A stretch of DNA of 64,000 nucleotides from a phage: sequence record PZ445427.1; one strand, given 5' to 3'. The position numbers were made by a program, and so were the translations under genes. The notes beneath the pieces were generated by a model. It ran no database searches, was not told the DNA's origin, and saw nothing but the letters and a program-made list of their open reading frames with translations. Positions within the stretch are counted from its first letter, which is position 1. Each line of letters begins with the position of its first letter. Shown here in pieces: positions 1 through 64,000 of this stretch.

Positions 1-63
1 GTAAAATCACCTGTATCTGGATTATACTCGAAAAGTTCTTTGAGCTTATCTTGTGTTATCATT

Positions 64-1410
64 TTATGCCTTAAATACTTCCTGGGCTAATCTAACTGCT
101 TTCTCCGGAGTCATAGTAATAGTTTTCCACGCATTATTGCGATACACGGCCATACGTCCAGAAGCCTGTCTTAAACCAGTACCTCCTTTCATAATTAGAT
201 CTACAACAATCGGATCTAGCTTTCCGTCAACAATACGTTGAACGCGGCCTGCTAACTGTTCTATGAGAGATTCATTATTAATGAGACTTCCCATTATTAA
301 ACAAGACAGCTCGTTAAGAGAAATACCTTCTGAGAAGATACTCTGAGCTGCTGCAAGCACACAGGGTCCGCCCTCCGCTACATCTTTCTGGATTCTCAAT
401 CGGTCATCCAAAGGAGTTGCACCTATAATCTCATAGGTTGTAACACCACGTTGTGCGAGAGCTTCTAATATTGTTTGGATTAGTTCCGTCCTATCACTTA
501 CAAAGAGAACCTTATGCCCCATAGACACATATAAATGTGCTAGGTTTATAATAGTTTCCCGATATTCAGGATGATTATATACATCATTAGCACGTAGTGC
601 CCACGGTACGTTCTGGTTTCCTGATAATTCTACAGGCACGGAGTACCTATGGATTGTGGGTGGAACAGTATTATTAACCGGAGGACTAAAGATCTTATAT
701 CCAAAGAAGTCTTTGAACATAACTTGTAGCCCATCTTTACGTTTTAATGTACCTGATAGACCGATCTTGTAGCGAGCACATGAGATCTCTAGGAAATTAG
801 TGAAAGTTGTAGCTACACAGTGGTGAACTTCATCAACTATAACAGTACCGAATACCTTAGAAAGATTATTCGCATGTTTGTTCACTGTTTGTATATTACT
901 GACCACGATTGGTGGATCAATGTTATACTTTCCAGAACCTATAATACCCGGCTCGAATCCAAACCATTTACGAACTTCTGCAGCCCACATTTCACGAATG
1001 GATGTGTTAGTGCAGATTACCAGAGTTTTCTGGCCAAACTTATATGCAAGAGCTAGAGCTAGGATAGTTTTACCAAATCCAGGCTTACCATTAATAATAC
1101 AGGTATCATCGCACTCTTCATATATAGGAAGCTGATCTTCTTCACGTAGCTTGAACTGAGGTTCTGGTATTTCTACCGGAGCTAATGTGCGTTTATCAAC
1201 TAATTCGTATTTTACTCCCTTAGCATCTAGCAAATCCAGACGCGTAATGGGAATCCACTTAATCTCTTTAGCAACAACACCACTATTCTTATACATAATA
1301 GGGTATTTACTAGTCATTGTCTCGATGTGGTAAGTGGTTTGTTTACTACAATAATCCCAGAGTTCATCATCGGGCTTGAAATAGGCTTTATTAGATATAA
1401 CAACCTTCAT
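64..1410 (-). CDS. SF2 DEAD/DEAH-type DNA helicase (T5 D10-like)
   Basis: 448-aa ORF; Walker A GKPGFGKT and DEVH-type box (IVDEVHH); lies next to the polymerase gene. Confidence 0.8.
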   Translation of the reverse strand: MKVVISNKAYFKPDDELWDYCSKQTTYHIETMTSKYPIMYKNSGVVAKEIKWIPITRLDLLDAKGVKYELVDKRTLAPVEIPEPQFKLREEDQLPIYEECDDTCIINGKPGFGKTILALALAYKFGQKTLVICTNTSIREMWAAEVRKWFGFEPGIIGSGKYNIDPPIVVSNIQTVNKHANNLSKVFGTVIVDEVHHCVATTFTNFLEISCARYKIGLSGTLKRKDGLQVMFKDFFGYKIFSPPVNNTVPPTIHRYSVPVELSGNQNVPWALRANDVYNHPEYRETIINLAHLYVSMGHKVLFVSDRTELIQTILEALAQRGVTTYEIIGATPLDDRLRIQKDVAEGGPCVLAAAQSIFSEGISLNELSCLIMGSLINNESLIEQLAGRVQRIVDGKLDPIVVDLIMKGGTGLRQASGRMAVYRNNAWKTITMTPEKAVRLAQEVFKA

Positions 1411-1904
1411 AATTTTATTCTAAGTCTAGGAATTTCAGGCTCCTCTTGATGGACTTGATAAATAACAGGGCTATTATTTACCAGAATATAGCTTATATAA
1501 GCTGGAACATAGGATAGCACGAATGGATATGGGACTTTAGCCACATAGCATTGATACTTTCCATTATAAATTCTTGCAGAATGCAGAACTTTAGACGTGA
1601 TAACATCGTAGAACGTAGTTTTCTTCCAGTTAATGAGATTTCCATCAGAATCTATGAACTGGCTACGCTTTGACCCAACTAATTGGGACAACATTGATAT
1701 TCTACCACGAATAGGATAGAGCTTATAAGGTAATTCTTTCCGCTTCTCAAATAAGGCTAACCTACGTTGAGAGAATGTGCCAGGCAACTCCCTGTTATCT
1801 AGCACATATTTATTATATCTTGTTGTAATTACGGAATAATCACCTTCCTGCTCAATTGATACAAATGCCCGTAAAGCATATACGGGCAATTTGAAATCAA
1901 GCAC
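1407..1904 (-). CDS. hypothetical protein (165 aa)
   Basis: ORF overlaps both neighbours by a few nt (operon-like coupling); no motif recognised. Confidence 0.45.
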   Translation of the reverse strand: MLDFKLPVYALRAFVSIEQEGDYSVITTRYNKYVLDNRELPGTFSQRRLALFEKRKELPYKLYPIRGRISMLSQLVGSKRSQFIDSDGNLINWKKTTFYDVITSKVLHSARIYNGKYQCYVAKVPYPFVLSYVPAYISYILVNNSPVIYQVHQEEPEIPRLRIKL

Positions 1905-4464
1905 CTAAAATCCTTTTCACATTATCCAGATCTTTACATACAGCAATAAACTTATCATCCTTGTACTTGCTGTGGTCTGGATGCTCTTTATCCATTGCAG
2001 CTAACTTCTTATACTCGAAATCTGCATCGAGTAATACACCCTTAACATAACGAGTATATTCATCATCATCAATACAAGCGATTGATGGGTGCTGTTTCTT
2101 CATCTTACCACAAGAGTAGTCACGAGAACCACCTTTCTCAGAATCAGAATCAATACCGATTGGGCAGCCAGGGATACTAATACCACGATCCTTCTGGATG
2201 TTACGAATCAGAATCTCGTTATACTGATCAATCAGATCTTCACGTACAATAGCAACCACGGAGTCGTGAACCAACATGACAATCTTCATCTCTTTTCCTA
2301 GACCCAGGGACAGGATTTCTTCATCAGCATCAATAGCACCTAACAACAGGCTATCAGAAGATGCAGACTGAATGATTGCGTTAAATCCAGAACGGATTTC
2401 TTCACCCTGAACACCACGATCTTCGGAGTGGATATTGTGCAGACGACGCTTACGACCAAAGTGACTATAGATGAATCCAAAGTTCTTGATCTGATCGTGG
2501 CACTTATCAATCCAACGCTTAAGCTGAGGGAACTGACCGAAGTAAGTTTCGATATAGTCCTTCGCATCTGCAACGGTACATTCAACAAACGGTTCGCCTG
2601 TCTTAGCGGCCTGTTCCAGAAGAGCTTCGTTAACAGAGTGAGCGACTTTAGCTGGGCCAGAACCATACAGAATACCGAAGGTAATTGCCTTAGCAGCCTG
2701 ACGCAGAGCTGGGAACAACTTCTTAACATCACGCGGTTCACAGGTCAGTTTAAATACCATGTGTGCGATGTTTGAGTGGAAGTCAGGGTATTTATCAGGC
2801 TCATTCTTCATGTTGATAAATACTTGTTGCATATTTCTGTCACCAGACAGAACAGCAGCATAATAAACTTCCGCAGTTGTTAAGTCCCATGCGATTACAC
2901 GATATCCAGGAGGAGCTACTACACAACCCTTGATAATAGATTCATCACGTGGTAGCTGTTGCAGGTTCAGCTTACCAGAAGAACTCAGACGACCAGAAGT
3001 AGTCATATGTTCATGGAAACCAGTACGAATGCAACCATCTGCATCAATGCTCAGAAGAATCTTCTCAACATAAGTAGAGATCAGCTTAGTCAGCTTACGA
3101 ATCTCTAGCAGAGTCTTAGCAATTGGATGCTGAGTAGCCAGTTCGTTCAGAGCTTCTGCGTTTGTAGAATCTGCACCTGTATCTGTCAGCTTACCAGTTG
3201 GAGTCAGACCAACATAATCAAATAAAAGAACACGGAGCTGCTTAACAGAGTTAGGGTTAAATGCTTCGTTCTGGTCTTTTTCTAGCTGAACGACTTCTGG
3301 ATAAGTATACAGTTTCTCACGAGCCTTGTTCAGATTGTGAGTTAGCTGATACTGAGCTTCTTTCAAGCGATCAACAGAAATCGGTACACCACGATCTTCC
3401 ACACGTTGCAAGAATACACAACCAGGCATCAGAACGTCATAGTATAGACTGCAAAGCTTTTCATTCTTCTCAATTTTCGGTAAGAAGAAGTTATGCAGAC
3501 GCAGAGTAGCATCGGTATCTTTTGCAGCATAAGGCCACATAATATCAAATGGAATCAGATCATAGCTGAAATCTTCTTTCTTGATCTTATGTGCTTTGCA
3601 ATAATCCTCCTTGAACTTATCCAGTTCAAAGTCATAATCACCCATGTCAGTATACTTCATAGCCAGAGATTTCAGGCCGTGAGTACCACGACGTTCATCA
3701 AGAACATAGTGTTGTAACATGGTATCGTGAAGTCTACGCTCTTTATGTGCTTTCTCAAAGGAAAGTCCTAGATGATAGGAGTAAAAGTGCATATCAAACT
3801 TCAAGTTATGAAAAACGATCTGATGATTCTTGCTATCCAGAATTTTCTGGAGATAATGTACAGCTACTTCGGTGATACTGTCAGAGTCAATATAGACACC
3901 CTGATACTCTTGGTGAGACATAGAAACACCAAGCAGATAACCATCACGAGCATACAGAGCCGAGGTTTCGGAGTCGAATGCGATAGGCCCGATAACCATG
4001 TTATACACCATCTTGATGTATTCTTCAGCTTCATCTGGATCAGTAATAGGACGATAGTCACCGGCTTTTGCAATCTTCTCACGACCATTAATAATGTCGT
4101 GAATACTTTCTACAGTTGCTTCAAAGACCGGTTTCATTTCAGGCTTAAAGTGTAGCTGAGCTGGACTGATACTTGCAATCCAGTTGGCGTAGCCACCATG
4201 CTCTACACGTTTACCAGTATAATCACCGATACCTTTCTTACCTGCGAAATACAGGAAAGGTTCAGCACCAACTAGTACCACAAAATCGTAATCGTTCGGA
4301 TCGAACGGGTTATCTGGAGTTCCGATTGTAATATGCTTTTTCAGCAGACGACCAGATAACTTCTCGTTACACATATGGAATACATCAACTTCCTCACCAT
4401 AGAGTTGGAAGTGTTTATCATAACGAGTGTTATTTAGAGCTTTATCAACTACTGCAATTTTCAA
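1897..4464 (-). CDS. DNA polymerase, family A, with 3'-5' exonuclease domain
   Basis: 855-aa ORF; exo motif FDSETS; pol motif B RQAAKAITFGILYG; motif C LVHDS; length as recalled for T5 DNA polymerase. Confidence 0.95.
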   Translation of the reverse strand: MKIAVVDKALNNTRYDKHFQLYGEEVDVFHMCNEKLSGRLLKKHITIGTPDNPFDPNDYDFVVLVGAEPFLYFAGKKGIGDYTGKRVEHGGYANWIASISPAQLHFKPEMKPVFEATVESIHDIINGREKIAKAGDYRPITDPDEAEEYIKMVYNMVIGPIAFDSETSALYARDGYLLGVSMSHQEYQGVYIDSDSITEVAVHYLQKILDSKNHQIVFHNLKFDMHFYSYHLGLSFEKAHKERRLHDTMLQHYVLDERRGTHGLKSLAMKYTDMGDYDFELDKFKEDYCKAHKIKKEDFSYDLIPFDIMWPYAAKDTDATLRLHNFFLPKIEKNEKLCSLYYDVLMPGCVFLQRVEDRGVPISVDRLKEAQYQLTHNLNKAREKLYTYPEVVQLEKDQNEAFNPNSVKQLRVLLFDYVGLTPTGKLTDTGADSTNAEALNELATQHPIAKTLLEIRKLTKLISTYVEKILLSIDADGCIRTGFHEHMTTSGRLSSSGKLNLQQLPRDESIIKGCVVAPPGYRVIAWDLTTAEVYYAAVLSGDRNMQQVFINMKNEPDKYPDFHSNIAHMVFKLTCEPRDVKKLFPALRQAAKAITFGILYGSGPAKVAHSVNEALLEQAAKTGEPFVECTVADAKDYIETYFGQFPQLKRWIDKCHDQIKNFGFIYSHFGRKRRLHNIHSEDRGVQGEEIRSGFNAIIQSASSDSLLLGAIDADEEILSLGLGKEMKIVMLVHDSVVAIVREDLIDQYNEILIRNIQKDRGISIPGCPIGIDSDSEKGGSRDYSCGKMKKQHPSIACIDDDEYTRYVKGVLLDADFEYKKLAAMDKEHPDHSKYKDDKFIAVCKDLDNVKRILGA

Positions 4465-4526
4465 ATTTAGTCTCCTTTTGGTAAGTAAGTATAACTTCAG
4501 TGTTTCTTCTCTAACTTACCAATATA

Positions 4527-5417
4527 TTATACCAAATCTTTGAGCGATTCGGCAACTAAAATTTCAATACGTTGAGCCAACATATCGATCTCTTCTTTAT
4601 TTAAATCACCCGGGTCTTTACCTTCTGGAAGAAGGAAGTTACCAATTACAGGTGATAAACGTGTTTTTGTACGAATTAGCTTCGCCAATGCTTGCGCAGC
4701 TTTATTACCAGAAGCATCGTTATCTAGCAAGATAACTACTACTCTTACTCCAGCAATAATGTAAGGGCTGAATTTATCAGCAACGTTATCAGGTGTGAAC
4801 TGATGTGTACCAAAACAGCAAGAAGCATAATCCACACCGTTATCTTCTAGGTTTAACATATCAAAGATACCTTCAACTAGAACAAGAACTGGTGTATTAT
4901 ATCGTACGGGGAAAATCGGTGGTGAAACTTGTTTTGGTTTTACTAAGTATTTAGGAGGGGCAGAACTGTTTATAGAACGTCCCAGGAATAGGATATTGCG
5001 TCCAACAGCATCTGTTATTGGGAATACAATTCTGCCTTCCCAGTCTGCTTGATGTTGGAAAGCAAAATATTTCTTCAAGGTCTTAGAACTGATACCTCGG
5101 AAATCACCTTCGAAAAGGTAAGCAGATTCAGGAATTGCAAGATTCGTAGATCCATTCCTAATCTCTGAAATCTTTTTACGTACTTGTGACAATCTTGGTG
5201 ACTGTCTGTACTGAGTCTCATTAAAATAATGGTAAATGCTCGGTATTCCTCTACCGAAGCCACAACTCAAGCAATGCATAATTCCTGATTCAGGATCAAT
5301 ACGCAAACTTGGGTGTTTATCATCATGATCTGGATTGAGACAACAGATGAGGATATCCCCACCTGTGTCTTTGTATTCAATGCCTTTCAGATCAAGTAGT
5401 TCTGTTATTCTACTCAT
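4527..5417 (-). CDS. DNA primase (CHC2 zinc finger + TOPRIM)
   Basis: 296 aa; Cys/His cluster HCLSCGFGRG; TOPRIM-like LVEGIFDMLNL and VILLDNDASG. Confidence 0.8.
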   Translation of the reverse strand: MSRITELLDLKGIEYKDTGGDILICCLNPDHDDKHPSLRIDPESGIMHCLSCGFGRGIPSIYHYFNETQYRQSPRLSQVRKKISEIRNGSTNLAIPESAYLFEGDFRGISSKTLKKYFAFQHQADWEGRIVFPITDAVGRNILFLGRSINSSAPPKYLVKPKQVSPPIFPVRYNTPVLVLVEGIFDMLNLEDNGVDYASCCFGTHQFTPDNVADKFSPYIIAGVRVVVILLDNDASGNKAAQALAKLIRTKTRLSPVIGNFLLPEGKDPGDLNKEEIDMLAQRIEILVAESLKDLV

Positions 5418-6886
5418 ATATCGCTGGCCTGTTCACCTGTTGAATTTTCAGCTTTGTCTTTCTTAGCACGTTTAGGTTGAGCTGGTTTATCCTTTTCAAT
5501 AGGAATAACGAACTCAGCTTCCATTTGCGCAATATCTTCCATTGCTAGGTTGGTAGTGTTATCCATTCGCAGAGTTTCCCAGTTCATCTTAGGCATAAAC
5601 TTCACACTATCAGAGGAACGAGTCTTAACGAAGTCAAACATAATAGCACCTTGACCGTTATCAGCTTTTGCAGCATTAAGATTAGCAGCCATATCTGCGG
5701 AATCAAGAATCCCTTTAGACATACGCGTTCTACCATCTTGGTCAATCTGGTAAGGGGCAACACCAGCCACGTTATGTTTCTGGCAGATAGATTTGAAAGA
5801 TGAACTAACAACCATCTGTTCTTTCCAGTCATACATATCAATGGTCTTTGAATCTGGAAGTCTTGTTTGGTTAATATAGTCTAGAAGAGCTACAGTAACC
5901 TTATCACCATACTTAGCAACTAGTTTATTTAATTCTACATCAACCGTCGTAATAGACAGTTCAGGATCGTAAACGATGATCATAGGAGTGTGAAGCTCAT
6001 AGCCTTCAAGGAGTTTACTTTCCATATCATAGAAGTCACTCATTTTAGCCATAGTGTATTGCTTAACGAAGTTATCGAAAAGCTCTTCACCACCATTAAA
6101 CATCCTAGCCCTAGTTCTGGCTAATCTCAACAGAGCAGCACCTTCAAGAGTGTTATTACGCATTGCTAATGCAGATACTCCAGCTAACATAGCCAGATTA
6201 CGTCTAAACACTTCGTGCTCTTTCATCTCAATTGAGAAATATGGAGCAATGTCTCCATTCAAATATTGCTGAACCTGTATGTTTGAACAGATAATGGATT
6301 TACCAGTACCACGCCAACCACCAAGCAGTAACGTTTCTGTGCGAGCTAAACCAATTTGAGCGTCGAACTCATTACAAATACCAAGAGCGATCAAGTTCAG
6401 TTTGGTATCTTCTTCTCTCTGGAAAATACGCATTGTGTCTGCGTTGAATACCTTTCCAGTATTCGTTACTTTCTCTTCTAATTTTAAGTGAAGGGAGGCA
6501 ACTCGGTTGAGAATTTCTCCCTGATCCAGCATTGTTAAATCTTGAAGCACGTCTGTTTCTAGAAGTTTCAGGAATAGATCCTGCGTATATTCAGCTTCTA
6601 GGACTTCAAGTGCCTGTTCCATGCTCACTTCTGGAATTTGAGTGTTAGCTAAGACGACAAGAGCTTGAGAAAGGCGGGCGTTCCTATTGGCCTCAAGCAT
6701 CAGTGCGTCAATGGACGGCATTGCGTTATATTTCTTATAATAATTCTGGACGGCTTGGTAAATTGAGGAGAAAGCGTCATTAAAATGATCTTTATGCAGT
6801 TTTGAGAATGTTTCCAATGCTACTTGCTTCTGTTCAGAAGCGAGAAGCATCTTCAACACTACAGCTTGCACGTTAAACAAGGTCAT
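5414..6886 (-). CDS. DnaB-like replicative helicase / RecA-fold ATPase
   Basis: Walker A GGWRGTGKS; start placed at internal ATG (6886, SD AAGGAGA) because the upstream ATG at 6937 sits inside a terminator hairpin. Confidence 0.6.
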   Translation of the reverse strand: MTLFNVQAVVLKMLLASEQKQVALETFSKLHKDHFNDAFSSIYQAVQNYYKKYNAMPSIDALMLEANRNARLSQALVVLANTQIPEVSMEQALEVLEAEYTQDLFLKLLETDVLQDLTMLDQGEILNRVASLHLKLEEKVTNTGKVFNADTMRIFQREEDTKLNLIALGICNEFDAQIGLARTETLLLGGWRGTGKSIICSNIQVQQYLNGDIAPYFSIEMKEHEVFRRNLAMLAGVSALAMRNNTLEGAALLRLARTRARMFNGGEELFDNFVKQYTMAKMSDFYDMESKLLEGYELHTPMIIVYDPELSITTVDVELNKLVAKYGDKVTVALLDYINQTRLPDSKTIDMYDWKEQMVVSSSFKSICQKHNVAGVAPYQIDQDGRTRMSKGILDSADMAANLNAAKADNGQGAIMFDFVKTRSSDSVKFMPKMNWETLRMDNTTNLAMEDIAQMEAEFVIPIEKDKPAQPKRAKKDKAENSTGEQASDI

Positions 6887-6918
6887 TCTCCTTTGCACGC
6901 TTTCGTGCCTTCTAAATG

Positions 6919-6950
6919 CAAAAAGGGGAAGGAGCATAGCCCCCTCCCCT
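6919..6950 (-). terminator. rho-independent terminator (minus strand)
   Basis: minus-strand GGGGAGGGGGC-TAT-GCTCCTTCCCC hairpin followed by T-run, just after stop of the 6969..7736 gene. Confidence 0.6.
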
Positions 6951-6968
6951 TAGGTTTAATTTACCAGA

Positions 6969-7736
6969 TTATTCAGCAGCCGCAGCTTTTGCATCCAGTT
7001 TAGCACGCTTAGCGGCACCATCATAGTCCTTAGCAACCAGACCACGACGAGACAGCATAGATTTAACACCGCGCTCAGACTTACCAGTTTTCTCAGCGAT
7101 CTCAGCAACAGTCATGTTAGCCAGATCCAGACCTTCTAACAGATCTTCACGAGTTTTAGCACTTGAAGTTTCCTGTACCGGCATAGCAGCGATACGACCT
7201 TCACGAAGCAGGCTCAGAGCTTTACCACGAATCTGCTTAATATTGCGACCGAAGTGAGCAGCGATAGCTTCAATAGTAGCACCAGCAACAACCTGATTAA
7301 CGAAATCAGTTTCTTCGTCAGGAGTGAAGGAACGAACAGCAGCAGCTTTTTCAGTTGGCTTAACAGAAGCGGTCATTTCCAGACTCAGGATCTTACCCTG
7401 TACCTGCTTAGCACCGAACTGACCACCAGCTACAGCAGCAGCGATTTCAGCGTAAGTATACTGACCAGCATGAGCGTTCAGGAAATCAACTAGTTCAGCT
7501 TCCTGCTCAGGAGTCCACGGGGATTTCTGTACTTCGTTAGCTTTCTGTACTTCGAAACCTTCTTTACGCAGCTTAGAGCCAACAGAGCGAGCGGTAACGT
7601 CTTTGCCAGTCTCGGTAGCCAGTTCAGCAGCGATAGCAGCTACTTGTTCTTGAGAGATTACAGCAACACCCAGAGCAGTGGCTTTTGCTTTCAGAGACTC
7701 GGTTACACCTTCTACGTTCCAGTTCAGTTTAGACAT
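6969..7736 (-). CDS. Ala-rich protein with repeated HTH-like units, putative DNA-binding regulator
   Basis: 255 aa; repeated segments resembling helix-turn-helix (e.g. MTVAEIAEKTGKSERGVKSMLSRRGL). Confidence 0.45.
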   Translation of the reverse strand: MSKLNWNVEGVTESLKAKATALGVAVISQEQVAAIAAELATETGKDVTARSVGSKLRKEGFEVQKANEVQKSPWTPEQEAELVDFLNAHAGQYTYAEIAAAVAGGQFGAKQVQGKILSLEMTASVKPTEKAAAVRSFTPDEETDFVNQVVAGATIEAIAAHFGRNIKQIRGKALSLLREGRIAAMPVQETSSAKTREDLLEGLDLANMTVAEIAEKTGKSERGVKSMLSRRGLVAKDYDGAAKRAKLDAKAAAAE

Positions 7737-8511
7737 TATTATTTTTCTCCAATAGTTCTTTAATCGACAGGATTTCTATCCCATTCGTTTCGGCTTTCTT
7801 ATAAGATGAGGAAGAACGTTTTGATTCATCCTCACAGATTAGGTATTTGACGTCTTTGGTAACGGACTTCTTGACCGTATATCCTAGACTTTCTAAATAG
7901 TTTGTTGCATCCGTTCGATTTGCAAAGTCTTGCAAAGATCCGGTAATACAGACCGTGATTCCATTTGGCTGGGCAACTAAATCATCTGTAATGATGATAT
8001 CAGCTTTAGCACCTCGAATACCAGTTGAGAATTTCCACGGTAGTTCAATAACATCCTTGCCTTGTGGGGAATTTAGCCAGGTTTTGTAATTTTCTCCAGC
8101 CTTGCCGTCAGCCTTCACATCGTGGAAGCTAGTGCAATTTTGGGACAGTTTCTTTGCTGCAACCTCTCCAATAAGAGGAATTCCTAAAGAACCGAGAACT
8201 GAACCAAAGTCAATGTCTCCGCGAACCTTAGTATTTAACTCGCTAATCAACTTAGCGGCAACCTTGCTACCCACAGCTCCTACCAAATCTTCTTCGGTCA
8301 GGTAAAACAGTTCTGAGATCTTAGTCAGCTCCAGCTTCTCAATAGTTTTCGGGCCAAAGCCCTTTAACTTCATTTTTGTGCAGAAGTTCTCGATTAACTT
8401 ACTTGATTGCGCTGGACAGTTGGACTTATTCCTACAGAATAATTGCCCGTTGACAAGATCTAGCTTAGAACCACAAGAGGGACATTGTGTTGGAATTTCG
8501 ATTTTCATCAA
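7729..8511 (-). CDS. NAD-dependent DNA ligase, C-terminal part (Zn finger, HhH, BRCT-like)
   Basis: 260 aa; Cys4 cluster CPSCGSK...CRNKSNC; HhH-like LKGFGPKTIEKL; separate ORF from the adenylation domain. Confidence 0.75.
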   Translation of the reverse strand: MMKIEIPTQCPSCGSKLDLVNGQLFCRNKSNCPAQSSKLIENFCTKMKLKGFGPKTIEKLELTKISELFYLTEEDLVGAVGSKVAAKLISELNTKVRGDIDFGSVLGSLGIPLIGEVAAKKLSQNCTSFHDVKADGKAGENYKTWLNSPQGKDVIELPWKFSTGIRGAKADIIITDDLVAQPNGITVCITGSLQDFANRTDATNYLESLGYTVKKSVTKDVKYLICEDESKRSSSSYKKAETNGIEILSIKELLEKNNNV

Positions 8512-8538
8512 ATTTCTTCCTTATCAATTTATATAAAT

Positions 8539-8567
8539 ATTATAGCAAGTATTTAAGCATTTAGCAA
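8539..8567 (-). promoter_or_regulatory. promoter cassette (minus strand) inside the ligase split
   Basis: minus-strand TTGCTA-N17-TATAAT plus conserved leader ATTTATATAAATTGATAAGGAAG directly upstream of ATG 8511. Confidence 0.6.
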
Positions 8568-8710
8568 CTACAATTTTAACTAACTTTGCTTACCCTCGCC
8601 ATAACTTTCTATCCCTCAACTGAATGATAATAGTATATACCTAAGCGGCGAAAATGTCAATAACCACTTTATAATTCCGACATGGTAAACGGGTAGCAAA
8701 GGGTTACGAA

Positions 8711-9682
8711 TTAGTCGTATACTCGCTCTACTATACAAGGGATTACACCACCAGCACGAATCACTCGAATCTGGCAACCGATCTCTAAATCGAGAGCGTT
8801 AATATAATCAACGTTATTAAGAGTTGCTTTAACGATTGTGGCATCATCAATAATCACCGGTTCGAAATAACCAACTGGAGTTACTTTACCAGAAGCCCCT
8901 ACTTGCCATTCAACTTTAACAAGTGTGGTAATTTCGCCTTCTTCATCCTCTTTAATAGCAAATGCACCACGAGGAAATTTATTAGTCCAACCTTCACGGA
9001 AGAATTTGTTGTTATCATTAATACGAACAACTTTACCATCCGTCGGAATCCACTTAAAGAAGGAACGAACATTAACAACTGTCAAGAAGTTCTCATTCTC
9101 TAGCCAAAGCATATCTTTTAAATAGGCTTCTGTAATACCGACTGTTTCCGCTGAACACTGGATACCATATGCAACGAAGATTAAACCACCTTCACCAATA
9201 CGTTGCATGAAATCATCGCTGTCTTTCAGGTTAATAGCACCCGAAGCGTAGTTACGTTTGTTCTCTACTTCTTTAGTAATGAGAACTTCACCAGTGATTT
9301 GAGTTGGTACTTTTTGGGAAATAGTTTTGGGGATGTTTAGCATTTTAACATTATGCGTTACATCATTCCCTAGAATACCGTTACCACGAGTTAACGCTTG
9401 AACAAATTCACCATTAATATATAACAGAGAAATTGCACAGCCATCTAACTTATCAGTTTCAACCTGACCTAATGGATTGAATGGAGCTTTATCACCACGA
9501 CCGTAATAGACTTTCTGCAAAGAATACATACGATACAAGTGAGGAATATCACCTTTCGGTCCGATTTCTTCCTCTAGTGGGAATCTTTTAATCAGACGAT
9601 CATATTCTTCATCGGAAATAAGACTCATTCCCTGGTAGTACGCTTCTTGACAACGTTTGATAAAGTCTTTTACATTATTCAT
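8711..9682 (-). CDS. NAD-dependent DNA ligase, N-terminal adenylation domain
   Basis: 323 aa; adenylation lysine motif KLDGCA; OB-fold region follows. Confidence 0.8.
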   Translation of the reverse strand: MNNVKDFIKRCQEAYYQGMSLISDEEYDRLIKRFPLEEEIGPKGDIPHLYRMYSLQKVYYGRGDKAPFNPLGQVETDKLDGCAISLLYINGEFVQALTRGNGILGNDVTHNVKMLNIPKTISQKVPTQITGEVLITKEVENKRNYASGAINLKDSDDFMQRIGEGGLIFVAYGIQCSAETVGITEAYLKDMLWLENENFLTVVNVRSFFKWIPTDGKVVRINDNNKFFREGWTNKFPRGAFAIKEDEEGEITTLVKVEWQVGASGKVTPVGYFEPVIIDDATIVKATLNNVDYINALDLEIGCQIRVIRAGGVIPCIVERVYD

Positions 9683-9875
9683 CGTCTGCGATTTCCATTT
9701 TGAGTTCTTTATTATACTGAGCAGCCATACCAGCTAAATCAGCAGCTTCTTTTAACCACGCATCTTTGTACGCTTTCTGGTTTGGAGTGCCAATATTGTC
9801 CTGATAATTGATCTTTGCTATGGAAAGCAAATTAAGTTTTGCTTGAATCTTTGGAAGTGTTATTGTCATTGCCAT
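9675..9875 (-). CDS. hypothetical small protein
   Basis: ORF to 9893; first ATGs lie in the conserved leader, so start placed at ATG after GAGAGG. Confidence 0.4.
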   Translation of the reverse strand: MAMTITLPKIQAKLNLLSIAKINYQDNIGTPNQKAYKDAWLKEAADLAGMAAQYNKELKMEIADDE

Positions 9876-9904
9876 AATTGATCCTCTCATCAATTTATAT
9901 AAAT

Positions 9905-9933
9905 ATTATATATGAAAACTGAGTCGAAAGCAA
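9905..9933 (-). promoter_or_regulatory. promoter cassette (minus strand)
   Basis: minus-strand TTGCTT-N17-TATAAT followed by ATTTATATAAATTGATGAGAGG leader. Confidence 0.6.
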
Positions 9934-9960
9934 GTACATTTATAAAGAAAAAGCCAAGAA

Positions 9961-10269
9961 CTAGGCATTCTTGGCTTTGAGTTCTTCAGCTCGTTTCTGT
10001 ACTTCATGCAAGACCTCGGATTCACTGAGGATTTGCGTAAAAGCGTAGAATAGCTGTGACGTAGTTTCTAGGGTATAAGGAAAAGAGAAGCCGGATTTCG
10101 TTGGAAACCACTCTCCAGTAATATCTTGGAGCCAGTAACGAATTCCCATGTATAGATTCCCACGAAATTCAGATACGGTTAGTCTTACTTGTTCTCCCTC
10201 CTTCTCCCAAAGCATGATGGACTGGTCGTCAACGTGTCCTTCATAGTTTTGATTTACCTGATCGCTCAT
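9961..10269 (-). CDS. hypothetical protein (102 aa)
   Basis: clean ORF in gene-dense minus-strand block. Confidence 0.5.
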   Translation of the reverse strand: MSDQVNQNYEGHVDDQSIMLWEKEGEQVRLTVSEFRGNLYMGIRYWLQDITGEWFPTKSGFSFPYTLETTSQLFYAFTQILSESEVLHEVQKRAEELKAKNA

Positions 10270-10319
10270 TTACATATCCCAAATACACAAAAAGCCCCAT
10301 ATAGGGGCTAATTGGTTTC

Positions 10320-10616
10320 TTATCGGCCTACTGGAGAAGCACGATCTAACTCTGACTGGAGGCTCGTCACACGGCGAACTTTCGCAACAGGAATGAAACG
10401 GAAGCTATCGTTAGTACGAGAGAAAACGAGGATTTCATCTTCTTTCGGCTTACGGATGCGCTCACGTTTAATACGCTCAGCCAGGTATTTATCCTGAGCT
10501 GGATCAAATTCCATCGTACCCTGAAGGTACGTGGTTCCTTTCTGACGAAGTTTTTCGTAATGAAGATAAAACTCACCAAATTTTTCGCATTGAGCAATAA
10601 TTTCAGCTTTATTCAT
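10320..10616 (-). CDS. hypothetical protein (98 aa)
   Basis: clean ORF; basic C-terminus. Confidence 0.5.
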   Translation of the reverse strand: MNKAEIIAQCEKFGEFYLHYEKLRQKGTTYLQGTMEFDPAQDKYLAERIKRERIRKPKEDEILVFSRTNDSFRFIPVAKVRRVTSLQSELDRASPVGR

Positions 10617-10652
10617 AACTGTATTCCTTGTGTTGGTGGATTTATCTAAGAA

Positions 10653-11063
10653 TTACTTAGTGATAGCTCGGATAGCTTCTGCCAGATGAGCAGCTGCTTT
10701 ACCGGTCAGCTTGTCGATGATTGCGTCGTCCAGGAAGTCCGGTGCTAAGCCAGCATCAGAGAATGCAGAGCGAAGATCGGAGTGAGCCTGAGCTTTGGAA
10801 GTACGAGAACCACCAGAAGCTTTTTCTCCAGTAGATGCGTTTGATTTAGAAGTAGAGCCAGCAGCTTTCTTGATATACAGACCTGCTTTGGTCAGCTTCA
10901 TACGGAAACCGTTCGGAGTTACACCATTTTCCTGAGCAATTTCGCTAACAATTTCCATGCTAACGCCCGGACGCTCATCTTCTGGGAATTGCTCCATACG
11001 AGCAACGTAGTCGGAAGACATTTTTTCGAACAGTTCATCAGTCCACTGAGTTGGAGTAGTCAT
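10653..11063 (-). CDS. hypothetical protein (136 aa)
   Basis: ORF with SD AAGGAAA upstream; promoter cassette at 11122-11150. Confidence 0.5.
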   Translation of the reverse strand: MTTPTQWTDELFEKMSSDYVARMEQFPEDERPGVSMEIVSEIAQENGVTPNGFRMKLTKAGLYIKKAAGSTSKSNASTGEKASGGSRTSKAQAHSDLRSAFSDAGLAPDFLDDAIIDKLTGKAAAHLAEAIRAITK

Positions 11064-11121
11064 ATTTTTCGATTTCCTTAATTAAGAATTAAACAGAATA
11101 GTTCTTTCAAACTATGAGAAT

Positions 11122-11150
11122 ATTATATCAAGAATTACAGGATTAAGCAA
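11122..11150 (-). promoter_or_regulatory. promoter cassette (minus strand)
   Basis: minus-strand TTGCTT-N17-TATAAT. Confidence 0.55.
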
Positions 11151-11170
11151 CTGAAATTTTTCAGTAACTG

Positions 11171-11425
11171 CTACACATCTAGTTCAACGATCTCCCAATC
11201 GTCGGCCAGAGCTTCGTCTAGAGTTAGCTCAGTGGTTTTCCACGATGCATCGTCTAGCGTGAGTTTAGTACGCCCATCTTTAGACCACCACCAAGTAAAT
11301 TCTATAATGTCGTTATTATCAACATCTACTTTGATGATAGTGGTAGAATAAGTATTATTTTCCCAGCTATCTCGCTGGAGATATTTTACGTCTCCAGCTT
11401 TTAACAGATCAGTTAGTTTACTCAC
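11171..11425 (-). CDS. hypothetical protein (84 aa)
   Basis: ORF overlapping upstream gene stop (translational coupling). Confidence 0.5.
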   Translation of the reverse strand: MSKLTDLLKAGDVKYLQRDSWENNTYSTTIIKVDVDNNDIIEFTWWWSKDGRTKLTLDDASWKTTELTLDEALADDWEIVELDV

Positions 11426-12122
11426 GGCGTTTTCCTTTCTCTTTATCGAGTTTCAGTGCAGCTTTAACAGCTTCATTAACCAACGTGATAACTTCTTCAC
11501 GGCTCCATTTAAAGCCAAGAGCCTTAACATCAACTCCCAGCTTTTCCAGATGTTTAACAGAAGCTAATTCGTAGTGCATATAGTGAACGTTCTGTTGTTT
11601 ACCTTCTGATAACAACCAAACACGGTAGCAGCCAACTGGGTTAGTCATTGCTTTCTTGATTTCACCAATACACTGATAGCCAGGAACCCAAACAAGTTCA
11701 CCAACTTCAAATTCTTCTGCCATTGCATCATCAGGAATCAACGGAGGATTCAATGGATCAACAATATCGTTTAAACGAAGTAGAGCACCATAACGTTCCA
11801 GAACAGATTTAATCATCGCTACAGAACGATAGTTACGATCAGCAATTTCTTCAAAAGAATCACCAGAAAGATACTGTTCAATTACGTTTGCAAGCTCAAC
11901 CCCCTCAATCAGTGTTCCGCGCTTCTTCTTTTTCATTTCCGCAACTTGAACCTGACGATCTCTCCATTCCTCGATCATTCGTTCCATAGTTGGGTTAGAA
12001 GAAACGCCGAGCATTTCACATGCTGCTTTCTTAGTACCACCATTCTCCAGATGTTCAATAACCTTTTTAAAGGTTTCATCAGGGATTTCATGGATAAGTT
12101 TCTTTCTACGAGAACCAGCCAT
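11418..12122 (-). CDS. putative HTH DNA-binding protein (234 aa)
   Basis: N-terminal HTH-like TKKAACEMLGVSSNPTMERM; promoter cassette immediately upstream. Confidence 0.5.
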   Translation of the reverse strand: MAGSRRKKLIHEIPDETFKKVIEHLENGGTKKAACEMLGVSSNPTMERMIEEWRDRQVQVAEMKKKKRGTLIEGVELANVIEQYLSGDSFEEIADRNYRSVAMIKSVLERYGALLRLNDIVDPLNPPLIPDDAMAEEFEVGELVWVPGYQCIGEIKKAMTNPVGCYRVWLLSEGKQQNVHYMHYELASVKHLEKLGVDVKALGFKWSREEVITLVNEAVKAALKLDKEKGKRRE

Positions 12123-12153
12123 ATTTAAACTCCTCTCTCAAATTTATGAATCT

Positions 12154-12182
12154 ATTATACAGAAAAATTTTCCTAAAAGCAA
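12154..12182 (-). promoter_or_regulatory. promoter cassette (minus strand)
   Basis: minus-strand TTGCTT-N17-TATAAT plus AGATTCATAAATTTGAGAGAGGAG leader ending at ATG 12122. Confidence 0.6.
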
Positions 12183-12190
12183 ATAAATTT

Positions 12191-12424
12191 TTACGATTCT
12201 TTGAGCAAAGAAGCAAGTTCAGCATAGACTTTATCTAACTCAAAGCCAATGCGAAGAGACACACGAGTCTTCCGTTGTTTAAGTAACCATATGGAGACGT
12301 TAGGGATGCCAGCGAGACGAGGTGGTACAACCCTACATAGTTTCTCCGCAGTATCGTAAACAGAAGTTTTACGTTCTTTTACGGGAAACTTCCTTGTTTC
12401 CCACTTTTTATTCTTCGCTGTCAT
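12191..12424 (-). CDS. hypothetical small protein
   Basis: ORF to 12475; start moved to ATG 12424 (MTAKNKK) to limit overlap with upstream gene end. Confidence 0.35.
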   Translation of the reverse strand: MTAKNKKWETRKFPVKERKTSVYDTAEKLCRVVPPRLAGIPNVSIWLLKQRKTRVSLRIGFELDKVYAELASLLKES

Positions 12425-15198
12425 TTCTAGCCCCCAATTCAGCAAGAGCTTCCTCATGCATCTGACGTTCTTCATCTGTCATAAACTTAACTGGAATCGG
12501 CATACATTCGATCTTACAGTAAGTTCTGTACCAGTCCACAATCTTTTCCGTATCCAGATCTTTACCGATACCCATCATGCCAAGATACATACGAGCATAT
12601 TTTGGGTTAGCGCTCTGACCTGTCTTAAGGAAGAAATCCTTCTTCTTATTCTTAAGAGCTTCGATAAACGGTTTGATTGTTACGTTTGAACACTTTTTAA
12701 TATCTTCCCAGAACATGTCGTGCATCTTATGGAAGAATGCAGCTCTATCGTTTGGTTTATCCTTGATATACTGTTCAACGTGTTCCACTGTTACATCTTT
12801 AATAGAATCCAGATGATAATAGCGAACCAGAAGTAACTTGGCTTCATAGGCATCTGCATGACGTGGTGCACAATATTCAGGAGTTGAGTGCAAAATAGCT
12901 TTGATTCGCTCTTCTGTATACTCTTTTCCTGCACCTTCGATAGTTCCCCAGCTTTCGCTGAAAATATCGATAGTTGCACCCTGATCAAGCAGATAATAAC
13001 GCAAAGTACTAGTATAGTTTCTAGATTCCAGCTCACGACGACGTGCGTACAGTTGTTGGGCTAACTCAATCCAACCTTCGTCAATATTATATTGCTCGGA
13101 ACCCGCAGAAAATCCACTCGTAGATTTATCAATAAAATAATAAATGTTCTGAGCACCACGGTCGCGCCTGATTGCTTGAAAACGCATGTTTGGCGCTTGG
13201 TTTGAGGTTCGAGTGATAACAAATACGTTATCAAAATAGTTAAAGTCAACACCACTTGTTACAGATGGACTACATAATAAACAATCAATCTGTTGATCAA
13301 TTAGCTCATTAGTTGTATAATCCAGAATACGACGGATATCTACATCAGACGTAGAGTTTGAGTGAATTTCTTTAACTAACGCACCTGTATTACGACGTAA
13401 TGCCATTCCCTTTTCATTCAGTTCATCCGGTCCACAGTCAGATACTAGGATTGATTTCTCACCCATCTCTAGAGATGTTTGAAGTGCAACCCAAATACTG
13501 GATTCGTCAGGGAATTCATAAGCGTGAGCTTTCGCCAGCATTTTACGGTGGTGATTATAAAATGCGACTGGTTTATCAAAATCAATCAAAGAACCATAGG
13601 CTTCAATCGTTTCTGCACTGATATCACCATCAGATAAGATCACCGTTTTAGCAGTAATAAGAATATCGCGAAGAACCTGTATACATTCACGACGGTTTTT
13701 AACAACCGGAGCGAATAACAGATCATTCATTACTGCGTCACATTCATCAATAAAGATCGTATCAATCTGACCCACAAAGCTCTTGAACTTATGGATAGAG
13801 TGAATAGTTGAAGACATACGATCAATGGCACCACGTTTGAAGTTCAGCATATCAACTGACTTATCATACTGACCAGCACTGAATTTCTTCGCGTTTGAAG
13901 ATACAAGTGCCCTAGTATTCGTGATTGCAATAAAGTTTCCTGGAAGAACACCTGCATCTAGCCACTTAGTTACTGCTGTGGTTTTACCTGTACCAAGACT
14001 TGCCTTAACAAATGTTAAATGTCCTTTTGGTGGTACAATGTTAATTTTCAGGTATGGAACTTCTGGTGGAGAATCTGTATCCAGACGTTTTAATGGTACG
14101 CCTTTTAAGTTGGGCGGAATCTCACGTTTGGAGTTATTTACAAAGGCTTTGAGAGCCTGCTTACGACCGTTATTAAAGTAATCTTGAATATTACGACTAT
14201 TATCTTTAGTTGCAATATATTCAGATAAAGCTGGTTTAATCTCACGTTCTAACCACGTAAAGTCAACACCATCTTCTAACGCTCTGTGATAAAGTTTTGG
14301 GATAATACGCAGGTACACCCCATCCTCAGCTTCTTCTAGTTCGCTGATGGTTTCTTCCACTTTATCAGATGCAGCCTTCTTGCCTTTAATTTGGTCAAGT
14401 AAGGAGTAGAATTCTTCTTTAAACTCACCTCTAGTTGTTTCAAAGTCAACTAGGTTATTGGGTAGATTCACTTTCGAACCCTTAACATACACAAGACGTG
14501 GTTTATTCTCCGCTTTAAACGGATCGACTATACCATCATCAAATAAGGGATCTGCGAAATAGTGAAGCTGAACAGAAGAATAATAAGCTAAGTCAGCAAT
14601 ATCAAAGCCATACTTTTGCTTACTACTGTCATTGATGGATGTAAATAAGAATTTTAATTGCCCCTGCGTTACCTTGACATTAGATTCTAGCATTAAGTGC
14701 ATTCGGATACCTGGTTTTAATCCAGCCGAAGACGATGCATGAGCAATAAACCCTGCATCAAGAGGAAACATATCCTCACTAATACTATTCAACATCTTAA
14801 TAATATGACGTGCCATGCCAACAAGATTAAACTTGTCATAGCCACCAGTATCTACAATACCATCCACGTCCATAGCGATAATATGACTAGGATTGGATAC
14901 GTTAAAGTTTCCTCTGGTACGACGCACATTATCTTTTGGGGCTAGACATTTACCACGAATAGCTACAATATGCGGGTCTTTGGTAAGACGACGCATGATA
15001 GGTAACATTTCAGCAAGGTTTTGCGGGTCAAGTTCTTCAAGTACATCAAATTTGAAGGGCATGGAAGCTGGTTTACCTTCTGGATGCTCTTTAGAGAATC
15101 GCTTTGCAAAGGTGTAATCTTCCACTTTGATCTCTTTCCAGATGCCAGTGGCTTTATCTCTGGAAAATCCTGCGTGACCTTGTAGGATTGAGAACACA
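12408..15198 (-). CDS. large P-loop NTPase, putative replication-origin-binding helicase (T5 D2-like?)
   Basis: Walker A GTGKTTAV and helicase-like motifs; ORF runs to 15320 but GTG 15198 has AGGAG 6 nt upstream and the N-terminal extension looks non-coding. Confidence 0.6.
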
Positions 15199-15693
15199 AC
15201 AATACTCCTATGTTGGTTATTCGGATATCTTTCTTTAGGACTATTCAAAAGAATAGAACAACTATTACTACCATTTACACAAACATTAATCATCATCAAG
15301 CAGTATGAATAAGTTATCATACCTCAGTGCTGCGCTCTCTTAACTCTTATCCAGATCAGAACCTAGGTCATTGGCCGCTAAGCCGATTCTGATTGCCCTC
15401 ACTATCCTATTGGTAGGTGGCTACTGGACGTGTCACCATTCGCTGCTCTTTTCGTTCGCACCCCCATATAAAGCTCTGCCTATATAACGAGCTAAATATG
15501 CACGGTTTGGATTTACCTTTCCGAATTCAGGGTACGCAGATCACTTAATTGATAATTAACTAATGCAGTATAAACACTAGTAATAGTTAAAACAACCCTT
15601 AATGGGGCAGCCTAACTGTTCCGTATTGCGGATTGTAAACAAGAAAAATTAGCAAAATCAATTTTTACTAATGTCTCTCAATTCAATATAAAT

Positions 15694-15722
15694 ATTATAT
15701 CAAGATTTTGAGCATCCTGCAA
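15694..15722 (-). promoter_or_regulatory. promoter (minus strand) about 490 nt upstream of the large NTPase gene
   Basis: minus-strand TTGCAG-N17-TATAAT followed by the conserved ATTTATATTGAATTGAGAG leader but no nearby start codon. Confidence 0.5.
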
Positions 15723-15813
15723 GTAAAATTTTTCCGAAGGTGCTATCAGTGTCTTTGAGCACAGAGAAAACCGAGCCAAAATGACTCGGTAATCAGGATT
15801 GGACTAATGAAAA

Positions 15814-16209
15814 TCAATCATCATTTAGGCCTGGAACATAGATCCCAATGCGATTTAATTGACCTTTAGCTTCTTCGAGAATATCTTCGGTGTACTCCCA
15901 AATATCATCTTCTACTTGCAAAAGATAAGGGGATTCACCAGTTTCGGGGTCACGTGTAATGGCTAAGCCACGTGGATGGAATATAGAGAAGTTGAGGGCA
16001 ACAATCAAGCCCATACTGGACAATTCATTCCAGTCAGCTTCCCAACCATCATCTTCATCTTCGTCCACAAAGACACCTACACTAGGGTCTGTTACAGAAG
16101 TAAACGGAAATGTTACACTAACCTTGTCAACCCCCAACCAACGTGCAAGGAGCCCTTCAGCACGCTCTACCAAACTAGGATCTATCTGACGCCAAAATAC
16201 TTGTTCCAT
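15814..16209 (-). CDS. hypothetical protein, paralog of 16219..16647
   Basis: 131 aa; shared blocks MGLIVALN..F.P and GE.P...V...GW.Y with neighbour. Confidence 0.5.
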   Translation of the reverse strand: MEQVFWRQIDPSLVERAEGLLARWLGVDKVSVTFPFTSVTDPSVGVFVDEDEDDGWEADWNELSSMGLIVALNFSIFHPRGLAITRDPETGESPYLLQVEDDIWEYTEDILEEAKGQLNRIGIYVPGLNDD

Positions 16210-16218
16210 TCTGCCTCC

Positions 16219-16647
16219 TTAAGCAGTTAAACCTGGGATCATATACCCGAAACGACGAAGTTTCTGAATCCCCTCATTTACTTCTTCGGGCGAATATGAC
16301 CAGCCCTCACGTTCATTTACCTGGAAAGCAGGAGCTTCACCAGTGCGATAGTTTACAATAAGACGGTGATTTGCAGGCATAAACAGCTTATGGTTCAAGG
16401 CAAAAACCAGACCCATTTCATCGAGTTCTTTCCAGTCTACAATTTCTTCTACTCCCTCACCTAAATCCACGCTAACTCCAATACATGGAGCTTCCTCTAG
16501 TGGGCCTTTAAAGGATAGGAAGATATCGTTATTCTCACACCAAATCTTAAGCAGATTGATGGTTTCATTATACATACCATTAGGGAGAGAACGCCAGAAG
16601 TTGAGGAGCATAGGGTTTACCTCTTTCATGAAAAGATTATCGAACAT
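16219..16647 (-). CDS. hypothetical protein, paralog of 15814..16209
   Basis: 142 aa; tandem duplicate. Confidence 0.5.
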   Translation of the reverse strand: MFDNLFMKEVNPMLLNFWRSLPNGMYNETINLLKIWCENNDIFLSFKGPLEEAPCIGVSVDLGEGVEEIVDWKELDEMGLVFALNHKLFMPANHRLIVNYRTGEAPAFQVNEREGWSYSPEEVNEGIQKLRRFGYMIPGLTA

Positions 16648-16649
16648 AT

Positions 16650-17165
16650 TTACACCTTAAGTTTCTGAAGAGCCTTACACATTTCAAGATCTGGACTAAA
16701 CTCCAGCATATAGCTGATAGCATTTAAATCTTGAAGGTTTATTCCAGTCCTGCCATTTACAATAACAGTAGGGAATTGGTACATCATAGCACCAGCATCA
16801 TCTAGGACACACCAATGCTTGAGCTTATATTTTTCGACGAAACGTAAAACAGAATTACCCCGAGATAAACCACCTCCAGTAAAATCTGTTGTACCAAGGA
16901 AACGATCGATCAAACCGAGTCCGGTCATAATCTGAACGTTCTCCATTTCATTTCGTACAGAAAACCATGAAGAGACCCCAACAATCATTATTGGGGAGGG
17001 TTTAAGAAAGTTCTGAAAAGCCTGGAGTAATGGCTTATAAACCCAATCACTGCCAAAGAACAGCTTTTCACTGTCTGGAGCATGATGGTGAGAGATGCTC
17101 GAATTGAGCACCCCATCAATATCCAGGAAAATCACAGGAGTATTACTTATTTCCACCAGTAGCAT
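16650..17165 (-). CDS. HAD-superfamily phosphatase-like protein
   Basis: N-terminal motif I IFLDIDGVLN (DxDG[V/T]). Confidence 0.5.
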   Translation of the reverse strand: MLLVEISNTPVIFLDIDGVLNSSISHHHAPDSEKLFFGSDWVYKPLLQAFQNFLKPSPIMIVGVSSWFSVRNEMENVQIMTGLGLIDRFLGTTDFTGGGLSRGNSVLRFVEKYKLKHWCVLDDAGAMMYQFPTVIVNGRTGINLQDLNAISYMLEFSPDLEMCKALQKLKV

Positions 17166-17328
17166 CCCACGTCCAGACTTTAACTTCCTCAGTAAAAGGA
17201 ACCGGAACCTTCAATTCACCTTTACCCCACATAACAGATAGGAACAGAGAATAAATGGTAATCATACCGATTAGGTTGACAAACCATACTAGACCTTTCC
17301 AGATACCCTTAAAAATCTTCTTTATCAT
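17143..17328 (-). CDS. small membrane protein (61 aa)
   Basis: hydrophobic core LVWFVNLIGMITIYSLFLSVMW. Confidence 0.35.
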   Translation of the reverse strand: MIKKIFKGIWKGLVWFVNLIGMITIYSLFLSVMWGKGELKVPVPFTEEVKVWTWDATGGNK

Positions 17329-17540
17329 TCGTTCTCCTCTAGGAACGCTTTATGTTCCGGTGTGTCGATATAGATTACACAGAAATCATCTGACATATAA
17401 TCCATTTCCCACAACTCTTCACGATAGCACCATGTTTTATCTGGCCATACAATTATATCATCAGGGTGTCTTTTAGGCGATTTGTAAAATCGGGGGTCTG
17501 ATCCCATATCTCCCATTTTACCCTTATTAGGATGCGACAT
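17325..17540 (-). CDS. hypothetical protein (71 aa)
   Basis: ORF in frame-coupled operon. Confidence 0.4.
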   Translation of the reverse strand: MSHPNKGKMGDMGSDPRFYKSPKRHPDDIIVWPDKTWCYREELWEMDYMSDDFCVIYIDTPEHKAFLEENE

Positions 17541-18369
17541 AAATAGTTCCTTCCATAAAGGCTTCTACTTGACCAATGAAATGCTTGTTACCAAAAACTT
17601 CGGCAGCTCCAGCCCGCCATACAGTAACACCACGTTTCTCATATTCAAGCTGTTCATCATAGCGAACTTGAGGGTTAACAACCATCATCTTAGTTCCACG
17701 ACATACAGCAGGGAATAGTTCCCAGTTGAAGTCAATCACTTGGTTGCTACAACCTACCACAATAACCATATCATTACTAGTAAGCGTATCAAACAGGTTA
17801 ATCTGACCCATATACCACGGAGCCGTCTCACCAAAGAATGTTACGTTTGGTTTTACCCATTCGTAATCTTCAGGGGCAATCGCAGTATACCCAACATCTT
17901 CGATGATTTGATTGCGACCCTGACGATAGATCACCTCTTTCAAGTACCCGTGAGCGTGAATGATTTCATCACGAGGGATACCAGCACGTTCCAGAAGGTC
18001 ATCAACGTTAGTAGTGAAGTTCTTCACGCTATCCGCATCATAACGCTGGAACCATTCTGCAATTCGCAGATGGGCAATGTTAGGCTCAACAGTCTGTAAT
18101 TCCTGACGACGCATGTTGTAGAACTCATGAGTCTTGAGATACAGATCGTTACCATCTTCATCAATGCCAGGGAAACGAGCACTGAAGTAGTTAGGATCAT
18201 CTTCACCACAGAAGCGACGGAAGCCAGCTTCAAAGTTAGGCAAGCTACATACTTCCTCTAGATCGTACTCATCCCACAAGGATTTCCCACTAGCAGTATC
18301 AGTACGGAAAGCACGAACACCACTATCTACACTCAAACCTGCACCACTAACAACGATTAGTCTACGCAT
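17527..18369 (-). CDS. Sir2-family NAD-dependent deacylase-like protein
   Basis: N-terminal VVSGAGLSVDSGVRAFR resembles Sir2/CobB GAGIS..SGI..FR NAD-binding motif. Confidence 0.65.
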   Translation of the reverse strand: MRRLIVVSGAGLSVDSGVRAFRTDTASGKSLWDEYDLEEVCSLPNFEAGFRRFCGEDDPNYFSARFPGIDEDGNDLYLKTHEFYNMRRQELQTVEPNIAHLRIAEWFQRYDADSVKNFTTNVDDLLERAGIPRDEIIHAHGYLKEVIYRQGRNQIIEDVGYTAIAPEDYEWVKPNVTFFGETAPWYMGQINLFDTLTSNDMVIVVGCSNQVIDFNWELFPAVCRGTKMMVVNPQVRYDEQLEYEKRGVTVWRAGAAEVFGNKHFIGQVEAFMEGTIYVAS

Positions 18370-18563
18370 TATACGATTCCTTGCTTGAATCCTTCGATGA
18401 TATTTTGGAGCAGAATTGCTTCTTCTGGGCGAACCTTCTCTTGCTTAATAAGTATATCCAAACCAGCAATACAGGTAGCTACTCCAGCATTATACCCAGC
18501 ATTCCACTGCTCCATGAGCATATTTTCTAAATTACTTTTTAGATTCTGATTCAAGAAGTCCAT
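18369..18563 (-). CDS. hypothetical small protein
   Basis: internal ATG with GGAGG 7-11 nt upstream; overlaps upstream gene. Confidence 0.4.
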   Translation of the reverse strand: MDFLNQNLKSNLENMLMEQWNAGYNAGVATCIAGLDILIKQEKVRPEEAILLQNIIEGFKQGIV

Positions 18564-18735
18564 AAAGTTTTTCCTCCAATTCCATAATACGATTTTCGTA
18601 AGAAGCACGCAGCTTCTCGATGGACAAAGCACGAACTGTAACTTCATCTGAATTGATCGCTAGCTGAGCTAGATCTTCTGTTTCCATACGTCCGTTGTAA
18701 ATTAAGCGATATTTAAGATGTTTTACGTTTTTCAT
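18532..18735 (-). CDS. hypothetical small protein (67 aa)
   Basis: ORF. Confidence 0.4.
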   Translation of the reverse strand: MKNVKHLKYRLIYNGRMETEDLAQLAINSDEVTVRALSIEKLRASYENRIMELEEKLYGLLESESKK

Positions 18736-18744
18736 TCTTGTTCC

Positions 18745-19026
18745 TTAGTTCTGTACTGTAAATTCATTCTTATCACAGTGAGCATAATAATACCCATACA
18801 TACGATAAATTTTAACAGCCTTAGTAGATCCTTTGGATTCTTCATAATCAATCCAGAGCCACTTGTCTTTACCTACATAATGTACCCGAAACTTCTTAAC
18901 TTTCTTATCATTCCATGTTGCAACAACACGACGATAATCAAATCCGCCTAACCAATCGAGAGCCTTACGTTCATCACTAGGCTCTCCAAGATGTGAAACA
19001 TCTACTTTAGGAAGCAATTCGCTCAT
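18745..19026 (-). CDS. hypothetical protein (93 aa)
   Basis: ORF with promoter cassette upstream. Confidence 0.5.
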   Translation of the reverse strand: MSELLPKVDVSHLGEPSDERKALDWLGGFDYRRVVATWNDKKVKKFRVHYVGKDKWLWIDYEESKGSTKAVKIYRMYGYYYAHCDKNEFTVQN

Positions 19027-19054
19027 AGCTTTCTCCTCTCAAATTTATAAATCA

Positions 19055-19083
19055 ATTATACATAAGTTTTAGCTCGAAAGCAA
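19055..19083 (-). promoter_or_regulatory. promoter cassette (minus strand)
   Basis: minus-strand TTGCTT-N17-TATAAT plus TGATTTATAAATTTGAGAGGAG leader. Confidence 0.6.
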
Positions 19084-19124
19084 ATAAAATAAAAGCCAGG
19101 TCGACTAGCAACCTGGCTGATTCA

Positions 19125-20999
19125 TTATTTAGCGCGAATGTCCTGATGTTTCACTCGACCCATAACCTCATGTTGTTTGCCTGGGTTAAATGGACGAGCA
19201 CCTGGATTTCCAAGATATCCGCAAACTCGACGAGTTACCTCAAGAGTCTCAGGATCATGATTGCCACAAATTGGGCATTTGAAACCATCCTCAGAAGCTA
19301 TAGTTTCACCCAAGAACCCACATTCCCCACAAGAGTCTACTGGAGTATTAATACCGAAGTAATGAACTTTACTTGCAGCATAGTTAATAACCCATTCCAG
19401 TGCATCAGGGAATCGTTTCATATCCGGTAATTCCACATAGGAAATGCACCCACCAGAAGCAATAGGAGTAAAGTTAGACTCATAATCAAACTTCACATTT
19501 GGAGCAACCTTACGTTCTACATCAAGGTGATGGGAATTAGTGTAATATCCTTTAGCCAGAATATCTTCATGCTCTGGGAAATACTCACGGTCTAGGCGAC
19601 AGAAGCGATCACATAGAGATTCAGATGGTGTAGCATACAGACTATACCCTAATTGAGTCTCTTCCTTCTTCTGATCAGCACGATCACGCATGTATTGTAG
19701 CACACGTTGAACGAACTTGATACAAGACTCAGACATTGTATCTACATCTTTACCAAACATGAGTTGCAACATTTCGTGGCAGCCAATATATCCTAGGGAT
19801 ACAGAAGCACGCTTGTAGAAATGATCAAATACATATTCATCTGGCCCCAGACGTAATCCAAAGGCTCCTGACATATAGAGGATGGGCGCAGCTTTAGCTT
19901 GAATGTATTTTAAGCGATCAACCCTCCACTCCAATCCTTTTAACGCGGTATCCACACGCAGCTCAAGCAGATCGAAGAATAGATCAATATTTCCTTCCGC
20001 TTCGATAGCAATTCGAGGAAGGTTCACAGAAACAACACCTAAGTTATTACGGCCAGAAGTTTCACCATCTTCCGCAGCAGCTAGGAATGAACGACAGCCC
20101 ATAGAGACTTTGTAGTCACCAGTAACTTCTACAACCTTATCATAACTGATATAGTCAGGATACATACGTTCAGCAGTACATTTCATAGCTAACTTCTTGA
20201 TATCATAGTTAACATCACCAGGTTTCATGTTAACACCATCACGAAGTACAAATACCAGTTTAGGGAAGATAGCTGTACGTTTATTAATACCCAAACCATC
20301 CATACGCACTTCTAAGATTGCTTTCTGTACAAGACGTGCTTCCCAAGAAGTTCCTAGACCAAAACCAAAGGTAATAAATGGACTCTGACCATTAGAGTTG
20401 AACATCGTATTGATCTCATACTCTAGACCCTGACAGGCATCGTAAACTTCCTTCTCAGTCATTTCCGTAGCCATTACAGATGCTTTAGCTTCATCCTTAG
20501 TCCAACGTTTTGCAAACGCATGATTCTTATCATAAGACTTACGAACATAAGGAGCCAATACTTCATCTAATCGGTCTACAGAAGTACCACCATATTGATG
20601 TGAACTAACCTGAGTGATAATCTGAGCTGTGATAGCAGCCGCAGTAGTAATAGAGTTTGGCGTACTGATTTCAGCATTACCAACCTTCATACCGTTTTTC
20701 AACATATCTTCCAAAGCAACCAGGCAACAGTTAGTCATACCTAACGCAGCGTAATCAGCATCATGGAAGTGAATATCACCAATCATGTGAGCATTTCGAA
20801 TCTGGATTGGCATTTCTTCCAGAATCAGATATTTACTCAATTCCCCTGCAAGCATGTCCCTTTGTGTAGGGAAACGTTCTGAGGGCTTATTGGCATTATT
20901 AAACAGCAGCTCTTCATCTGCTGAACCTTCGATAATTTCTTTGCAGTTTCGAATCAAGGACTGCATTCCTTTATACTTTAGTTCTTCATTGCGATTCAT
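19125..20999 (-). CDS. nrdD: anaerobic ribonucleoside-triphosphate reductase (class III RNR)
   Basis: 624 aa; C-terminal Zn-ribbon CGECG...CPICG and glycyl-radical motif RVCGYLG. Confidence 0.85.
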   Translation of the reverse strand: MNRNEELKYKGMQSLIRNCKEIIEGSADEELLFNNANKPSERFPTQRDMLAGELSKYLILEEMPIQIRNAHMIGDIHFHDADYAALGMTNCCLVALEDMLKNGMKVGNAEISTPNSITTAAAITAQIITQVSSHQYGGTSVDRLDEVLAPYVRKSYDKNHAFAKRWTKDEAKASVMATEMTEKEVYDACQGLEYEINTMFNSNGQSPFITFGFGLGTSWEARLVQKAILEVRMDGLGINKRTAIFPKLVFVLRDGVNMKPGDVNYDIKKLAMKCTAERMYPDYISYDKVVEVTGDYKVSMGCRSFLAAAEDGETSGRNNLGVVSVNLPRIAIEAEGNIDLFFDLLELRVDTALKGLEWRVDRLKYIQAKAAPILYMSGAFGLRLGPDEYVFDHFYKRASVSLGYIGCHEMLQLMFGKDVDTMSESCIKFVQRVLQYMRDRADQKKEETQLGYSLYATPSESLCDRFCRLDREYFPEHEDILAKGYYTNSHHLDVERKVAPNVKFDYESNFTPIASGGCISYVELPDMKRFPDALEWVINYAASKVHYFGINTPVDSCGECGFLGETIASEDGFKCPICGNHDPETLEVTRRVCGYLGNPGARPFNPGKQHEVMGRVKHQDIRAK

Positions 21000-21028
21000 T
21001 ATACCCTCCTTCTCTAACTAAGACTACT

Positions 21029-21057
21029 ATTATAACTCATTCGAAGGCGGATGTCAA
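21029..21057 (-). promoter_or_regulatory. sigma70-consensus promoter for nrdD (minus strand)
   Basis: minus-strand TTGACA-N17-TATAAT; differs from the reiterated TTGCTT-type cassette. Confidence 0.6.
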
Positions 21058-21084
21058 CAATATTTTACTATAACATTCTGTAAA

Positions 21085-21098
21085 TTGATCTGAGTCAA
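21085..21098. promoter_or_regulatory. FNR/CRP-like palindrome TTGAT-N4-GTCAA upstream of nrdD promoter
   Basis: TTGATCTGAGTCAA centred about 70 nt upstream of predicted nrdD start site. Confidence 0.35.
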
Positions 21099-21249
21099 AA
21101 AATTTTATTTGCCAACCTCTATTAAAAATAGTATAATCACGCGCCCGTGTACGCGATATAAAATGATTATCTAGTACCACACATCTCCCAATAAAAGCAA
21201 GCAAATTTTTTATTTAAAAGCAATATCATAGGCTTATTTAAAATTGTAG

Positions 21250-21278
21250 TTGCTTTCTCCCGTATATATTGGTATAAT
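21250..21278 (+). promoter_or_regulatory. promoter cassette (TTGCTT-N17-TATAAT)
   Basis: hexamers at 21250-21255 and 21273-21278 upstream of phoH. Confidence 0.6.
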
Positions 21279-21342
21279 ATATTTGTAAGTTGATAAACAA
21301 GATCTTTTTGTTGATCCTCTGTTAGCGAAGTACACTATAGGA

Positions 21343-22104
21343 GTGTTATTTATGGGAAAAGCACGTCAAAAAAGAGAGAACCGCAATGGTTCAAGAAAGC
21401 GTGGCAACAAGTACGAGAGTAACGTAATTCAAGCAGATTTCTCTGGTGATTACGCCAATCCAGTTGCTAAATCCCTAGTTGGTAAAAACCGTGAGCAAAA
21501 ATCATATATCAATATGATCAAGAACAACACAGTGACTGTGGGTATTGGTGAACCAGGTACTGGTAAAACCTTTATTCCATCCGTTCTTGCAGCTCAGGAA
21601 CTCGTAGACATTCACTCAGATATTGAGCAAGTGATCCTCGTGCGTCCGAACGAACCTCTAGGTAAATCTCTTGGTATGCTCCCAGGTGATCTGGCAGAAA
21701 AGCTAGAGCCTTGGTTGGAACCAATAGCCGATGGCATGAAATGGGCAATCGGTGATCACGCCTACAAAGGATATGTCGAACGTCAGAAAATTAAATTCCT
21801 GGCTATCGAACATGCCCGTGGCCGAACTTTCAACAACTCCTATGTAATTGTCGATGAAGCTCAGAATATCTCCGTTGAAGCAATGATCTGTCTCTTGACT
21901 CGTGTAGGACAAGATTGTCGTTTAATTATCTGTGGGGATATAGCGCAGAAAGACATCAAGGGTGATTCAGGTCTAGCACTTCTTATGGAAGTCTATGAGA
22001 AGTATGAAAACTCTCCTTTCTCTATGATCGAACTGATCGACAACGTTCGCTCACCAGAGTCTAAAGCATTCTACGATATCTTTAAGGATATGGGGAAGGT
22101 GTAA
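21343..22104 (+). CDS. phoH: PhoH-like ATPase
   Basis: 253 aa; Walker A GEPGTGKT; Walker B IVDEAQN. Confidence 0.8.
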   Translation: MLFMGKARQKRENRNGSRKRGNKYESNVIQADFSGDYANPVAKSLVGKNREQKSYINMIKNNTVTVGIGEPGTGKTFIPSVLAAQELVDIHSDIEQVILVRPNEPLGKSLGMLPGDLAEKLEPWLEPIADGMKWAIGDHAYKGYVERQKIKFLAIEHARGRTFNNSYVIVDEAQNISVEAMICLLTRVGQDCRLIICGDIAQKDIKGDSGLALLMEVYEKYENSPFSMIELIDNVRSPESKAFYDIFKDMGKV

Positions 22105-22105
22105 T

Positions 22106-22348
22106 ATGGGAAACGTCGTACATCTGCACCGCAAAACTAAGATCCACCGTACTTCACTGAGTGCTGCTAATATGATTACACGTAAGGAAGGGGAAGAAAG
22201 TCCTAAGACTACCCTAGCGTGGAAAATTGTAGCCTCTAATCCAAATCGGCCTTTTAATTATAATGAACTTTCAACATCAGTAGATATTCTTCTGAGGGCG
22301 AATGCGAAAGCAAAAGTAATTAATCAAGCCGAAAAACTAGACTGGTAA
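22106..22348 (+). CDS. hypothetical protein (80 aa)
   Basis: ORF coupled to phoH stop. Confidence 0.4.
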   Translation: MGNVVHLHRKTKIHRTSLSAANMITRKEGEESPKTTLAWKIVASNPNRPFNYNELSTSVDILLRANAKAKVINQAEKLDW

Positions 22349-22469
22349 TATAGAAGGCCTGGGTATGAAAATACTCGGGCCTTTTCTATCAGAAAATTTT
22401 ATTTGCCAAATGACTGAGAATAAAGTAAACTATTTCCTAAATCCTGATAACTACAAAAAGGAAAGCCAA

Positions 22470-24800
22470 ATGAGCCATCGCATAGAAAAAGTAATCAAAC
22501 GTGACGGTACTGTAGAAGACTTTGCTCCTGAAAAACTCAATGGTTGGGCAGTGTATGGCTGCAAAACAGTTGATGTAAGCTGGTCATCCATCACTATGGC
22601 TGCTCAAAAAACTCTACCTAAAGGTGTTGTAGACTCCGACACCCTAATGGATGCGTTAATTAAAGCCGCTGAAGGTCTTATCAAAGATAACCCAGCATAT
22701 GATGTGCCAGCTAAGGAATTACGTCTTGCGCAGATGCGTAAACGTCTATATGACTCCTTCGAGCCTCCTTCTCTGCGTTTCTTCCACGATCATATGGTTA
22801 GTGTTGGAGCTTGGGAAGACATGAGTGCATGGATTAGCGATGATCAGTTTGATGCTCTGAATCAAGTTATCGATCATGATCGCGATCGTTTATTCACCAG
22901 TGGTGGACTGAAACAGTTCTTCGACAAGTATTCCCGTCGTAATATTGCAACTGGTGAAATTTATGAAACCCCGCAGTTTGCCTACATGGGCATGGCAATG
23001 GCGATGTTATCTCAACCTAACTGGACAATCCTAGATGCAATCGACCTCTACAATGCAATGTCGCTCCACAAAATCAACGTTCCTACTCCACCTCTCGTGG
23101 GTCTTAGGAGCAGCGACCGCGGTTTTGCTTCTTGTTGTCTTGTTGATAGTACTGATACCCTCGATTCAATCGACACAGCCGAGCATATCGTCTTCAAAAT
23201 GGTCGCAGCCAGAGCGGGAATCGGGTATCATCTTGAAAGCCGATCAATTGCTGATCCGGTGCGAAATGGGGCATTCCCGCATTCCGGAAAACTGCCATAT
23301 TATCGACACATTGACCGTTCAGTAAAAGCTAACACTCAGCAAACCCGTGGCGGTTCTGCTACTGTGTCTTATCCATACTTCGATCCTGAAATCATTCAGT
23401 TGATGCAGGTTAAGCAGCAACGTGCTACAGACGAGAATAAAATCGATAAGATGGATTATTCTCTGAGCTTTAACAACCTTCTGTTAAAACGTTACCTGAA
23501 AAACGAAGATATTACGCTAATGTCCTACTTCTACGCACCAGAAGTTCATGAAGCGTTTTATGGTGAAGATGAGGCTAAGTTTGAAGAAATCTACGTGGCA
23601 GCGGAGAAACGTGTGGCATCTCTTACAAAGACCGACCACGAAGGAAAAACAATTCCAGCAGCTCCTAGAATCTCTGCAAAAGAAATCCTAGATACTTGGT
23701 TACGTATCCGTATGGAAACAGGGCGTATGTATGCTCATCACATTGGTGAATCTAACCGTCATGGTAACTTCCTTGACCCGATTCGTATGACCAACCTTTG
23801 TGTTGAAATTACTCAGCCAACCCGTCCATTCCATCACATTACGGAACTGTATAAAACCCAAGATCAGTTAGACGATATGCGTCCAGAAGATATTGGTGAA
23901 GTATCTCTGTGTAACTTAGGTGGTGTTGTACTAGGCCGCATGGAATCTCTGGCTGAATGGGAGAAAACTTGCTACATCCTTCTGAAATTCGTTGATACAA
24001 TCATCGAGATTCAGGATTACCCATTCCCAACTATGGAATACACGGCTAAGAAACGTCGAAACGTTGGTATTGGCCTGATGAACGCAGCAGGTGCAATGGC
24101 AGCAGAAGGTTTGGCTTACGAAGGTGTTGAAGCTCGTAACTGGATTCACCGTGAAGCTGAAAAACTGTCTTACTTCCTGCACAAAGCATCTGTACGTCTG
24201 GCTAAAGAACAAGGTGCATGTGACTGGTTTAATCGTACTAAGCCATCCAAAGGAACTCTGGTAATCGACACGTACAAGAAAACTGTTGATGAACTGGTAA
24301 CCGTAGGTCTAGAAATGGATTGGGAATCTCTGCGTGCAGATATCCTGAAATACGGTATGCGTAACTCTGTTCTGACTGCTCAGATGCCGGGTGAAAGTTC
24401 CTCTGTACTGCTAGGTGTTACTAACTCTATTGAACCACCTCGTAAGATTGTATCTATCAAGGGTAGTGCAGTGAATAAAGTAATTGCAATTGCTCCAGGT
24501 GCAACCGATTGGGATACATTAATGAGCTATAAACTGGCTTATGATGTAGATCGTATCGAGTGGATCAAATGGGTAGCAACCATGCAGAAATTTTTCAGTC
24601 AGTCTATCAGTACGAATATGTACTATGACTACACCAAGTTTGAGAATGAAATCATTCCTGGTCCAGTAGTAGTTCGTGATTTCATGACTGCTGTTAAGTA
24701 CGGTTGGAAAACTTGGTACTACGCTAACTTCAACACTGAAAATGGTGGTGGAGCTGGTGAAGAAGCAGCAGGTTGTGCATCCGGTGGTTGTAACCTATAA
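22470..24800 (+). CDS. nrdA: ribonucleoside-diphosphate reductase alpha subunit (class Ia)
   Basis: ATP-cone KRDGTVEDF at chosen start; catalytic-site region EVSLCNLGG; ORF extends to 22365 but upstream part looks like leader. Confidence 0.85.
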   Translation: MSHRIEKVIKRDGTVEDFAPEKLNGWAVYGCKTVDVSWSSITMAAQKTLPKGVVDSDTLMDALIKAAEGLIKDNPAYDVPAKELRLAQMRKRLYDSFEPPSLRFFHDHMVSVGAWEDMSAWISDDQFDALNQVIDHDRDRLFTSGGLKQFFDKYSRRNIATGEIYETPQFAYMGMAMAMLSQPNWTILDAIDLYNAMSLHKINVPTPPLVGLRSSDRGFASCCLVDSTDTLDSIDTAEHIVFKMVAARAGIGYHLESRSIADPVRNGAFPHSGKLPYYRHIDRSVKANTQQTRGGSATVSYPYFDPEIIQLMQVKQQRATDENKIDKMDYSLSFNNLLLKRYLKNEDITLMSYFYAPEVHEAFYGEDEAKFEEIYVAAEKRVASLTKTDHEGKTIPAAPRISAKEILDTWLRIRMETGRMYAHHIGESNRHGNFLDPIRMTNLCVEITQPTRPFHHITELYKTQDQLDDMRPEDIGEVSLCNLGGVVLGRMESLAEWEKTCYILLKFVDTIIEIQDYPFPTMEYTAKKRRNVGIGLMNAAGAMAAEGLAYEGVEARNWIHREAEKLSYFLHKASVRLAKEQGACDWFNRTKPSKGTLVIDTYKKTVDELVTVGLEMDWESLRADILKYGMRNSVLTAQMPGESSSVLLGVTNSIEPPRKIVSIKGSAVNKVIAIAPGATDWDTLMSYKLAYDVDRIEWIKWVATMQKFFSQSISTNMYYDYTKFENEIIPGPVVVRDFMTAVKYGWKTWYYANFNTENGGGAGEEAAGCASGGCNL

Positions 24801-24809
24801 TAAAAACAA

Positions 24810-24836
24810 GGAGATCTTCGGGTCTCCTTTTTCTTT
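24810..24836 (+). terminator. rho-independent terminator after nrdA
   Basis: GGAGATC-TTCG-GGTCTCC hairpin followed by TTTTTCTTT. Confidence 0.6.
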
Positions 24837-24846
24837 GAAATTTTAC

Positions 24847-24875
24847 TTGCTAATCGCTACCAGATTTGCTATAAT
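24847..24875 (+). promoter_or_regulatory. promoter cassette (TTGCTA-N17-TATAAT)
   Basis: upstream of nrdB. Confidence 0.6.
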
Positions 24876-24906
24876 ATTCCTGAAATAGTGAGAAAGAGGA
24901 AAATCA

Positions 24907-26052
24907 ATGACTACTTTACTAAACCTGAATTGGGATCATACTAACGCTGACCTTTTCCTGGGCGATTCTCTTGGTATCGCAGATTACGTTCGTGTAGCAC
25001 ATCCTGAACTTGAGCGTCTAGCACTTCTGCAACGTTCTCAATTTTGGACTGAAACTGAAATCAGTCTGGAAGCTGATAAGAAACAATGGCCAAACCTCCC
25101 GCGTGATATCCAGGAAATTACTCTCCTGAACTTAGCATGGCAAACTCAAACAGATTCTTTCATTAGTCGTGCTCCTGAGGCAGCTATTATGCCACTTGTA
25201 AGCCGTCCTGAATTGGAAGGTATGCTCAAGCAGTGGAGCTACTTCGAAGATCTACATAGCCGTGCGTATAGTAACATTATTCGTAACGTTCTGACTGACC
25301 CAGCAGAATTTATTGATTCTGTAACTAAAAACCAAGAAGCATTTGCACGTATCGCAGATTCTGTTGAACTGTTTGATGAATTGTATCTGTTAGGTCAGTA
25401 TTTCCTTGCAGTACGTGATCATCAGGGTGATAATACTTATCCAGAAACTGAGTTCCCTGAAGTTAAACGTGAAACTCAGGCTAAGCTGTTAGATGCTTAC
25501 TTTGCAATCTACGGTCTGGAAGCAATGCAGTTCTACGCATCTTTTGCATGTACCTTTGCTCTAGCAGAGAACGATATTCTGCAAGGTATTGCCAAGAACC
25601 TGCAACTAATTGCTAAAGATGAAGCTCTGCACACTCAAATGTCTAAAGCTATCATCCAGATTATGTTTCAGCAGTTTGATAAAGATCTGGTAGATGAAGC
25701 ATTAGCTAAAGCACCAGCACAACTCCTAAAAACTCTGAAAACTGAGATTGAATGGGGTCACTTTATCTTTAAAGGCCGTAGTCTGATTGGTTTGAACGCA
25801 GAACTGCTTGAAGAATATCTTTACTTTGTAGGACGTAACGCATTTATGCATATTGGTGTAGAATGGCCAAGCCACTTACCTGTAATTACTAAGAACCCTA
25901 TTCCGTGGATTATGAACTGGTTGGATACTACGTCTTTACAACCTGCTCCGCAAGAGATTCAGATTGGTGCGGCATACCGCGTAGGTCAGGTCACAGAAAC
26001 CTCTGCTGATACTCTGAAAGATCTTGGCAACGAATTTGAGGGTATGTTCTAA
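24907..26052 (+). CDS. nrdB: ribonucleoside-diphosphate reductase beta subunit
   Basis: 381 aa; di-iron ligand region (EALHT, helix with E/H pairs); follows nrdA. Confidence 0.85.
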   Translation: MTTLLNLNWDHTNADLFLGDSLGIADYVRVAHPELERLALLQRSQFWTETEISLEADKKQWPNLPRDIQEITLLNLAWQTQTDSFISRAPEAAIMPLVSRPELEGMLKQWSYFEDLHSRAYSNIIRNVLTDPAEFIDSVTKNQEAFARIADSVELFDELYLLGQYFLAVRDHQGDNTYPETEFPEVKRETQAKLLDAYFAIYGLEAMQFYASFACTFALAENDILQGIAKNLQLIAKDEALHTQMSKAIIQIMFQQFDKDLVDEALAKAPAQLLKTLKTEIEWGHFIFKGRSLIGLNAELLEEYLYFVGRNAFMHIGVEWPSHLPVITKNPIPWIMNWLDTTSLQPAPQEIQIGAAYRVGQVTETSADTLKDLGNEFEGMF

Positions 26053-26582
26053 TGATAGCAGCAATCTATGCAACTGGGCCGAATGGGGAGTTCGGCCTCA
26101 ACGGTAAACTCCCTTGGGGTTCTTTCAAAGAAGAACTAGATATCTTCTACGCTACTTTGGATTCTCTAGCACCTGATAATATTATTGTAGGAGCAGGAAC
26201 TTGGTTAGCCTTCCCTGAGACTCTGCAAAAAAGAATACTAGGAGATTCTGACCTATTTATTTATGCAAATAGACCACTACCTAACTCTGTAGGATCAGCC
26301 ACACGCATAAGTAACATTGGATACAGTCTACCTGATTTCCTCAAGGAAGAAGTAACTGTAGTATTAGGGGGAGCAACTCTGCTTCTTGAAATGTATGTCA
26401 AAAATCATCTAGATATGGCGTATATCTCTACTATTACTTCAGCTACACCATTATCTGCTGATGTACATCTGCATCATCACATTACTTTAACTAATTCAAT
26501 GGCAACTAGAATGGACTATGTAGCAGGACAGAATGCAGATAAAACACTTTCTTTCTTACAAGAATTGGTGATATTTAAATGA
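26052..26582 (+). CDS. dihydrofolate reductase
   Basis: 176 aa; N-terminal [15 protein letters not shown] pattern; coupled to thymidylate synthase gene. Confidence 0.7.
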
Positions 26583-27433
26583 GGCAATATATTGAAACTG
26601 GAAAACGTATTCTAGAAGAGGGTGTATGGGTAACGAATCCTAGAACAGGGGTTCGTTGCCTAACTATTATTGATGCAGACTTTACCTTTAACGTAGGAGC
26701 AGGAGAACTGCCGCTAGTAACTACTCGTAAAGCATTTGCTAAACAAGCAATAATGGAAATGATCGGATATCTCCGTGGGTACGACTCAGCAGCACAATTC
26801 CGCGCTATTGGTGTTAATACATGGAATGCTAATGCAAATGAAAATATTGCCTGGCTAGGTAATCCATTCCGTAAAGGCGAGGATGATATGGGACGAGTCT
26901 ATGGTGTTCAAGGACGTCATTGGACTAATTCTGATGGTATGGTATTTGATCAGTTAGCCAAAGTCTATCATAATTTGAAAAGAGGGATTGACGATCGTGG
27001 AGAAATTTTAACTTTTTGGAACCCTGGGGAATTTCGTAAAGGATGCCTACGTCCGTGTATGCATACCCATCAATTCTCTATTTTAGGTGATACACTATAC
27101 CTAAACTCTTTCCAGAGGTCTAATGATTTCTTGCTGGGCCAAGTATTTAATATGGTGCAATGTTATGCACTTCTAGCTATTATGGCACAGATTACAGGTC
27201 TTAAGCCAGGTATTGCTCGTCAAAAGATTATCAATCTTCATATCTATGAAGATCAGTATAATGTTCTGATGGAGCACAAGCAATTCGATCGTAAACCTTT
27301 TGCATCTCCTACTTTAGAAATCAATCCAAATATCCAAACTTTGGATGATGTATTAACGTGGGTAAATAAGGATGATTTTACTGTTCGTGGCTATGAACAC
27401 CATCCTGCTATTGCATACCCATTCACAGTCTAA
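26579..27433 (+). CDS. thyA: thymidylate synthase
   Basis: 284 aa; ThyA-like blocks incl. catalytic Cys region [10 protein letters not shown] and [13 protein letters not shown]. Confidence 0.9.
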
Positions 27434-27440
27434 TTCAAAT

Positions 27441-27463
27441 AGCCCTTCGGGGCTATTATATTT
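27441..27463 (+). terminator. UUCG-tetraloop hairpin / terminator
   Basis: AGCCC-TTCG-GGGCT followed by ATTATATTT. Confidence 0.5.
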
Positions 27464-27472
27464 AAATTTCAT

Positions 27473-27501
27473 TTGCTTACTGAGTGAAATTCAAATATAA
27501 T
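27473..27501 (+). promoter_or_regulatory. promoter cassette (TTGCTT-N17-TATAAT)
   Basis: overlaps the 5' end of ORF 27484; real start likely ATG 27526. Confidence 0.6.
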
Positions 27502-27525
27502 ATATTTTATAAATTGGAGACACTT

Positions 27526-27780
27526 ATGGGACTCTTTAAAAAGAAAGTTTATTTAACACAAAGTCAAGAACGCAGGTTCTTAGCTCTGTCTCAGTATTAC
27601 CATTTACCTTTCGATCATTTCATAGAACGGGCGTTAGAACAATTCCTAGAAAAGGAATTAAGGGCAATTAGACCTGAACCGCCAAGAGCACCAAATGATG
27701 CACAGAGAGGTCATCCACGTATCCCACCTATGCCGCCAGTTCCACCAGCGACTAGGGTCATTATAGAAGGTGAAAAATAA
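27526..27780 (+). CDS. hypothetical protein (about 85 aa), Pro-rich C-terminus
   Basis: ATG after GGAGACAC; upstream ATG 27484 lies inside the promoter. Confidence 0.45.
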   Translation: MGLFKKKVYLTQSQERRFLALSQYYHLPFDHFIERALEQFLEKELRAIRPEPPRAPNDAQRGHPRIPPMPPVPPATRVIIEGEK

Positions 27781-28049
27781 TGTCTATTCTTTTATCTGCT
27801 TTAGAAGCAAAACAAAATACTATTGCTAGTATTAAAAAGGAAGTAATTGACTTAGAGTCACTTATTGCCGTAGAGATTGACAAAGCCATCAAAGATAAAG
27901 AATTTAACTGTCACATCCAGGGATTGACTGAATATTCAGAAAATGCTAGAAATAGCGTCATGCAAAAACTTAGCAAACTAGGTTATGTTGTGGAAGCTAA
28001 GTATGAGCAACGTGAAGGTTTTTGGCTTGAAATTGATTGGAGCAAATAA
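27780..28049 (+). CDS. hypothetical protein (89 aa)
   Basis: ORF coupled to neighbours. Confidence 0.45.
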   Translation: MSILLSALEAKQNTIASIKKEVIDLESLIAVEIDKAIKDKEFNCHIQGLTEYSENARNSVMQKLSKLGYVVEAKYEQREGFWLEIDWSK

Positions 28050-28525
28050 TGTCGGTTTTCCACATATATACAGATGGTGCATGTAAGGGCAATCCTGGTT
28101 TAGGTGCGTGGGGATTCGTTGTCTATAATGATAATGATGATCGTATTGGCTCTAAATCTGGCTTCAGCCATAAAACTACTAATAACGAAATGGAACTTAC
28201 TGCAATTGTTGAAGTTCTTCGTTGGTCTACTAAGAAAGATAATCGTCCAGTAATTATCTACACTGATTCTGCTTACTGCAAAAATGGTATGGAAAGCTGG
28301 ATGTGGTCTTGGCAGAAGAAAGGATGGAAGAAAGGAGATGGTGAAACTCCTCTTAATCTAGAACTCTGGCAAGAAGCGTTTAAACTAACTCAACAGTATA
28401 TTAATTTCCATGATACTAACCCAACCTTTGTTAAGGTTAAAGGTCACTCAGGTATTCGTGGTAATGAAGAAGTTGATGCTCTATGCAATACTGTAATTAC
28501 TGAGCAAGAACTTGCTGAGATGTAA
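28037..28525 (+). CDS. ribonuclease H
   Basis: 162 aa; RNase H-like N-terminus IYTDGACKGNPGLGAWGF and downstream acidic/His residues. Confidence 0.8.
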   Translation: MEQIMSVFHIYTDGACKGNPGLGAWGFVVYNDNDDRIGSKSGFSHKTTNNEMELTAIVEVLRWSTKKDNRPVIIYTDSAYCKNGMESWMWSWQKKGWKKGDGETPLNLELWQEAFKLTQQYINFHDTNPTFVKVKGHSGIRGNEEVDALCNTVITEQELAEM

Positions 28526-28545
28526 TAAATAATTTAAAAATTCAC

Positions 28546-28574
28546 TTGCTTAAAGCCCTCGAATTTAGTATAAT
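28546..28574 (+). promoter_or_regulatory. promoter cassette (TTGCTT-N17-TATAAT)
   Basis: followed by leader with GAGGAGGG SD and ATG 28602. Confidence 0.6.
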
Positions 28575-28601
28575 ATTCGTATTGAAAGTGAGGAGGGCTT
28601 T

Positions 28602-28880
28602 ATGCGAATTTACAACTCAAATTCATTAGGATTTAAACCTTTGAGAAAACGCGCACAATCTCCGCGTCAGATCAGAAAGGCAAATATTGGTGAGCCAGAA
28701 ACTAGGCTTCCACCACCTCCGGAGCAGCGTCTAGTTTATCTAGATGAAGAATTAGCCGAAAGGGAACGCAAAGCTCAAGAAGAAATTGAGCGCAAGAAAC
28801 TGTGTACTGCTCCTGCATATAACAAGGGTGGTTATCAGTACGTTTCCAGTGAGGAACAAGCTAAGATGATCGGCAGATAA
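28602..28880 (+). CDS. hypothetical protein (92 aa)
   Basis: ORF after promoter cassette. Confidence 0.45.
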   Translation: MRIYNSNSLGFKPLRKRAQSPRQIRKANIGEPETRLPPPPEQRLVYLDEELAERERKAQEEIERKKLCTAPAYNKGGYQYVSSEEQAKMIGR

Positions 28881-28896
28881 TTTTTAAAAAATTCAT

Positions 28897-28925
28897 TTGC
28901 TAAACGCTTCAAAATTTCGTATAAT
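28897..28925 (+). promoter_or_regulatory. promoter cassette (TTGCTA-N17-TATAAT)
   Basis: upstream of 28964 gene. Confidence 0.6.
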
Positions 28926-28963
28926 ATATCTCATAAATTGATCAACAAAAAGGAAAACAAATA

Positions 28964-29479
28964 ATGGCTAAGCAGAAAAACGCAAAAACTCAGGCAGCTC
29001 CGGCAGTTAAAACTTTCGCTCAGACCGAAGCCAATCGTAAGGCTCGTCTGGAACGTCATCTGCGTAAGCATCCTACTGATGCTCAGGCTCAGACTGCCCT
29101 GAAGTCTGCGGCTCCGGTTCGCCAGAAGCCGAAGGCCAAGAACTCTACTCGCGCAACTGCTAAGCAGATTGTGTTCATCAAGGATGAAGGTCATAAGTCT
29201 GTACCGGTAACTCTGAGCTTTAACGGCGGTGCTGAGATGTTCGCCCGCAACGGTATGGCTCTGAAAGACTACGAAAAAGCAGTCAATCAGAAGCGTAAGC
29301 CAATGGCTGACGTAATGCGTGAATCCCGTGGACAGTTTGGCTCCGTTAAACCGAATATTTTCGGTGTAGAGTATAGCCGTGACAACGTTCGCGCTCTGTG
29401 CTACGGTATCGGTATTAAGTTTACTGGTGCTTCTGATCGTAAATCCGCTAAACCTACTCGTAAGCGTAAAGCGAAGTAA
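28964..29479 (+). CDS. highly basic Lys/Ala-rich protein (171 aa), probably abundant early protein
   Basis: codon usage shifts to CTG/CGT/GCT-rich; antisense ORF 28931..29503 judged spurious. Confidence 0.6.
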   Translation: MAKQKNAKTQAAPAVKTFAQTEANRKARLERHLRKHPTDAQAQTALKSAAPVRQKPKAKNSTRATAKQIVFIKDEGHKSVPVTLSFNGGAEMFARNGMALKDYEKAVNQKRKPMADVMRESRGQFGSVKPNIFGVEYSRDNVRALCYGIGIKFTGASDRKSAKPTRKRKAK

Positions 29480-29487
29480 TGATTGAT

Positions 29488-29501
29488 GGGGCGAAAGCCC
29501 C
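29488..29501 (+). other. GNRA-tetraloop hairpin GGGGC-GAAA-GCCCC
   Basis: perfect 5-bp stem with GAAA loop right after stop codon; no T-run. Confidence 0.5.
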
Positions 29502-29540
29502 ATATACTAACTCTTTCTCTGACTAATTAAGGATATTTTT

Positions 29541-29756
29541 ATGTTCTCTAAGAAACCACGTTCCGTTACTGAAATCGTTGCTTCCTTTACCACTATTACT
29601 GATGAACTTCAAGCTCGTATTGAAGCTGACCAGAAAACTGCTGCTGATATTCAGAAACAGCAGGAAGAACTCGCTCTGAAACTGGCTGAAACCAATAAGA
29701 GTGAAAAATCTGCTCAAACTATTAAGGAAAATATCCTTAAACTGCTGGGCAAGTAA
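29541..29756 (+). CDS. hypothetical protein (71 aa)
   Basis: ORF with host-like codon usage. Confidence 0.5.
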   Translation: MFSKKPRSVTEIVASFTTITDELQARIEADQKTAADIQKQQEELALKLAETNKSEKSAQTIKENILKLLGK

Positions 29757-29765
29757 TTTAAATCA

Positions 29766-29788
29766 GGGGGCGAAAGCCCCTCTTATTT
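29766..29788 (+). terminator. GNRA-hairpin terminator
   Basis: GGGGC-GAAA-GCCCC followed by TCTTATTT. Confidence 0.5.
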
Positions 29789-29797
29789 GGAGAAACT

Positions 29798-30010
29798 ATG
29801 CGTAACTTCGTTGCAAAGAATGATTTTAACCGTGCTAGCACTCACAAGTCTGCTAGAGACTACACTCGTCTTTCTAAACATGAGCTTCTAGAAGAAATCA
29901 TGGAAGAAAACTGGGATGTTAGTGAAAATGGAACAGACCTGTTTGAAGAAGAGGAACTTCCTCTGAAAGACCCCAAACAGTGGGAGTCTATTAAAGAGAC
30001 AGCTCTTTAA
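29798..30010 (+). CDS. hypothetical acidic protein (70 aa)
   Basis: ORF. Confidence 0.5.
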   Translation: MRNFVAKNDFNRASTHKSARDYTRLSKHELLEEIMEENWDVSENGTDLFEEEELPLKDPKQWESIKETAL

Positions 30011-30040
30011 TAGTTTTCTACAACAATAAAGGACATAATT

Positions 30041-30742
30041 ATGAAATTCAAGCCCTTTGGTATGCTGGACATTGAATCTCTAGGTACTCCAGGAAATTGC
30101 GGTACTACTCATATTGCAATGCCTTCTTTCGCTTTTGTAGCGATGCACGGAATTGATAAAGATCCTGATCTGGTATTCGTTACTCTAGACGTTCAAGATC
30201 AGCTTAATGCGGGTGCTAAGGTAACTGCCTCTACTATTGCATTCTGGATGGATCAAGCTAAAAACAGTCCATCTGCGCTCCATATTATGGAGGCTCTAAA
30301 TGGTCGTAATCCTAAACTGATTGCCTTCCGTGATGGTAAGCATCACTGCACTAATGACGTAGGCTCTAATTATGCTGCCTTCTCTATGGCTCAGAACATT
30401 ATGGAATTGTCTCTAGGAGATAATGCTCTGTATTACGGCAATGGCCCAGAGTTTGATATGACAATCTACTCTGCAAATACGTTCCATGCCGGAACCCATG
30501 AAGAAATAGTTCCGTGGAAATTCTGGAACTTAGGTAACGTTCGATCTTTCCGTAATCAGTGGATGCAAGCTGGTTATAGCTATAAAGATCTAGAAGCCGA
30601 AGGTGCTAGCTGGGCAAAAGCTAAAATGGAAAAGATGGACACCATTCGTTATGGAATCTATCCTGTGAAGCATGATCCAGCATTCGATGCTTTAGTTGAA
30701 AGTTATTGTGTAGCCGTCATGATCGAAAAAATCAAAATTTGA
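30041..30742 (+). CDS. hypothetical protein (233 aa)
   Basis: ORF with SD AAAGGA. Confidence 0.6.
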   Translation: MKFKPFGMLDIESLGTPGNCGTTHIAMPSFAFVAMHGIDKDPDLVFVTLDVQDQLNAGAKVTASTIAFWMDQAKNSPSALHIMEALNGRNPKLIAFRDGKHHCTNDVGSNYAAFSMAQNIMELSLGDNALYYGNGPEFDMTIYSANTFHAGTHEEIVPWKFWNLGNVRSFRNQWMQAGYSYKDLEAEGASWAKAKMEKMDTIRYGIYPVKHDPAFDALVESYCVAVMIEKIKI

Positions 30743-30743
30743 T

Positions 30744-30772
30744 TTGCTTTCAGCTCCAAAATTCTGTATAAT
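30744..30772 (+). promoter_or_regulatory. promoter cassette (TTGCTT-N17-TATAAT)
   Basis: -35 begins right after upstream stop. Confidence 0.6.
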
Positions 30773-30812
30773 ATATTCATAAATTTGAGAGAACAACAAA
30801 AGGAAAACAATT

Positions 30813-30995
30813 ATGCCAGTATCTAAAAACGTCCGTAAAAATGGTAAAGTAGCAAAACGTAACCTGGGTCTGCGTCGTATGGCTGAACGTCAGTCCGGCA
30901 TCCAGAAAATCTTTAACGTACTGAATCGCGCCAATCCGAATATTGATAACAGTTCTGATACTGTTCTGCGCACTCTGCTCGCAATCGGTCTGTAA
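30813..30995 (+). CDS. small basic protein (60 aa)
   Basis: ORF after promoter cassette. Confidence 0.5.
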   Translation: MPVSKNVRKNGKVAKRNLGLRRMAERQSGIQKIFNVLNRANPNIDNSSDTVLRTLLAIGL

Positions 30996-31049
30996 TAGAC
31001 CGTTTTTAAAACAAATTCAAATCTCAAACTTCATATAAGGAAGCAAATA

Positions 31050-31688
31050 ATGACTACTCGTATCTCTAAAACTCGTGCTCTGGCAACTATCAAGTCTCTG
31101 GAAGCTAAAATCCGTAAAGCTACTGAACAACAGCTTTTGATTGCTGTTGGTGAAGGTAAAGACAAGAATCAAGTTGTCGTTGGTGCTGCAATCGAAGTAG
31201 ATGCTCTGTCTACTCGTATTAAAACTGATTTCCAGTCTCTGCTGGATATGATGACCCAGCGTGATCATCTGAAAGCAGCGCTGATCAAGAGCAATGCTGA
31301 AACTGTTGTAGAGATCGGTTCCCGCTCTATGACTGTTGCGGAAGCAATCGAAGCTAAGCGTTCTATGGAACTCAAAGCTCAGTTGCTGGCTAACATGCGT
31401 AAGCAGTTCCATGCTGCTACTGTTAAGTTTAACACTCAAAAGGCTCAGTTTGATGCCAAGTATGAGCGTTTGCAGGATACCATGGCTACCCGTGACAAGA
31501 AGACTTCCGAGGATGAAGTTAAGATGCAGCTTAACCTGCTGGAACTCAAGAACACTCCGTTCCTGATCGATCCGCTGGAGCTGGAAAAGCTGATCAAGCA
31601 ACACGACGAAGAGTACCAGGACTTTGCAACCAACGTTGACTTTGTTCTGTCTGAGTCCAACGCCTCTACTTTTATCGAAGTAGAGTAA
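31050..31688 (+). CDS. hypothetical protein (212 aa), predicted helical
   Basis: ORF; three overlapping antisense/alternative ORFs judged spurious. Confidence 0.6.
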   Translation: MTTRISKTRALATIKSLEAKIRKATEQQLLIAVGEGKDKNQVVVGAAIEVDALSTRIKTDFQSLLDMMTQRDHLKAALIKSNAETVVEIGSRSMTVAEAIEAKRSMELKAQLLANMRKQFHAATVKFNTQKAQFDAKYERLQDTMATRDKKTSEDEVKMQLNLLELKNTPFLIDPLELEKLIKQHDEEYQDFATNVDFVLSESNASTFIEVE

Positions 31689-32072
31689 TAATTTAAAAGA
31701 CTAGTAAATCGGTAGACGAAAGCCCAAGCATCTTACCTCGCAGCAGCGGTTGAAATACGAGGTTAAATAAGACCGCTGACCATACTATAAAGTATAATCT
31801 ATTGGAGATTATGTTTATTACATCAGACATTTAATCTGACACGTAAAAACAAAAGGTCGTTGGTAGTACCAACACAACTTCAAAGATCAACGCTCAAGTA
31901 TGAAAGCTGAAAAGTTAAAAGCACTCAAACTTCTAACCTTCTAAAGCTAAAAGATGCAAAGTATTCGTTGATGATTCAAACCCTAGATCAAAGGTACATG
32001 GCTCATAAGATATGGCCTGTGGCGCCTCTAGGCTGTTTATCGGTTTACTAGTCTCTCAATTTAAAAATGTAT

Positions 32073-32101
32073 TTGCTAATTAGTTTAGTTTTCTATATAA
32101 T
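32073..32101 (+). promoter_or_regulatory. promoter cassette (TTGCTA-N17-TATAAT)
   Basis: ends a 440-nt ORF-free segment. Confidence 0.6.
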
Positions 32102-32131
32102 ATATTTTTAAATTGATGAGACGAGGCTATT

Positions 32132-32449
32132 ATGATTTTTCATATTCTGATTGATGATGTGCGTAACCTTCATGGAATGGACATTATCATTCGAACCCCC
32201 GAAGCCGCTGTTGAGTTTCTGAATAAAACCGATACCACAGGTCATTTCGTTTATATGGATAACGATCTGGCTGTAGATGGTATGGAAGGTTATCAAATTC
32301 TTCGTTTACTCCTAGAATTTGGTCAGAGACCCAAGAAAGTGGTACTAGTAACCTCGAACCCAGTAGCTAAAGAGACCATGCGTAATGATCTCTTAGACGA
32401 AGGGTATCAAGAAAGCCCTAATCGTATTGAGTACGATTGGCCGGAGTAA
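32132..32449 (+). CDS. hypothetical protein (105 aa), receiver-domain-like fold suspected
   Basis: ORF; weak pattern only. Confidence 0.45.
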   Translation: MIFHILIDDVRNLHGMDIIIRTPEAAVEFLNKTDTTGHFVYMDNDLAVDGMEGYQILRLLLEFGQRPKKVVLVTSNPVAKETMRNDLLDEGYQESPNRIEYDWPE

Positions 32450-32454
32450 ATAAA

Positions 32455-32904
32455 ATGAAGGCAGCTTTGCTTTTAATAGCTGCCCTAACCTATAGCTTCA
32501 ATAGTCATGCGACCTACGACTCAAAGCAGATTGATTGCATTGCAAAAAATATCTACTTCGAAGCACGAGGTGAGGGCACTAAAGGAATGATCGCAGTTGC
32601 ACAGGTTACTAAAAACCGTGTTAACTCTGGTACTTTTCCTGATTCTTACTGTAAAGTAGTATATCAGTCTAACCAGTTCTCTTGGGTGGCCAAGAGACCA
32701 AAAGTTGATAAAACCGATGAGGCTTGGCAAGTTGCTAAGAATTTAGCTAGAGTGATATACTACGTTGATTTACCACAAGATCCAACACATGGAGCGTTAT
32801 ACTTCCATAGTGGTAAAGATAAACCGTACTGGACAAAGAAGTTTAAGAAAACAACGAAGATTCAAGGCCATACGTTCTACAAGCCTGTGGTTAAGAAAAC
32901 TTAA
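32455..32904 (+). CDS. SleB-like cell-wall hydrolase with signal peptide
   Basis: signal-like MKAALLLIAALTYSFNSHA; block NIYFEARGEG...AVAQVTKNRV typical of Hydrolase_2 family. Confidence 0.55.
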   Translation: MKAALLLIAALTYSFNSHATYDSKQIDCIAKNIYFEARGEGTKGMIAVAQVTKNRVNSGTFPDSYCKVVYQSNQFSWVAKRPKVDKTDEAWQVAKNLARVIYYVDLPQDPTHGALYFHSGKDKPYWTKKFKKTTKIQGHTFYKPVVKKT

Positions 32905-32912
32905 AAATTCGA

Positions 32913-32941
32913 TTGCTTAAAGCCTTAAATTTCTGTATAAT
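32913..32941 (+). promoter_or_regulatory. promoter cassette (TTGCTT-N17-TATAAT)
   Basis: followed by conserved leader and ATG 32973. Confidence 0.6.
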
Positions 32942-32972
32942 ACTTTCATAAATTAATGAGAGGAAGCGAAAT

Positions 32973-33143
32973 ATGAAATCAGTTGTAATTATTGGTGTTA
33001 ATACTCGTGGTATCCGTACTACGAAAACAGTTAAAACTACTAACGTTGCTGAAATTACTACAAACCCTAAGAAGTTTGATTTCGCTAAAGTCTCGGCAGT
33101 TATGACAGAACAATCTTTTAACCAAGCACTGGGAATTAAATAA
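32973..33143 (+). CDS. hypothetical small protein (56 aa)
   Basis: ATG after GAGAGGAAG; stop overlaps next start (TAATG). Confidence 0.4.
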   Translation: MKSVVIIGVNTRGIRTTKTVKTTNVAEITTNPKKFDFAKVSAVMTEQSFNQALGIK

Positions 33144-33586
33144 TGGAAGAGAATATTCTAAATGTTTTGCGTAGGGCTTTGCAGGAATCTAAGGTTGATG
33201 GTTCTGATAAAGAAGTAGCTAAAAGCTACCAGACCATAATCGGAGATCTTCAGCGTGTTGATAAAGACTTCATTACTTCTGAACAGTTTGTATCTTATCT
33301 AAAAGCTCAACTGAAAAGCATTAATCAGACGAAAGCTAAACTTCACGGTCAAGACCTTGATAATTATAGCTTGCAGTCTGCTCAGTATGAGTATATACTG
33401 AACAAATGGCTACAACAGTATCTGCCGCCTCAGTTATCTGATTCTGAGATTCGCAAATACTTTGCAGAATTAGTTAAGTTGAACCCTGGGATTACAAAAG
33501 GTATGCTGATGAAAGCGATTAAGGAAGAGTTTCCTGGTCGTTACGACGGTGGCATTGCTGCTCAGGTTGCTGGCGAATTTAATTAA
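33143..33586 (+). CDS. YqeY/GatB-C-terminal-domain-like protein
   Basis: 147 aa; blocks YLPPQLSDSEIRKYF and C-terminal GxxKGxLMKAIKEE...G resemble YqeY family. Confidence 0.45.
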   Translation: MEENILNVLRRALQESKVDGSDKEVAKSYQTIIGDLQRVDKDFITSEQFVSYLKAQLKSINQTKAKLHGQDLDNYSLQSAQYEYILNKWLQQYLPPQLSDSEIRKYFAELVKLNPGITKGMLMKAIKEEFPGRYDGGIAAQVAGEFN

Positions 33587-33594
33587 AAATTGAT

Positions 33595-33623
33595 TTGCTA
33601 AACGCCTCAAAATTCTGTATAAT
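33595..33623 (+). promoter_or_regulatory. promoter cassette driving an ORF-free region
   Basis: TTGCTA-N17-TATAAT at 33595-33600/33618-33623; no start codon within normal distance. Confidence 0.6.
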
Positions 33624-33629
33624 AGATTC

Positions 33630-34482
33630 ATAAATTAGAGAACAGCGAGCCGATTACGCTGAGTGAGTTTAGTGATTCCTACTAGGATAGCTATTCCACT
33701 GAATAGAGTCGGTGAGTTGGAGACTAGTAAGTACTCTGAGAGAGGCTACGAGCTAACGCTTATTGCTATTGATAGGGAACTGAAAATCTGCGGAAAACTC
33801 GGGAGCTGTCCCGAAATCTCGTAAACTCTTCTCTAGTTTATGTTAGTGGGGTGTCGAACTGACTTATGTGATAACACTGCCGTCCTAGTATAAACGGTAA
33901 TATCAAACCGTAACTGGTGGAAGATGCAGGTTCGAATCCTGCGGTCGGAAAGAATCAGATAACTCGGGCTTATACCGGATAAGCATTCGCTGCTGGAGTA
34001 CATACTATGACGGTTCAGGAGGTACGCCACCTGATCAGTATTAGGTTAGAATCGAAACAGCTAAACCACGAGGAAACCTGACGGCCTCAACCAAACTCGG
34101 AACTCGGGATCACTGCCTAGTGTGTGCCCCGTTTAACCTGAGACTAGGCATCCAGCTTCGCATCGAAAATCGGAGGTGCGATTCTAACAGACCGCGTGAA
34201 TATGAGAGTGGGAAACGCTGACATGAGAGATGTCACTAATGGTGCCCAATAGTACAGGTAATTCGCGATAATTCCTGTTGAGCGGCAGCAGTAGGCTGGG
34301 AGTCATGACCTAAGCCTAACCGAGTTCTTCACATACGGAGAACATAACCACAAAGTCACCCTGACTTAAACTGGAAGATATTGTCTGACGGAAGGGCTGC
34401 AGAGCTTAATCTGAGGGGGCTGACCCTACCTACCGTCGGGTATCTTTAAGAGCTTTTATAAGAGTTCTTAAAAATACCTAAA
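33630..34482 (+). ncRNA. candidate large structured non-coding RNA (about 850 nt), class unknown
   Basis: no plus-strand ORF >=60 aa; balanced composition unlike AT-rich spacers; hairpins (e.g. GCCTAGT...ACTAGGC); three AACTCGGG repeats; internal partial tRNA copy. Confidence 0.45.
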
Positions 34483-34557
34483 CGGGGTGTAGTCTAAGGG
34501 ATAGGCAGGAGTCTTCTAAATTCCTTTATGCAGGTTCGAATCCTGTCACCTCGGCCA
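34483..34557 (+). tRNA. tRNA-Arg (anticodon UCU)
   Basis: acceptor CGGGGTG/CACCTCG; anticodon stem GGAGT/ATTCC with loop CTTCTAA; T-arm GCAGG-TTCGAAT-CCTGT; CCA encoded. Confidence 0.7.
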
Positions 34558-34583
34558 ATTTTATTAACTGCTAGGAAAATAAA

Positions 34584-34784
34584 GTGAAAACACGATATAT
34601 AGTAAAAGTAGTAGGTGAACATTCACAAGTAAATACCACCGATGTTACAGCGCTAGCATTTGAAGTAGTCTCCGGTATAGTCATATTTCATAACGGAGAT
34701 ATCAAAGCTCCTGAATTTGCTGTGGATGCTAGCCTGTTTATTTCTGCAACTAAAGTAACTGTAGTAGCTAACTCTTCTAAATAA
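34584..34784 (+). CDS. hypothetical protein (66 aa)
   Basis: ORF with SD AGGAAAATAAAG. Confidence 0.4.
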   Translation: MKTRYIVKVVGEHSQVNTTDVTALAFEVVSGIVIFHNGDIKAPEFAVDASLFISATKVTVVANSSK

Positions 34785-34795
34785 TAAGGAAATAT

Positions 34796-35740
34796 ATGTT
34801 TACTAAAAACACTAAAGAACTGACTTCCGATCAAAAAGTAATTCGTACTATTAAACGTTGGGGTGTTGGTGCTGTAGTTGGTCTTGGCGCTCTTATTCTG
34901 GCTCTCAATTCCTACACAGTTGTTCAGGATGGTACTGTTAAGACTCAAACCTTCCTGGGTAAAGTTAGCCCGAACCCTGTACTGCCAGGCTTCCATATTG
35001 TTAACCCATTTGCTTCTTTTGATACTTTTAGTACGAAAGATATTTCTATGAAACTGGATAAACTTCAGGTTCCTAGCCAGGATAAGTTTAAGTCTACTGT
35101 TGACATTACCGTTATGTTGCAGTTTGATGGTGCTAAAGCTCCTATGAACCGTGTTAACGCAGGTACTCAGGATCAGGCTCTGAACAAGTACGTTGAAGAG
35201 AAGATGCTATCTACGATTCGTGAGTTTGGTAAGTCTGTACCAAAAGCACAAGATCTGTTCGACGCTAAGATTCAGGCTCAACTGCAAACTGCTATTCAGC
35301 AAGAAGTAGAGGAGTATGCGCGTCCTTATGGTTACACCGTTAAGCAAGTATTCCTTCAGGATATTACTCTGCCACCGGTAATCATGGAACAGGTACAGAA
35401 CACCAAAGTTCGTGAAGAACAAGTTAACGCTGCAAAAGCTGAACTGGCTCGTGTTGAACAAGAAGCACAACAGAAAGTTAAGCAAGCTGAGGCAGATCGT
35501 TCTGCTCGTGAAAACATGGCAGTAGCTAACGAACGTGACGCAGATGCTAAACTGTACGCAGCTAAGAAAGAAGCTGAAGCTAACGCCGCTCTGCAACGTA
35601 CCATTACTCCTGAAATGATTCGTTGGAAGCAGCTGGAAGTTGAAATGCTTCGTGCTGAAAAATACCAAGGTGGTGTACCGCAGACTGTTGTTGGTACTGG
35701 CTATGATGGTCAAATGATCATGGATATGCGTAACAAGTAA
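34796..35740 (+). CDS. SPFH/band-7 (HflK/C-, prohibitin-like) membrane protein
   Basis: 314 aa; N-terminal TM helix, SPFH-like core, long Ala/Glu/Gln-rich coiled-coil tail. Confidence 0.65.
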   Translation: MFTKNTKELTSDQKVIRTIKRWGVGAVVGLGALILALNSYTVVQDGTVKTQTFLGKVSPNPVLPGFHIVNPFASFDTFSTKDISMKLDKLQVPSQDKFKSTVDITVMLQFDGAKAPMNRVNAGTQDQALNKYVEEKMLSTIREFGKSVPKAQDLFDAKIQAQLQTAIQQEVEEYARPYGYTVKQVFLQDITLPPVIMEQVQNTKVREEQVNAAKAELARVEQEAQQKVKQAEADRSARENMAVANERDADAKLYAAKKEAEANAALQRTITPEMIRWKQLEVEMLRAEKYQGGVPQTVVGTGYDGQMIMDMRNK

Positions 35741-35763
35741 TAGTTACACGTAATCTTCGAACC

Positions 35764-35798
35764 AAGCCCGCGTTTCCTCCGAGAGCGCGGGCTTTTCT
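35764..35798 (+). terminator. rho-independent terminator
   Basis: GCCCGCG...CGCGGGC hairpin followed by TTTTCTGT. Confidence 0.6.
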
Positions 35799-35814
35799 GT
35801 ATTTAAGACAAAAG

Positions 35815-35850
35815 AAAAGCCCCTTACCTTTCGGCAGGGGCTTTGTTTTT
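35815..35850. terminator. bidirectional terminator between convergent transcription units
   Basis: GCCCCTT...AGGGGC hairpin flanked by T-runs on both strands. Confidence 0.6.
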
Positions 35851-36057
35851 GGTTTAGAACCATATACTCTTGTTACAGCAACCACCCATACGGGAGACCA
35901 ATCTTGACTGAAAATCTACTCTAGGGGGCAGGATAAGAGTAGGCTTAAAGGCAAACGGATTGAACACCGGTATTTGCGTAAACATTGCTGGAGAGCAACA
36001 ACGTGCTACAGGCATTGGGCAGCATGATGTAGGTTTTCTACAACACATATAAACTCC

Positions 36058-36477
36058 TTAGGATTTCTCCCCATTTTGCGCTTTTGCAACTTGACTTTGA
36101 CAGAAACTATTAAACTTACCCATAAGTGAAACAAGTTGCTTCCCATCCTCTGTTTTAGCGAAGTCTTCGAAAAGGGCTAGAACAGCCTGTCCTTCCGCAG
36201 ATACCTGCGGTTGTTGGGTTTGTTGAGTCATCTGCTGCTGTGGTTGCATTTGCTGAGGCATCATCTGCTGAGGCACCATTTGTTGCATTTGCATTTGCGG
36301 CTGCATTTGCATCTGGTTGATGTTTCCCTGCGGGTTTTGCAGGGAATTTTGCATTTGCTGTGCTTCTGCCAATCTCTGTTGCAACTGTTGTAAGTAGGGG
36401 TTATCCAGCCCCGGAACGGGCTGCTGGGAGCCCATACTTTGATTAAATCCGTTGTTCACAAAACCATATTTACTCAT
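36058..36477 (-). CDS. Gln/Met-rich low-complexity protein (139 aa)
   Basis: about 40% Q in central region (QMQPQMQMQQMVPQQMMPQQMQPQQQ); structured C-terminus. Confidence 0.55.
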   Translation of the reverse strand: MSKYGFVNNGFNQSMGSQQPVPGLDNPYLQQLQQRLAEAQQMQNSLQNPQGNINQMQMQPQMQMQQMVPQQMMPQQMQPQQQMTQQTQQPQVSAEGQAVLALFEDFAKTEDGKQLVSLMGKFNSFCQSQVAKAQNGEKS

Positions 36478-36499
36478 GATGGGCTCCTCCCCTTAATTA

Positions 36500-37495
36500 T
36501 TAAGCCGGCAGTTTAGCCTGCAGACCAGCCAGAGTCTGAGTGATAGCACCAAGACTTACAGCGATTTGGTTGATTACCTGACCGTTAGCACCGCTACCCT
36601 GAGCGATAGCTTCACGCAGACGGCATTCGTTCAGTTCGTCCTGAATACGCGCAGTAGTTACACCAGCGATTGCAGACTGAAGTTCACAGCAGCATTCAGC
36701 GATCTGACGTTCCAGAGCGTTCTGGTTAGCACAAGCCTGAGCAGCTACAGCAGCGAACTGGTTGTTAGTCTGGATAGACTGAGCAAACATGATCTGAGCG
36801 GTATCGAACTTGTCTTGAGCACGTGCGATCTGGTTAGCAGCGAAAGCTTGATCCATTTGACGAGAAAGATCGAACTGACCCTGAATAACATTACGAGTTT
36901 CCTGACAGATCTGGTTGGACAGGTTAGCACCAGTACCGTAGATCGTAGTCAGAAGCTGTTGAGTACTAGCAGCTTGAGCAGCTCCTACACCATTTACTGC
37001 ACTCAGAACAGCACCAGTACCCTGATTAGCTTCAGTACGAGTAGTGTTGATTGCAGCTAGAATACTTGCAGTATCCTGGTTAGAAAGGATCGCATCCACA
37101 GCAGTTCCCTCAGCGGCAACACCAGCACCGCGGCCAAAACCACCGAAACCACCGAATCCGCCTGTTAATAGAGCACCGATTAGGATAGCTCCGAATAGAC
37201 CCATACCTTCACCACCGAAAGCACCATTAGCAACTGCTGGGTAACCACCCATTAGGCCAGGGAAGCCACTAGTGAATACGTTTACTGGTTCTTGCATTTT
37301 ATGTTTTCCATGTTTATGACAATGTTCATCATCGTCATCTTCTTCATCATTTTCATCGTGTTCACGATGTTCTTTTTCGTAGGCCTTGACCTTCTCCCAC
37401 TTTTTCTTGTCTGATTCTTCGTGACGACGCAGTTCTGCTGCTACGCCAGCGACCGTATCAGGACTCTTAGCTACTTCTTCTGTCATTTTTGACAC
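36500..37495 (-). CDS. membrane protein with His/acidic N-terminus and glycine-zipper segment (331 aa)
   Basis: HREHDENDEEDDDDEHCHKHGKH; Gly-zipper GGFGGFGGFGRG with hydrophobic stretch; Ala/Gln-rich C-terminal half with CCCELQ. Confidence 0.55.
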   Translation of the reverse strand: MSKMTEEVAKSPDTVAGVAAELRRHEESDKKKWEKVKAYEKEHREHDENDEEDDDDEHCHKHGKHKMQEPVNVFTSGFPGLMGGYPAVANGAFGGEGMGLFGAILIGALLTGGFGGFGGFGRGAGVAAEGTAVDAILSNQDTASILAAINTTRTEANQGTGAVLSAVNGVGAAQAASTQQLLTTIYGTGANLSNQICQETRNVIQGQFDLSRQMDQAFAANQIARAQDKFDTAQIMFAQSIQTNNQFAAVAAQACANQNALERQIAECCCELQSAIAGVTTARIQDELNECRLREAIAQGSGANGQVINQIAVSLGAITQTLAGLQAKLPA

Positions 37496-37547
37496 CTCCT
37501 AGTATATAGAAAATGTGTGTCTCTTTGATCACTCATCCATATCATAT

Positions 37548-37576
37548 ACTTTACATTACCCCAGCGAAAATGTCAA
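37548..37576 (-). promoter_or_regulatory. sigma70-like promoter for the 37495..36058 operon (minus strand)
   Basis: minus-strand TTGACA-N17-TAAAGT, then AGGAGGTG SD and ATG 37495. Confidence 0.5.
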
Positions 37577-37692
37577 GGGGTCTTTAAAAATTGCCCCCGG
37601 ATTTTTAGTGGGGTAACAATTTCTGGACTTCACCACTCACCTGCTACCCTTAAGTGCCCTGCGATTTTCCACTAAAAAGTTTAAAAATTCGA

Positions 37693-37721
37693 TTGCTTGA
37701 ATGCTAAATTCTCTGTATAAT
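37693..37721 (+). promoter_or_regulatory. promoter cassette (TTGCTT-N17-TATAAT)
   Basis: leader AAATTTGAGAGAGGAATCAAAT then ATG 37752. Confidence 0.6.
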
Positions 37722-37751
37722 ATATTTATAAATTTGAGAGAGGAATCAAAT

Positions 37752-38807
37752 ATGATTAAGACTGGTCTAGTAATTGGTAAGTTCGCACCATTAACGCGTG
37801 GTCATATTAACCTAATAAACACAGCAGCAACTATGTGTGAACGAGTTATTGTTGTAGTTAGTCATGATAATCGTTGGCTGGATAAGCAGAACACACGTGA
37901 TCAGGAAGTATTACAGTTAAAGAATCGACTTCGTTGGTTAGAACAAACTTACGCGGATATTGAGCACATTTCGGTAGAGTACATTATTGAAGATGATATT
38001 CCTGAATATCCGAATGGTTGGCCGGAATATGCTAGAATCCTTAATGAAAATTACGGACATTTGCCTGAGATCACCATTTTCTCTAGCGAACTAGACTATG
38101 ATGCAGAATATAAGAAATATCTGCCGAAGTTTGGTCATTATATTGTAGATTCTGATCGGACTCGTGTTCCAATCTCAGCTACAATGATTCGTAATGATCT
38201 TATGAAGTATTGGGAGTTTCTTCCTAGCGTAGTTCGTAAAGATTACGTGCGTAAGGTTGTAATCATTGGGACTGAAAGCTCGGGAAAGACTACTTTAACA
38301 AAATACCTTGCGAAGCTATACAACACTTCGTGGGTAGAAGAATATGGCCGAACGTATTGTGAAGTTGATCTAGTTGGTAACGAAAATCTACTTACCAGTG
38401 AAGATTATAGTAAAATTGCGTTCAGACACAAAGAGCTAGAGTTTGAAGCAGAACGTACTGCAAATAAGATCATGTTTGTGGATACAAATGCTTTTATTAC
38501 TGAGTTCTACCACAGACTTTATGAACATCGTAAGAATCCTGTGGTTACAGCAATTGCAAAAGAAGAACATTACGATTTAGTAATTGTTCTAGCGCCTACT
38601 GTTAAGTGGGTAGATGATGGTTTACGTATTAACTCCGATCGTTCAATTACTTCTGAACTGTTCGAGCAGATGAAGAAAGAATTTCCAAATCAGTTCCCTG
38701 AAGGGCGTACTGTTTACATCGACTCCCCGGACTACAAAGTTCGTATGGACGAAGCAGTAAACGCAGTAGACTGGCTGATTCATCACTTTAACGTTGGAGA
38801 GTTTTAA
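37752..38807 (+). CDS. NadR-like bifunctional NMN adenylyltransferase / ribosylnicotinamide kinase
   Basis: nucleotidyltransferase motif GKFAPLTRGH; Walker A IIGTESSGKTTL (compare NadR GGESSGKS); start at internal ATG after SD. Confidence 0.7.
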   Translation: MIKTGLVIGKFAPLTRGHINLINTAATMCERVIVVVSHDNRWLDKQNTRDQEVLQLKNRLRWLEQTYADIEHISVEYIIEDDIPEYPNGWPEYARILNENYGHLPEITIFSSELDYDAEYKKYLPKFGHYIVDSDRTRVPISATMIRNDLMKYWEFLPSVVRKDYVRKVVIIGTESSGKTTLTKYLAKLYNTSWVEEYGRTYCEVDLVGNENLLTSEDYSKIAFRHKELEFEAERTANKIMFVDTNAFITEFYHRLYEHRKNPVVTAIAKEEHYDLVIVLAPTVKWVDDGLRINSDRSITSELFEQMKKEFPNQFPEGRTVYIDSPDYKVRMDEAVNAVDWLIHHFNVGEF

Positions 38808-38808
38808 T

Positions 38809-39486
38809 ATGACTAACTATCTTGTAAATGACTTTAAAAACTGGAAACCTTTGGAATATCTGTGGCTGTTTATAGCAGTCGCCTTTATTAGTTTAGCAAA
38901 CTATAATGGTACAGCTCTAGATTGGGCTACTGCAATAACCAATGTGGTTTGTGTTATTCTGGTTGCAAAAGGACGTGTTTCCAACTATATTTGGGGCTTA
39001 GTGGGTGTTCTTACATATGGTATTACAGCTTTAAACGCAGATCTTTATGGTAACGCTGCACTAAACCTGCTATACTACGTTCCTATGCAGTTTTATGGAA
39101 TGTACTTATGGCATAAAAATAAGCCAAGTAATCTGCCAGATGTTCCAACTAAGGTTCTGACTAAAGCCCAAGCTCTGCTGACTCTAGGGATTCTAGCAGT
39201 AGCCACGTTAGGGTATGGTAGTTTCTTAGCTACTACGGCTGATCCATTCCCAATGTTGGATGCATTTACTGCGGTAGGTAGTGTGATCGCTATGTGGCTT
39301 ATGGTTAAGCAGTATGCCGAGCAGTGGCTGATCTGGATTGCTATTAACATTGGTACTGTGTACATTTGGCTTGTAACTGCTCAATCTACAGGTGCATCTT
39401 ATGCAATCCTAGCAATGTGGCTAGTATTCTTAGGTAACTCTATTATGGGAGCCTATAAAGGATACTTTGTACGCGTTAACAAATAA
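38809..39486 (+). CDS. PnuC-like nicotinamide riboside transporter
   Basis: about 225 aa polytopic membrane protein with W-rich helices; immediately follows NadR-like gene. Confidence 0.6.
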   Translation: MTNYLVNDFKNWKPLEYLWLFIAVAFISLANYNGTALDWATAITNVVCVILVAKGRVSNYIWGLVGVLTYGITALNADLYGNAALNLLYYVPMQFYGMYLWHKNKPSNLPDVPTKVLTKAQALLTLGILAVATLGYGSFLATTADPFPMLDAFTAVGSVIAMWLMVKQYAEQWLIWIAINIGTVYIWLVTAQSTGASYAILAMWLVFLGNSIMGAYKGYFVRVNK

Positions 39487-39494
39487 AGTAGTTA

Positions 39495-39520
39495 TAGCCC
39501 TCGCTTAGAGGGCTATTATA
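39495..39520 (+). terminator. rho-independent terminator
   Basis: TAGCCCTC-GCTTA-GAGGGCTA hairpin followed by TTATAC. Confidence 0.5.
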
Positions 39521-39533
39521 CAGAAATTTTCAC

Positions 39534-39562
39534 TTGCTTTATATAGAAAATTTCTGTATAAT
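39534..39562 (+). promoter_or_regulatory. promoter cassette (TTGCTT-N17-TATAAT)
   Basis: upstream of 39593 gene. Confidence 0.6.
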
Positions 39563-39592
39563 ATATTTATAAATTTGAGAGAGGAATCAAAC

Positions 39593-39889
39593 ATGAAACG
39601 CATTGTACTTGCATTGACTCTAGTATCTACTTCTGTATTTGCTGTTCCACAACAGGAACTTTGTCAAGTTCAGGTTTGTAATAAGTTAGAACGATTTACT
39701 TTGGATATTTGGTCACACATTAAAGATAATATGGGTGAACAGTGTTTTGATATTGTTCTGCCAAAAGAGCAGGCTGTTCCTGGTGCTGTTCTTAGCTCAG
39801 AGTCACGTTGGTGGCAGGGTTCTTCTATCAACCCAACTAAGAAGTCAGTGACACGTATCAAACAGGTATATCAGTGCAATGTTCAGTAA
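39593..39889 (+). CDS. secreted small protein with signal peptide (98 aa)
   Basis: MKRIVLALTLVSTSVFA signal-like N-terminus; 4 Cys. Confidence 0.5.
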   Translation: MKRIVLALTLVSTSVFAVPQQELCQVQVCNKLERFTLDIWSHIKDNMGEQCFDIVLPKEQAVPGAVLSSESRWWQGSSINPTKKSVTRIKQVYQCNVQ

Positions 39890-39897
39890 AATTTCAC

Positions 39898-39926
39898 TTG
39901 CTTAATGCCGAAATTTTCTGTATAAT
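39898..39926 (+). promoter_or_regulatory. promoter cassette driving tRNA operon
   Basis: TTGCTT-N17-TATAAT; first tRNA starts about 15 nt after predicted TSS. Confidence 0.6.
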
Positions 39927-39940
39927 ATATTCATAAATTT

Positions 39941-40034
39941 GGAAGATTAACCCTAAAGGTAAGGGAGCTGTTTGCTAAACAGCCAGTAACTGTGGAGACA
40001 CGGTGTGCCAGTTCGAATCTGGCATCTTCCTCCA
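39941..40034 (+). tRNA. tRNA-Ser (anticodon GCU), class II
   Basis: acceptor GGAAGAT/ATCTTCC; anticodon stem GCTGT/ACAGC loop TTGCTAA; long variable arm; T-arm GCCAG-TTCGAAT-CTGGC; CCA encoded. Confidence 0.75.
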
Positions 40035-40039
40035 AATTT

Positions 40040-40117
40040 GGTTCTCAAGCTCATTTGGTATGAGCCGTCGCCTCATAAGCGAAAGGTAGGTAGGTTCGAA
40101 TCCTCCGGGAGCCACCA
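40040..40117 (+). tRNA. tRNA with anticodon CAU (Met or Ile-lysidine type)
   Basis: acceptor GGTTCTC/GGGAGCC (2 G-U); anticodon loop CTCATAA; T-loop TTCGAAT; CCA encoded. Confidence 0.6.
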
Positions 40118-40134
40118 ATTAATTAGGAGACTAT

Positions 40135-40320
40135 ATGTCTAGATTCTACGAAATGAAGAAAGCATTAGAAGAATGTCGGTGTAAGGACTGTCATGGTGGT
40201 GGTAGGCAGGATGATGCAGAACCTGGGGATATTTTCTGTAGAGAATGGGAATGTCCTACATGTAAAGGTACTGGTATCAACCCTGAATATGCAATTTGTC
40301 TAGACATTGAGCGAGGCTAA
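40135..40320 (+). CDS. small Zn-ribbon protein (61 aa)
   Basis: CxxC...CxxC (CRCKDC / CPTCKG). Confidence 0.5.
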   Translation: MSRFYEMKKALEECRCKDCHGGGRQDDAEPGDIFCREWECPTCKGTGINPEYAICLDIERG

Positions 40321-40660
40321 GATGGATATTTTTACTACTCCGGCAATAAACCTTTTAGGTGTTGGCTTGTTCCAAGCTACGGTGTATCGTACCGATGATT
40401 CTACTGATGTGGTAACGTTCATCGTACCTGAGTTCTTCCTAGAAAAGTTCTTTGAAGAGTTTGAGCAGTTCCGTGAAGAACACAATGCTCATTCCGATAT
40501 GGAAGATCTAGCAGCTATGTTCCCTGCGGTTTACGGCTATATCTTTGAAGGTAATGGCCTAGATCTTAATAAATCTGAACTCGTTGAACTTAATTGGGGC
40601 ATCAATTTTGAGGTTGGCTCTCCATTCCCTCGATATTTCCAGGGTTTAGAGATTCGCTAA
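40307..40660 (+). CDS. hypothetical protein (117 aa)
   Basis: ORF. Confidence 0.5.
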   Translation: MSEAKMDIFTTPAINLLGVGLFQATVYRTDDSTDVVTFIVPEFFLEKFFEEFEQFREEHNAHSDMEDLAAMFPAVYGYIFEGNGLDLNKSELVELNWGINFEVGSPFPRYFQGLEIR

Positions 40661-40668
40661 GATTACAT

Positions 40669-40745
40669 GGGGGTGTAATCGAATTGGCATAGGTACTGGA
40701 CTTAAAATTCAGGTTTTGTGGGTTCGAATCCCACCACCCCTACCA
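40669..40745 (+). tRNA. tRNA, anticodon UAA (Leu-type anticodon but class I length)
   Basis: acceptor GGGGGTG/CACCCCT; anticodon stem CTGGA/TTCAG loop CTTAAAA; T-arm GTGGG-TTCGAAT-CCCAC; D-arm not resolved. Confidence 0.5.
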
Positions 40746-40896
40746 AATTAAGGAAATAAAATGAAAGCTATTAAGAAAGCACTACGTAAATTTATGTACT
40801 GTCGTTTCCATAGTATTAAGGCTTCAACTAATGGTACGACTTACGATCGCTATGATCCTAAGTTTGGCTTACATTCTAAATAACTGGAGATAATAA

Positions 40897-41103
40897 ATGG
40901 CTAATCCTGAAATTACTGCACAGCGCTTTATGCTGAAAGGTATTATTGCTGAAGCAGGCATGACAGAAGAAGTTGCAGATTTTCAAAAGCAGTTCCTAAA
41001 TATTCTCACTCAAGCCAAAGAGCTAGGAGAGAAAGAACATGGCGCGGCTATTATGGCAATCACATTGGTTGGGCTTGATCTGGCAGAAGAATCAGGAGTT
41101 TAA
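40897..41103 (+). CDS. hypothetical protein (68 aa)
   Basis: ORF. Confidence 0.45.
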   Translation: MANPEITAQRFMLKGIIAEAGMTEEVADFQKQFLNILTQAKELGEKEHGAAIMAITLVGLDLAEESGV

Positions 41104-41133
41104 CTCCTCCAAGCAGAAATTTTAAAAATGTAC

Positions 41134-41163
41134 TTGCTTTTTACTTAAGATTTCTGCTATAAT
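41134..41163 (+). promoter_or_regulatory. promoter cassette (TTGCTT-N18-TATAAT)
   Basis: upstream of 41194 gene. Confidence 0.55.
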
Positions 41164-41193
41164 AGTTATATAAATTGATGAAGGAGTTAACGA

Positions 41194-41469
41194 ATGTCAA
41201 AACGTGTTACTTCAACTGGTGTTGAAAGTGCTGTTTGTAAATCCTGGGGTGGCTGGGAAGGTGAGATTGAATGGCTTTATTTCTACGATGTAGAACTTCT
41301 GCCGGAAGTCAAAGCTAAATGTGTGGAAGCTGGTATGGCTCCTGATGCAAAGGCTGATATCGAAATCACCATGACTAAGCTAGAAGGTCGTGTAATTACG
41401 CTCAATGATGATTATGAAGAAGTGTTCGAGCTTCCATTCAAACTGAGTGTCACTCCTAGCTTCGAGTAA
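41194..41469 (+). CDS. hypothetical protein (91 aa)
   Basis: ORF after promoter. Confidence 0.5.
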   Translation: MSKRVTSTGVESAVCKSWGGWEGEIEWLYFYDVELLPEVKAKCVEAGMAPDAKADIEITMTKLEGRVITLNDDYEEVFELPFKLSVTPSFE

Positions 41470-41505
41470 CTGATATAGCACTGAGCAAGTTCTTTAAAAT
41501 TTGAC

Positions 41506-41534
41506 TTGCTCAGTCCTTCAAAACTTGATATAAT
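41506..41534 (+). promoter_or_regulatory. promoter cassette (TTGCTC-N17-TATAAT) driving tRNA-Tyr
   Basis: hexamers 41506-41511 / 41529-41534. Confidence 0.55.
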
Positions 41535-41599
41535 ATTTATCTAATTTGGAAACATATTTAAAAGTGTTTAAATGAGAATTTTTGAATACTTCTAAATAT

Positions 41600-41687
41600 G
41601 GGCGTTTATTCCGTAAGTGGTAGCGGAGGGGATTGTAAATCCCTGGTCATTGCGACTCGAGTGGTTCGACTCCATTAACGCCCACCA
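41600..41687 (+). tRNA. tRNA-Tyr (anticodon GUA), class II
   Basis: perfect acceptor GGGCGTT/AACGCCC; D-stem TCCG/CGGA; anticodon loop TTGTAAA; long variable arm; T-loop TTCGACT; CCA encoded. Confidence 0.75.
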
Positions 41688-41704
41688 AATTAAAGGTAAA
41701 GGAT

Positions 41705-42196
41705 ATGTATATTGATCGGATAATTCAAGAAGCTGCAAATAGGGGTATTATACAGTTGGGTTCACCCGCTGATATAAATAAAGATCTAATATTAGAAAGC
41801 CTCACATTTGGTACAGCTAACTTTGGTCGCGATAGTAATCGTCGATATAGCTTGAAGTTATCTGCACTATCTTTTATCAAGTATAACAAAAGTATTGGAG
41901 AAAAATCCAGCTGTGGTTTTATTTACGCAATAACTAACCCAGCTTGGGATAACTATGTAAAAATTGGTATGTCTTCTGATCCTAAAACAAGATTAAGAAA
42001 TTACCAAACCTATTCTCCTTTACGTGATTATAAGTTAATACATTGGTCATTCTGGTTTAATGCTAGAGAAGCGGAGAAAATGCTTCATAATAGCTTTCCT
42101 GAACGGCTTAACGAATGGGTAGTGTTAGACAGAGGTGTAGACGAAATACTTTCCGAGTTTAACAATTTATCCAATAAGCAATTTAAGTCCTGTTAG
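41705..42196 (+). CDS. T5orf172/GIY-YIG-like domain protein (putative homing-endonuclease-type)
   Basis: 163 aa; block GFIYAITNPAWDNYVKIGMS...RL..Y resembles GIY-YIG/T5orf172 core; 3' end overlaps tRNA-Glu by about 10 nt. Confidence 0.55.
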   Translation: MYIDRIIQEAANRGIIQLGSPADINKDLILESLTFGTANFGRDSNRRYSLKLSALSFIKYNKSIGEKSSCGFIYAITNPAWDNYVKIGMSSDPKTRLRNYQTYSPLRDYKLIHWSFWFNAREAEKMLHNSFPERLNEWVVLDRGVDEILSEFNNLSNKQFKSC

Positions 42197-42263
42197 ACAA
42201 ACTGGTAAAGTCACTACCCTTTCAAGGTAGGATTTGCGGGTTCGATCCCCGCACAGGACGCCA
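42187..42263 (+). tRNA. tRNA-Glu (anticodon UUC)
   Basis: acceptor GTCCTGT/ACAGGAC; anticodon stem CTACC/GGTAG loop CTTTCAA; T-arm GCGGG-TTCGATC-CCCGC; CCA encoded. Confidence 0.7.
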
Positions 42264-42272
42264 ATTTCTGCA

Positions 42273-42348
42273 TTCCTAGAGTGTTACTGGACAGCATGTC
42301 GGTCTCCAAAACCGTACGGTCTAGGTTCGAGTCCTAGTAGGTTTGCCA
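42273..42348 (+). other. tRNA-like element with Trp-type anticodon arm (CCA); possible degenerate tRNA
   Basis: anticodon arm CGGT-CTCCAAA-ACCG and T-arm CTAGG-TTCGAGT-CCTAG are canonical, but acceptor pairing is only 5/7. Confidence 0.35.
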
Positions 42349-42354
42349 ATATTT

Positions 42355-42429
42355 GCACCTTTAGCTGAGATGGATTAGCGCTTGCCTGAAGAGCTTGAGA
42401 GGTTCGTTCAATTCGAACAGGGTGCACCA
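42355..42429 (+). tRNA. tRNA, anticodon probably GAA (Phe); CUG not excluded
   Basis: acceptor GCACCTT/AGGGTGC; D-stem GCTG/TAGC; anticodon loop CTGAAGA with weak stem; T-arm GTTCG-TTCAATT-CGAAC; CCA encoded. Confidence 0.55.
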
Positions 42430-42448
42430 ATTAATCAATATAAGGCTT

Positions 42449-42829
42449 ATGGAAACAAAAACGTGTAATAAGTGTGGAAATACATTTCCCTTGAGTACGG
42501 ACTACTTCTTTAAAAGTGGTAAGCAAGTCTCAGGAAAACAAAAATGGAAACCTATGTGCAAACAATGCGAAAGTATATCTCGTATTGAATACTATAATAA
42601 TACAATTGCCGAGGTTTTTCCTGACTTACATTGTGCTATTTGTGGGTATAACAAGTGTCCACAGGCGATTGATTTCCATCATTTAGAGCAGGATGATAAA
42701 GAGTTTAATATTAGTGAAGCTAGACGGGGTACGTTTAACAAAGAAAAACTAATAGAAGAGCTTGAGAAATGTGTACCTTTATGCTGTAGGTGTCACAGAG
42801 AATATCATGCTGGAGTTATTGAGCTTTAA
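42449..42829 (+). CDS. HNH homing endonuclease
   Basis: HNH motif DFHHLEQDDKEFN...CCRCHREYH with Zn-binding Cys pairs; start placed after upstream tRNA. Confidence 0.75.
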   Translation: METKTCNKCGNTFPLSTDYFFKSGKQVSGKQKWKPMCKQCESISRIEYYNNTIAEVFPDLHCAICGYNKCPQAIDFHHLEQDDKEFNISEARRGTFNKEKLIEELEKCVPLCCRCHREYHAGVIEL

Positions 42830-42843
42830 ACTGAAAAATGTAG

Positions 42844-42872
42844 TTGCTTAAATCCTTAAAGTTCTGTATAAT
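42844..42872 (+). promoter_or_regulatory. promoter cassette (TTGCTT-N17-TATAAT)
   Basis: upstream of 42901 gene. Confidence 0.6.
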
Positions 42873-42900
42873 TATTATATAAATTGAACTGGAGAACTAG

Positions 42901-43089
42901 ATGAAAGCACCTAAACCGAAATTAGTTAAGTTCGACTGCTGTGACACTGAAATCTTATTTACTAAGTTTGGTGAATTTAAGATGTGTGAATGTGGAACAT
43001 GTGGTTATGATCATGGTGATGGATATTATTGCAGAACCCTCGGGCCTTCTGAACTAATCCACTTCTCATGGCCGGAAAGTAAAGAATAA
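42901..43089 (+). CDS. small Cys-rich protein (62 aa)
   Basis: CC...CEC..C...C pattern. Confidence 0.45.
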   Translation: MKAPKPKLVKFDCCDTEILFTKFGEFKMCECGTCGYDHGDGYYCRTLGPSELIHFSWPESKE

Positions 43090-43091
43090 TA

Positions 43092-43167
43092 CGACCGTTG
43101 GCTGAATGGCTTAGGCGGAGGCCTGCAAAACCTCCTTATGTGAGTTCGAATCTCATGCGGTCGTCCA
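43092..43167 (+). tRNA. tRNA-Cys (anticodon GCA)
   Basis: acceptor CGACCGT/GCGGTCG; anticodon loop CTGCAAA (stem GAGGC/ACCTC with one mismatch); T-arm GTGAG-TTCGAAT-CTCAT; CCA encoded. Confidence 0.6.
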
Positions 43168-43174
43168 AATTTTA

Positions 43175-43257
43175 GGGTCGTTAGCCAAGCGGTTTGGCGG
43201 TGGACTGTTAATCCATGTCGAAAGACAACGTAGGTTCGAATCCTACACGGCCCGCCA
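43175..43257 (+). tRNA. tRNA, anticodon GUU (Asn-type) with unusually long variable arm
   Basis: acceptor GGGTCGT/ACGGCCC; anticodon stem GTGGA/TCCAT loop CTGTTAA; 13-nt variable hairpin; T-arm GTAGG-TTCGAAT-CCTAC; CCA encoded. Confidence 0.55.
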
Positions 43258-43360
43258 TATTCTGTGTAGAGTTAAGTAAACCGGTAGCCAACCAGCTATC
43301 ATTGCTGATATCGAATTCAGTCACAGATACCATTTTTCATTAACAACTGAGGAAATAGAT

Positions 43361-43546
43361 ATGACAACTCGTGCAATTGCTCGACTAGAAGCTGATCGTG
43401 ATAGTCTGATTAATAATATTAAGGTTTGGGATCAAGAAATTGAAAACCAAAAACTGACATTAATTCAAGATATGCAACAACAGAATGCCCGTCGTGAAGC
43501 TCTAAAAGAGGTTGAGGAAGCTATCGAAAAACTCAAAACTGAGTAA
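43361..43546 (+). CDS. hypothetical coiled-coil protein (61 aa)
   Basis: ORF with SD GAGGAAATAG. Confidence 0.45.
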   Translation: MTTRAIARLEADRDSLINNIKVWDQEIENQKLTLIQDMQQQNARREALKEVEEAIEKLKTE

Positions 43547-43554
43547 ATAAATTA

Positions 43555-43632
43555 TGCGATCGGGGCTGGCTTGGTAATGGTACTCCCCTGTCACGGGAGA
43601 GAATGTGGGTTCGAATCCCATCGGTCGCGCCA
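43555..43632 (+). tRNA. tRNA-Asp (anticodon GUC)
   Basis: acceptor GCGATCC/CGGTCGC (6/7); anticodon stem CTCCC/GGGAG loop CTGTCAC; T-arm GTGGG-TTCGAAT-CCCAT; CCA encoded. Confidence 0.65.
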
Positions 43633-43638
43633 AATAAT

Positions 43639-43714
43639 ACATCCATAGCTCAATGGTTAGAGCTACCGCCTCTTAAGCGGAGGGTTCTAGGTTCAAGTCC
43701 TAGTGGGTGTACCA
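43639..43714 (+). tRNA. tRNA-Lys (anticodon CUU)
   Basis: acceptor ACATCCA/TGGGTGT; D-stem GCTC/GAGC; anticodon loop CTCTTAA; T-arm CTAGG-TTCAAGT-CCTAG; CCA encoded. Confidence 0.65.
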
Positions 43715-43794
43715 AACATCAGAGCAGCGTGATGTACTGCAAAGACCCAAAGTCCGGGGTGGACTTCTTGATTCAAAGGAGCAGGCATTAATTA

Positions 43795-43905
43795 TCATTC
43801 TAGCGTGGTGGAGAGGGGACACCAGCTTGCCGAGGGTAGAAGCTCGTTCGATTCGAGTGAAAGAATGGTTCTCGTAAATCCGCACAAGTGATAGTAGGTT
43901 CAAGT
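43795..43905 (+). other. unresolved tRNA-like structured segment
   Basis: contains T-arm-like GCTCG-TTCGATT-CGAGT and GTAGG-TTCAAGT-CCTAC but no acceptor pairing at tRNA spacing. Confidence 0.3.
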
Positions 43906-43927
43906 CCTACCTAGATTGACTCATTAT

Positions 43928-44001
43928 GCGTTCGTAGTTAAAAGGTATAATTTTTGGTTGCCAACCAGAAGTTGAGGGTTCGATTCCCTCCGACCGCACC
44001 A
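43928..44001 (+). tRNA. tRNA-Gly (anticodon GCC)
   Basis: acceptor GCGTTCG/CGACCGC (6/7); D-stem GTTA/TAAT; anticodon stem TTTGG/CCAGA loop TTGCCAA; T-arm GAGGG-TTCGATT-CCCTC; CCA encoded. Confidence 0.65.
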
Positions 44002-44249
44002 AATTTAGGTTTCTGCTTCCTAGAGAACTGACTCCTAGATAAACAAGGCGATGAGTTTCCGGCCGGTTCTAGTCGCTGAAAATCCTCCCGACCAGGTAGG
44101 TGTAAGTAAACGAAAGTTTACTTATTAAGTAAGTCCGACACATCGGCGGGTGTGTTCTAGTACTTAAAGAAGGTCTCGCAAACTTTCTCGCTAGCATGAG
44201 TTGATAGCTCGGTGACTTACCTAATAAGTAAATTTATTAAAAAATGTAG

Positions 44250-44278
44250 TTGCTATTTAGCTTAATTCTCTGTATAAT
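44250..44278 (+). promoter_or_regulatory. promoter cassette driving tRNA-Pro/CAU operon
   Basis: TTGCTA-N17-TATAAT. Confidence 0.6.
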
Positions 44279-44310
44279 ATATTTTATAAAGTGAGTTAAC
44301 AAAGAATATT

Positions 44311-44388
44311 CTCCGTGTAGCTCAGTTTGGCCAGAGCGTTTCGTTTGGGGCGATAGGGTCGGGGGTTCAAATCCTCCCACGGAGACCA
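44311..44388 (+). tRNA. tRNA-Pro (anticodon UGG)
   Basis: perfect acceptor CTCCGTG/CACGGAG; D-stem GCTC/GAGC; anticodon loop TTTGGGG; T-arm GGGGG-TTCAAAT-CCTCC; CCA encoded. Confidence 0.7.
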
Positions 44389-44394
44389 AACAAT

Positions 44395-44472
44395 TGCGGG
44401 TTAGATCTCTGGTAGAGATCGCTAGTCTCATAAGCTAGAAAGAGGTAGGTTCGATTCCTACACCCGCTTCCA
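44395..44472 (+). tRNA. tRNA with anticodon CAU (second copy; Met/fMet/Ile2 type)
   Basis: acceptor TGCGGGT/ACCCGCT (1:72 mismatch, as in initiator tRNAs); D-stem GATC/GATC; anticodon stem CTAGT/GCTAG loop CTCATAA; CCA encoded. Confidence 0.65.
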
Positions 44473-44493
44473 ATTTAATAGAAGGATTTCGAA

Positions 44494-44658
44494 ATGAAAT
44501 TATTTCGTTTAAAAGTAAGTGATCTACGTTCTAGCAAAGATCGTAAGAAGTATCCACTAGCCCATTACGGTAAAGATGAAAATGAAGTGATGGCGGAATT
44601 TGGTATTAATCATCCTTACTTGAAAGTTCACTCTATTAAAGAAGTATACATGTATTAA
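44494..44658 (+). CDS. hypothetical small protein (54 aa)
   Basis: ATG after AAGGATTTCGAA; below 60-aa threshold of ORF track. Confidence 0.35.
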   Translation: MKLFRLKVSDLRSSKDRKKYPLAHYGKDENEVMAEFGINHPYLKVHSIKEVYMY

Positions 44659-44660
44659 AT

Positions 44661-44738
44661 TGACCGTTAACTCAACTGGATAAGAGTACCGAGCTTTTAC
44701 CTCGTAGGTTCTGGGTTCGAATCCCAGACGGTCAACCA
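44661..44738 (+). tRNA. tRNA-Lys (anticodon UUU)
   Basis: perfect acceptor TGACCGT/ACGGTCA; D-stem ACTC/GAGT; anticodon loop CTTTTAC; T-arm CTGGG-TTCGAAT-CCCAG; CCA encoded. Confidence 0.65.
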
Positions 44739-44755
44739 ATTTAAAGGAATTTGTT

Positions 44756-45073
44756 ATGAATATTAACAAAGTTCTAGGAACAATATCAGAAATGTCTGGT
44801 AGAGCTGGAAAACGCTTTACTGAATTATGTATTAAAAATCAAAAAGTACCAGAACATCAATGTCATTATTGTCGAGACTGTGAACAATACCATGAAATGT
44901 GTGTGGTTGAAGATTGGGTCTGGGATCAGATAAGAAAAGAACAATCCAAAGATATTGTTCTATGTTTTACTTGTATGGAACGACGTTTAGGACGTAAAAT
45001 TACTCTTAAAGATCTTAAACATGTTCCCTGTAACGCTCCTTACTTCATTGGTTTTAGAATGGAGAGATTTTGA
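44756..45073 (+). CDS. Cys-rich protein (105 aa)
   Basis: CHYCRDC and CFTC clusters (Zn-binding likely). Confidence 0.5.
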   Translation: MNINKVLGTISEMSGRAGKRFTELCIKNQKVPEHQCHYCRDCEQYHEMCVVEDWVWDQIRKEQSKDIVLCFTCMERRLGRKITLKDLKHVPCNAPYFIGFRMERF

Positions 45074-45206
45074 TGATAATCTGGTTTTACTTAATGAAAC
45101 AAAAAGTCAAGCAGTACAACGTATTTTCTGCTGATTTTACTATTGGAATGTTCTTAGCGGGATTATGTGAGTTTCTGTTTGAAGCCTACATCATAGGAAG
45201 TCTTTT

Positions 45207-45280
45207 GCTCGGTTAGTTTAATGGGAGAACCCCGTCTTTACACGGCGGTTGCGATAGTTCGATTCTATCACCGAGTACCA
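45207..45280 (+). tRNA. tRNA-Val (anticodon UAC)
   Basis: acceptor GCTCGGT/ACCGAGT; anticodon stem CCGTC/GGCGG loop TTTACAC; T-arm GATAG-TTCGATT-CTATC; CCA encoded. Confidence 0.65.
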
Positions 45281-45299
45281 ATTAACTCAAAATAAGGAA

Positions 45300-45659
45300 T
45301 TGCAAATGCAATTATCAAGCAAGGTTCAAGGCTATTTCGGGCATGTAACAATGGAGTTCGCTATCTCTAAAGGTTGGGACTTCGAACAAGATCTAGCTGA
45401 ATTCTACAAAGATATTGATCTGAATGTACCGTACATAGGACTCTCTACTGGTCAAGAGATCACAGAAGGCGATGTGTTCAAGGCAAGTCAAGGTGAGGTA
45501 ACACCTAGTTTTGCCGAGTTCTGGTTAGGTATTACTTTGAAAGAAGATGCACCGGATGGTGGTGTGGTTATGCAGAGTATGCACTCTGGAAGCTCTGACT
45601 ACCTTTTCGTTAGTGACGTTAAGGAAATACAAGAAATCTGCAAAAATGTACTTGCTTGA
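45300..45659 (+). CDS. hypothetical protein (119 aa)
   Basis: ORF. Confidence 0.5.
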   Translation: MQMQLSSKVQGYFGHVTMEFAISKGWDFEQDLAEFYKDIDLNVPYIGLSTGQEITEGDVFKASQGEVTPSFAEFWLGITLKEDAPDGGVVMQSMHSGSSDYLFVSDVKEIQEICKNVLA

Positions 45660-45680
45660 TGCTTAATTTCTTGTTATAAT
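45652..45680 (+). promoter_or_regulatory. promoter cassette followed by about 245-nt leader
   Basis: TTGCTT-N17-TATAAT; next ATG only at 45924. Confidence 0.55.
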
Positions 45681-45923
45681 ATTTATATAAATTGATGGGG
45701 AGAAATCCTCATCAAAGTTCACTAAGGTATTAGCTCGACCTAGGACTGGCTGCCAAAAAGCACGATCCCTACGACTTGGGAGAAGTTCTAGATTAGTCCA
45801 CTAGATTCAGTGGCAACTGAATAGTGTATCGGGTTTGTGAAGAGCGGTTATCCTCTACTGGCTAATGTCTGAGGGTAATACGCACACCGAGCTAATAGCC
45901 TTAGTAAACTAGAAGGAATATCT

Positions 45924-46187
45924 ATGTTTGATCTTAAAGATATGGCTAAGAAACTAATGTCGCAACGTTATCAACAAAGAACCCTCCATAAACGAGTTTC
46001 CGATATGAAGAAACGTTGCAATAATGCTAAGTATTATAATAGTCTTAATAAACTATCTGATGTAGATCTTGCTAAAACTGAAGCAATATATAATCACTTA
46101 GTAGTAGAATCTGATATAGTGAATAAAGATATTGCTAGGCTAGAAGCTCAGATTGTAGCAACTGTTCTCGATATGTATAGAGAATAA
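45924..46187 (+). CDS. hypothetical protein (87 aa)
   Basis: ORF with SD AGAAGGAATATC. Confidence 0.5.
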   Translation: MFDLKDMAKKLMSQRYQQRTLHKRVSDMKKRCNNAKYYNSLNKLSDVDLAKTEAIYNHLVVESDIVNKDIARLEAQIVATVLDMYRE

Positions 46188-46196
46188 ATAAATTTT

Positions 46197-46275
46197 GGGG
46201 AATGGGTCTGCATGGAGTGGACACCTCGCTTGCACCGAGGACATCAGAACGGTTCGATTCCGTTATTCTCCACCA
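46197..46275 (+). tRNA. tRNA-Ala (anticodon UGC), copy 1
   Basis: acceptor GGGGAAT/ATTCTCC with G3-U70; anticodon stem CCTCG/CGAGG loop CTTGCAC; T-arm AACGG-TTCGATT-CCGTT; CCA encoded. Confidence 0.55.
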
Positions 46276-46281
46276 AAATTC

Positions 46282-46357
46282 GGGGTCATAGGTTATTTGG
46301 TTAAACTTACTGCCTTGCAAGCAGTGGAACTCAGTTCAATTCTGAGTGACTCCACCA
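46282..46357 (+). tRNA. tRNA-Ala (anticodon UGC), copy 2
   Basis: acceptor GGGGTCA/TGACTCC with G3-U70; anticodon stem ACTGC/GCAGT loop CTTGCAA; T-arm CTCAG-TTCAATT-CTGAG; CCA encoded. Confidence 0.7.
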
Positions 46358-46376
46358 AACAAATTAAGGAAATAAT

Positions 46377-46595
46377 ATGGTATTCTTAGCAGCCTCTGTA
46401 GTTCTTGCAGCTTTAGCACTAGCTATCTATTTTAGAACTATTAAAGATTTAGCTAAAGAAAAGAAAACTTTCTTTACTGATTATTCTTGGGGCGCTCCAT
46501 ATACCGTCCGCTTTATCAGCTTAGAAGCTATGCTGATAATGGTATTCAGTGGTATAGGTTCCGTTGTTACAGGGTTACTATTTATTTCTAACTAA
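46377..46595 (+). CDS. small membrane protein (72 aa)
   Basis: two hydrophobic helices. Confidence 0.5.
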   Translation: MVFLAASVVLAALALAIYFRTIKDLAKEKKTFFTDYSWGAPYTVRFISLEAMLIMVFSGIGSVVTGLLFISN

Positions 46596-46602
46596 ATAAA
46601 AT

Positions 46603-46683
46603 GGGGATGTGGCGAAATTGGCAGACGCGCTAGATTTAGGCTCTAGTCTTCGGGTGTGGGTTCGAGTCCCTCCATCCCTACCA
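46603..46683 (+). tRNA. tRNA-Leu (anticodon UAG), class II
   Basis: acceptor GGGGATG/CATCCCT; Leu-type D-arm GGCGAAATTGGCAGACGCGC; anticodon stem CTAGA/TCTAG loop TTTAGGC; CCA encoded. Confidence 0.65.
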
Positions 46684-46857
46684 AACATTGGATTAACTCA
46701 TGATGAAAACTCCTATAACTGATATCTGGTTAGCTGTTAATACATTAACTAAAGAGTATGTGTTTATAGAGTATGGTCAGAGGTATGACCAAAAGATGTA
46801 TAATCTCATACTTCCAGTATCCGCTAATGAAGTTTATGATTTAATCCTGAGATCTAC

Positions 46858-46948
46858 GGAAGAGCAAATCGATTAGGTGACGAAAACCGCTTGGAAAGTG
46901 GCTGACTGGTAAAACGGCTTGAGAGTTCGAATCTCTCTTCTTCCGCCA
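46858..46948 (+). tRNA. tRNA-Ser (anticodon GGA), class II
   Basis: acceptor GGAAGAG/TTCTTCC; anticodon loop TTGGAAA; long variable arm; T-arm GAGAG-TTCGAAT-CTCTC; CCA encoded. Confidence 0.55.
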
Positions 46949-46970
46949 AACAACTTACTAGGAAACTAAT

Positions 46971-47327
46971 ATGTCAGAAGTGACAATCTATAATGAAATG
47001 CTTGGCAAAATTTTTACTAGTGTATGCCAAGACCAAGATACTCTTATCTTCATTTGTACTGATGGTAAGAACTATAAGTTTTATCATGAGCAGGACTGCT
47101 GTGAAGATGTTCATATAGATGATATTATTGGTGATTTACATGACCTTTTAGGTTATCCAATCATAGAAGCAGAGGAAGTAATCACACACGCTACAGAAGA
47201 TTGGGATTCAGTAACCCATACATGGTATAAGTTTGCCACAGCTAAAGGCTGTGTAACCGTTAAATGGCATGGTTCTAGTAATGGTTATTACTCTGAATCT
47301 GTAAACTTTGTAATATACGAACAATAG
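46971..47327 (+). CDS. hypothetical protein (118 aa)
   Basis: ORF; stop overlaps start of next tRNA by 2 nt. Confidence 0.5.
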   Translation: MSEVTIYNEMLGKIFTSVCQDQDTLIFICTDGKNYKFYHEQDCCEDVHIDDIIGDLHDLLGYPIIEAEEVITHATEDWDSVTHTWYKFATAKGCVTVKWHGSSNGYYSESVNFVIYEQ

Positions 47328-47415
47328 AAGATAGGACGTAGTGGTACGTAACCGGTCTTGAAAACCGGCCCGCTGTAGTGATATGGTGATGGTTCGACTC
47401 CATTATCTTCTGCCA
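47326..47415 (+). tRNA. tRNA-Ser (anticodon UGA), class II
   Basis: perfect acceptor AGAAGAT/ATCTTCT; anticodon stem CCGGT/ACCGG loop CTTGAAA; long variable arm; T-arm GATGG-TTCGACT-CCATT; CCA encoded. Confidence 0.7.
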
Positions 47416-47560
47416 AATCTTGAAGTATGCCGGAATCGGTAGACGGGGCTTCCTAAAGGGCGTAAGGGGAACATCCACTCCTCATAAGATACCCGAAAAC
47501 GAGGCTGAGATAAATGGTCTATCTCGTGAAGGTTCAAGTCCTTCTGCTTCTTGATATTCA
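47416..47560 (+). other. unresolved tRNA-like structured segment
   Basis: Leu-type D-arm-like CCGGAATCGGTAGACGGGG and T-arm GAAGG-TTCAAGT-CCTTC, but no acceptor or anticodon arm at tRNA spacing. Confidence 0.3.
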
Positions 47561-47773
47561 ATGGCTCAAAGAGTAACGGTGCACCTTTCTAGAGAATTTC
47601 CTGGGCGAGAATCCAGGTGTAATCAACTAGTTGTTAGTGTGATGAGTTTCGGAGAGCCGCCACAATTGAAAATTCGTACTCGTCTTGAGCTTCGTGCAAT
47701 AGAAGATAACTTGATTAGTATTCTAGAAAATGCTATTTGAGGATGGTTTCGCTAACCCTGCGAGTTTTCAATT

Positions 47774-47850
47774 GTGGCTATATCATAATTGGTTAATGAT
47801 CCTGATTGTGAATCAGGCCTATGTGGATTCGAGTTCCACTAGCCACCCCA
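47774..47850 (+). tRNA. tRNA-His (anticodon GUG)
   Basis: perfect acceptor GTGGCTA/TAGCCAC; D-stem TCAT/ATGA; anticodon stem CCTGA/TCAGG loop TTGTGAA; CCA encoded. Confidence 0.75.
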
Positions 47851-47856
47851 AATATT

Positions 47857-47931
47857 GCGTCCTTATTTCAACGGAAAGAATGTAAAGCTACGAACTTTAC
47901 GATCGGGGTTCGATTCCCTGAGGATGCACCA
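47857..47931 (+). tRNA. tRNA-Arg (anticodon ACG)
   Basis: acceptor GCGTCCT/AGGATGC; anticodon stem GTAAAG/CTTTAC loop CTACGAA; T-arm CGGGG-TTCGATT-CCCTG; CCA encoded. Confidence 0.65.
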
Positions 47932-47954
47932 ATTAACTTAAACAGGAAAATAAT

Positions 47955-48156
47955 AATGGCTGATTTCTGTAAAGAATGCTCTATCGATATGTGGGGCAAA
48001 GATACACAAGATCTTTCTGGTCTTATCACTGAAGCCGAGGTTAAAGAGGGCTACGGTGCTGTAGTAATCTGCGAAGGTTGTGGTATTATCCGTGTTGATC
48101 ATGAAGGCAAACGCCTTGAAGAACCTGAGCCAATCGCAACGGTTCCTGTAGAGTAA
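47955..48156 (+). CDS. small Cys-rich protein (67 aa)
   Basis: start placed after tRNAs (ORF 47821 otherwise overlaps two tRNAs); CxxC...CxxC. Confidence 0.45.
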
Positions 48157-48164
48157 AGAATTAT

Positions 48165-48240
48165 TGGGATGTAGATCAATTGGCAGATCGTCGGCCTCTG
48201 ACTCCGAAGGTTCCACGTTCGATCCGTGGCATCCCAGCCA
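48165..48240 (+). tRNA. tRNA-Gln (anticodon CUG)
   Basis: perfect acceptor TGGGATG/CATCCCA with U1-A72 and G73 (Gln-like); D-stem GATC/GATC; anticodon loop CTCTGAC; CCA encoded. Confidence 0.7.
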
Positions 48241-48246
48241 AACAAT

Positions 48247-48322
48247 TGGAGAGTAGTGTAACGGTTAGCACAACGGCCTTTGACTCCGTTAATGGTAGGT
48301 TCGATTCCTCCTTCTCCAGCCA
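48247..48322 (+). tRNA. tRNA-Gln (anticodon UUG)
   Basis: acceptor TGGAGAG/TTCTCCA, G73; anticodon loop CTTTGAC; T-loop TTCGATT; CCA encoded. Confidence 0.65.
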
Positions 48323-48328
48323 ATTTAT

Positions 48329-48403
48329 GCGTGATTAGTTCAGTGGCTAGAATAACTGGCTTCCAACCAGTAGACACGAGTTCGACTCTCGTATCCCGCA
48401 CCA
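48329..48403 (+). tRNA. tRNA-Gly (anticodon UCC)
   Basis: acceptor GCGTGAT/ATCCCGC (6/7); D-stem GTTC/GAAT; anticodon stem ACTGG/CCAGT loop CTTCCAA; CCA encoded. Confidence 0.65.
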
Positions 48404-48419
48404 AATATAAGGAAACGTT

Positions 48420-48662
48420 ATGGACGTTTTTGAGTTTCGTAATAAAAGCCCCAATAGGCGCGTTTTGATTATTGGTGAAACATATCGAGCTTATGAGCAA
48501 GAAGATGGTTCGGTTTTACTAAACGATGAAAAGCAAGGTTATAGCTTTTATCCAGAAGAAACGTATGAAGAATTTCGTACCAAGTTTCTCTTACCAGACT
48601 GGCTAGCAGTAGCCGAGCAACGAGAATCCGAAGATGGCAGAAAACCTAAAATTAAAGGTTGA
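48420..48662 (+). CDS. hypothetical protein (80 aa)
   Basis: ORF with SD AAGGAAACG. Confidence 0.5.
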   Translation: MDVFEFRNKSPNRRVLIIGETYRAYEQEDGSVLLNDEKQGYSFYPEETYEEFRTKFLLPDWLAVAEQRESEDGRKPKIKG

Positions 48663-48785
48663 CAAACAAAAGAAATACGTTGAGGTTGAATTAGGCGAAG
48701 AACGCTTAAAGCTATCCTTCGAGTTTCTTCAGCAGTTGGCGATGACAGTAATGTCTGATAAGTCTCCTGTATTTGAGAAAGAAAT

Positions 48786-48808
48786 CCCGTTGAAATGACG
48801 GGTTTATT
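48786..48808 (+). terminator. hairpin CCCGT-TGAAATGA-ACGGG followed by TTTATT
   Basis: directly upstream of tRNA-Thr; may be terminator or processing signal. Confidence 0.35.
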
Positions 48809-48883
48809 GCTCCTAAAGCATTGCTGGCGATGCAGTTGCCTTGTAAGCATCTGAACCGGGTTCGATTCCTGGTGGGAGCACCA
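48809..48883 (+). tRNA. tRNA-Thr (anticodon UGU)
   Basis: acceptor GCTCCTA/TGGGAGC; D-stem GCAT/ATGC; anticodon loop CTTGTAA; T-arm CCGGG-TTCGATT-CCTGG; CCA encoded. Confidence 0.65.
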
Positions 48884-48898
48884 AATTTAAAAATTCAT

Positions 48899-48927
48899 TT
48901 GCCTTCTCTCTTATTTCTTGTTATAAT
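48899..48927 (+). promoter_or_regulatory. promoter cassette (TTGCCT-N17-TATAAT)
   Basis: followed by AATTAATGAGAGGGAAACC leader and ATG 48958. Confidence 0.55.
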
Positions 48928-48957
48928 ATTTATATAAATTAATGAGAGGGAAACCAA

Positions 48958-49251
48958 ATGAAACGTTATCTTTCTGTCGTATTCCAAACGGGTGGTCAAC
49001 GCTACACTTACGAATTTCCTGAGTCTTGGAAAATCAAAGAGGGTGATCAAGTTGTTGTGTTAACACCTCGTGAAGGCTTCAAAGTAGTAACGGTTAAACA
49101 AGTATTTCCAAAAGATCACGAACCATCTAAGTCTCTTAACTATAAGATGATTCATGGTCTGGTACGAAAAGTACCTAGAACAGAAGTCGAAGTAGATAAA
49201 ACTGGAGAAGCTAAATACCAGTATACCTCTTACTTAGACGAAATGATGTAA
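48958..49251 (+). CDS. hypothetical protein (97 aa)
   Basis: ORF after promoter. Confidence 0.5.
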   Translation: MKRYLSVVFQTGGQRYTYEFPESWKIKEGDQVVVLTPREGFKVVTVKQVFPKDHEPSKSLNYKMIHGLVRKVPRTEVEVDKTGEAKYQYTSYLDEMM

Positions 49252-49252
49252 T

Positions 49253-49328
49253 GCTCCGATAGTTCAAACGGTTAGAACAGGCGACCGATAATCGTCAAAT
49301 CTTGGTTCGATCCCAAGTCGGAGTACCA
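49253..49328 (+). tRNA. tRNA-Ile (anticodon GAU)
   Basis: acceptor GCTCCGA/TCGGAGT; D-stem GTTC/GAAC; anticodon stem GGCGA/TCGTC loop CCGATAA; T-arm CTTGG-TTCGATC-CCAAG; CCA encoded. Confidence 0.7.
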
Positions 49329-49334
49329 AATTAT

Positions 49335-49407
49335 AGTTAGTTGGCAGAGTGGTTATGCACCTCCTTCATACGGAGTGACTACAGTGGTTCAAATCCACTA
49401 CTAACTA
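49335..49407 (+). tRNA. tRNA with anticodon CAU (third copy); CCA not encoded
   Basis: perfect acceptor AGTTAGT/ACTAACT; anticodon loop TTCATAC; T-arm AGTGG-TTCAAAT-CCACT; 3' end followed by CTA. Confidence 0.55.
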
Positions 49408-49779
49408 CTAAACAGAGGATCAGGTCATTGTACCAGATCCTGCTGAGAAGAGAGTCCACATTCTATAAATGGCCGGGCGTGACAGCAGGAAGTAGACTGC
49501 AACTCCATGCTATCCAGGAGTATAAATGTAGAAGCTAGGACTTTAGATAGCCATTGTCTTAGCGTGAGCAATCACGTAGTTGCAACAGACCTGGAAGATC
49601 GCAACGTTAAAATCAAAGTTCCAGTGCTTATTTATCTAATCGAGACCATCAATCTCACCGGAATGCTAGCACCCCAACAGTAGCTAGTGATTAGATAATA
49701 AGCAAGCCTGCCTTCCAGTTTTTATCTTGCTTCTGGGTTAACAAAAAGCTGAGCCAAATTCTAACATCAGGGAGATCTA

Positions 49780-50148
49780 ATGAAAGCATATCAAAGTCTT
49801 AAGTCTGGCGTAATTAACATTGTTCATAACAATCAGATCATTCAACTATATTCTAAAGATGGTGAACTTAAACAGAAAGTTCTAGTCGAAGATCTAGAAG
49901 GTATCACACCTCACTTTGACCCTGAGGCCTTTCGCATTGTAGATGTGGAAGTGGTTCCTCAAGTCGAGGGTGGTCAGCACCTAAATGTCAATGTGTTAAG
50001 CCGTGATCAGCTTTTGGATGCACAGAAACATCCTGAAAAATATCCTCAGTTGACCATCCGTGTCTCTGGCTATGCTGTTCGATTTAACGCATTGACGCGT
50101 GAACAACAGAACGACGTTATTAGTCGTACATTTACTCAGGCGATATAA
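49780..50148 (+). CDS. autonomous glycyl-radical cofactor (GrcA/YfiD-like)
   Basis: 122 aa; C-terminal glycyl-radical signature [25 protein letters not shown]. Confidence 0.7.
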
Positions 50149-50229
50149 TGGGGTTTGGATACGATTTCTCCCAGCTACGCAAGGTAGTCGAGCAAACTCC
50201 ATTTATCTCCCAAGTTTTAGGAGAAATGT

Positions 50230-50529
50230 GTGGATCGAGCATTAAGACGCCATCACCGGCAACGTGTGAAAAACAACCGAAAGAAGTATTGGACAGTATT
50301 CCCTCATGAAGAAAGTCCTAAGCGGTTAGGCATTATTACTACCACGCCTTGCATCTGTTCTTGTTGGATGTGTGGGAATCCTCGCAAATACTATAAGAAT
50401 AGTAAAGCAGGTATGAAAATCTCGGAGATTAAAAAGATGGATGCAATGATTATGGGCACCACCTTTACAGGTGGTATCTCTGATGAATTCGACGGTTTTG
50501 TAACTCAAGATATTGTTGAAATTATCTAA
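50230..50529 (+). CDS. short radical-SAM-like protein, possible glycyl-radical activase (NrdG/PflA-like core)
   Basis: 99 aa; CxxxCxxC (CICSCWMC) preceded by Gly/Thr-rich strand and followed by GGISDE (compare GGEP of activases). Confidence 0.4.
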   Translation: MDRALRRHHRQRVKNNRKKYWTVFPHEESPKRLGIITTTPCICSCWMCGNPRKYYKNSKAGMKISEIKKMDAMIMGTTFTGGISDEFDGFVTQDIVEII

Positions 50530-50537
50530 TTAATAAT

Positions 50538-50575
50538 AAACCCCAGCTATTGAATAAGTAGTCTGGGGTTTTCTT
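50538..50575 (+). terminator. rho-independent terminator
   Basis: AACCCCAG...CTGGGGTT hairpin followed by TTCTTG. Confidence 0.55.
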
Positions 50576-50593
50576 GTATGTAGGATTTTCGAA

Positions 50594-50779
50594 ATGAAAA
50601 TTTTTAAAGTGAACTATAGAGGCCTGTGGTTAGGTGGTACAGCTATTGTTGTTGCGGAAACTGCGGAAGAAGCAATCGAACTGGCTAGAAACCATAGAAG
50701 TTCTATAGAGTTCGAAGATGCGAGGGTAGAAGAACTCCCAAGCAGTGGGGTAGTATACAACGACAACGGAGATTACTAA
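50594..50779 (+). CDS. hypothetical protein (61 aa)
   Basis: ORF. Confidence 0.45.
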   Translation: MKIFKVNYRGLWLGGTAIVVAETAEEAIELARNHRSSIEFEDARVEELPSSGVVYNDNGDY

Positions 50780-50837
50780 TGTTATATTTTGAAGTTCGTC
50801 CACATTAAGTTAATTCAAAAGACTTAATGGAGGTAAT

Positions 50838-51185
50838 ATGAGCCGTACTTATCGTAAACAATCTGGTGATCAGTGGTGGAAATCAAAAGCTAAGTATACT
50901 CAGGAGTACACTCTCCTCAAAGGTAGTGGCTACTGGATTCGAGTTACTTACGCTAAATCCTGGGATGAAGTAGAGCAGGAAATGAAGGAAGCAACTATCC
51001 GCAACGAGAAAAAGGATGGTTACAACTGGGATTCTGTTAGCAAGAATGTTAAGTGGCATTCTAACAAAATGGTTCGTCAAGGGAATCGTCAAGAACTCCA
51101 CCGTGTAATGAGAGATCCAGAAAATTACGACTATAATCGCGACCATGACATGCGTAAGCGTGGTTTATGGTGGTGCTACGACTAA
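50838..51185 (+). CDS. hypothetical protein (115 aa)
   Basis: ORF with SD GGAGGTAATATG. Confidence 0.5.
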   Translation: MSRTYRKQSGDQWWKSKAKYTQEYTLLKGSGYWIRVTYAKSWDEVEQEMKEATIRNEKKDGYNWDSVSKNVKWHSNKMVRQGNRQELHRVMRDPENYDYNRDHDMRKRGLWWCYD

Positions 51186-51191
51186 GGAAAT

Positions 51192-51689
51192 ATGGAAACC
51201 TGGAAAGACATAACAGGTTTTGAGGGTAAATACCAGATATCTAATAAGGGGAATGTCTCTAGTTATTTATCTGGTAAAATTCTCAAACCCCAAGTAAATA
51301 GACAAGGGTATCTTGTCATCAACCTATATTATGAAGTAGGTAAAGCTAGAAAATTTAGGATACACAGACTTGTAGCTGAGCACTTTATACCTAATCCAGA
51401 TAATAAACCCTTCGTTAATCATCTGGATGGTGATAAGTCAAATAATGACGAGGATAACCTAGAATGGAGCACCTCGGAAGAGAATAATAGACATGCCCGT
51501 GAAAATGGTTTAGCTAATTGGGCGAAAGGGGAACAGCATGGTAGGTGTAAACTATCTGATGCAGATATCTTTTGGATAAGAAGTCATTATCAGCCAAGAA
51601 ACCGAGAATTTGGTCAAGCTGCTTTAGCTAGGATGTTCGGTGTAAGTCAACCTCACATATCGTATATAATTAACGGGCATAAAAGGTAA
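51192..51689 (+). CDS. HNH homing endonuclease (NUMOD4-HNH type)
   Basis: N-terminal FEGKYQISNKGNV; HNH region HRLVAEHF...NHLDGDKSNNDEDNLEW. Confidence 0.7.
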   Translation: METWKDITGFEGKYQISNKGNVSSYLSGKILKPQVNRQGYLVINLYYEVGKARKFRIHRLVAEHFIPNPDNKPFVNHLDGDKSNNDEDNLEWSTSEENNRHARENGLANWAKGEQHGRCKLSDADIFWIRSHYQPRNREFGQAALARMFGVSQPHISYIINGHKR

Positions 51690-51705
51690 AAATGAAATAA
51701 TTCAT

Positions 51706-51734
51706 TTGCTAAAGAACCTCTTTATTGATATAAT
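51706..51734 (+). promoter_or_regulatory. promoter cassette (TTGCTA-N17-TATAAT)
   Basis: leader AATTGATAGAGAGGGCTTTGAA then ATG 51766. Confidence 0.6.
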
Positions 51735-51765
51735 ATTTATATAAATTGATAGAGAGGGCTTTGAA

Positions 51766-52047
51766 ATGAAAACTCGCCTAGACTGTGCTGTTCATGTACT
51801 TGAGCATGATATTGTTGGGACTTGTATGTCTTATCATGAAGCAGGTAAAATGATTGTTAAACGTGTTGCTGATGTTTGTAGTTTGAAAATCACCGAAGAT
51901 GAAGCAGACGAACTGCTTGGACAGGCAATAGAGAAAACAGAAATTTTCTTGTGCGATTCTTGTTCTTGGTGGTGTGAAGCTCACGAACATTCTTTCAATG
52001 ATTATGATGTATGCCGTGACTGTAAAGAGGACGATGAAGATGAATAA
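51766..52047 (+). CDS. Cys-rich acidic protein (93 aa)
   Basis: CDSCSWWC...CRDC clusters. Confidence 0.5.
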   Translation: MKTRLDCAVHVLEHDIVGTCMSYHEAGKMIVKRVADVCSLKITEDEADELLGQAIEKTEIFLCDSCSWWCEAHEHSFNDYDVCRDCKEDDEDE

Positions 52048-52339
52048 GTTTATTATTGCTCTGGTAATTTCAGCAGTCAGTTTCGGTTCTCTGGCATCTA
52101 CCAAAGTTTCTATGAAAAATGGTAATGTTAAAGTTCAGCAGAATGGCATTACCACCGAATATGGTAAAGTACGTGATGTAAAAGAACGTAATGGCAAAGT
52201 AGAAATATATACTAATAAAAACTTCTCTACTCCGGCTGTTACTGTTAGTAAACGTGGTGAAATCACTACTCAACGTACTAATAGTTCTGATTCTTTTACT
52301 TGCCGTTATGACTGCGGCTTTGAAGGTGAAGATGAGTAA
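52040..52339 (+). CDS. secreted protein with signal peptide (99 aa)
   Basis: start at MNKFIIALVISAVSFGSLAS; upstream in-frame extension overlaps previous gene. Confidence 0.5.
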   Translation: MNKFIIALVISAVSFGSLASTKVSMKNGNVKVQQNGITTEYGKVRDVKERNGKVEIYTNKNFSTPAVTVSKRGEITTQRTNSSDSFTCRYDCGFEGEDE

Positions 52340-52751
52340 TTTAGACCCTAGAATTAAACATGCAGTTGAAGAAATCCAAGATCAAATCGATGAGGATTTC
52401 ACTGTTTGGTCAAGATTTGGTAATGGTGAAGGTTGTCAGCTTTATAGCATGAAAATGGGTATCTCGATTGAACTTAGTATCAATCCCGAGGGTAACGTAG
52501 AAGCCCAACCCATGTTCAGTGTTCCAGGCTTCTCTGGATTTGTTATGGGCATGAAACTATGTCTACCAAATAAACATCTTTACCGTGTTATCTGTCAGCT
52601 AGAAACAATTAAACATTTCTTGCCAGAAGATAACATTAATGACTACTATCATGAAGTTGTAGCAGCTTACATGATGAAAGAACGCAAACGTCGGAGAGCA
52701 GAACGTGAAAGAGCTAAATCTCAACAGTCTAGTACAGATTCCAGCAACTGA
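52332..52751 (+). CDS. hypothetical protein (139 aa)
   Basis: start at ATG overlapping previous stop (ATGAGTAA). Confidence 0.5.
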   Translation: MSNLDPRIKHAVEEIQDQIDEDFTVWSRFGNGEGCQLYSMKMGISIELSINPEGNVEAQPMFSVPGFSGFVMGMKLCLPNKHLYRVICQLETIKHFLPEDNINDYYHEVVAAYMMKERKRRRAERERAKSQQSSTDSSN

Positions 52752-53001
52752 TGCTGTACTAGACTTCCTCAAGCAGGAACATATTAAGTTCTGGACTAAC
52801 TATGCAGAACAGTACGAAGAAACTTCTAGTGCAATAACATTCGCGGATAAACGAATAGCTGAGTATACAGATCCTAGAGTTAAAAATGGTATGATTACCT
52901 TACCACTTTGGGATGTAATGGAAAAGTTTGGTAAAGATTTGTGCCCAGGTTGTATACCATTGTTTGTTACTATTCTAATTGACGAAAAGGATCTTAAATG
53001 A
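52705..53001 (+). CDS. hypothetical protein (98 aa)
   Basis: ORF; overlaps previous gene by 47 nt in another frame. Confidence 0.4.
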   Translation: MKELNLNSLVQIPATDAVLDFLKQEHIKFWTNYAEQYEETSSAITFADKRIAEYTDPRVKNGMITLPLWDVMEKFGKDLCPGCIPLFVTILIDEKDLK

Positions 53002-53282
53002 TTATCTCTCCATTTGCTTTGTGGTTTGTTATTGGTGCAGTTGTCGCGATTTACAGTCTGATTGATGATCTGTATATCTCTAAAAATAAAGATGTTATTC
53101 TTTATGTTATAAACAAATATCGTCCGCCAGAATTAGCAGAATTTGACGATGAAAAGATGTTCAAATTCATTATGTCAGGTATGCTTATTATGGACACCTT
53201 GTTCGGGCCAGTAGCTACTTATTTCTTCTTCCGTAAAACTCGTAAGATGAAAAAGTTCCGTGCTGAAATGCAGAGCAAGTAA
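52998..53282 (+). CDS. small membrane protein (94 aa)
   Basis: N-terminal TM helix; basic C-terminus. Confidence 0.5.
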   Translation: MIISPFALWFVIGAVVAIYSLIDDLYISKNKDVILYVINKYRPPELAEFDDEKMFKFIMSGMLIMDTLFGPVATYFFFRKTRKMKKFRAEMQSK

Positions 53283-53398
53283 AGAACTCGCGTAGGACCG
53301 AGTTGCGTCACCTGCAACTGTTACGGATAAGGGAGTCGTGCCCCTTAGTGCGGTAAGTGGTGAGTTGGTCGCTGACCTCAACTTTAACTGGAGATATC

Positions 53399-53746
53399 AT
53401 GAGCTTTATTTTATTTATTGTAGCAGCATGGTTTATTATTGGTTTAGGCTATGCTATTGCAGTTATTCGTCATCTGGATGAATATTCTGCTGAATGGTTT
53501 ATTAAGTACCTACGTTTAGACGATCAAGAACACGAGTTCGACAGTGCTGAGGAAAGACAGGCTGTCCAGTCAATGACTCCCAAAGAATGCTTGCTTTACA
53601 TGCGTGTAATTGGTTTCTTTGGACTGTTGGTAGCGGGGCCGCTAGGTCTTACTATTGCTCCCTACAAAGAAGTTGTTGACGACATTAAACTATGGAGAAC
53701 CGCTGGATCGCTACGTCGTGCTAGAGAATTAAGTAAACAAGAGTGA
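53399..53746 (+). CDS. membrane protein (115 aa)
   Basis: start at ATG after GGAGATATC; two TM helices. Confidence 0.5.
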   Translation: MSFILFIVAAWFIIGLGYAIAVIRHLDEYSAEWFIKYLRLDDQEHEFDSAEERQAVQSMTPKECLLYMRVIGFFGLLVAGPLGLTIAPYKEVVDDIKLWRTAGSLRRARELSKQE

Positions 53747-53781
53747 TGATAATCACCTCCTAGCAAGAATAATAATGACAA

Positions 53782-53817
53782 AGCCCAGCCTGCAATTTTG
53801 CGACTGGGCTATTTTTG
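53782..53817 (+). terminator. rho-independent terminator
   Basis: AGCCCAG...CTGGGCT hairpin followed by ATTTTTG. Confidence 0.6.
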
Positions 53818-53831
53818 TAATAAAATTTCAG

Positions 53832-53860
53832 TTGCTCAGATGCCACAAGTATTGTATAAT
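53832..53860 (+). promoter_or_regulatory. promoter cassette (TTGCTC-N17-TATAAT)
   Basis: upstream of 53892 gene. Confidence 0.6.
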
Positions 53861-53891
53861 ATGTTTATAGATTGAGGCAAAAGGATAATTT

Positions 53892-54590
53892 ATGAGAATC
53901 ATTTCAAAGTTCAATGATGTATACGATTTGCAGAATAGTTTATTTGATCCAGATCGTGTCTGGGAGCGTAAAACTGAAGAGCTGCTAGTAAAAGTAACTG
54001 ACGATGTAGAAAAGAATATCGTTCATAATCGTCAGGTGTTTCGTGAGGGTTCCTTATCCTTCCGTGGTGACTTCGAATACTCAGTAAATCCACTGTTTAT
54101 TGCAGGCGAAGTTTACTGGTTACATGAACTGTCCTGCTGGCATCCAGCATTCAGTTTCAAAACGTTCAACATCGATGCTGTGTTCGATAAAATGGAAGAA
54201 ATGGGATTACATGCCCGTTCTTACTTACTAGATAAGAATCGTGGTGATGTTCGTGAAACCATGCGAGATATGTTGGTTGAAGCAAAACCTAAAGCAGAAC
54301 GTATCTTATCTGAACTGCGCGTACCAATTGCATATGTGAAAGGTATTAAGAAGAACGATAACGATGATGTTCGTAACTTCGTAATTCAGACAAACATTCG
54401 TTTCCATCAGTCAGGTATTCCGTGGCAGGAAATTGAAAGTAACTTATACCGTTTACACCAAGTTCTCGAACAGTATATCTTCGGTGTACTAGGAACTGGT
54501 GAGCCTGATATGATTACCGTATCAGATAAAGACAGGTTAGCAGCACATGGATTTGATACAAAAACTTCTTTCAGGAATATGGCAAGGTAA
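53892..54590 (+). CDS. hypothetical protein (232 aa)
   Basis: ORF with SD AAAAGGATAA. Confidence 0.55.
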   Translation: MRIISKFNDVYDLQNSLFDPDRVWERKTEELLVKVTDDVEKNIVHNRQVFREGSLSFRGDFEYSVNPLFIAGEVYWLHELSCWHPAFSFKTFNIDAVFDKMEEMGLHARSYLLDKNRGDVRETMRDMLVEAKPKAERILSELRVPIAYVKGIKKNDNDDVRNFVIQTNIRFHQSGIPWQEIESNLYRLHQVLEQYIFGVLGTGEPDMITVSDKDRLAAHGFDTKTSFRNMAR

Positions 54591-54996
54591 GTGGTATATC
54601 CTGGGAGCTGGTCTTGCGATAGGTATCGGATTCGGTGCTTATCACTTAGTAAATAAGGTTGAAACCCTAGCTGGGGATCTTGCAATTGCGACTAAAAAGA
54701 TCTCCACTCTAGAGACTTCCCTTAATAAGGTGAAAACTGAGAGTGAACTTCGTGAGACTCGAATGAACCAGTATTTCACAATGAATAATATTTCGCAAGC
54801 AGATCTAGACAAAAAGATTAAGCAGTTAGATAAAGCTCTTAGTCGTCAAGATGTTATCGCTGCAAAGCCTGGATTGGTAACATTAATTGCTAAAAAGCAG
54901 AATAAAGAGTTCGAGGAAAGATTAGCATGTTTAACTGGAAACTTGGAGTACTGCTCGCAGCCGCAATCACAATCACAGGCTGTGCAGAAGAAATAA
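54547..54996 (+). CDS. membrane-anchored coiled-coil protein, candidate i-spanin
   Basis: N-terminal TM helix WYILGAGLAIGIGFGAY then long helical periplasmic part; next gene starts inside it. Confidence 0.4.
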   Translation: MDLIQKLLSGIWQGKWYILGAGLAIGIGFGAYHLVNKVETLAGDLAIATKKISTLETSLNKVKTESELRETRMNQYFTMNNISQADLDKKIKQLDKALSRQDVIAAKPGLVTLIAKKQNKEFEERLACLTGNLEYCSQPQSQSQAVQKK

Positions 54997-55280
54997 AACC
55001 AGAGCCATCTCATGAGTTAAAGCAAGCTCATGTTGACTGGCCTAAAGGACTTCAGCCGTGTAGCTTTGATTTCAAATTCGAAAAGAAATTAGCTACAAAT
55101 GGTGAAGATGGCGTAGTAGTTGTTGTACCTTACAAAGATTGGAATGCAAAAGCAAAATGCGAGGAAGCAGTTTACTCTTACATTTCACGACTGACCGGTA
55201 TGGTTTGCTTCTATCGTCAAGATTTACAAGAAAAACGTTGCTTAGTTTACTATCCACCCATTACAAATAGGAAAGATTAA
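54927..55280 (+). CDS. lipoprotein, candidate o-spanin
   Basis: lipobox LAAAITITGC after signal helix; embedded start within previous gene (Rz/Rz1-like architecture). Confidence 0.4.
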   Translation: MFNWKLGVLLAAAITITGCAEEIKPEPSHELKQAHVDWPKGLQPCSFDFKFEKKLATNGEDGVVVVVPYKDWNAKAKCEEAVYSYISRLTGMVCFYRQDLQEKRCLVYYPPITNRKD

Positions 55281-56032
55281 TGTCAGTATTAGTCGGTTTA
55301 CATGGTGAGGCTGGTGCGGGAAAAGATACCGTTGCAGAATTAATGATTGACTGGTGTAATGACACGTTCCCAACGTGTTTATCCCGTCGTTATAGTTTTG
55401 CTAAACCCGTTTACGAACTTGCATCCGTAATCCTCGGGGTAACCCCAGAGTTTCTGGGAGAGCGCAGGGGAAAAGAGATTGACCAATGGTTTACAGTCAC
55501 ACAATCTCAATTGGAGCGAGCTAGAGACGTATGGTTTAAGTATGGTATCGATAAGTTTGAGGACTTCTCGTACGTTTGGCCGATATTTGAAGGAAAATAC
55601 CTTGATCCTCAGCAGTTAATTGGGCAAGCTGATGATGCGCTGTATAGCGTATTTATCTCCCCAAGAAAAATGCTACAGCTTGTAGGTACTGAGTTAGGAA
55701 GGCAGCTGGTGCATGAACGCATTTGGCTCATAATTCTGGAGCAATCCATCGATAAAGACGACCCAGACGTCGCAATCGTTACCGATGTGCGTTTCCCCAA
55801 TGAGGGAGAGCTAATCATGGAAACCAATACTCTAGATATGGATTCCATGCTTATTAAGGTTGAATCTGGTATTACTAATAAGTATCGCATCGAGACAGAT
55901 CATCCGTCTGAAAGCGGTATTCCTGAAAAATACATTTCTCATAAATTTGAGAATACCTTCAACGGACTTGATGCACTTCGTACCGATGTGTACCACTTCT
56001 GTGACTTAGAGCTAGAACCACTAGTTGGATAA
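55280..56032 (+). CDS. deoxynucleoside monophosphate kinase-like P-loop kinase
   Basis: 250 aa; P-loop GLHGEAGAGKDT (compare T4 gp1 GxxRSGKDT). Confidence 0.6.
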   Translation: MSVLVGLHGEAGAGKDTVAELMIDWCNDTFPTCLSRRYSFAKPVYELASVILGVTPEFLGERRGKEIDQWFTVTQSQLERARDVWFKYGIDKFEDFSYVWPIFEGKYLDPQQLIGQADDALYSVFISPRKMLQLVGTELGRQLVHERIWLIILEQSIDKDDPDVAIVTDVRFPNEGELIMETNTLDMDSMLIKVESGITNKYRIETDHPSESGIPEKYISHKFENTFNGLDALRTDVYHFCDLELEPLVG

Positions 56033-56044
56033 TTAAGGATCACT

Positions 56045-56644
56045 ATGACTAATAAGAAAGAAGAAAAGACTAACCTGTTTCACACTGTTCGCCAATCTAA
56101 CGAATATACCTTTTTCTTTGATGAAGAATTAGGCTCACCGGATGAGTATCGTGATCTATCAATGATACTGATGCAGGCTGGTGAAGATGATGAAATTAAT
56201 CTGATGATTAATGGGCCTGGTGGTTACGTTGATACTGCTGCACAACTATCTAACCTAATCGCTAACTGTCGTGGAACGGTTATTGGACACCTGCTCGGTC
56301 CTAGTGCTTCTGCTTACTGCACAATCTTCCTGTCTTGCCATGGTTGGGTTGTACATCCACATGCTACGCTTATGGGACATACGTTCTCTGGCGGATTCTG
56401 TGAGAAAGGTCAAGAAATCAAGAAAGCCTATGAATCTTACAACCAGTTTGTAGAAGATATGATGCTCGATGTTTACTTCCCGTTCTTCTCTATTGACGAG
56501 ATCGAGGACATGGTAAAAGAGAATAAGAATATCTACCTCAACAGCAAAGAAATCAATAAGCGTATTGAAATTTTGGCGAATTATCGCAAAGAGCAATATA
56601 GTAAAGCTCAAGCTCCACATCCAGAAGAACATGGAGAAGTGTAA
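56045..56644 (+). CDS. ClpP/S49-like serine protease fold protein (tentative)
   Basis: 199 aa; LMINGPGGYVD and GPSASA segments resemble ClpP-family cores. Confidence 0.4.
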   Translation: MTNKKEEKTNLFHTVRQSNEYTFFFDEELGSPDEYRDLSMILMQAGEDDEINLMINGPGGYVDTAAQLSNLIANCRGTVIGHLLGPSASAYCTIFLSCHGWVVHPHATLMGHTFSGGFCEKGQEIKKAYESYNQFVEDMMLDVYFPFFSIDEIEDMVKENKNIYLNSKEINKRIEILANYRKEQYSKAQAPHPEEHGEV

Positions 56645-56800
56645 GTAGTTTTAAGCCAGAGTTTAACGACTCTGGCTTTTCTTTTGCCTAAAATTCTTCT
56701 TGACAACGACAAAAAATTATGCTCCAGAAGTGATCTTTAAAAACACGTTGTAATTTTCCTCTAGAATTAGTATAATGGTAATGGTTAGAGGAGGTTACAA

Positions 56801-57457
56801 GTGGAAAAGTTTCTACAACTATTAACGGTACTGCTCCAAGAAGCGAAAGATCCAGCTTCGCTACTAAAACGTCTGCTAACTATCTTAGTTGCTGTCATTA
56901 TTTTCTTGTTTGTAAGTAACACTAGCGAGGTGATGTCATTTTTAAAGACTTTCTCCACGTCTGCGGTTTTACAGGATGTTCAAACCCAAAGGATAGATAA
57001 CTTTCCTAATGTAGCACGAGAAAAGAGCATGGTTCTTTTCTCTCAGACGGGTGCGGATGCTGTTTTTGTAGTCAAGTATAAACCCGATGCTATAAACGAT
57101 TATTCGAACATTATTGCATGGGAAAGCAATGCGCAATTGGATAGGGCTGACTTGGCCGATAAAGCAGTAAACAAGACGTCTGAACTTTATAGACGTCACC
57201 TGGAAGGCTTTAACTACGCTTCGGATTTAAGTGTAAAAGTAAATAAATATATGGGGTCAAATATACCCGCGTTTAAGAACGTTACTTTTAATTACGTCTA
57301 TACTTGTCCGTATTTCAACCTAAATAATATCTATGCTGGATACATAGGTATTGCCTGGAAGGATAAACCCGTAGATACAGCTGACTCGGAACAATTTAAG
57401 GAGTACTTAACAAAGCTTTGCTCACCGCAGCAAAGATCATTAGGTAGATCTATATGA
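56801..57457 (+). CDS. holin-like membrane protein (218 aa)
   Basis: GTG start after GAGGAGG; single N-terminal TM helix LLTILVAVIIFLFV; immediately upstream of and overlapping endolysin. Confidence 0.55.
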   Translation: MEKFLQLLTVLLQEAKDPASLLKRLLTILVAVIIFLFVSNTSEVMSFLKTFSTSAVLQDVQTQRIDNFPNVAREKSMVLFSQTGADAVFVVKYKPDAINDYSNIIAWESNAQLDRADLADKAVNKTSELYRRHLEGFNYASDLSVKVNKYMGSNIPAFKNVTFNYVYTCPYFNLNNIYAGYIGIAWKDKPVDTADSEQFKEYLTKLCSPQQRSLGRSI

Positions 57458-57867
57458 GTTTTAAATTTGGTAAAAATAGCGAAAAACAATTAGCAACTGT
57501 TAAGCCCGAGCTACAAAAGGTAGCTCGTAGGGCTTTAGAACTATCCCCATATGATTTCACAATCGTACAAGGTATTCGTACAGTAGCACAAAGTGCCCAA
57601 AACATTGCTAATGGTACTTCATTTTTGAAAGACCCTAGCAAAAGTAAGCATGTAACTGGAGACGCTATCGATTTTGCACCATATATTAATGGTAAGATTG
57701 ATTGGAAAGATCTGGAAGCATTTTGGGCTGTTAAGAAGGCTTTTGAACAAGCTGGTAAGGAACTTGGTGTCAAACTTCGTTTTGGTGCCGACTGGAATAG
57801 TTCTGGTGATTATCATGATGAGATCGATCGTGGTACTTACGACGGTGGTCACGTAGAATTAGTCTGA
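57454..57867 (+). CDS. endolysin, M15-family L-alanyl-D-glutamate peptidase
   Basis: 137 aa; Zn-ligand motifs H..GDAIDF and DGGHVE; N-terminus MSFKFGKNSEKQL as recalled for T5 endolysin. Confidence 0.85.
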   Translation: MSFKFGKNSEKQLATVKPELQKVARRALELSPYDFTIVQGIRTVAQSAQNIANGTSFLKDPSKSKHVTGDAIDFAPYINGKIDWKDLEAFWAVKKAFEQAGKELGVKLRFGADWNSSGDYHDEIDRGTYDGGHVELV

Positions 57868-57876
57868 TAATAAATC

Positions 57877-57901
57877 AAGGCGGGGTAATTCCCGCCTTTT
57901 A
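57877..57901 (+). terminator. rho-independent terminator after endolysin
   Basis: GGCGGG-GTAATT-CCCGCC followed by TTTT. Confidence 0.65.
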
Positions 57902-57942
57902 AAGCAAAGGGGGCTTTAAAAACTTAATGATAGGAGAAAGCC

Positions 57943-58359
57943 ATGTTTGCAGAACTATTCACCATGATATTACTAGGAATATGGAAAATAAGCCTAGTAG
58001 TTTTCATCTTAATGATAATTCTCACTGTTGTCGCACTAGTTACCCAAAATGATACATTAAAGAAAGTCGTTCATGGGCTAGAGTATATAATTATGGGCAC
58101 ATTCGGCGTTTGCAAATGCAACTGCCAGAGGAATACGAAATATTGTTGGCTTTGGATGGAGTTAGAGAACTGCATCACAGTAGCCCTGGCTGTCTCATTC
58201 GGTATGATTCTTATGGCCCTTACTCTAGCATTGATACCACTGATGTTAGCTGGGGGAGTCACGGCTTATTTCACCCTTTTCTCCCCTATACTTATGTATT
58301 CAATATATCCAATAACTATGTACTTAGTTAGGAAGAGATTCCCACATCAAGCACACTAA
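57943..58359 (+). CDS. polytopic membrane protein (138 aa)
   Basis: several hydrophobic helices; Cys cluster CKCNCQ. Confidence 0.5.
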   Translation: MFAELFTMILLGIWKISLVVFILMIILTVVALVTQNDTLKKVVHGLEYIIMGTFGVCKCNCQRNTKYCWLWMELENCITVALAVSFGMILMALTLALIPLMLAGGVTAYFTLFSPILMYSIYPITMYLVRKRFPHQAH

Positions 58360-58372
58360 TATAAAAAAGTAG

Positions 58373-58401
58373 TTGACTTTCCGCTGAAATTTTTATATAA
58401 T
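58373..58401 (+). promoter_or_regulatory. promoter cassette (TTGACT-N17-TATAAT)
   Basis: upstream of 58435 gene. Confidence 0.6.
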
Positions 58402-58434
58402 ATTTGTATAAATTGAATCAGAGGAGTTTCACAA

Positions 58435-58845
58435 ATGTCAGATCGTTACTATACTCAGATGGCTAACCATTACAATATGGCTCCGTATGAATTGAACATC
58501 GCATTACGTGACCTCGATTCACCAGAGCGTGCAAAACTTGAGAAAAAGGCGGGAATTCGTATGTCTAGCAATGGCAAGAAACTTACTCGTATTGACTTAA
58601 ATACCATGCTAATGGAAGAGCTTGGCGTGAATATTGAAGGTCAGAAGTTGCCTCTCAATGTTCTTGAAACGATGCTGGATATAGTCAAAAAGAAAACCTA
58701 TAAGAAAGTACAAGTACCGGAAGGCAGGCTAAAAGCCCCTTATCAGGCTGCTGTATCTGAGTGCTTAGGTGCTACCTTAGATCTTAGCACTGCAACTGTT
58801 AAAGTGATGAAGGCATTTTTGGAGGCCATTAATAAACATGAGTAA
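58435..58845 (+). CDS. hypothetical protein (136 aa)
   Basis: ORF. Confidence 0.5.
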   Translation: MSDRYYTQMANHYNMAPYELNIALRDLDSPERAKLEKKAGIRMSSNGKKLTRIDLNTMLMEELGVNIEGQKLPLNVLETMLDIVKKKTYKKVQVPEGRLKAPYQAAVSECLGATLDLSTATVKVMKAFLEAINKHE

Positions 58846-59128
58846 ATTAGTATATCTATTAAAGGGATCTACCTGCAATCCGTGCAAAATGTTCGAGCCT
58901 GTATTTGATAAAGTAGTACAGGACTACAGTCTAGAAGTTCATAAAGAGACTGATAACACAGAACTTATGCAGAAATTTGGCGTTCGTCAGGTTCCTGTAG
59001 TAGTTTTAGCAGATCGTCTCCCGAATGGTCGTGTGGAAGCCAACCACATTCTGATTGGTCGTCAGCTTCGTAAAGAAACTATGCACGATGCAATCAAAAA
59101 CTTCCTGGAAGATAATCCAGAAGATTAA
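58838..59128 (+). CDS. thioredoxin-fold protein
   Basis: 96 aa; CxxC active-site-like CNPC near N-terminus. Confidence 0.5.
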   Translation: MSKLVYLLKGSTCNPCKMFEPVFDKVVQDYSLEVHKETDNTELMQKFGVRQVPVVVLADRLPNGRVEANHILIGRQLRKETMHDAIKNFLEDNPED

Positions 59129-59136
59129 TAAATCCA

Positions 59137-59168
59137 ACCCAGATCTTAGCTGATCTGGGTTTTTTATT
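59137..59168 (+). terminator. rho-independent terminator
   Basis: ACCCAGATC-TTAGCT-GATCTGGGT followed by TTTTTATT. Confidence 0.65.
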
Positions 59169-59170
59169 AC

Positions 59171-59199
59171 TTGCTTTCTGCTAAAAATTTTGATATAAT
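59171..59199 (+). promoter_or_regulatory. promoter cassette (TTGCTT-N17-TATAAT)
   Basis: leader AAATTGATGAGAGGAGTATCACA then TTG start 59231. Confidence 0.6.
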
Positions 59200-59230
59200 A
59201 TATGTATAAATTGATGAGAGGAGTATCACA

Positions 59231-59611
59231 TTGAATTACGCATATCTTATAATACATAACAACGTGGTCTGTGGTACTCGTGCTGTAGAGATGGGAATCA
59301 CAGAAGAAAAGTATAAGTCACTGCCTGAAAAGGAGCAAGAATATTATGTTGAGCAAGCTGCTTGGGAATATGCTGAAGTTTATCCCGAAGAACGTGAAGG
59401 CCGTGTTACTATTGTTGTTGCTCTGGGGCTGGTGGGCTGTGATACCGAAGTTGATACAGATCTAGAAACACTTGAAGAATGGGAAGAGCTGGATATTGCA
59501 GAGCAAAATGCTATTATCCGTGAATCTTTCTGGGAAGCAGTAGACTGTCACGTTGTATTTGAGCCAAACGATACAGAAGCTGAAAAACACACTAATTGGA
59601 TGACTCGATAA
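59231..59611 (+). CDS. hypothetical acidic protein (126 aa)
   Basis: TTG start after GAGAGGAG. Confidence 0.45.
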   Translation: MNYAYLIIHNNVVCGTRAVEMGITEEKYKSLPEKEQEYYVEQAAWEYAEVYPEEREGRVTIVVALGLVGCDTEVDTDLETLEEWEELDIAEQNAIIRESFWEAVDCHVVFEPNDTEAEKHTNWMTR

Positions 59612-60474
59612 TGAAAAAAGAATTTAACCTGCATGAAATGTTAGTAGTACCAGATGATGTTAACCTGTTCTTCGTAGGAGATATTCACGGCTGTAATGAT
59701 ATGCTGGAAGATGCTCTTAAACTAGCAGGGTATAAAGAGAAGCGTGATTATGTTGTCTGTGTTGGCGACCTAATTGACCGTGGCCCGCAGAACTTACAGG
59801 TTCTAGCCAAATTCTTATATAACCCACGCTTCCGTAGCGTTCGTGGCAACCATGATCAGTTTATGATTGCTGGTGACTATGCCAACTGGATGTATAATGG
59901 TGGAATGTGGGCAATGAATGATCTGGATACCGATACAATTAAAGGTATCGCAGAAGATATGGCAGTTAAAATGCCAGTATTCATGACTGTACTCCATCGT
60001 GGCAAGAAATACGGTGTTGTTCATGGTGGAATACCATTCCAATATAAAGATGCGGGATTCGATGTACATACACCTAATTGGGACGATATTATTGATCATA
60101 TCGCTGCAAGTGAAAATGATCCTAATGATCATCCTAGTTATTACATTGAGCCATATCTATGGGATCGTGATGTAATTCAGGAAATTGGTTTTCATCTGTC
60201 TAAGCAAGGTGCAGAGCACCCCTATTTCCAGCGTTATACAGGATTTAAAGATGAACTGACTGTGGAAGTGCCAGAAGTTGAAAGTGTAGATTTCGTATTC
60301 CATGGTCACACTGGTGTTCCTTACCCAATTCTGTACAAGAACCGTGTTTATCTCGATACTGGCGGTGTTTTCAACGGGCAGTTGACGGTTGCGCAAGTTA
60401 ATGATGAAGCTGGTAAGATTATGACATTTACCACTGACAAAGATGATAGCTGTGGTGTACAGAGGATTCTATAA
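59596..60474 (+). CDS. Ser/Thr protein phosphatase (PPP-family metallophosphoesterase)
   Basis: motifs GDIHG, GDLIDRG, GNHD characteristic of lambda-PP-like phosphatases. Confidence 0.8.
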   Translation: MDDSIMKKEFNLHEMLVVPDDVNLFFVGDIHGCNDMLEDALKLAGYKEKRDYVVCVGDLIDRGPQNLQVLAKFLYNPRFRSVRGNHDQFMIAGDYANWMYNGGMWAMNDLDTDTIKGIAEDMAVKMPVFMTVLHRGKKYGVVHGGIPFQYKDAGFDVHTPNWDDIIDHIAASENDPNDHPSYYIEPYLWDRDVIQEIGFHLSKQGAEHPYFQRYTGFKDELTVEVPEVESVDFVFHGHTGVPYPILYKNRVYLDTGGVFNGQLTVAQVNDEAGKIMTFTTDKDDSCGVQRIL

Positions 60475-60842
60475 TGGAACGTGAAGAACGTTATGTAGTT
60501 ATAAAGCTGTCTGATATTGAGAAAGCCCTAGAATTAGGGCATATCACTCAGAGTAACTTTACCACTTTGGAACATATCTTGTCCAAACTATGGTATAGTC
60601 GAGCACAACGTGGTAAAGAAGATCTCAAAACCGTCGTGGTAGAGCATGATTGGCCAGAGTACGAAGAAGTCTGGAAAATGCTAGAGAATCGTGTTGGTTT
60701 TGAGCAAGCACGACAGGAAGAACTTGACAAAGGATATCAAGAAGCGAAAGAGCACCATGAGGTTTATGATGAAATATTCAAACTTCGTGGTATTAGTAGT
60801 TATTGTCAGGGTTGGAATAAATATGCGGAGGAAGTTCTGTAA
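60474..60842 (+). CDS. hypothetical protein (122 aa)
   Basis: ORF coupled to neighbours. Confidence 0.5.
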   Translation: MEREERYVVIKLSDIEKALELGHITQSNFTTLEHILSKLWYSRAQRGKEDLKTVVVEHDWPEYEEVWKMLENRVGFEQARQEELDKGYQEAKEHHEVYDEIFKLRGISSYCQGWNKYAEEVL

Positions 60843-61048
60843 TGAAGAGATTACTACTAGTATCAGTACTAATACTAGCTGGATGTGATCCTTATGATAA
60901 TAGTATGAGATTCACCGCAGAAGATACTAGACACTTGTGTGATGTAGCTGGAGGTGAGCTGGATAATTCCAGCATCCAAATTGGACTCACAAAAGGTATA
61001 TTCTACGATAGTTATACTATTACCTCAACTTGTGTAAGGAATAAGTAA
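60842..61048 (+). CDS. small lipoprotein (68 aa)
   Basis: signal + lipobox VLILAGC. Confidence 0.5.
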   Translation: MKRLLLVSVLILAGCDPYDNSMRFTAEDTRHLCDVAGGELDNSSIQIGLTKGIFYDSYTITSTCVRNK

Positions 61049-61638
61049 TGAAAGTTAAATTCTGGTCGGATTTGCACCTAGACCATCCTGGAACTCTTCG
61101 CTTCCGTCCGTGGTTTAAGAACATGAAAGAGCACGATGAATATATCCTAGATACTTTGTCCAAGCACATTGGCAAGCGTACAAAACTTGTATTGCTAGGA
61201 GATATTGCCGTGGGGCGTGAAGGGTTGGCTAAATTGAAGTCGGTTATCCACAATGTGCCTAACCAATTAATCATGGGCAACCACGATGCTGAACGTCAGG
61301 GTCTGCGTATTAAAGATCTTGTAGACGTTTATGATGATATTCAGGCTCTAGGTAAGCAAACAGGTGGTGGCAAGAAGTTTTGGCTGTCACACTGTCCATT
61401 GCACGAAGCAGAACTTCGTGGTAAGCTAAACATTCACGGACATGTGCACACCAATTCTGTGCGTGACCCACGTTATATCAACGTCTCTTTTGAGATGAGC
61501 AAGACTCCTATTCCTCTAGAGGATATTGTGTCTGGCAAGTTCACAAGCTATGATAAAGTGGTTAACTGCACTACTGGTGAAATACTCCAAATCGATGAAG
61601 ATGTGGCGGCGGTATTGAGAGGAGATATCAATGTTTGA
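61048..61638 (+). CDS. calcineurin-like metallophosphoesterase
   Basis: 196 aa; GDIAVG, GNHDAE, GHVH metal-ligand motifs. Confidence 0.6.
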   Translation: MKVKFWSDLHLDHPGTLRFRPWFKNMKEHDEYILDTLSKHIGKRTKLVLLGDIAVGREGLAKLKSVIHNVPNQLIMGNHDAERQGLRIKDLVDVYDDIQALGKQTGGGKKFWLSHCPLHEAELRGKLNIHGHVHTNSVRDPRYINVSFEMSKTPIPLEDIVSGKFTSYDKVVNCTTGEILQIDEDVAAVLRGDINV

Positions 61639-61740
61639 TTTTGATGGCATGGCTCGTGAGATATTTATAGCAATAGGTATAGTAGTTCTTATCTCTTTCT
61701 TTACGGGCCTAGGCTTAGGCCTTTTATTTTAAAACTTCAT

Positions 61741-61769
61741 TTGCTAAAATGCTTAGTTTTCTGTATAAT
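61741..61769 (+). promoter_or_regulatory. promoter cassette (TTGCTA-N17-TATAAT)
   Basis: upstream of 61800 gene. Confidence 0.6.
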
Positions 61770-61799
61770 TACTTTATAAATTGATGAGAAGGAATCAAA

Positions 61800-62231
61800 A
61801 TGCAAAAGATTGATAAAGCACTCTTAATCGCAACAGCAGATAAGTTTGAGCAAGTTAAAGCTACTTTTAAGGCAGTCTTTCAGTCCTATGTTCAAGACAA
61901 ATCGAACCCGATTTCTGAGCGTTTGATGATGTGGGAATGTTTTGCTTGCAATGCTCTGCTAATTTCCGATTATAAGGGAGAAGTATCTGAGGAATTGCAT
62001 GAGATCTTTATTAATGAGGATACTCCACGCTATCAGTTAGTGAACTTCCAAGATCTAGCTGAGCAAGTTATTCCTGATGATCTTTGGGACAAGTATTACG
62101 GTGATCCTGAAGAAGATGGTATGGAACCTGAGAAGTGCATCGAACTGATCTGTAAGGATCACCCTGAAATTGCTGAGAAATTTGAGCTAGTATTTGCTTC
62201 TGAGTTCTCAGGTTTCGTTAACGATTGGTAA
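61800..62231 (+). CDS. hypothetical protein (143 aa)
   Basis: ORF after promoter. Confidence 0.5.
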   Translation: MQKIDKALLIATADKFEQVKATFKAVFQSYVQDKSNPISERLMMWECFACNALLISDYKGEVSEELHEIFINEDTPRYQLVNFQDLAEQVIPDDLWDKYYGDPEEDGMEPEKCIELICKDHPEIAEKFELVFASEFSGFVNDW

Positions 62232-62248
62232 GTAAATAAAAAATTCAG

Positions 62249-62277
62249 TTGCTTTTAGCTTTAAAATTCTGTATAAT
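62249..62277 (+). promoter_or_regulatory. promoter cassette (TTGCTT-N17-TATAAT)
   Basis: leader ATAAATTAATGAGAGAGGAAATTCTA then ATG 62310. Confidence 0.6.
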
Positions 62278-62309
62278 AAGTTCATAAATTAATGAGAGAG
62301 GAAATTCTA

Positions 62310-62561
62310 ATGGAAAACATGACTAAAACTGAAATGGCTAACGTTCTGGCAATTCTCCTCGATATGCAGGGTTTTGAAGGTCAGCTCATGAAGATGTCTA
62401 TTCCGGCAATGAAAAAGATGTATGATTCTCTGAACAAGAATGCTATGGCATTCAACCTTGCAAAACAAGAAGCACGTTTTGCAAAAGAGCATCAGGCAAC
62501 TGCGGAACGTCGTGCAGCATCTTTTGAGCGTGAAGTTAAGCAACTGAAAGGTAAAAAATAA
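62310..62561 (+). CDS. hypothetical protein (83 aa)
   Basis: start after GAGAGAGG; upstream in-frame ATG lies in the leader. Confidence 0.5.
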   Translation: MENMTKTEMANVLAILLDMQGFEGQLMKMSIPAMKKMYDSLNKNAMAFNLAKQEARFAKEHQATAERRAASFEREVKQLKGKK

Positions 62562-62974
62562 TGACTTACGGCCAATTCTTCTATACACTAGGGCTTGGTG
62601 CCCTAGTTTCACTCTGTATTTCGATGGGCACGACGGGCTATATGCTTAGTCAAAGAGATGCAGATCTACCAAAACCAGTAACTAAAGAAGTATACGTTTA
62701 CTCCAGTCCTGAAGTACAAGCAATAGCGGAACGTAATAAAATGCTCGCAGAAGCAAACGTTGCACTTAAACAAACAGAATTAGATGAAGCGTTATCGAAA
62801 TATTCTGGGGTTGAAGTAGTAGATGCCTACAAAATGGAAGACTCAATTGAAGTCAAGCTTCAAATTGAAGAGGGTAAAAGATTCTGTAAAATGAATGATT
62901 CCTCCTTAGTAAAAATTAAGTTTTATGAAACTATAAGCCCCTACATTAAATGTAGTAATGGAGTAACGGATTAA
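62561..62974 (+). CDS. hypothetical membrane-anchored protein (137 aa)
   Basis: N-terminal hydrophobic helix. Confidence 0.5.
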   Translation: MTYGQFFYTLGLGALVSLCISMGTTGYMLSQRDADLPKPVTKEVYVYSSPEVQAIAERNKMLAEANVALKQTELDEALSKYSGVEVVDAYKMEDSIEVKLQIEEGKRFCKMNDSSLVKIKFYETISPYIKCSNGVTD

Positions 62975-63255
62975 TGATTACAGAAATTTTAATTGGATTG
63001 CTGGTTCTCACGACTTTAGCAGCAATTGGTGGAATCATTGGCATTCTTAATGCTAATAAAAATATGGAAGCAATGAAGGCCACCAATAATGCGCTTTGGG
63101 AAAAATATATAGCTGCTGAAAAAGATATCGAAGACACGCAAAGACGTTCAGATCTTCTTAAAGAAAAGCTAAAGAATGTTGAAGCTCTTGTTGGTAACAC
63201 TAAACTTCCTATTAAAGTCCTGCGCGCTCAGGTAATCACGGAGATTAAGAAATGA
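62974..63255 (+). CDS. small membrane-anchored coiled-coil protein (93 aa)
   Basis: N-terminal TM helix then helical segment. Confidence 0.5.
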   Translation: MITEILIGLLVLTTLAAIGGIIGILNANKNMEAMKATNNALWEKYIAAEKDIEDTQRRSDLLKEKLKNVEALVGNTKLPIKVLRAQVITEIKK

Positions 63256-63497
63256 TGTTAATTATCTTAGCTTTTTATCTGGTTATTGTTGGTGTTCTGG
63301 TTACTAAGTATCACACCTGGACTCCAAAGAACGTTGGTAAAGTAGCGCTGTTTGTTCTGCCAGTTCCTATCATCATTGTTGCTATGTTGTTCACGATGTT
63401 GGCAGGTAAAGTGACAAAAACTGATGTAAAACGCATTGTAGACGAACTACAGCAATCTTCTGACCTGATCGAGGATATTCTGAAAGATGAAGCTTAA
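63252..63497 (+). CDS. small membrane protein (81 aa)
   Basis: two TM helices. Confidence 0.5.
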   Translation: MMLIILAFYLVIVGVLVTKYHTWTPKNVGKVALFVLPVPIIIVAMLFTMLAGKVTKTDVKRIVDELQQSSDLIEDILKDEA

Positions 63498-63819
63498 TTT
63501 TAGTGAATTAACCCTGCTGGACGAGTTTCTAGGTTTTGTTACTGAACGTGGGTTTATTAACGTAGACCCCCAGACACTAGAAGTCCTTCAATCTATCCAG
63601 AATAAAACTAAAACAGATCTGGAAGACTTATGGCGACCGCTTTCTGAGTTAACTCCTCTTAATATGAAAGTGATTGTTAAAAATATTGAAACTGGTGAAG
63701 AACGTGAGATGGTTCGTAAAGAACTAGCTAATAGTTATTCTCCAGAGTCCTTAGTGATGCATCATGACGATGAACCAGAAACACTTTGGACAGCCCATTA
63801 CGTTTGGCGTCTACCTTGA
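63487..63819 (+). CDS. hypothetical protein (110 aa)
   Basis: ORF. Confidence 0.5.
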   Translation: MKLNFSELTLLDEFLGFVTERGFINVDPQTLEVLQSIQNKTKTDLEDLWRPLSELTPLNMKVIVKNIETGEEREMVRKELANSYSPESLVMHHDDEPETLWTAHYVWRLP

Positions 63820-64000
63820 TTGATTTAACAACTGTTACGGCAATCTTAATCTTCGGTTTAGTGGTTGCCGTTTTCATAATCATTGAGCAGGCCAAAGTAA
63901 TACGGAGACTTAAAAACAATGCTAAGACTTCTTAGTTCCAAGCTCTCCCAATCCATTTGGGAGTATTTTATAATTCTACCAGCTTTTATGTTAAGTTGTG

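Follow-up and report, generated by a model that had tools for sequence, protein, structure and literature searches.

Thirty-one copies of an extended sigma-70 promoter, conserved into the transcript, in a T5-like phage

Why should a phage repeat one promoter some thirty times and hold its sequence constant well beyond the start of the transcript? The question arises in the 64,000-nucleotide stretch of record PZ445427.1 analysed here (the window), which belongs to a T5-like, Salmonella-infecting phage that shares about 98% identity with EH2 and Stitch and has aligned DNA blocks 76–93% identical to T5. An earlier note on this DNA had described a promoter-plus-leader cassette of the T5 early type, and had suggested that the shared leader is a post-transcriptional input and a substrate for recombination. 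The repeated unit is an extended sigma-70 promoter, present in 31 copies, 24 on the plus and 7 on the minus strand (Table 1).

Anatomy of the unit and its T5 counterparts

Each unit opens with an A-tract; TTGCTW and TATAAT follow, separated by a 17-bp spacer, and after an ATATT-type discriminator come ATAAATT from +1 and a purine-rich run. The alignment-derived consensus, AAAA(A/T)TT(C/T)A-n-TTGCT(T/A)-N17-TATAAT-ATATT(T/C)-ATAAATT(G/T)(A/G)nGAGAGG, reproduces the form proposed in the earlier note; the numbering of its start site is taken over from T5 N25. There are 25 exact matches to TTGCTW-N16-18-TATAAT, 20 on the plus and 5 on the minus strand, where shuffled sequence would yield 0.15, and TATAAT with discriminator and ATAAATT is found 22 times at up to 2 mismatches, against 0.06 expected. 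A weight-matrix scan allowing a variable spacer gave 31 credible copies at 23–47 bits, the top score in 40 shuffled strands being 14.8; its 24 plus and 7 minus copies agree with the counts of at least 24 and at least 6 claimed before. The interval first given for the family, 21250-62277, holds for the plus-strand copies, while those on the minus strand are located at 4531-19083. Position-specific conservation spans -45 to +18, about 63 nt rather than the 55 or so originally stated, and the 3' part thought to be shared, GATGAGAGG, is far more variable than ATAAATT, the 19-mer being matched at 8 sites (up to 3 mismatches). The initial transcribed sequence (ITS) is poorly matched at 24870, 28569, 41529 and 15699, though these are conserved as promoters.

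Table 1. Promoter cassettes in the window, named in the text by the position of the -10; starts are numbered from +1
Span (-45 to +18)	Strand	-10	T5 orthologue	Downstream unit	Remarks
4502..4564	-	4531	unnamed promoter 70987-71061	DNA polymerase gene, start +56	long leader; ITS variant GTAAGTT
8515..8577	-	8544	P-K28a	ligB-like ORF, start +22	
9881..9943	-	9910	promoter 65284-65358	66-aa ORF without T5 counterpart, then ligA	terminator hairpin adjoins upstream side
11098..11160	-	11127	P-N26	D3-like ORF, start +53	long leader
12130..12192	-	12159	P-N25	D2-like 234-aa ORF	ITS ATAAATTTGAGAGAGGAGTT, shared with T5 N25
15670..15732	-	15699	promoter 58999-59073	replication-origin-binding protein gene	long leader; -35 TTGCAG
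19031..19093	-	19060	promoter 55708-55782	93-aa ORF, start +23	terminator hairpin adjoins -35
21240..21302	+	21273	promoter 53638-53712	phoH-like ORF, start +68	ITS variant GTAAGTT
24837..24899	+	24870	promoter 50061-50135	nrdB, start +26	ITS weakly matched; T5 and PECP14 carry an HNH gene insertion behind the -10
27463..27525	+	27496		start +19	7-nt discriminator; terminator upstream
28536..28598	+	28569	promoter 46337-46411	start +22	divergent ITS ATTGAAAG
28887..28949	+	28920	P-H207	start +33	own SD downstream
30734..30796	+	30767	promoter 44393-44467	start +35	ITS ATAAATTTGAGAGAAC retained; working SD downstream of it
32063..32125	+	32096	promoter 43067-43141	start +25	
32903..32965	+	32936	P-D/E33	start +26	
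33585..33647	+	33618	P16-17	non-coding RNAX homologue + tRNA-Arg	
37683..37745	+	37716	P15a	NadR-like NMNAT + PnuC, start +25	
39524..39586	+	39557	none		
39888..39950	+	39921	P15b	tRNA-Ser from +9	
41125..41187	+	41158	P15c	start +25	18-bp spacer
41496..41558	+	41529	P14a	tRNA-Tyr at +59	TTGCTC; ITS CTAATTTGG
42834..42896	+	42867		start +23	leader same as T5 P14b
44240..44302	+	44273	P13a	tRNA-Pro/Met operon, tRNA at +26	
45642..45704	+	45675	P13b	non-coding stretch (T5 RNA2H region), then tRNA-Ala	
48889..48951	+	48922	P11	start +25	TTGCCT
51696..51758	+	51729	promoter 26722-26796	start +26	HNH/NUMOD4 gene insertion directly upstream in window phage
53822..53884	+	53855	promoter 24443-24517	start +26	TTGCTC; ITS ATAGATTG
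58363..58425	+	58396	promoter 19368-19442	start +28	consensus-type -35 TTGACT
59161..59223	+	59194	promoter 18550-18624	TTG start at +26	A-tract replaced by terminator T-run
61731..61793	+	61764	P-F30	start +25	terminator upstream
62239..62301	+	62272	promoter 16245-16319	start +27	

Judged by sequence, the units are orthologues of the named T5 early promoters (P-N25, P-N26, P-K28a, P-H207, P-D/E33, P11-P16-17). The T5 record (GenBank AY543070) carries 75-nt “promoter” features at the syntenic sites, many with Bujard names, which bears out the assignment to the T5 early type; copy 12159 is nearly identical to P-N25 at every base. The family is genuine, but as the very strong early promoters of T5 and its relatives it is well known, and T5 copies carry annotation; the examined records of the window phage's relatives have no promoter annotation. 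T5 early promoters have the same architecture, with the same TTGCTT -35, A-tract, ATATT discriminator (common to all known T5 early promoters; PMC7472727) and ATAAATT...GAGAGG, and they occupy the same places with respect to orthologous genes, to tRNAs and to RNAX. Compared with T5, the window phage has one extra cassette, 39557, and some of its downstream genes differ (the NadR/PnuC module, small ORFs, homing endonucleases). The ORF-free region pointed out at 33595 does have its cassette, and is a homologue of the T5 stable RNA RNAX. In AKFV33, also T5-like, Niu et al. (2012) reported 32 promoters of the form TTGCTw / 17-18 bp / TATAATA, with AAAAATT at -43 and TAAATT at +1 in their logos, the same observation as the consensus of the earlier note (PMC3326045). 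There the +1 block was termed “AT-richness” (PMC3326045); the separation of an ITS core from the Shine-Dalgarno (SD), and the tests of selection and class specificity, are those of the present analysis.

Two parts of the transcribed sequence

Divergence per site, measured on 27 orthologous window/T5 cassette pairs, is 0.000 in the -10, 0.031 in the -35, 0.051 at +1 to +8 and 0.062 in the A-tract, rising to 0.099 in the discriminator, 0.159 in the spacer, 0.167 at +9 to +18 and 0.21–0.31 in the flanks. Positions +1 to +8 evolve about as slowly as the -35 hexamer, and the “leader” is a composite of this part and of +9 to +18, which is rich in purines throughout the family. In the 11 units that have no start codon close by (tRNA, stable-RNA and long-leader units), ATAAATT (+1 to +7) keeps 5.9 of 7 matches, against 2.1 by chance. 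The same units have 7.7 purines out of 10 at +9 to +18 (null 5.3) and lose the SD-specific G's, which are present only in coding units. The claim that conservation reaches through the leader into the SD stands as far as the transcript is concerned, and for 20 of the 31 copies the conserved part ends in an SD: there GAGAGG/GGAG precedes, by 7–10 nt, a start codon located between +19 and +28, and an SD occurs within +9 to +18 only where a start codon follows in that range.

Such placement, with the G's confined to coding units, means that +9 to +18 does bear a translational signal. Coding-unit leaders are in addition less structured than random 40-mers (-2.96 versus -5.41 kcal/mol, p=4e-5), those of the 20 SD copies being AU-rich and significantly unstructured. 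One could accordingly imagine the whole conserved leader as a common 5' RNA element, either an S1 A/U-rich translational enhancer with SD or an RNase E/RNase entry site setting early mRNA stability; we think this somewhat unlikely. ATAAATT is conserved equally before untranslated tRNAs and stable RNAs, whose leader is lost in processing, and in cassette 39921 the tRNA begins at +9, so that the ITS core (+1 to +7 with +8) is the entire 8-nt 5' leader. Cassettes 30767 and 28920 retain the GAGAG/purine stretch though the working SD is 15 nt downstream, and in the published in vitro work it is RNA synthesis that the ITS affects. With ATAAATT so conserved in untranslated units and the N25 ITS acting on escape, the shared post-transcriptional input suggested by leader identity is not needed.

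Polymerase binding and promoter escape

The units are most probably (about 0.85) sigma-70 promoters belonging to the early class (class II) of a T5-like phage, each forming one extended module for RNA-polymerase recognition and launch. The A-tract at -45 to -37 would serve the alpha C-terminal domain as a proximal UP element, and TTGCTW, the 17-bp AT-rich spacer and the perfect TATAAT would together let the polymerase bind extremely fast and tightly. Transcription would start at the A of ATAAATT, and the transcript would stay rich in purines up to about +18. Such tight binding would make escape the rate-limiting step, and the conserved transcribed sequence would be tuned for quick departure of the polymerase with little abortive cycling. 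In the 20 units directly serving a protein gene, the purine-rich stretch would double as the SD of an unstructured leader of about 25 nt, and one unit of about 70 nt could provide both maximal transcription and efficient translation. Anatomy and statistics, T5 orthology, position-wise purifying selection, early-class restriction and persistence in distant relatives come from the phage sequences compared here, while start site and escape mechanism come from the N25 literature.

The conserved +1 to +18 of the window cassettes belongs to the N25 ITS family (the “downstream sequence region”; Kammerer et al. 1986; Hsu laboratory 2003-2025), in which the experiments concern one promoter only and the mechanism is transferred from it to the window copies. 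N25 output is limited by the rate of escape (PMC12464699; PMC5961368), and changing +3 to +20 lowered full-length RNA about 10-fold (Kammerer 1986, after the summaries in PMC12464699 and PMC5961368). An ITS with many purines in the non-template strand shifts the complex toward the post-translocated state, with less backtracking and abortive release (PMC12464699; PMC5961368), and the ITS of N25 has been described as evolved to optimal fitness for escape (PMC12464699). The published effect of the N25 transcribed region is a transcriptional rather than a post-transcriptional input, and we infer that the remaining 30 copies behave like N25.

The rule that purine-rich means fast escape accounts for +9 to +18. 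ATAAATT, the most constrained transcribed part, has yet only 4 purines in 7, for which the rule has no obvious explanation, and it is followed by a T-G step, which makes escape slower in the context of other promoters (PMC5961368). This constraint beyond the purine rule leaves room for more, and +1 to +8 may have an additional sequence-specific function.

A phage factor could supply it. Over the whole T5 genome, 34 of 35 cassette matches lie in the early region and the remaining one before llp; the pre-early terminal repeats have zero matches, and the same architecture is found in Providencia PR1 and Vibrio Ceto. ATATT and ATAAATT might be mainly a class-specific site at which a phage protein, for example gpT5.026 (RNAP-binding) or D5 (DNA-binding), acts in early shut-off or late handover, in which case conservation would reflect temporal regulation and not escape kinetics. 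Class restriction and retention in these relatives would fit, as would a constraint on +1 to +8 that equals that of the -35 and exceeds the need of a composition rule, and a perfect 12-bp palindrome (ATTTAT/ATAAAT, -6 to +6) in five copies. The discriminator is the main difference between early and late promoters, and with gpT5.026 RNAP binds less firmly to the -5/+2 segment of N25, whose -12 to +2 reads TATAATAGATTCAT (PMC7472727). N25 nevertheless reaches its full strength in E. coli that is not infected, and also in vitro, where host RNAP is sufficient. The ITS therefore has a function that needs no such factor, and we consider it unlikely that a factor site is its main role.

Recombination and the wider family

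Finally, the cassettes resemble the PeSL (promoter-early stem-loop) of Arbiol et al. 2010, reportedly mobile regulatory cassettes of T4-type phages, in being a reiterated early-promoter unit that borders small variable gene modules, and in that a terminator stem-loop adjoins the promoter in 7 of the 31. By analogy they could be portable repeats for homologous recombination, shuffling gene modules among T5-like phages. Of 72 homology-block ends against T5, 15 fall within -65 to +45 of a cassette, where a uniform null predicts 3.9 (p=6e-6), and the ends cluster at +8 to +27 and -46 to -60. Cassettes 37716 and 39557 flank the NadR/PnuC module, which has no T5 counterpart, and share 41 nt (-16 to the ATG) bar one T/C difference, with differing upstream halves. 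A selected element between diverged flanks would, however, yield block ends at cassette edges anyway, several of the indels next to cassettes are homing-endonuclease genes, which are mobile in their own right, and the ORF that follows 39557 has no relation to T5.076. Measured against other gene junctions the enrichment disappears: 13 of 31 junctions with a cassette are hit and 40 of 106 without (Fisher p=0.41), and breakpoint density is lower at cassette junctions (3.8 versus 6.9 per kb). Since breakpoints are not enriched over other junctions, the window cassettes, unlike PeSL, give no evidence of shuffling; the module-shuffling role once proposed for them does not hold up, and we judge it quite improbable.

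For the promoters as recognition and launch modules, the roughly 30-fold reiteration of the ITS, its position-wise conservation between phages and its retention before non-coding units are established here in silico only. What is added to the family known from T5 is that the cassette is restricted to early-class units in T5, and that it is retained in Providencia and Vibrio relatives.

Promoter units and their T5 counterparts

The pattern TTGCTW-N16-18-TATAAT has 25 exact matches in the window (20 plus, 5 minus), where shuffled sequences give 0.15. A position matrix built from the 24 exact copies with a 17-bp spacer, scanned with a variable spacer, finds 31 credible copies of the cassette (the ~63-nt unit, from -45 to +18, named here by the window coordinate of its -10) at 23-47 bits, the best shuffle reaching 14.8; a weak match at 22426 was dropped for lack of a -10 hexamer. 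Twenty-four copies lie on the plus strand (-10 from 21273 to 62272) and seven on the minus strand (4531, 8544, 9910, 11127, 12159, 15699, and 19060). The scan agrees with the earlier note in copy number (at least 24 plus and at least 6 minus) and in consensus, including a -35 of TTGCTT/TTGCTA, while the span of 21250-62277 proposed there takes in plus-strand copies only. Replication genes in the leftward block (0-21 kb) are served by the minus-strand copies outside that span, and transcription diverges at ~21.0-21.25 kb, where the sign of the GC skew flips. Throughout the window (1-64000) GC skew tracks transcription direction, being negative over 1-22 kb and positive from 24 kb, with a dip at 36-38 kb at the site of a short leftward block.

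The -10 is TATAAT in 31/31 copies, of which 29 have a 17-bp and two an 18-bp spacer, and the -35 is exactly TTGCT[AT] in 25, the rest having TTGCTC, TTGCCT/TTGCCG, TTGCAG, and one TTGACT. Matrix information extends well past both hexamers: upstream to an A-tract, AAAA(A/T)TT at -45 to -39 (0.8-1.5 bits per column), which is a UP-element-like block near -43; weakly into the spacer (GC at -26/-25, A at -21, T at -16, TG at -14/-13); and downstream to an ATATT-type discriminator, ATATT(T/C), with the consensus A-T-A/T-T-T-Y at -6 to -1. The transcribed part begins with ATAAATT(G/T) at +1 and continues as a purine-rich run to ~+18. The composite TATAAT-ATWTWY-ATAAATT occurs 22 times in the window, against 0.06 expected.

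The window comes from a T5-like Salmonella phage and contains 29 tRNA genes. Over 30-45 kb it is 98% identical to phage EH2 and 96.7% to Stitch (Demerecviridae, Epseptimavirus), and the window is collinear, at 76-93% identity, with T5 coordinates ~75.5-14.9 kb. In the T5 record AY543070, syntenic sites are annotated with 75-nt "promoter" features, many with Bujard laboratory names, and 28 of the 31 copies lie within T5-collinear blocks and adjoin an annotated T5 promoter; the records of the close relatives examined hold no promoter annotation. Copy 12159, ...AAAAATTTATTTGCTTTTAGGAAAATTTTTCTGTATAATAGATTCATAAATTTGAGAGAGGAGTTTAAATATG, is P-N25 bar two or three differences. The pQE "T5 promoter" expression vectors are built on P-N25, which is also a standard model for promoter escape. 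Its initial transcribed sequence (ITS), which we take to be ATAAATTTGAGAGAGGAGTT, agrees with AY543070 63093-63112, and the conserved transcribed region of the cassettes is homologous to it. Each unit is a T5-type early promoter with a built-in ITS, joined in two-thirds of cases by a ribosome binding site (RBS). For the T5-like phage AKFV33, 32 promoters with TTGCTw, a 17-18 bp spacer, and TATAATA were described in 2012, in logos that also show AAAAATT at -43 and TAAATT at +1 (PMC3326045); the observation is therefore established knowledge, confirmed here.

Named T5 promoters with their window copies, and open reading frames beside cassettes
Feature	Window position	Strand	Gene served or description
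P-K28a	8544	-	ligB
P-N26	11127	-	D3
P-N25	12159	-	D2
P-H207	28920	+	171-aa ORF (T5.089-like)
P-D/E33	32936	+	56-aa ORF (T5.082-like)
P16-17	33618	+	stable RNA "RNAX"
P15a, P15b, P15c	37716, 39921, 41158	+	tRNA region
P14a, P14b	41529, 42867	+	tRNA region
P13a, P13b	44273, 45675	+	tRNA region
P11	48922	+	97-aa ORF (T5.058-like)
P-F30	61764	+	143-aa ORF (T5.033-like)
NadR-like nicotinamide-nucleotide adenylyltransferase (CTP_transf_like + AAA_28) and PnuC NMN transporter	37752-39486	+	
163-aa ORF, T5orf172/MUG113 domain (GIY-YIG-like)	41705-42196	+	between tRNA-Tyr and tRNA-Glu
165-aa ORF, NUMOD4 + HNH_3	51192-51689	+	homing endonuclease type

Terminators, breakpoints, and mobile neighbours

A terminator-like G+C-rich hairpin with a T-run lies upstream in 7/31 cassettes (9910, 15699, 19060, 24870, 27496, 59194, and 61764; null 5%), ending 1-10 nt from the -35 in six and 39 nt from it at 15699. 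At its closest, the T-run overlaps the A-tract or, in 3-4 copies, replaces it. In many cases a unit is an insulated junction of terminator and promoter, as in the T5 annotation. For a second promoter motif, TTGACATTTTCNCC, the window yields just two real copies, statistically at chance level. A second promoter type, with a TTGACA -35 followed by TTTTCGCC and without the ATAAATT box, is found on the minus strand at 8647-8660 and 37563-37576; these are the orthologues of T5 P-K28b and P12, and the one at 37.5 kb drives a short leftward gene block (35.7-37.5 kb) inside the rightward region.

The place at 33595 that the earlier note called ORF-free does have a cassette (33618), and the region itself is a homologue of RNAX, a 719-nt stable RNA of T5, followed by tRNA-Arg. 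The homologue (33630-34480, between the cassette and tRNA-Arg) contains strongly conserved tRNA-like blocks, e.g., a GGTTCGAATCC T-arm near 33925-33960, that are called by neither ARAGORN nor Rfam; an Rfam search of 33.5-50 kb for an RNA family in leader or ORF-free regions returned tRNAs and sub-threshold chance matches only. Compared with T5, ~190 extra nt follow directly after ITS position +12 of the RNAX unit in the window and in EH2.

The cassettes had also been proposed as a recombination substrate for module shuffling. We compared the window by blastn with T5, EH2, Stitch, 100268_sal2, and PECP14, chained the matching blocks, and recorded gaps of at least 60 nt. Against T5, 15 of 72 block ends fall within -65 to +45 of a cassette, clustering at both edges of the conserved span, where a uniform null expects 3.9 (p = 6e-6). 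Gene junctions of every kind, though, tend to be where mosaic borders fall. Under a gene-junction null this apparent enrichment, and with it the idea of cassettes as hot-spots, is gone: breakpoints occur at 13/31 cassette junctions and at 40/106 others (Fisher p = 0.41), with, if anything, fewer ends per kb at cassette junctions (3.8) than at the others (6.9). A recombination role is unsupported here and looks unlikely, and the breakpoint excess over the gene-border background that would be expected of PeSL-like recombination cassettes is not seen in the window.

Several cassette-adjacent indels are homing-endonuclease-type genes. T5, EH2, and Stitch lack the NUMOD4 + HNH_3 ORF, whose insertion ends 46-48 nt 5′ of the +1 of cassette 51729, and the segment around the GIY-YIG-like ORF is unlike all five relatives compared. 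In T5 (AY543070 49536-50060) and PECP14, the ~0.5-kb HNH gene hegH interrupts the nrdB promoter between its -10 and +1 and thereby captures it; the insertion is missing from the window (24877-24882). The NadR-like/PnuC NAD-salvage module, missing from T5, sits in place of T5.076 between cassettes 37716 and 39557, which have 41 nt in common from -16 to the ATG (one T/C difference; window 37700-37754 and 39541-39583) and unrelated upstream halves. Module insertion with cassette duplication was rejected, the ORF after 39557 being no T5.076 homologue. The shared half may stem from a half-cassette copy or gene conversion, and the pair is the one suggestive case for recombination, otherwise an anecdote.

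Composition of the transcribed leader and promoter escape

Sorting the copies by downstream feature separates those with a start codon nearby from those followed by a tRNA, a stable RNA, or a long leader. The coding class (20/31) has its start codon at +19 to +28 behind a GAGAGG- or GGAG-type sequence, a Shine-Dalgarno 5-10 nt before the start of a real ORF. For these, the conserved part does reach the Shine-Dalgarno, as the earlier note had it; for the remaining 11 (tRNA: 39921, 41529, and 44273; stable RNA: 33618 and 45675; long leader: 4531, 11127, 15699, 21273, 28920, and 30767) it does not. ATAAATT at +1 to +7 is present in 18-19 of the 20 coding units and is kept at a mean of 5.9/7 positions in the non-coding class (random sites 2.1, maximum 3.55). 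In the latter, +9 to +18 has 7.7/10 purines versus 5.3 at random sites, with A in place of the G's typical of a Shine-Dalgarno (+13 and +15 to +17). Behind cassette 39921, tRNA-Ser (GCU) starts at +9 (window 39933-39941), so that the primary transcript would carry no 5′ leader beyond the 8-nt core (AUAAAUUU) for RNase P to cut off. Coding-unit leaders form less structure than do random 40-mers (-2.96 vs. -5.41 kcal/mol, p = 4e-5). The comparison of the two classes shows the leader to be composite. Its core, +1 to +8, is independent of coding; +9 to +18 is purine-biased in general; and an RBS is overlaid on this latter stretch only where needed. The attribution to T5 early promoters made at first reading stands; the post-transcriptional input suggested alongside it is less well supported, ATAAATT being retained before units that are not translated.

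Divergence from T5 over 27 orthologous cassette pairs, in differences per site, rises from 0.000 in the -10 hexamer through 0.031 in the -35 hexamer, 0.051 in +1 to +8, 0.062 in the A-tract, and 0.099 in the discriminator to 0.159 in the spacer, 0.167 in +9 to +18, 0.207 in the upstream flank, and 0.310 in +19 to +40. The ITS core is thus constrained like recognised polymerase contacts. The DNA-polymerase and phoH promoters have a variant start box, GTAAGTT (window 4519, minus, and 21285, plus; counterparts at T5 71030 and 53669 and at L009 11900). T5 shares the variant at both promoters, and Providencia phage PR1 has it at the polymerase promoter; this pattern suggests that individual promoters are tuned, a G start replacing the A start.

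In N25, TATAATAGATTCAT covers -12 to +2 and places +1 at the A of cATAAATT (PMC7472727), so the "leader" is transcribed from its first base; a start downstream of the conserved leader, which would have told against the earlier note, does not apply to N25. Use by host σ70 RNA polymerase early in infection, with an A start seven bases past TATAAT, was shown for N25 and, by primer extension, for 15 T5 promoters (PMC7472727). By analogy, the window copies are predicted to be used by the same enzyme from the same position. In a summary of four decades of work on it, N25, its -35 written TTGctt, combines a UP element with an AT-rich spacer, and its rate-limiting step is promoter escape; when +3 to +20 was replaced ("antiDSR," Kammerer et al., 1986), full-length RNA fell about ten-fold and abortive products multiplied (PMC12464699). 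When the non-template ITS is rich in purines, the post-translocated state is favoured and backtracking suppressed, and the native N25 ITS is said to have evolved toward optimal escape (PMC12464699). In vivo, the ITS effect exceeds ten-fold and correlates with purine content (PMC5961368). The best-supported role for the conserved transcribed part, by analogy with N25, would be transcriptional, letting the polymerase escape rapidly from a promoter that it binds very tightly, with signals for translation added where needed. Purifying selection on +1 to +8 and the purine bias at +9 to +18, irrespective of coding, are in silico backing for an escape-tuned ITS.

Class specificity and what the core means for T5-like phages

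Of the 35 sites that a matrix scan finds in the whole T5 genome (121.75 kb), 34 fall within the early region (10.2-81.7 kb); the pre-early terminal repeats have none, and the remaining site (110392) precedes llp, a gene set among late genes. Decker et al. reportedly found in 1994 that llp is expressed early. Among the annotated T5 promoters examined, the discriminator and ITS signature is absent from the pre-early P-H22, from two unnamed terminal-repeat features, and from one promoter at the late-region border (81735). The same architecture precedes early genes of two distant relatives, Providencia phage PR1 and Vibrio phage Ceto (subfamily Ermolyevavirinae), whose DNA polymerases are 66% and 57% identical, with A-tract, TTGC, 17-bp spacer, TATAAT, AT-rich discriminator, and ATAAATTG or ATAAAGTTGAG.

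ATATT is the discriminator of all T5 early promoters known to date, is said to set them apart from the late ones, and possibly lies behind the differing effect of gpT5.026, an RNA polymerase-binding T5 protein, on early and late transcription (PMC7472727). A bolder, rather unlikely reading is that ATATT plus ATAAATT has a role beyond escape, as a Demerecviridae-wide early-class tag read by a factor like gpT5.026 or the DNA-binding protein D5 that times early shut-off. It would explain why the exact heptamer, and not mere composition, is kept from Salmonella to Vibrio phages, and why the signature is absent from pre-early promoters and from all late-region matches but llp. An operator-like dyad about +1, ATTTAT|ATAAAT (-6 to +6), of the kind a dimeric regulator might bind, is present in five copies and is marginal against a column-shuffle null: the mean longest palindrome is 7.16 versus 6.54 in column shuffles (p = 0.035), and eight copies have a palindrome of at least 10 bp versus 5.6 (p = 0.15). 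Fast escape remains our preferred reading; the strict, class-specific retention of exact ATAAATT perhaps leaves some slight room for phage-factor recognition in the early-to-late switch.

In itself the finding matters little, because a textbook promoter family has been re-discovered. The added value is comparative and modest: +1 to +8 evolves about as slowly as the -35 hexamer, is kept before tRNAs and stable RNAs, is restricted to the early class, and is present in Vibrio and Providencia relatives, which together speaks for the ITS being an integral, selected part of these promoters in nature and not an oddity of N25. The mechanism of the T5 early-to-late switch is stated to be still unknown (PMC7472727), and the ATAAATT core is a defined sequence to mutate in asking how T5-like phages make that switch.

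What the first reader, a model, noticed from the sequence alone, without database searches (positions are those of the whole stretch)
28964..31688. Cluster of short genes with host-like high-expression codon usage and GNRA-hairpin punctuation
Seen in sequence: genes 28964..29479, 29541..29756, 30813..30995 and 31050..31688 are rich in CTG/CGT/GCT/AAC codons, unlike neighbouring AT-rich genes, and are separated by perfect GGGGC-GAAA-GCCCC hairpins (29488, 29766). Inference: very highly expressed early proteins with transcripts stabilised or processed at GNRA hairpins.
Basis: partly seen in the sequence, partly recalled or inferred. Interest (0 to 1): 0.35.

Follow-up and report, generated by a model that had tools for sequence, protein, structure and literature searches.

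The report
Strongly expressed T5-type early operons
This stretch of a T5-like phage holds two early operons, driven by very strong promoters, whose first genes are codon-tuned to the host and bounded by terminator-like hairpins; this is ordinary phage design, but the last gene is followed by a large, conserved structured RNA that is in no RNA family database.

Summary
The four named ORFs have codon adaptation indices of 0.67-0.74 against E. coli ribosomal-protein genes (which score 0.70). The window mean is 0.41, and the two genes lying between them score 0.46-0.47. Both GGGGC-GAAA-GCCCC hairpins sit where stated.

The window is an Epseptimavirus (T5 family). The genes are homologues of T5.089, T5.086 and T5.085, plus a 71-aa cassette gene. 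They lie behind the classic promoter P-H207 and a sibling promoter. Published RNA-seq of the relative Bas33 ranks the T5.089 and T5.085 homologues sixth and fourth among the early and late genes I could read. It also shows a 75-fold drop in RNA across the hairpin.

The hairpin stem is invariant in 27 relatives, but the GNRA loop is not. The hairpin that carries a U-tract looks like a bidirectional intrinsic terminator. The other is a copy that bounds the 71-aa gene, which is present in some relatives and absent from others. So high expression is supported and "GNRA processing" is not.

Outside the stated coordinates, at 31699-32053, lies a ~355-nt RNA. It has pseudoknots supported by covariation and an array of NNNAAAG heptamers. 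It follows T5.085 homologues in 47 of 56 diverse loci and matches no Rfam 15 family.

The parts
28897..28925 (+). Sigma-70 early promoter, homologue of T5 P-H207 (TTGCTA, 17-nt spacer, TATAAT). It has an upstream A-tract and a downstream ATAAATTGA. The leader CAACAAAAAGGAAAACAAATAATG follows.
   Evidence: Promoter scan, 10 of 12 consensus matches. The T5 record annotates 'promoter P-H 207' at the equivalent place before T5.089. It is 92.8% identical to 23 Tequintavirus loci, against 78% for the gene behind it.
28964..29479 (+). T5.089 homologue, a 171-aa very basic protein (Pfam DUF7022), CAI 0.734.
   Evidence: (PF22887, E 2e-79). The AlphaFold model has low confidence (pLDDT 62.7). The Bas33 orthologue has 7677/6658 TPM.
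29486..29503 (+). Hairpin 1: ATGGGGC-GAAA-GCCCCAT, 7-bp stem, no U-tract after it.
   Evidence: -13.8 kcal/mol, z -4.05. The stem is invariant and the loop variable in relatives. The outer pairs AT..AT in the window versus TA..TA in Tequintavirus are compensatory.
29541..29756 (+). 71-aa predicted coiled-coil protein (phrog_2380), CAI 0.681. It is a cassette gene bounded by the two hairpin copies.
   Evidence: It is present in 19 of 27 IMG/VR relatives and absent from 8, including T5. Bas33 also lacks it.
29766..29781 (+). Hairpin 2: GGGGGC-GAAA-GCCCCT followed by CTTATTTGG. It is terminator-like on both strands and its tail overlaps the ribosome-binding site of the next gene.
   Evidence: -15.7 kcal/mol. 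The equivalent single hairpin in T5 also fits a terminator on both strands. RNA falls from 7677 to 102 TPM across it in Bas33.
29798..30742 (+). Distal, average-CAI genes of operon 1: the T5.088 homologue (29798-30010, CAI 0.47) and the T5.087 homologue (30041-30742, CAI 0.46), an Rv2179c-like 3'-5' exoribonuclease.
30744..30772 (+). Second T5-type early promoter (TTGCTT, 17-nt spacer, TATAAT). It has the same downstream region and the same leader, CAACAAAAGGAAAACAA.
   Evidence: My promoter-family scan. The T5 record annotates an unnamed promoter at the equivalent place. It is 93.2% conserved.
30813..30995 (+). T5.086 homologue, a 60-aa basic protein (phrog_5252), CAI 0.665.
   Evidence: The Bas33 orthologue has 3368/3035 TPM.
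30986..31002 (+). Hairpin CGGTCTG-TAA-TAGACCG overlapping the T5.086 stop codon, followed by TTTTT.
   Evidence: -8.2 kcal/mol. Expression downstream is higher, not lower, in Bas33, so at most it is leaky.
31050..31688 (+). T5.085 homologue, a 212-aa helical protein, CAI 0.736. It belongs to a very large uncharacterised family and is mis-annotated as 'tail fiber protein'.
31699..32053 (+).
- P1 closing stem: 31699-31714 with 32038-32053.
- H-type pseudoknot: S1 31736-31740 with 31758-31762; S2 31744-31751 with 31771-31778.
- Long-range loop contact: 31730-31735 with 32006-32011.
- NNNAAAG heptamer array: about 31878-31962.
- 3' domain: 31979-32035.
   Evidence: No Rfam match.

Best explanation
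The flagged stretch is the P-H207 region of the early gene block of a T5-like phage (Epseptimavirus).

Architecture. Two tandem transcription units are each headed by a near-consensus sigma-70 early promoter with the same A-rich leader. Unit 1 runs P-H207, DUF7022 protein (T5.089), hairpin 1, 71-aa gene, hairpin 2, T5.088, exoribonuclease. Unit 2 runs promoter, 60-aa basic protein (T5.086), 212-aa protein (T5.085), structured RNA.

Codon tuning. The four flagged genes are needed in bulk rather than catalytic amounts, and they have been tuned for the host's abundant tRNAs. Their CAI equals that of E. coli ribosomal-protein genes. They almost completely avoid the codons that the phage's own tRNAs serve. 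They can therefore be translated at full rate as soon as early transcription begins (inferred).

Hairpins. The GC-clamp hairpins are transcript boundary elements. The copy with a U-tract (hairpin 2 here, the only copy in T5 and Bas33) acts as an efficient, bidirectional intrinsic terminator or 3'-end anchor. It separates the high-output promoter-proximal segment from the low-output distal genes. That it coincides with a boundary is shown at gene level in Bas33; the mechanism is inferred. Hairpin 1 is a second copy of the stem-loop without a U-tract. It arose with the insertion of the 71-aa gene upstream of the terminator tail, or remains after that gene is lost elsewhere. It most likely acts only as an intercistronic 3' protective stem (inferred). 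The GNRA loop is not required.
For: Identity and context.
- The stretch is 99.9% identical to Escherichia phage IrmaTschudi (Epseptimavirus).
- The T5 record annotates P-H207 before T5.089 and a promoter before T5.086.
- About 20 promoters of the same TTGCTW-17-TATAAT type occur in the window, and these two share the leader CAACAAAAGGAAAACAA.

Codon bias.
- CAI is 0.67-0.74 against a window mean of 0.41. Synonymous resampling gives z = 4.2-9.2.
- The bias is conserved in orthologues. In T5 they score 0.63, 0.55 and 0.67 against neighbours at 0.26-0.46. In a distant T5-like contig they score 0.77, 0.70 and 0.59 against 0.16-0.48.
- The codons TTA, CTA, AGA, ACA, TCA, GGA, CAA and ATA make up 1.4% of the four genes. 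They make up 10.4% of the rest of the window and 1.7% of E. coli ribosomal-protein genes. The phage carries 29 tRNA genes, including Leu-UAA, Leu-UAG, Arg-UCU, Thr-UGU, Ser-UGA, Gly-UCC and Gln-UUG.

Expression.
- The top-CAI gene of the window is the D5-like DNA-binding protein. Its Bas33 orthologue (98% identical) is the most abundant transcript I saw, at 22868 TPM.
- The T5.085, T5.089 and T5.086 homologues have 8541, 7677 and 3368 TPM, against a median of about 1450 for 24 other early genes.
- CAI against log TPM over 29 paired genes gives Pearson r = 0.61, p = 4e-4.

Hairpins.
- The stem is invariant in 27 relatives. There are two copies when the 71-aa gene is present and one when it is absent.
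- The pattern of U-tract plus upstream A-tract fits a terminator on both strands.
- RNA drops 75-fold across the single hairpin in Bas33.
Against: - All expression evidence is gene-level RNA-seq at one time point (20 min), in a relative (a Tequintavirus) and not this phage. There are no protein data.
- Downstream of the hairpin the exoribonuclease gene is back at 3569 TPM, yet no consensus promoter lies in between. The dip at T5.088 could therefore reflect selective decay rather than termination.
- The T5.085 homologue has more RNA than the upstream T5.086 homologue, which simple operon polarity does not predict.
- Hairpin 1 has no U-tract, and nothing measures its effect.
- The CAI-TPM correlation is moderate (Spearman 0.46). 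One low-CAI gene, the ligase B subunit upstream of D5, also has high TPM.
- The biochemical functions of all four proteins are unknown.
Confidence: 0.75

Rival explanations
1. The hairpins are RNA processing or stabilising elements defined by their GNRA tetraloops. A nuclease or a tetraloop-receptor contact recognises them, and mature mRNA ends are made there rather than by termination.
For: - Hairpin 1 lacks a U-tract, so it cannot be a canonical terminator.
- The T5.088 segment is depleted relative to both flanks in Bas33, and selective decay between protective structures could explain that.
- The loop is GNRA in 26 of 28 copies of the U-tract hairpin.
Against: - The loop of hairpin 1 is TTCT, AGAA or TTTA in 9 of 20 genomes, while the stem never changes.
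- GAAA/TTTC and AGAA/TTCT are simple flips of the palindrome, which argues that the loop sequence is not under selection.
- The stems are 5-7 bp, too short for RNase III (established knowledge).
- The U-tract copy meets the sequence criteria of an intrinsic terminator on both strands.
Confidence: 0.2
2. The host-like codon usage reflects recent acquisition of these genes from an enterobacterial host, not selection for expression.
For: Codon usage resembles that of E. coli highly expressed genes.
Against: - All homologues found are phage or viral-contig proteins. DUF7022 had 34 hits, all named ones from phages. The T5.085 family is in phage contigs.
- Third-position GC of the four genes is 0.32-0.47, within the phage range.
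- The bias matches the highly expressed subset of E. coli genes. For comparison, rpoA scores 0.56 and secY 0.48 with the same weights.
- The bias is conserved in orthologues that have diverged to 40-80% protein identity.
Confidence: 0.03
3. The codon bias serves timing rather than amount. These genes must be translated in the first minutes after second-step DNA transfer, before phage tRNAs accumulate, whatever their final abundance.
For: They almost completely avoid the codons served by phage tRNAs, 1.4% against 10.4%. They lie directly behind early promoters.
Against: - RNA abundance at 20 min is still among the highest.
- The D5-like protein, which also has high CAI, is the most abundant transcript in that data set.
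- Many other genes behind the same type of promoter have average CAI.
- The two ideas do not exclude each other.
Confidence: 0.25
4. The repeated hairpin is mainly a DNA-level element: a short palindromic repeat that mediates gain and loss of the 71-aa gene cassette, with no role in RNA.
For: - The 71-aa gene is present or absent exactly between the two copies.
- Genomes with one copy combine the left flank of hairpin 1 with the right flank of hairpin 2.
- Loop inversions are typical of palindromes.
Against: - Genomes that never had, or have lost, the cassette keep the hairpin with its U-tract right after the T5.089 stop codon, where RNA drops 75-fold.
- Compensatory changes in the outer stem pairs point to selection for pairing.
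- A role in recombination can coexist with a role in RNA.
Confidence: 0.15

Closest known systems
Bacteriophage T5 early promoter P-H207 and the T5.089-T5.085 region (NC_005859)
   Same: Gene order, promoter positions and promoter sequence type are the same. The four proteins are orthologues: 80% identity for T5.089 and 97% for T5.085. The single T5 hairpin GGGGCGAAAGCCCC + TCATATTTTGG corresponds to hairpin 2 here.
   Different: This phage, like 19 of 27 relatives, carries an extra 71-aa gene and a second hairpin copy that T5 lacks. In the T5 record no terminator, RNA or function is annotated for these elements, and T5.085 is called 'tail fiber protein'.
Codon-adapted, highly expressed genes of E. 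coli and its phages (Sharp and Li codon adaptation index; established knowledge)
   Same: CAI is at the level of ribosomal-protein genes, with the same preferred codons (CTG, CGT, GCT, ACT, GGT, CCG, ATC, CAG) and near-absence of rare codons. CAI tracks RNA abundance in a relative.
   Different: The phage carries 29 tRNA genes of its own, and most of its genes use the codons those tRNAs read. Only a handful of early genes are tuned to the host pool.
Rho-independent (intrinsic) bidirectional terminators with GC stem and tetraloop
   Same: Hairpin 2 and the T5/Bas33 single hairpin have a GC-rich 5-6-bp stem, a 4-nt loop, a T-rich tail and an upstream A-tract. RNA drops steeply across the Bas33 copy.
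   Different: The U-tract is interrupted (CUUAUUUGG, UCAUAUUUUGG) and overlaps the next gene's ribosome-binding site. Hairpin 1 has no U-tract at all. Termination itself was not measured.
Large 'ornate' bacterial and phage non-coding RNAs found near tRNA genes (GOLLD, ROOL) and OLE RNA with its partner protein
   Same: This comparison concerns the RNA at 31699-32053. It is several hundred nucleotides long, with multiple helices and pseudoknots supported by covariation. It is phage-borne and often lies inside tRNA arrays. It is always linked to one protein family, as OLE is to OAP.
   Different: No Rfam family, including GOLLD, ROOL and OLE, matches it at E up to 10. It is smaller (about 330-380 nt), has a heptamer NNNAAAG repeat array, and always lies immediately 3' of its partner gene on the same strand.

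Membership tests
T5-type sigma-70 early promoter (P-H207 class) | -35 TTGCTW, 17-nt spacer, -10 TATAAT, an A-rich block upstream of -35 and a conserved initially transcribed ATAAATTGA | tested here: met
   28897-28925 and 30744-30772 both fit. The T5 record labels the equivalent sites as promoter P-H 207 and promoter.
T5-type sigma-70 early promoter (P-H207 class) | Measured promoter activity or a mapped transcription start | not testable with these tools
   The only evidence is indirect: high TPM of the downstream genes in Bas33. The high in vivo strength of P-H207 is recalled from the older promoter literature and was not checked here.
Highly expressed, codon-adapted genes | CAI near that of the host's ribosomal-protein genes, and not explained by amino-acid composition | tested here: met
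   CAI 0.665-0.736 against 0.70 for the reference set. Resampling gives z = 4.2-9.2 with 0 of 2000 draws as high.
Highly expressed, codon-adapted genes | High measured expression | tested here: inconclusive
   RNA is high for three orthologues in Bas33 at 20 min. There are no data for the 71-aa gene and no protein data.
Intrinsic (Rho-independent) terminator | GC-rich stem-loop immediately followed by a U-tract | tested here: met
   Hairpin 2 (29766-29781 + CTTATTTGG) and the T5 hairpin pass the scan on both strands. Hairpin 1 (29486-29503) does not: no U-tract.
Intrinsic (Rho-independent) terminator | Transcripts end at the U-tract | tested here: inconclusive
   A 75-fold gene-level drop across the Bas33 hairpin is consistent with this. 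3' ends were not mapped, and the next gene but one is again abundant.
GNRA-tetraloop hairpin as the functional unit | GNRA loop conserved among homologous hairpins | tested here: not met
   Hairpin 1 loops in 20 genomes: GAAA 9, GAGA 2, AGAA 3, TTCT 5, TTTA 1. U-tract hairpin in 28 genomes: GAAA 25, GTAA 1, TTTC 2.
Tail fiber protein (database name of T5.085 / phrog_1491) | Late, structural gene with a fibre-like fold | tested here: not met
   The gene lies in the early block behind an early promoter. The predicted fold is an all-helical bundle. All fold matches are uncharacterised proteins or 3kdq/DUF6847. Presence in virions was not tested.
DUF6847 (PDB 3kdq) for the 212-aa protein | Significant sequence or profile match and a shared fold | tested here: inconclusive
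RNase P RNA (considered for the RNA at 31699-32053) | P4 pseudoknot between CR-I and CR-V, and a match to the RNase P covariance models | tested here: not met
   No Rfam RNase P hit at E up to 10. The E. coli-like string UCAUAAGAUAUG is a hairpin loop here. The P4-like pairing seen in this window is not conserved in relatives.
tmRNA (considered for the RNA at 31699-32053) | tRNA-like domain and a tag reading frame | tested here: not met
   ARAGORN finds no tmRNA in the window. There is no Rfam tmRNA hit. The A-rich region has 7-nt periodicity, which is incompatible with coding.

The most novel reading that the evidence does not exclude
The 212-aa gene (31050-31688) and the ~355-nt RNA right behind it (31699-32053) may form a previously undescribed, very widespread protein-RNA module.

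The RNA. It is an ornate RNA with a closing stem, an H-type pseudoknot, a long-range loop contact and an array of NNNAAAG heptamers. It is co-transcribed with a dark protein family of more than 3000 clusters.

The proposed mechanism. The protein binds the RNA, possibly one protomer per 7-nt repeat. The module rides in phage tRNA islands in T5-like siphoviruses, PVP-SE1/GAP31-type myoviruses, Av-05 and many uncultured phages, and it also occurs in a Solibacillus chromosome. This position suggests a role in tRNA or translation biology, or in countering defences that target tRNAs.

On this reading the high expression and codon tuning of T5.085 reflect stoichiometric coating of an abundant RNA.
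Probability: 0.35. Interest if true: 0.8.

Novelty: new member of a known kind. Interest (0 to 1): 0.45.

Why it matters
The finding as given. It shows how a phage that carries its own tRNA set still reserves a few bulk early proteins for the host's best codons, and how it uses a terminator hairpin to set a steep expression step inside an operon. This is useful for annotation and for choosing T5 parts in engineering, but it is not surprising. The four proteins are among the most expressed early products of a classic model phage and none has a known function, which makes them good targets.

The larger payoff lies next door. A conserved structured RNA, absent from Rfam, is tied to a protein family of thousands of members that databases call "tail fiber". 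If confirmed, it adds a new large non-coding RNA class with a dedicated partner protein. It also corrects a mis-annotation that has spread through hundreds of phage genomes.

Tried and rejected
- RNase P-like RNA. By eye, the RNA at 31699-32053 shares strings with E. coli M1 RNA (GACGAAAGCCC, GGCTCATAAGATATGGCC, GGCTGTTTATCGG). I rejected the idea. There is no Rfam hit at E up to 10, the UCAUAAGAUAUG string is a covarying hairpin loop, and the P4-like pairing is specific to this window.
- tmRNA or Y-RNA-like. ARAGORN and Rfam find nothing.
- DNA element (iterons or origin) for the same region. This is unlikely. Many strand-specific G-U pairs, such as the invariant U-G at alignment columns 19/430 and 389/400, and the pseudoknot covariation indicate an RNA on the + strand.
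- Rad anti-retron protein of T5-like phages. It is a different, 189-aa gene in the tRNA region.
- Structure of the DUF7022 protein. The AlphaFold model was too poor (pLDDT 62.7, pTM 0.26) for a fold search. PDB sequence searches were empty.
- A promoter between the hairpin and the exoribonuclease gene. Consensus scans found none in T5 or in a relative.
- An error of mine, corrected. I first took bas33_0072 for the 71-aa gene. Fetching the Bas33 record showed it is the T5.088 homologue and that Bas33 has only one hairpin.
- Technical dead ends. A 37-kb E. coli locus was not exported to the script machine, so I refetched a 13.7-kb one. The afdb50 fold library was unavailable. The phiR2-01 proteomics tables are not held. 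Literature searches for the T5.08x gene names, for DUF7022, and for a phage RNA of this kind found nothing.


Full report
WHAT THE WINDOW IS

Bases 28900-31750 are 99.9% identical to Escherichia phage IrmaTschudi and many Salmonella phages of the genus Epseptimavirus. They are 80-90% identical to T5 and other Tequintavirus phages. The window carries 29 tRNA genes at 34-49 kb and no tmRNA.

The flagged stretch lies in the early gene block between RNase H and the tRNA island. In the T5 reference record, the elements run in this order along the transcribed strand, which there is the minus strand:
- promoter P-H 207
- T5.089
- T5.088
- T5.087 "exonuclease"
- a promoter
- T5.086
- T5.085 "tail fiber protein"
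- about 360 nt with no annotated feature
- a promoter
- T5.084

CHECK OF THE OBSERVATION

The four ORFs are as stated. I built CAI weights from 26 ribosomal-protein genes of E. coli MG1655.

| Gene | CAI |
|---|---|
| 28964-29479 | 0.734 |
| 29541-29756 | 0.681 |
| 30813-30995 | 0.665 |
| 31050-31688 | 0.736 |
| 107 window ORFs, mean (sd) | 0.41 (0.13) |
| Reference ribosomal-protein genes | 0.70 |
| rpoA | 0.56 |
| secY | 0.48 |

The greedy ORF picker first chose a 190-aa antisense ORF over 28964-29479, which I corrected.

I then kept each protein sequence and redrew synonymous codons from the rest of the window. This gave z = 7.0, 4.2, 5.9 and 9.2, with 0 of 2000 draws as high as observed. 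The genes in between (29798-30010, 30041-30742) and the gene upstream are ordinary.

The two GGGGCGAAAGCCCC hairpins are at 29488 and 29767. They are unique in the window and lie 7-11 nt after stop codons. The predicted stems have energies of -13.8 and -15.7 kcal/mol.

WHY THE CODON BIAS MEANS EXPRESSION

- The window's highest CAI (0.79) belongs to the D5-like DNA-binding protein. The next comparable value (0.73) belongs to a 136-aa DNA-binding protein.
- A 2026 PNAS paper (PMC13250531) gives RNA-seq for the Tequintavirus Bas33 (HildyBeyeler) 20 min after infection.
- In its table, the D5-like orthologue (98% identical) has 22868/16641 TPM in the two control replicates.
- The 136-aa protein's orthologue (95% identical) has 10586/8010.
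- The T5.085 homologue has 8541/6881, the T5.089 homologue 7677/6658 and the T5.086 homologue 3368/3035. RNase H has 785/856.
- Among the genes in the two table parts I read, the T5.085 and T5.089 homologues rank 4th and 6th. Pre-early genes and genes of the tRNA region are listed elsewhere and I did not see them.
- I paired 29 early genes between the window and Bas33 by order and length. CAI correlates with log TPM (Pearson 0.61, p = 4e-4; Spearman 0.46, p = 0.012).
- The bias is conserved in orthologues. T5 scores 0.63, 0.55 and 0.67 against neighbours at 0.26-0.46. A distant T5-like contig scores 0.77, 0.70 and 0.59 against 0.16-0.48.
- The four genes almost never use TTA, CTA, AGA, ACA, TCA, GGA, CAA or ATA: 1.4% of codons against 10.4% in the rest of the window. 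These are the codons for which the phage brings its own tRNAs.

They are therefore independent of the phage tRNA supply. Whether that matters for timing, for amount, or for both is inference.

THE PROMOTERS

28897-28925 and 30744-30772 are TTGCTW-17-TATAAT promoters with an upstream A-tract and a downstream ATAAATTGA, like about 20 others in the window. They are better conserved (about 93%) than the genes behind them (78-88%). They share an identical leader, CAACAAAAGGAAAACAA, which the other promoters of this type lack. From memory of the older promoter literature, P-H207 is among the strongest E. coli RNA polymerase promoters known. I did not verify this here.

THE HAIRPINS

In 27 related IMG/VR genomes the GGGGC/GCCCC stem never changes. 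The 71-aa gene is present in 19 relatives, which have two hairpins. It is absent from 8, including T5, which have one (Bas33, not in this set, also has one). That single hairpin has the left context of hairpin 1 and the right context of hairpin 2. The cassette of gene plus one stem-loop copy was therefore gained or lost between the repeats.

Loop sequences are as follows.

| Hairpin | Genomes | Loops |
|---|---|---|
| Hairpin 1 | 20 | GAAA 9, GAGA 2, AGAA 3, TTCT 5, TTTA 1 |
| U-tract hairpin | 28 | GAAA 25, GTAA 1, TTTC 2 |

GAAA/TTTC and AGAA/TTCT are flips of the palindrome. The outer stem pairs differ in a compensatory way, AT..AT here and TA..TA in Tequintavirus.

The U-tract hairpin meets terminator criteria on both strands here and in T5. 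Bas33 has the T5 arrangement. Across its hairpin, RNA falls from 7677 to 102 TPM at the T5.088 homologue.

The stem-loop with its U-tract therefore coincides with a strong transcript boundary, and GNRA is not the conserved feature. One point is unexplained: the exoribonuclease gene just beyond is back at 3569 TPM, with no consensus promoter in between.

THE FOUR PROTEINS

- T5.089 homologue. It belongs to Pfam DUF7022 and is very basic. It has a conserved N-terminal TEANR..R...H...H..D.Q motif, a variable middle, and a conserved C-terminal FGSVKPNIFGVEYSRENVRALCYG block. It models poorly. This suits a nucleic-acid-binding protein that folds on its partner (inference). UniRef calls it "virion structural protein" without evidence that I could trace.
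- The 71-aa and 60-aa proteins match only PHROGs of unknown function.

THE RNA JUST OUTSIDE THE COORDINATES

Conservation.
- The 382-nt gap after T5.085 is the best-conserved segment of the neighbourhood, 95.3% identical to Tequintavirus loci against 78-88% for the flanking genes.
- It is present at 90% identity or more in 438 of 439 phage records and is almost never annotated.
- It folds far better than shuffled sequence, z = -6.0.

Distribution.
- The same element follows T5.085 homologues that are only 32-44% identical, in unrelated phages.

Structure, from an alignment of 14 diverse copies.
- A 16-bp closing stem.
- An H-type pseudoknot whose second helix exists in at least eight different sequence versions.
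- A three-helix 3' domain.
- A 6-bp contact between a conserved 5' AUCUUR and a hairpin loop YAAGAU. This contact covaries (A-U in 9 copies, G-C in 5). In distant phages it is replaced by other complementary pairs such as UAAACA/UGUUUA (by eye).

Statistical support.
- Overall 96.1% of cells pair and 25 of 40 pairs show double changes.
- No shuffle out of 500 reaches the observed values, and sliding the partners drops pairing to 40-50%.
- Frequent G-U pairs place the RNA on the + strand.

The repeat array.
- The centre is an array of NNNAAAG heptamers. AAAG occurs 191 times against 65.7 expected (z = 15.7), with spacings of 7, 14 and 21 nt.

Linkage to the protein gene.
- A covariance model of the 3' domain has 97.8% of cells paired and 51 double-change cells.
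- It hits 47 of 56 sources (the window plus 55 other loci) that carry a T5.085 homologue. Every source has a single hit, always on the + strand, 210-370 nt after the gene's stop codon.
- It also hits two further loci fetched independently, one of them in a Solibacillus chromosome, where a terminator follows the RNA.

Hosts and databases.
- Carriers include PVP-SE1, GAP31, 4MG and Av-05.
- The module often sits inside tRNA arrays.
- No Rfam 15 family matches.
- I considered RNase P RNA and tmRNA and rejected both.

The function is unknown. The tight linkage suggests either a protein-RNA complex or a cis-acting 3' element of the T5.085 mRNA. In Bas33 the T5.085 homologue has 2.5 times more RNA than the gene upstream of it, which would fit a stabilising 3' structure.

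VERDICT

The high-expression reading is supported. The GNRA-processing reading is replaced by a terminator or 3'-anchor stem-loop that also marks a cassette boundary. Taken alone this is ordinary phage architecture in a well-known region (interest about 0.25). The adjacent RNA and its partner protein family are the unexpected part (interest about 0.7 if confirmed as new). The overall score is 0.45.

Noticed in passing
window 31699-32053 (+): An unannotated ~355-nt structured RNA lies directly after the 212-aa gene. It has a closing stem, an H-type pseudoknot, a long-range loop contact and an array of NNNAAAG heptamers. It is the most conserved segment of the area, is found after T5.085 homologues in 47 of 56 diverse loci, and matches no Rfam 15 family.
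   Followed up: partly
window 29504-29781; loci L005-L031: The 71-aa gene and one hairpin copy form a cassette that is present in some genomes and absent from others. Of 27 relatives, 19 have the gene and two hairpins and 8, including T5, have one hairpin and no gene (Bas33, outside this set, also has one). Hairpin loops flip between GAAA/TTTC and AGAA/TTCT, as expected for inversion of a palindrome.
   Followed up: yes
window 28931-29503 (-) and 31017-31604 (-): Long antisense ORFs (190 and 195 aa) lie opposite the two largest high-CAI genes, and the first is longer than the real gene. The four genes contain no TTA, CTA or TCA codons, whose reverse complements are the stop codons, so the antisense frame in codon register has no stops. 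This is a trap for gene callers; my own greedy picker fell into it.
   Followed up: partly
NC_105119.1 63,888-64,854 (L116): In Bas33 RNA-seq the T5.088 homologue has about 100 TPM, although it lies between genes at 7677 and 3569 TPM. No consensus promoter lies before the exoribonuclease gene.
   Followed up: partly
window 29798-30742: The T5.088 and T5.087 homologues match consecutive parts of one PHROG exonuclease profile: phrog_255 positions 75-131 and 178-363 of 436. They may be the two halves of a split gene.
   Followed up: no
window 31050-31688 and hundreds of GenBank records: The name 'tail fiber protein' for T5.085 homologues has spread through T5-like, PVP-SE1-like and Av-05 records. 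The gene is early, its product is predicted to be helical, and nothing about it suggests a fibre.
   Followed up: yes
window 27438-27457: A hairpin AATAGCCC-UUCG-GGGCTATT with a UUCG tetraloop lies 5 nt after the thymidylate synthase stop codon. Similar stem-loops just after stop codons, several with clean T-runs, occur at 39494, 56653, 57877, 59136 and 61706. Hairpin punctuation is therefore general in this early region and not special to the flagged cluster.
   Followed up: no
window 33879-33950 (+): Rfam reports a weak tRNA-like match (29.3 bits, at the gathering threshold) that ARAGORN does not call. It lies in the region equivalent to T5 'RNAX', a stable RNA of unknown function upstream of tRNA-Arg.
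   Followed up: no
L117 (Solibacillus silvestris JBQCJW010000003.1, 172,457-173,400): A T5.085-family gene and its RNA occur as a stand-alone unit ending in a terminator. The unit lies in a bacterial chromosome among genes that do not look phage-derived (LysM peptidase, SIMPL, aldehyde dehydrogenase).
   Followed up: partly
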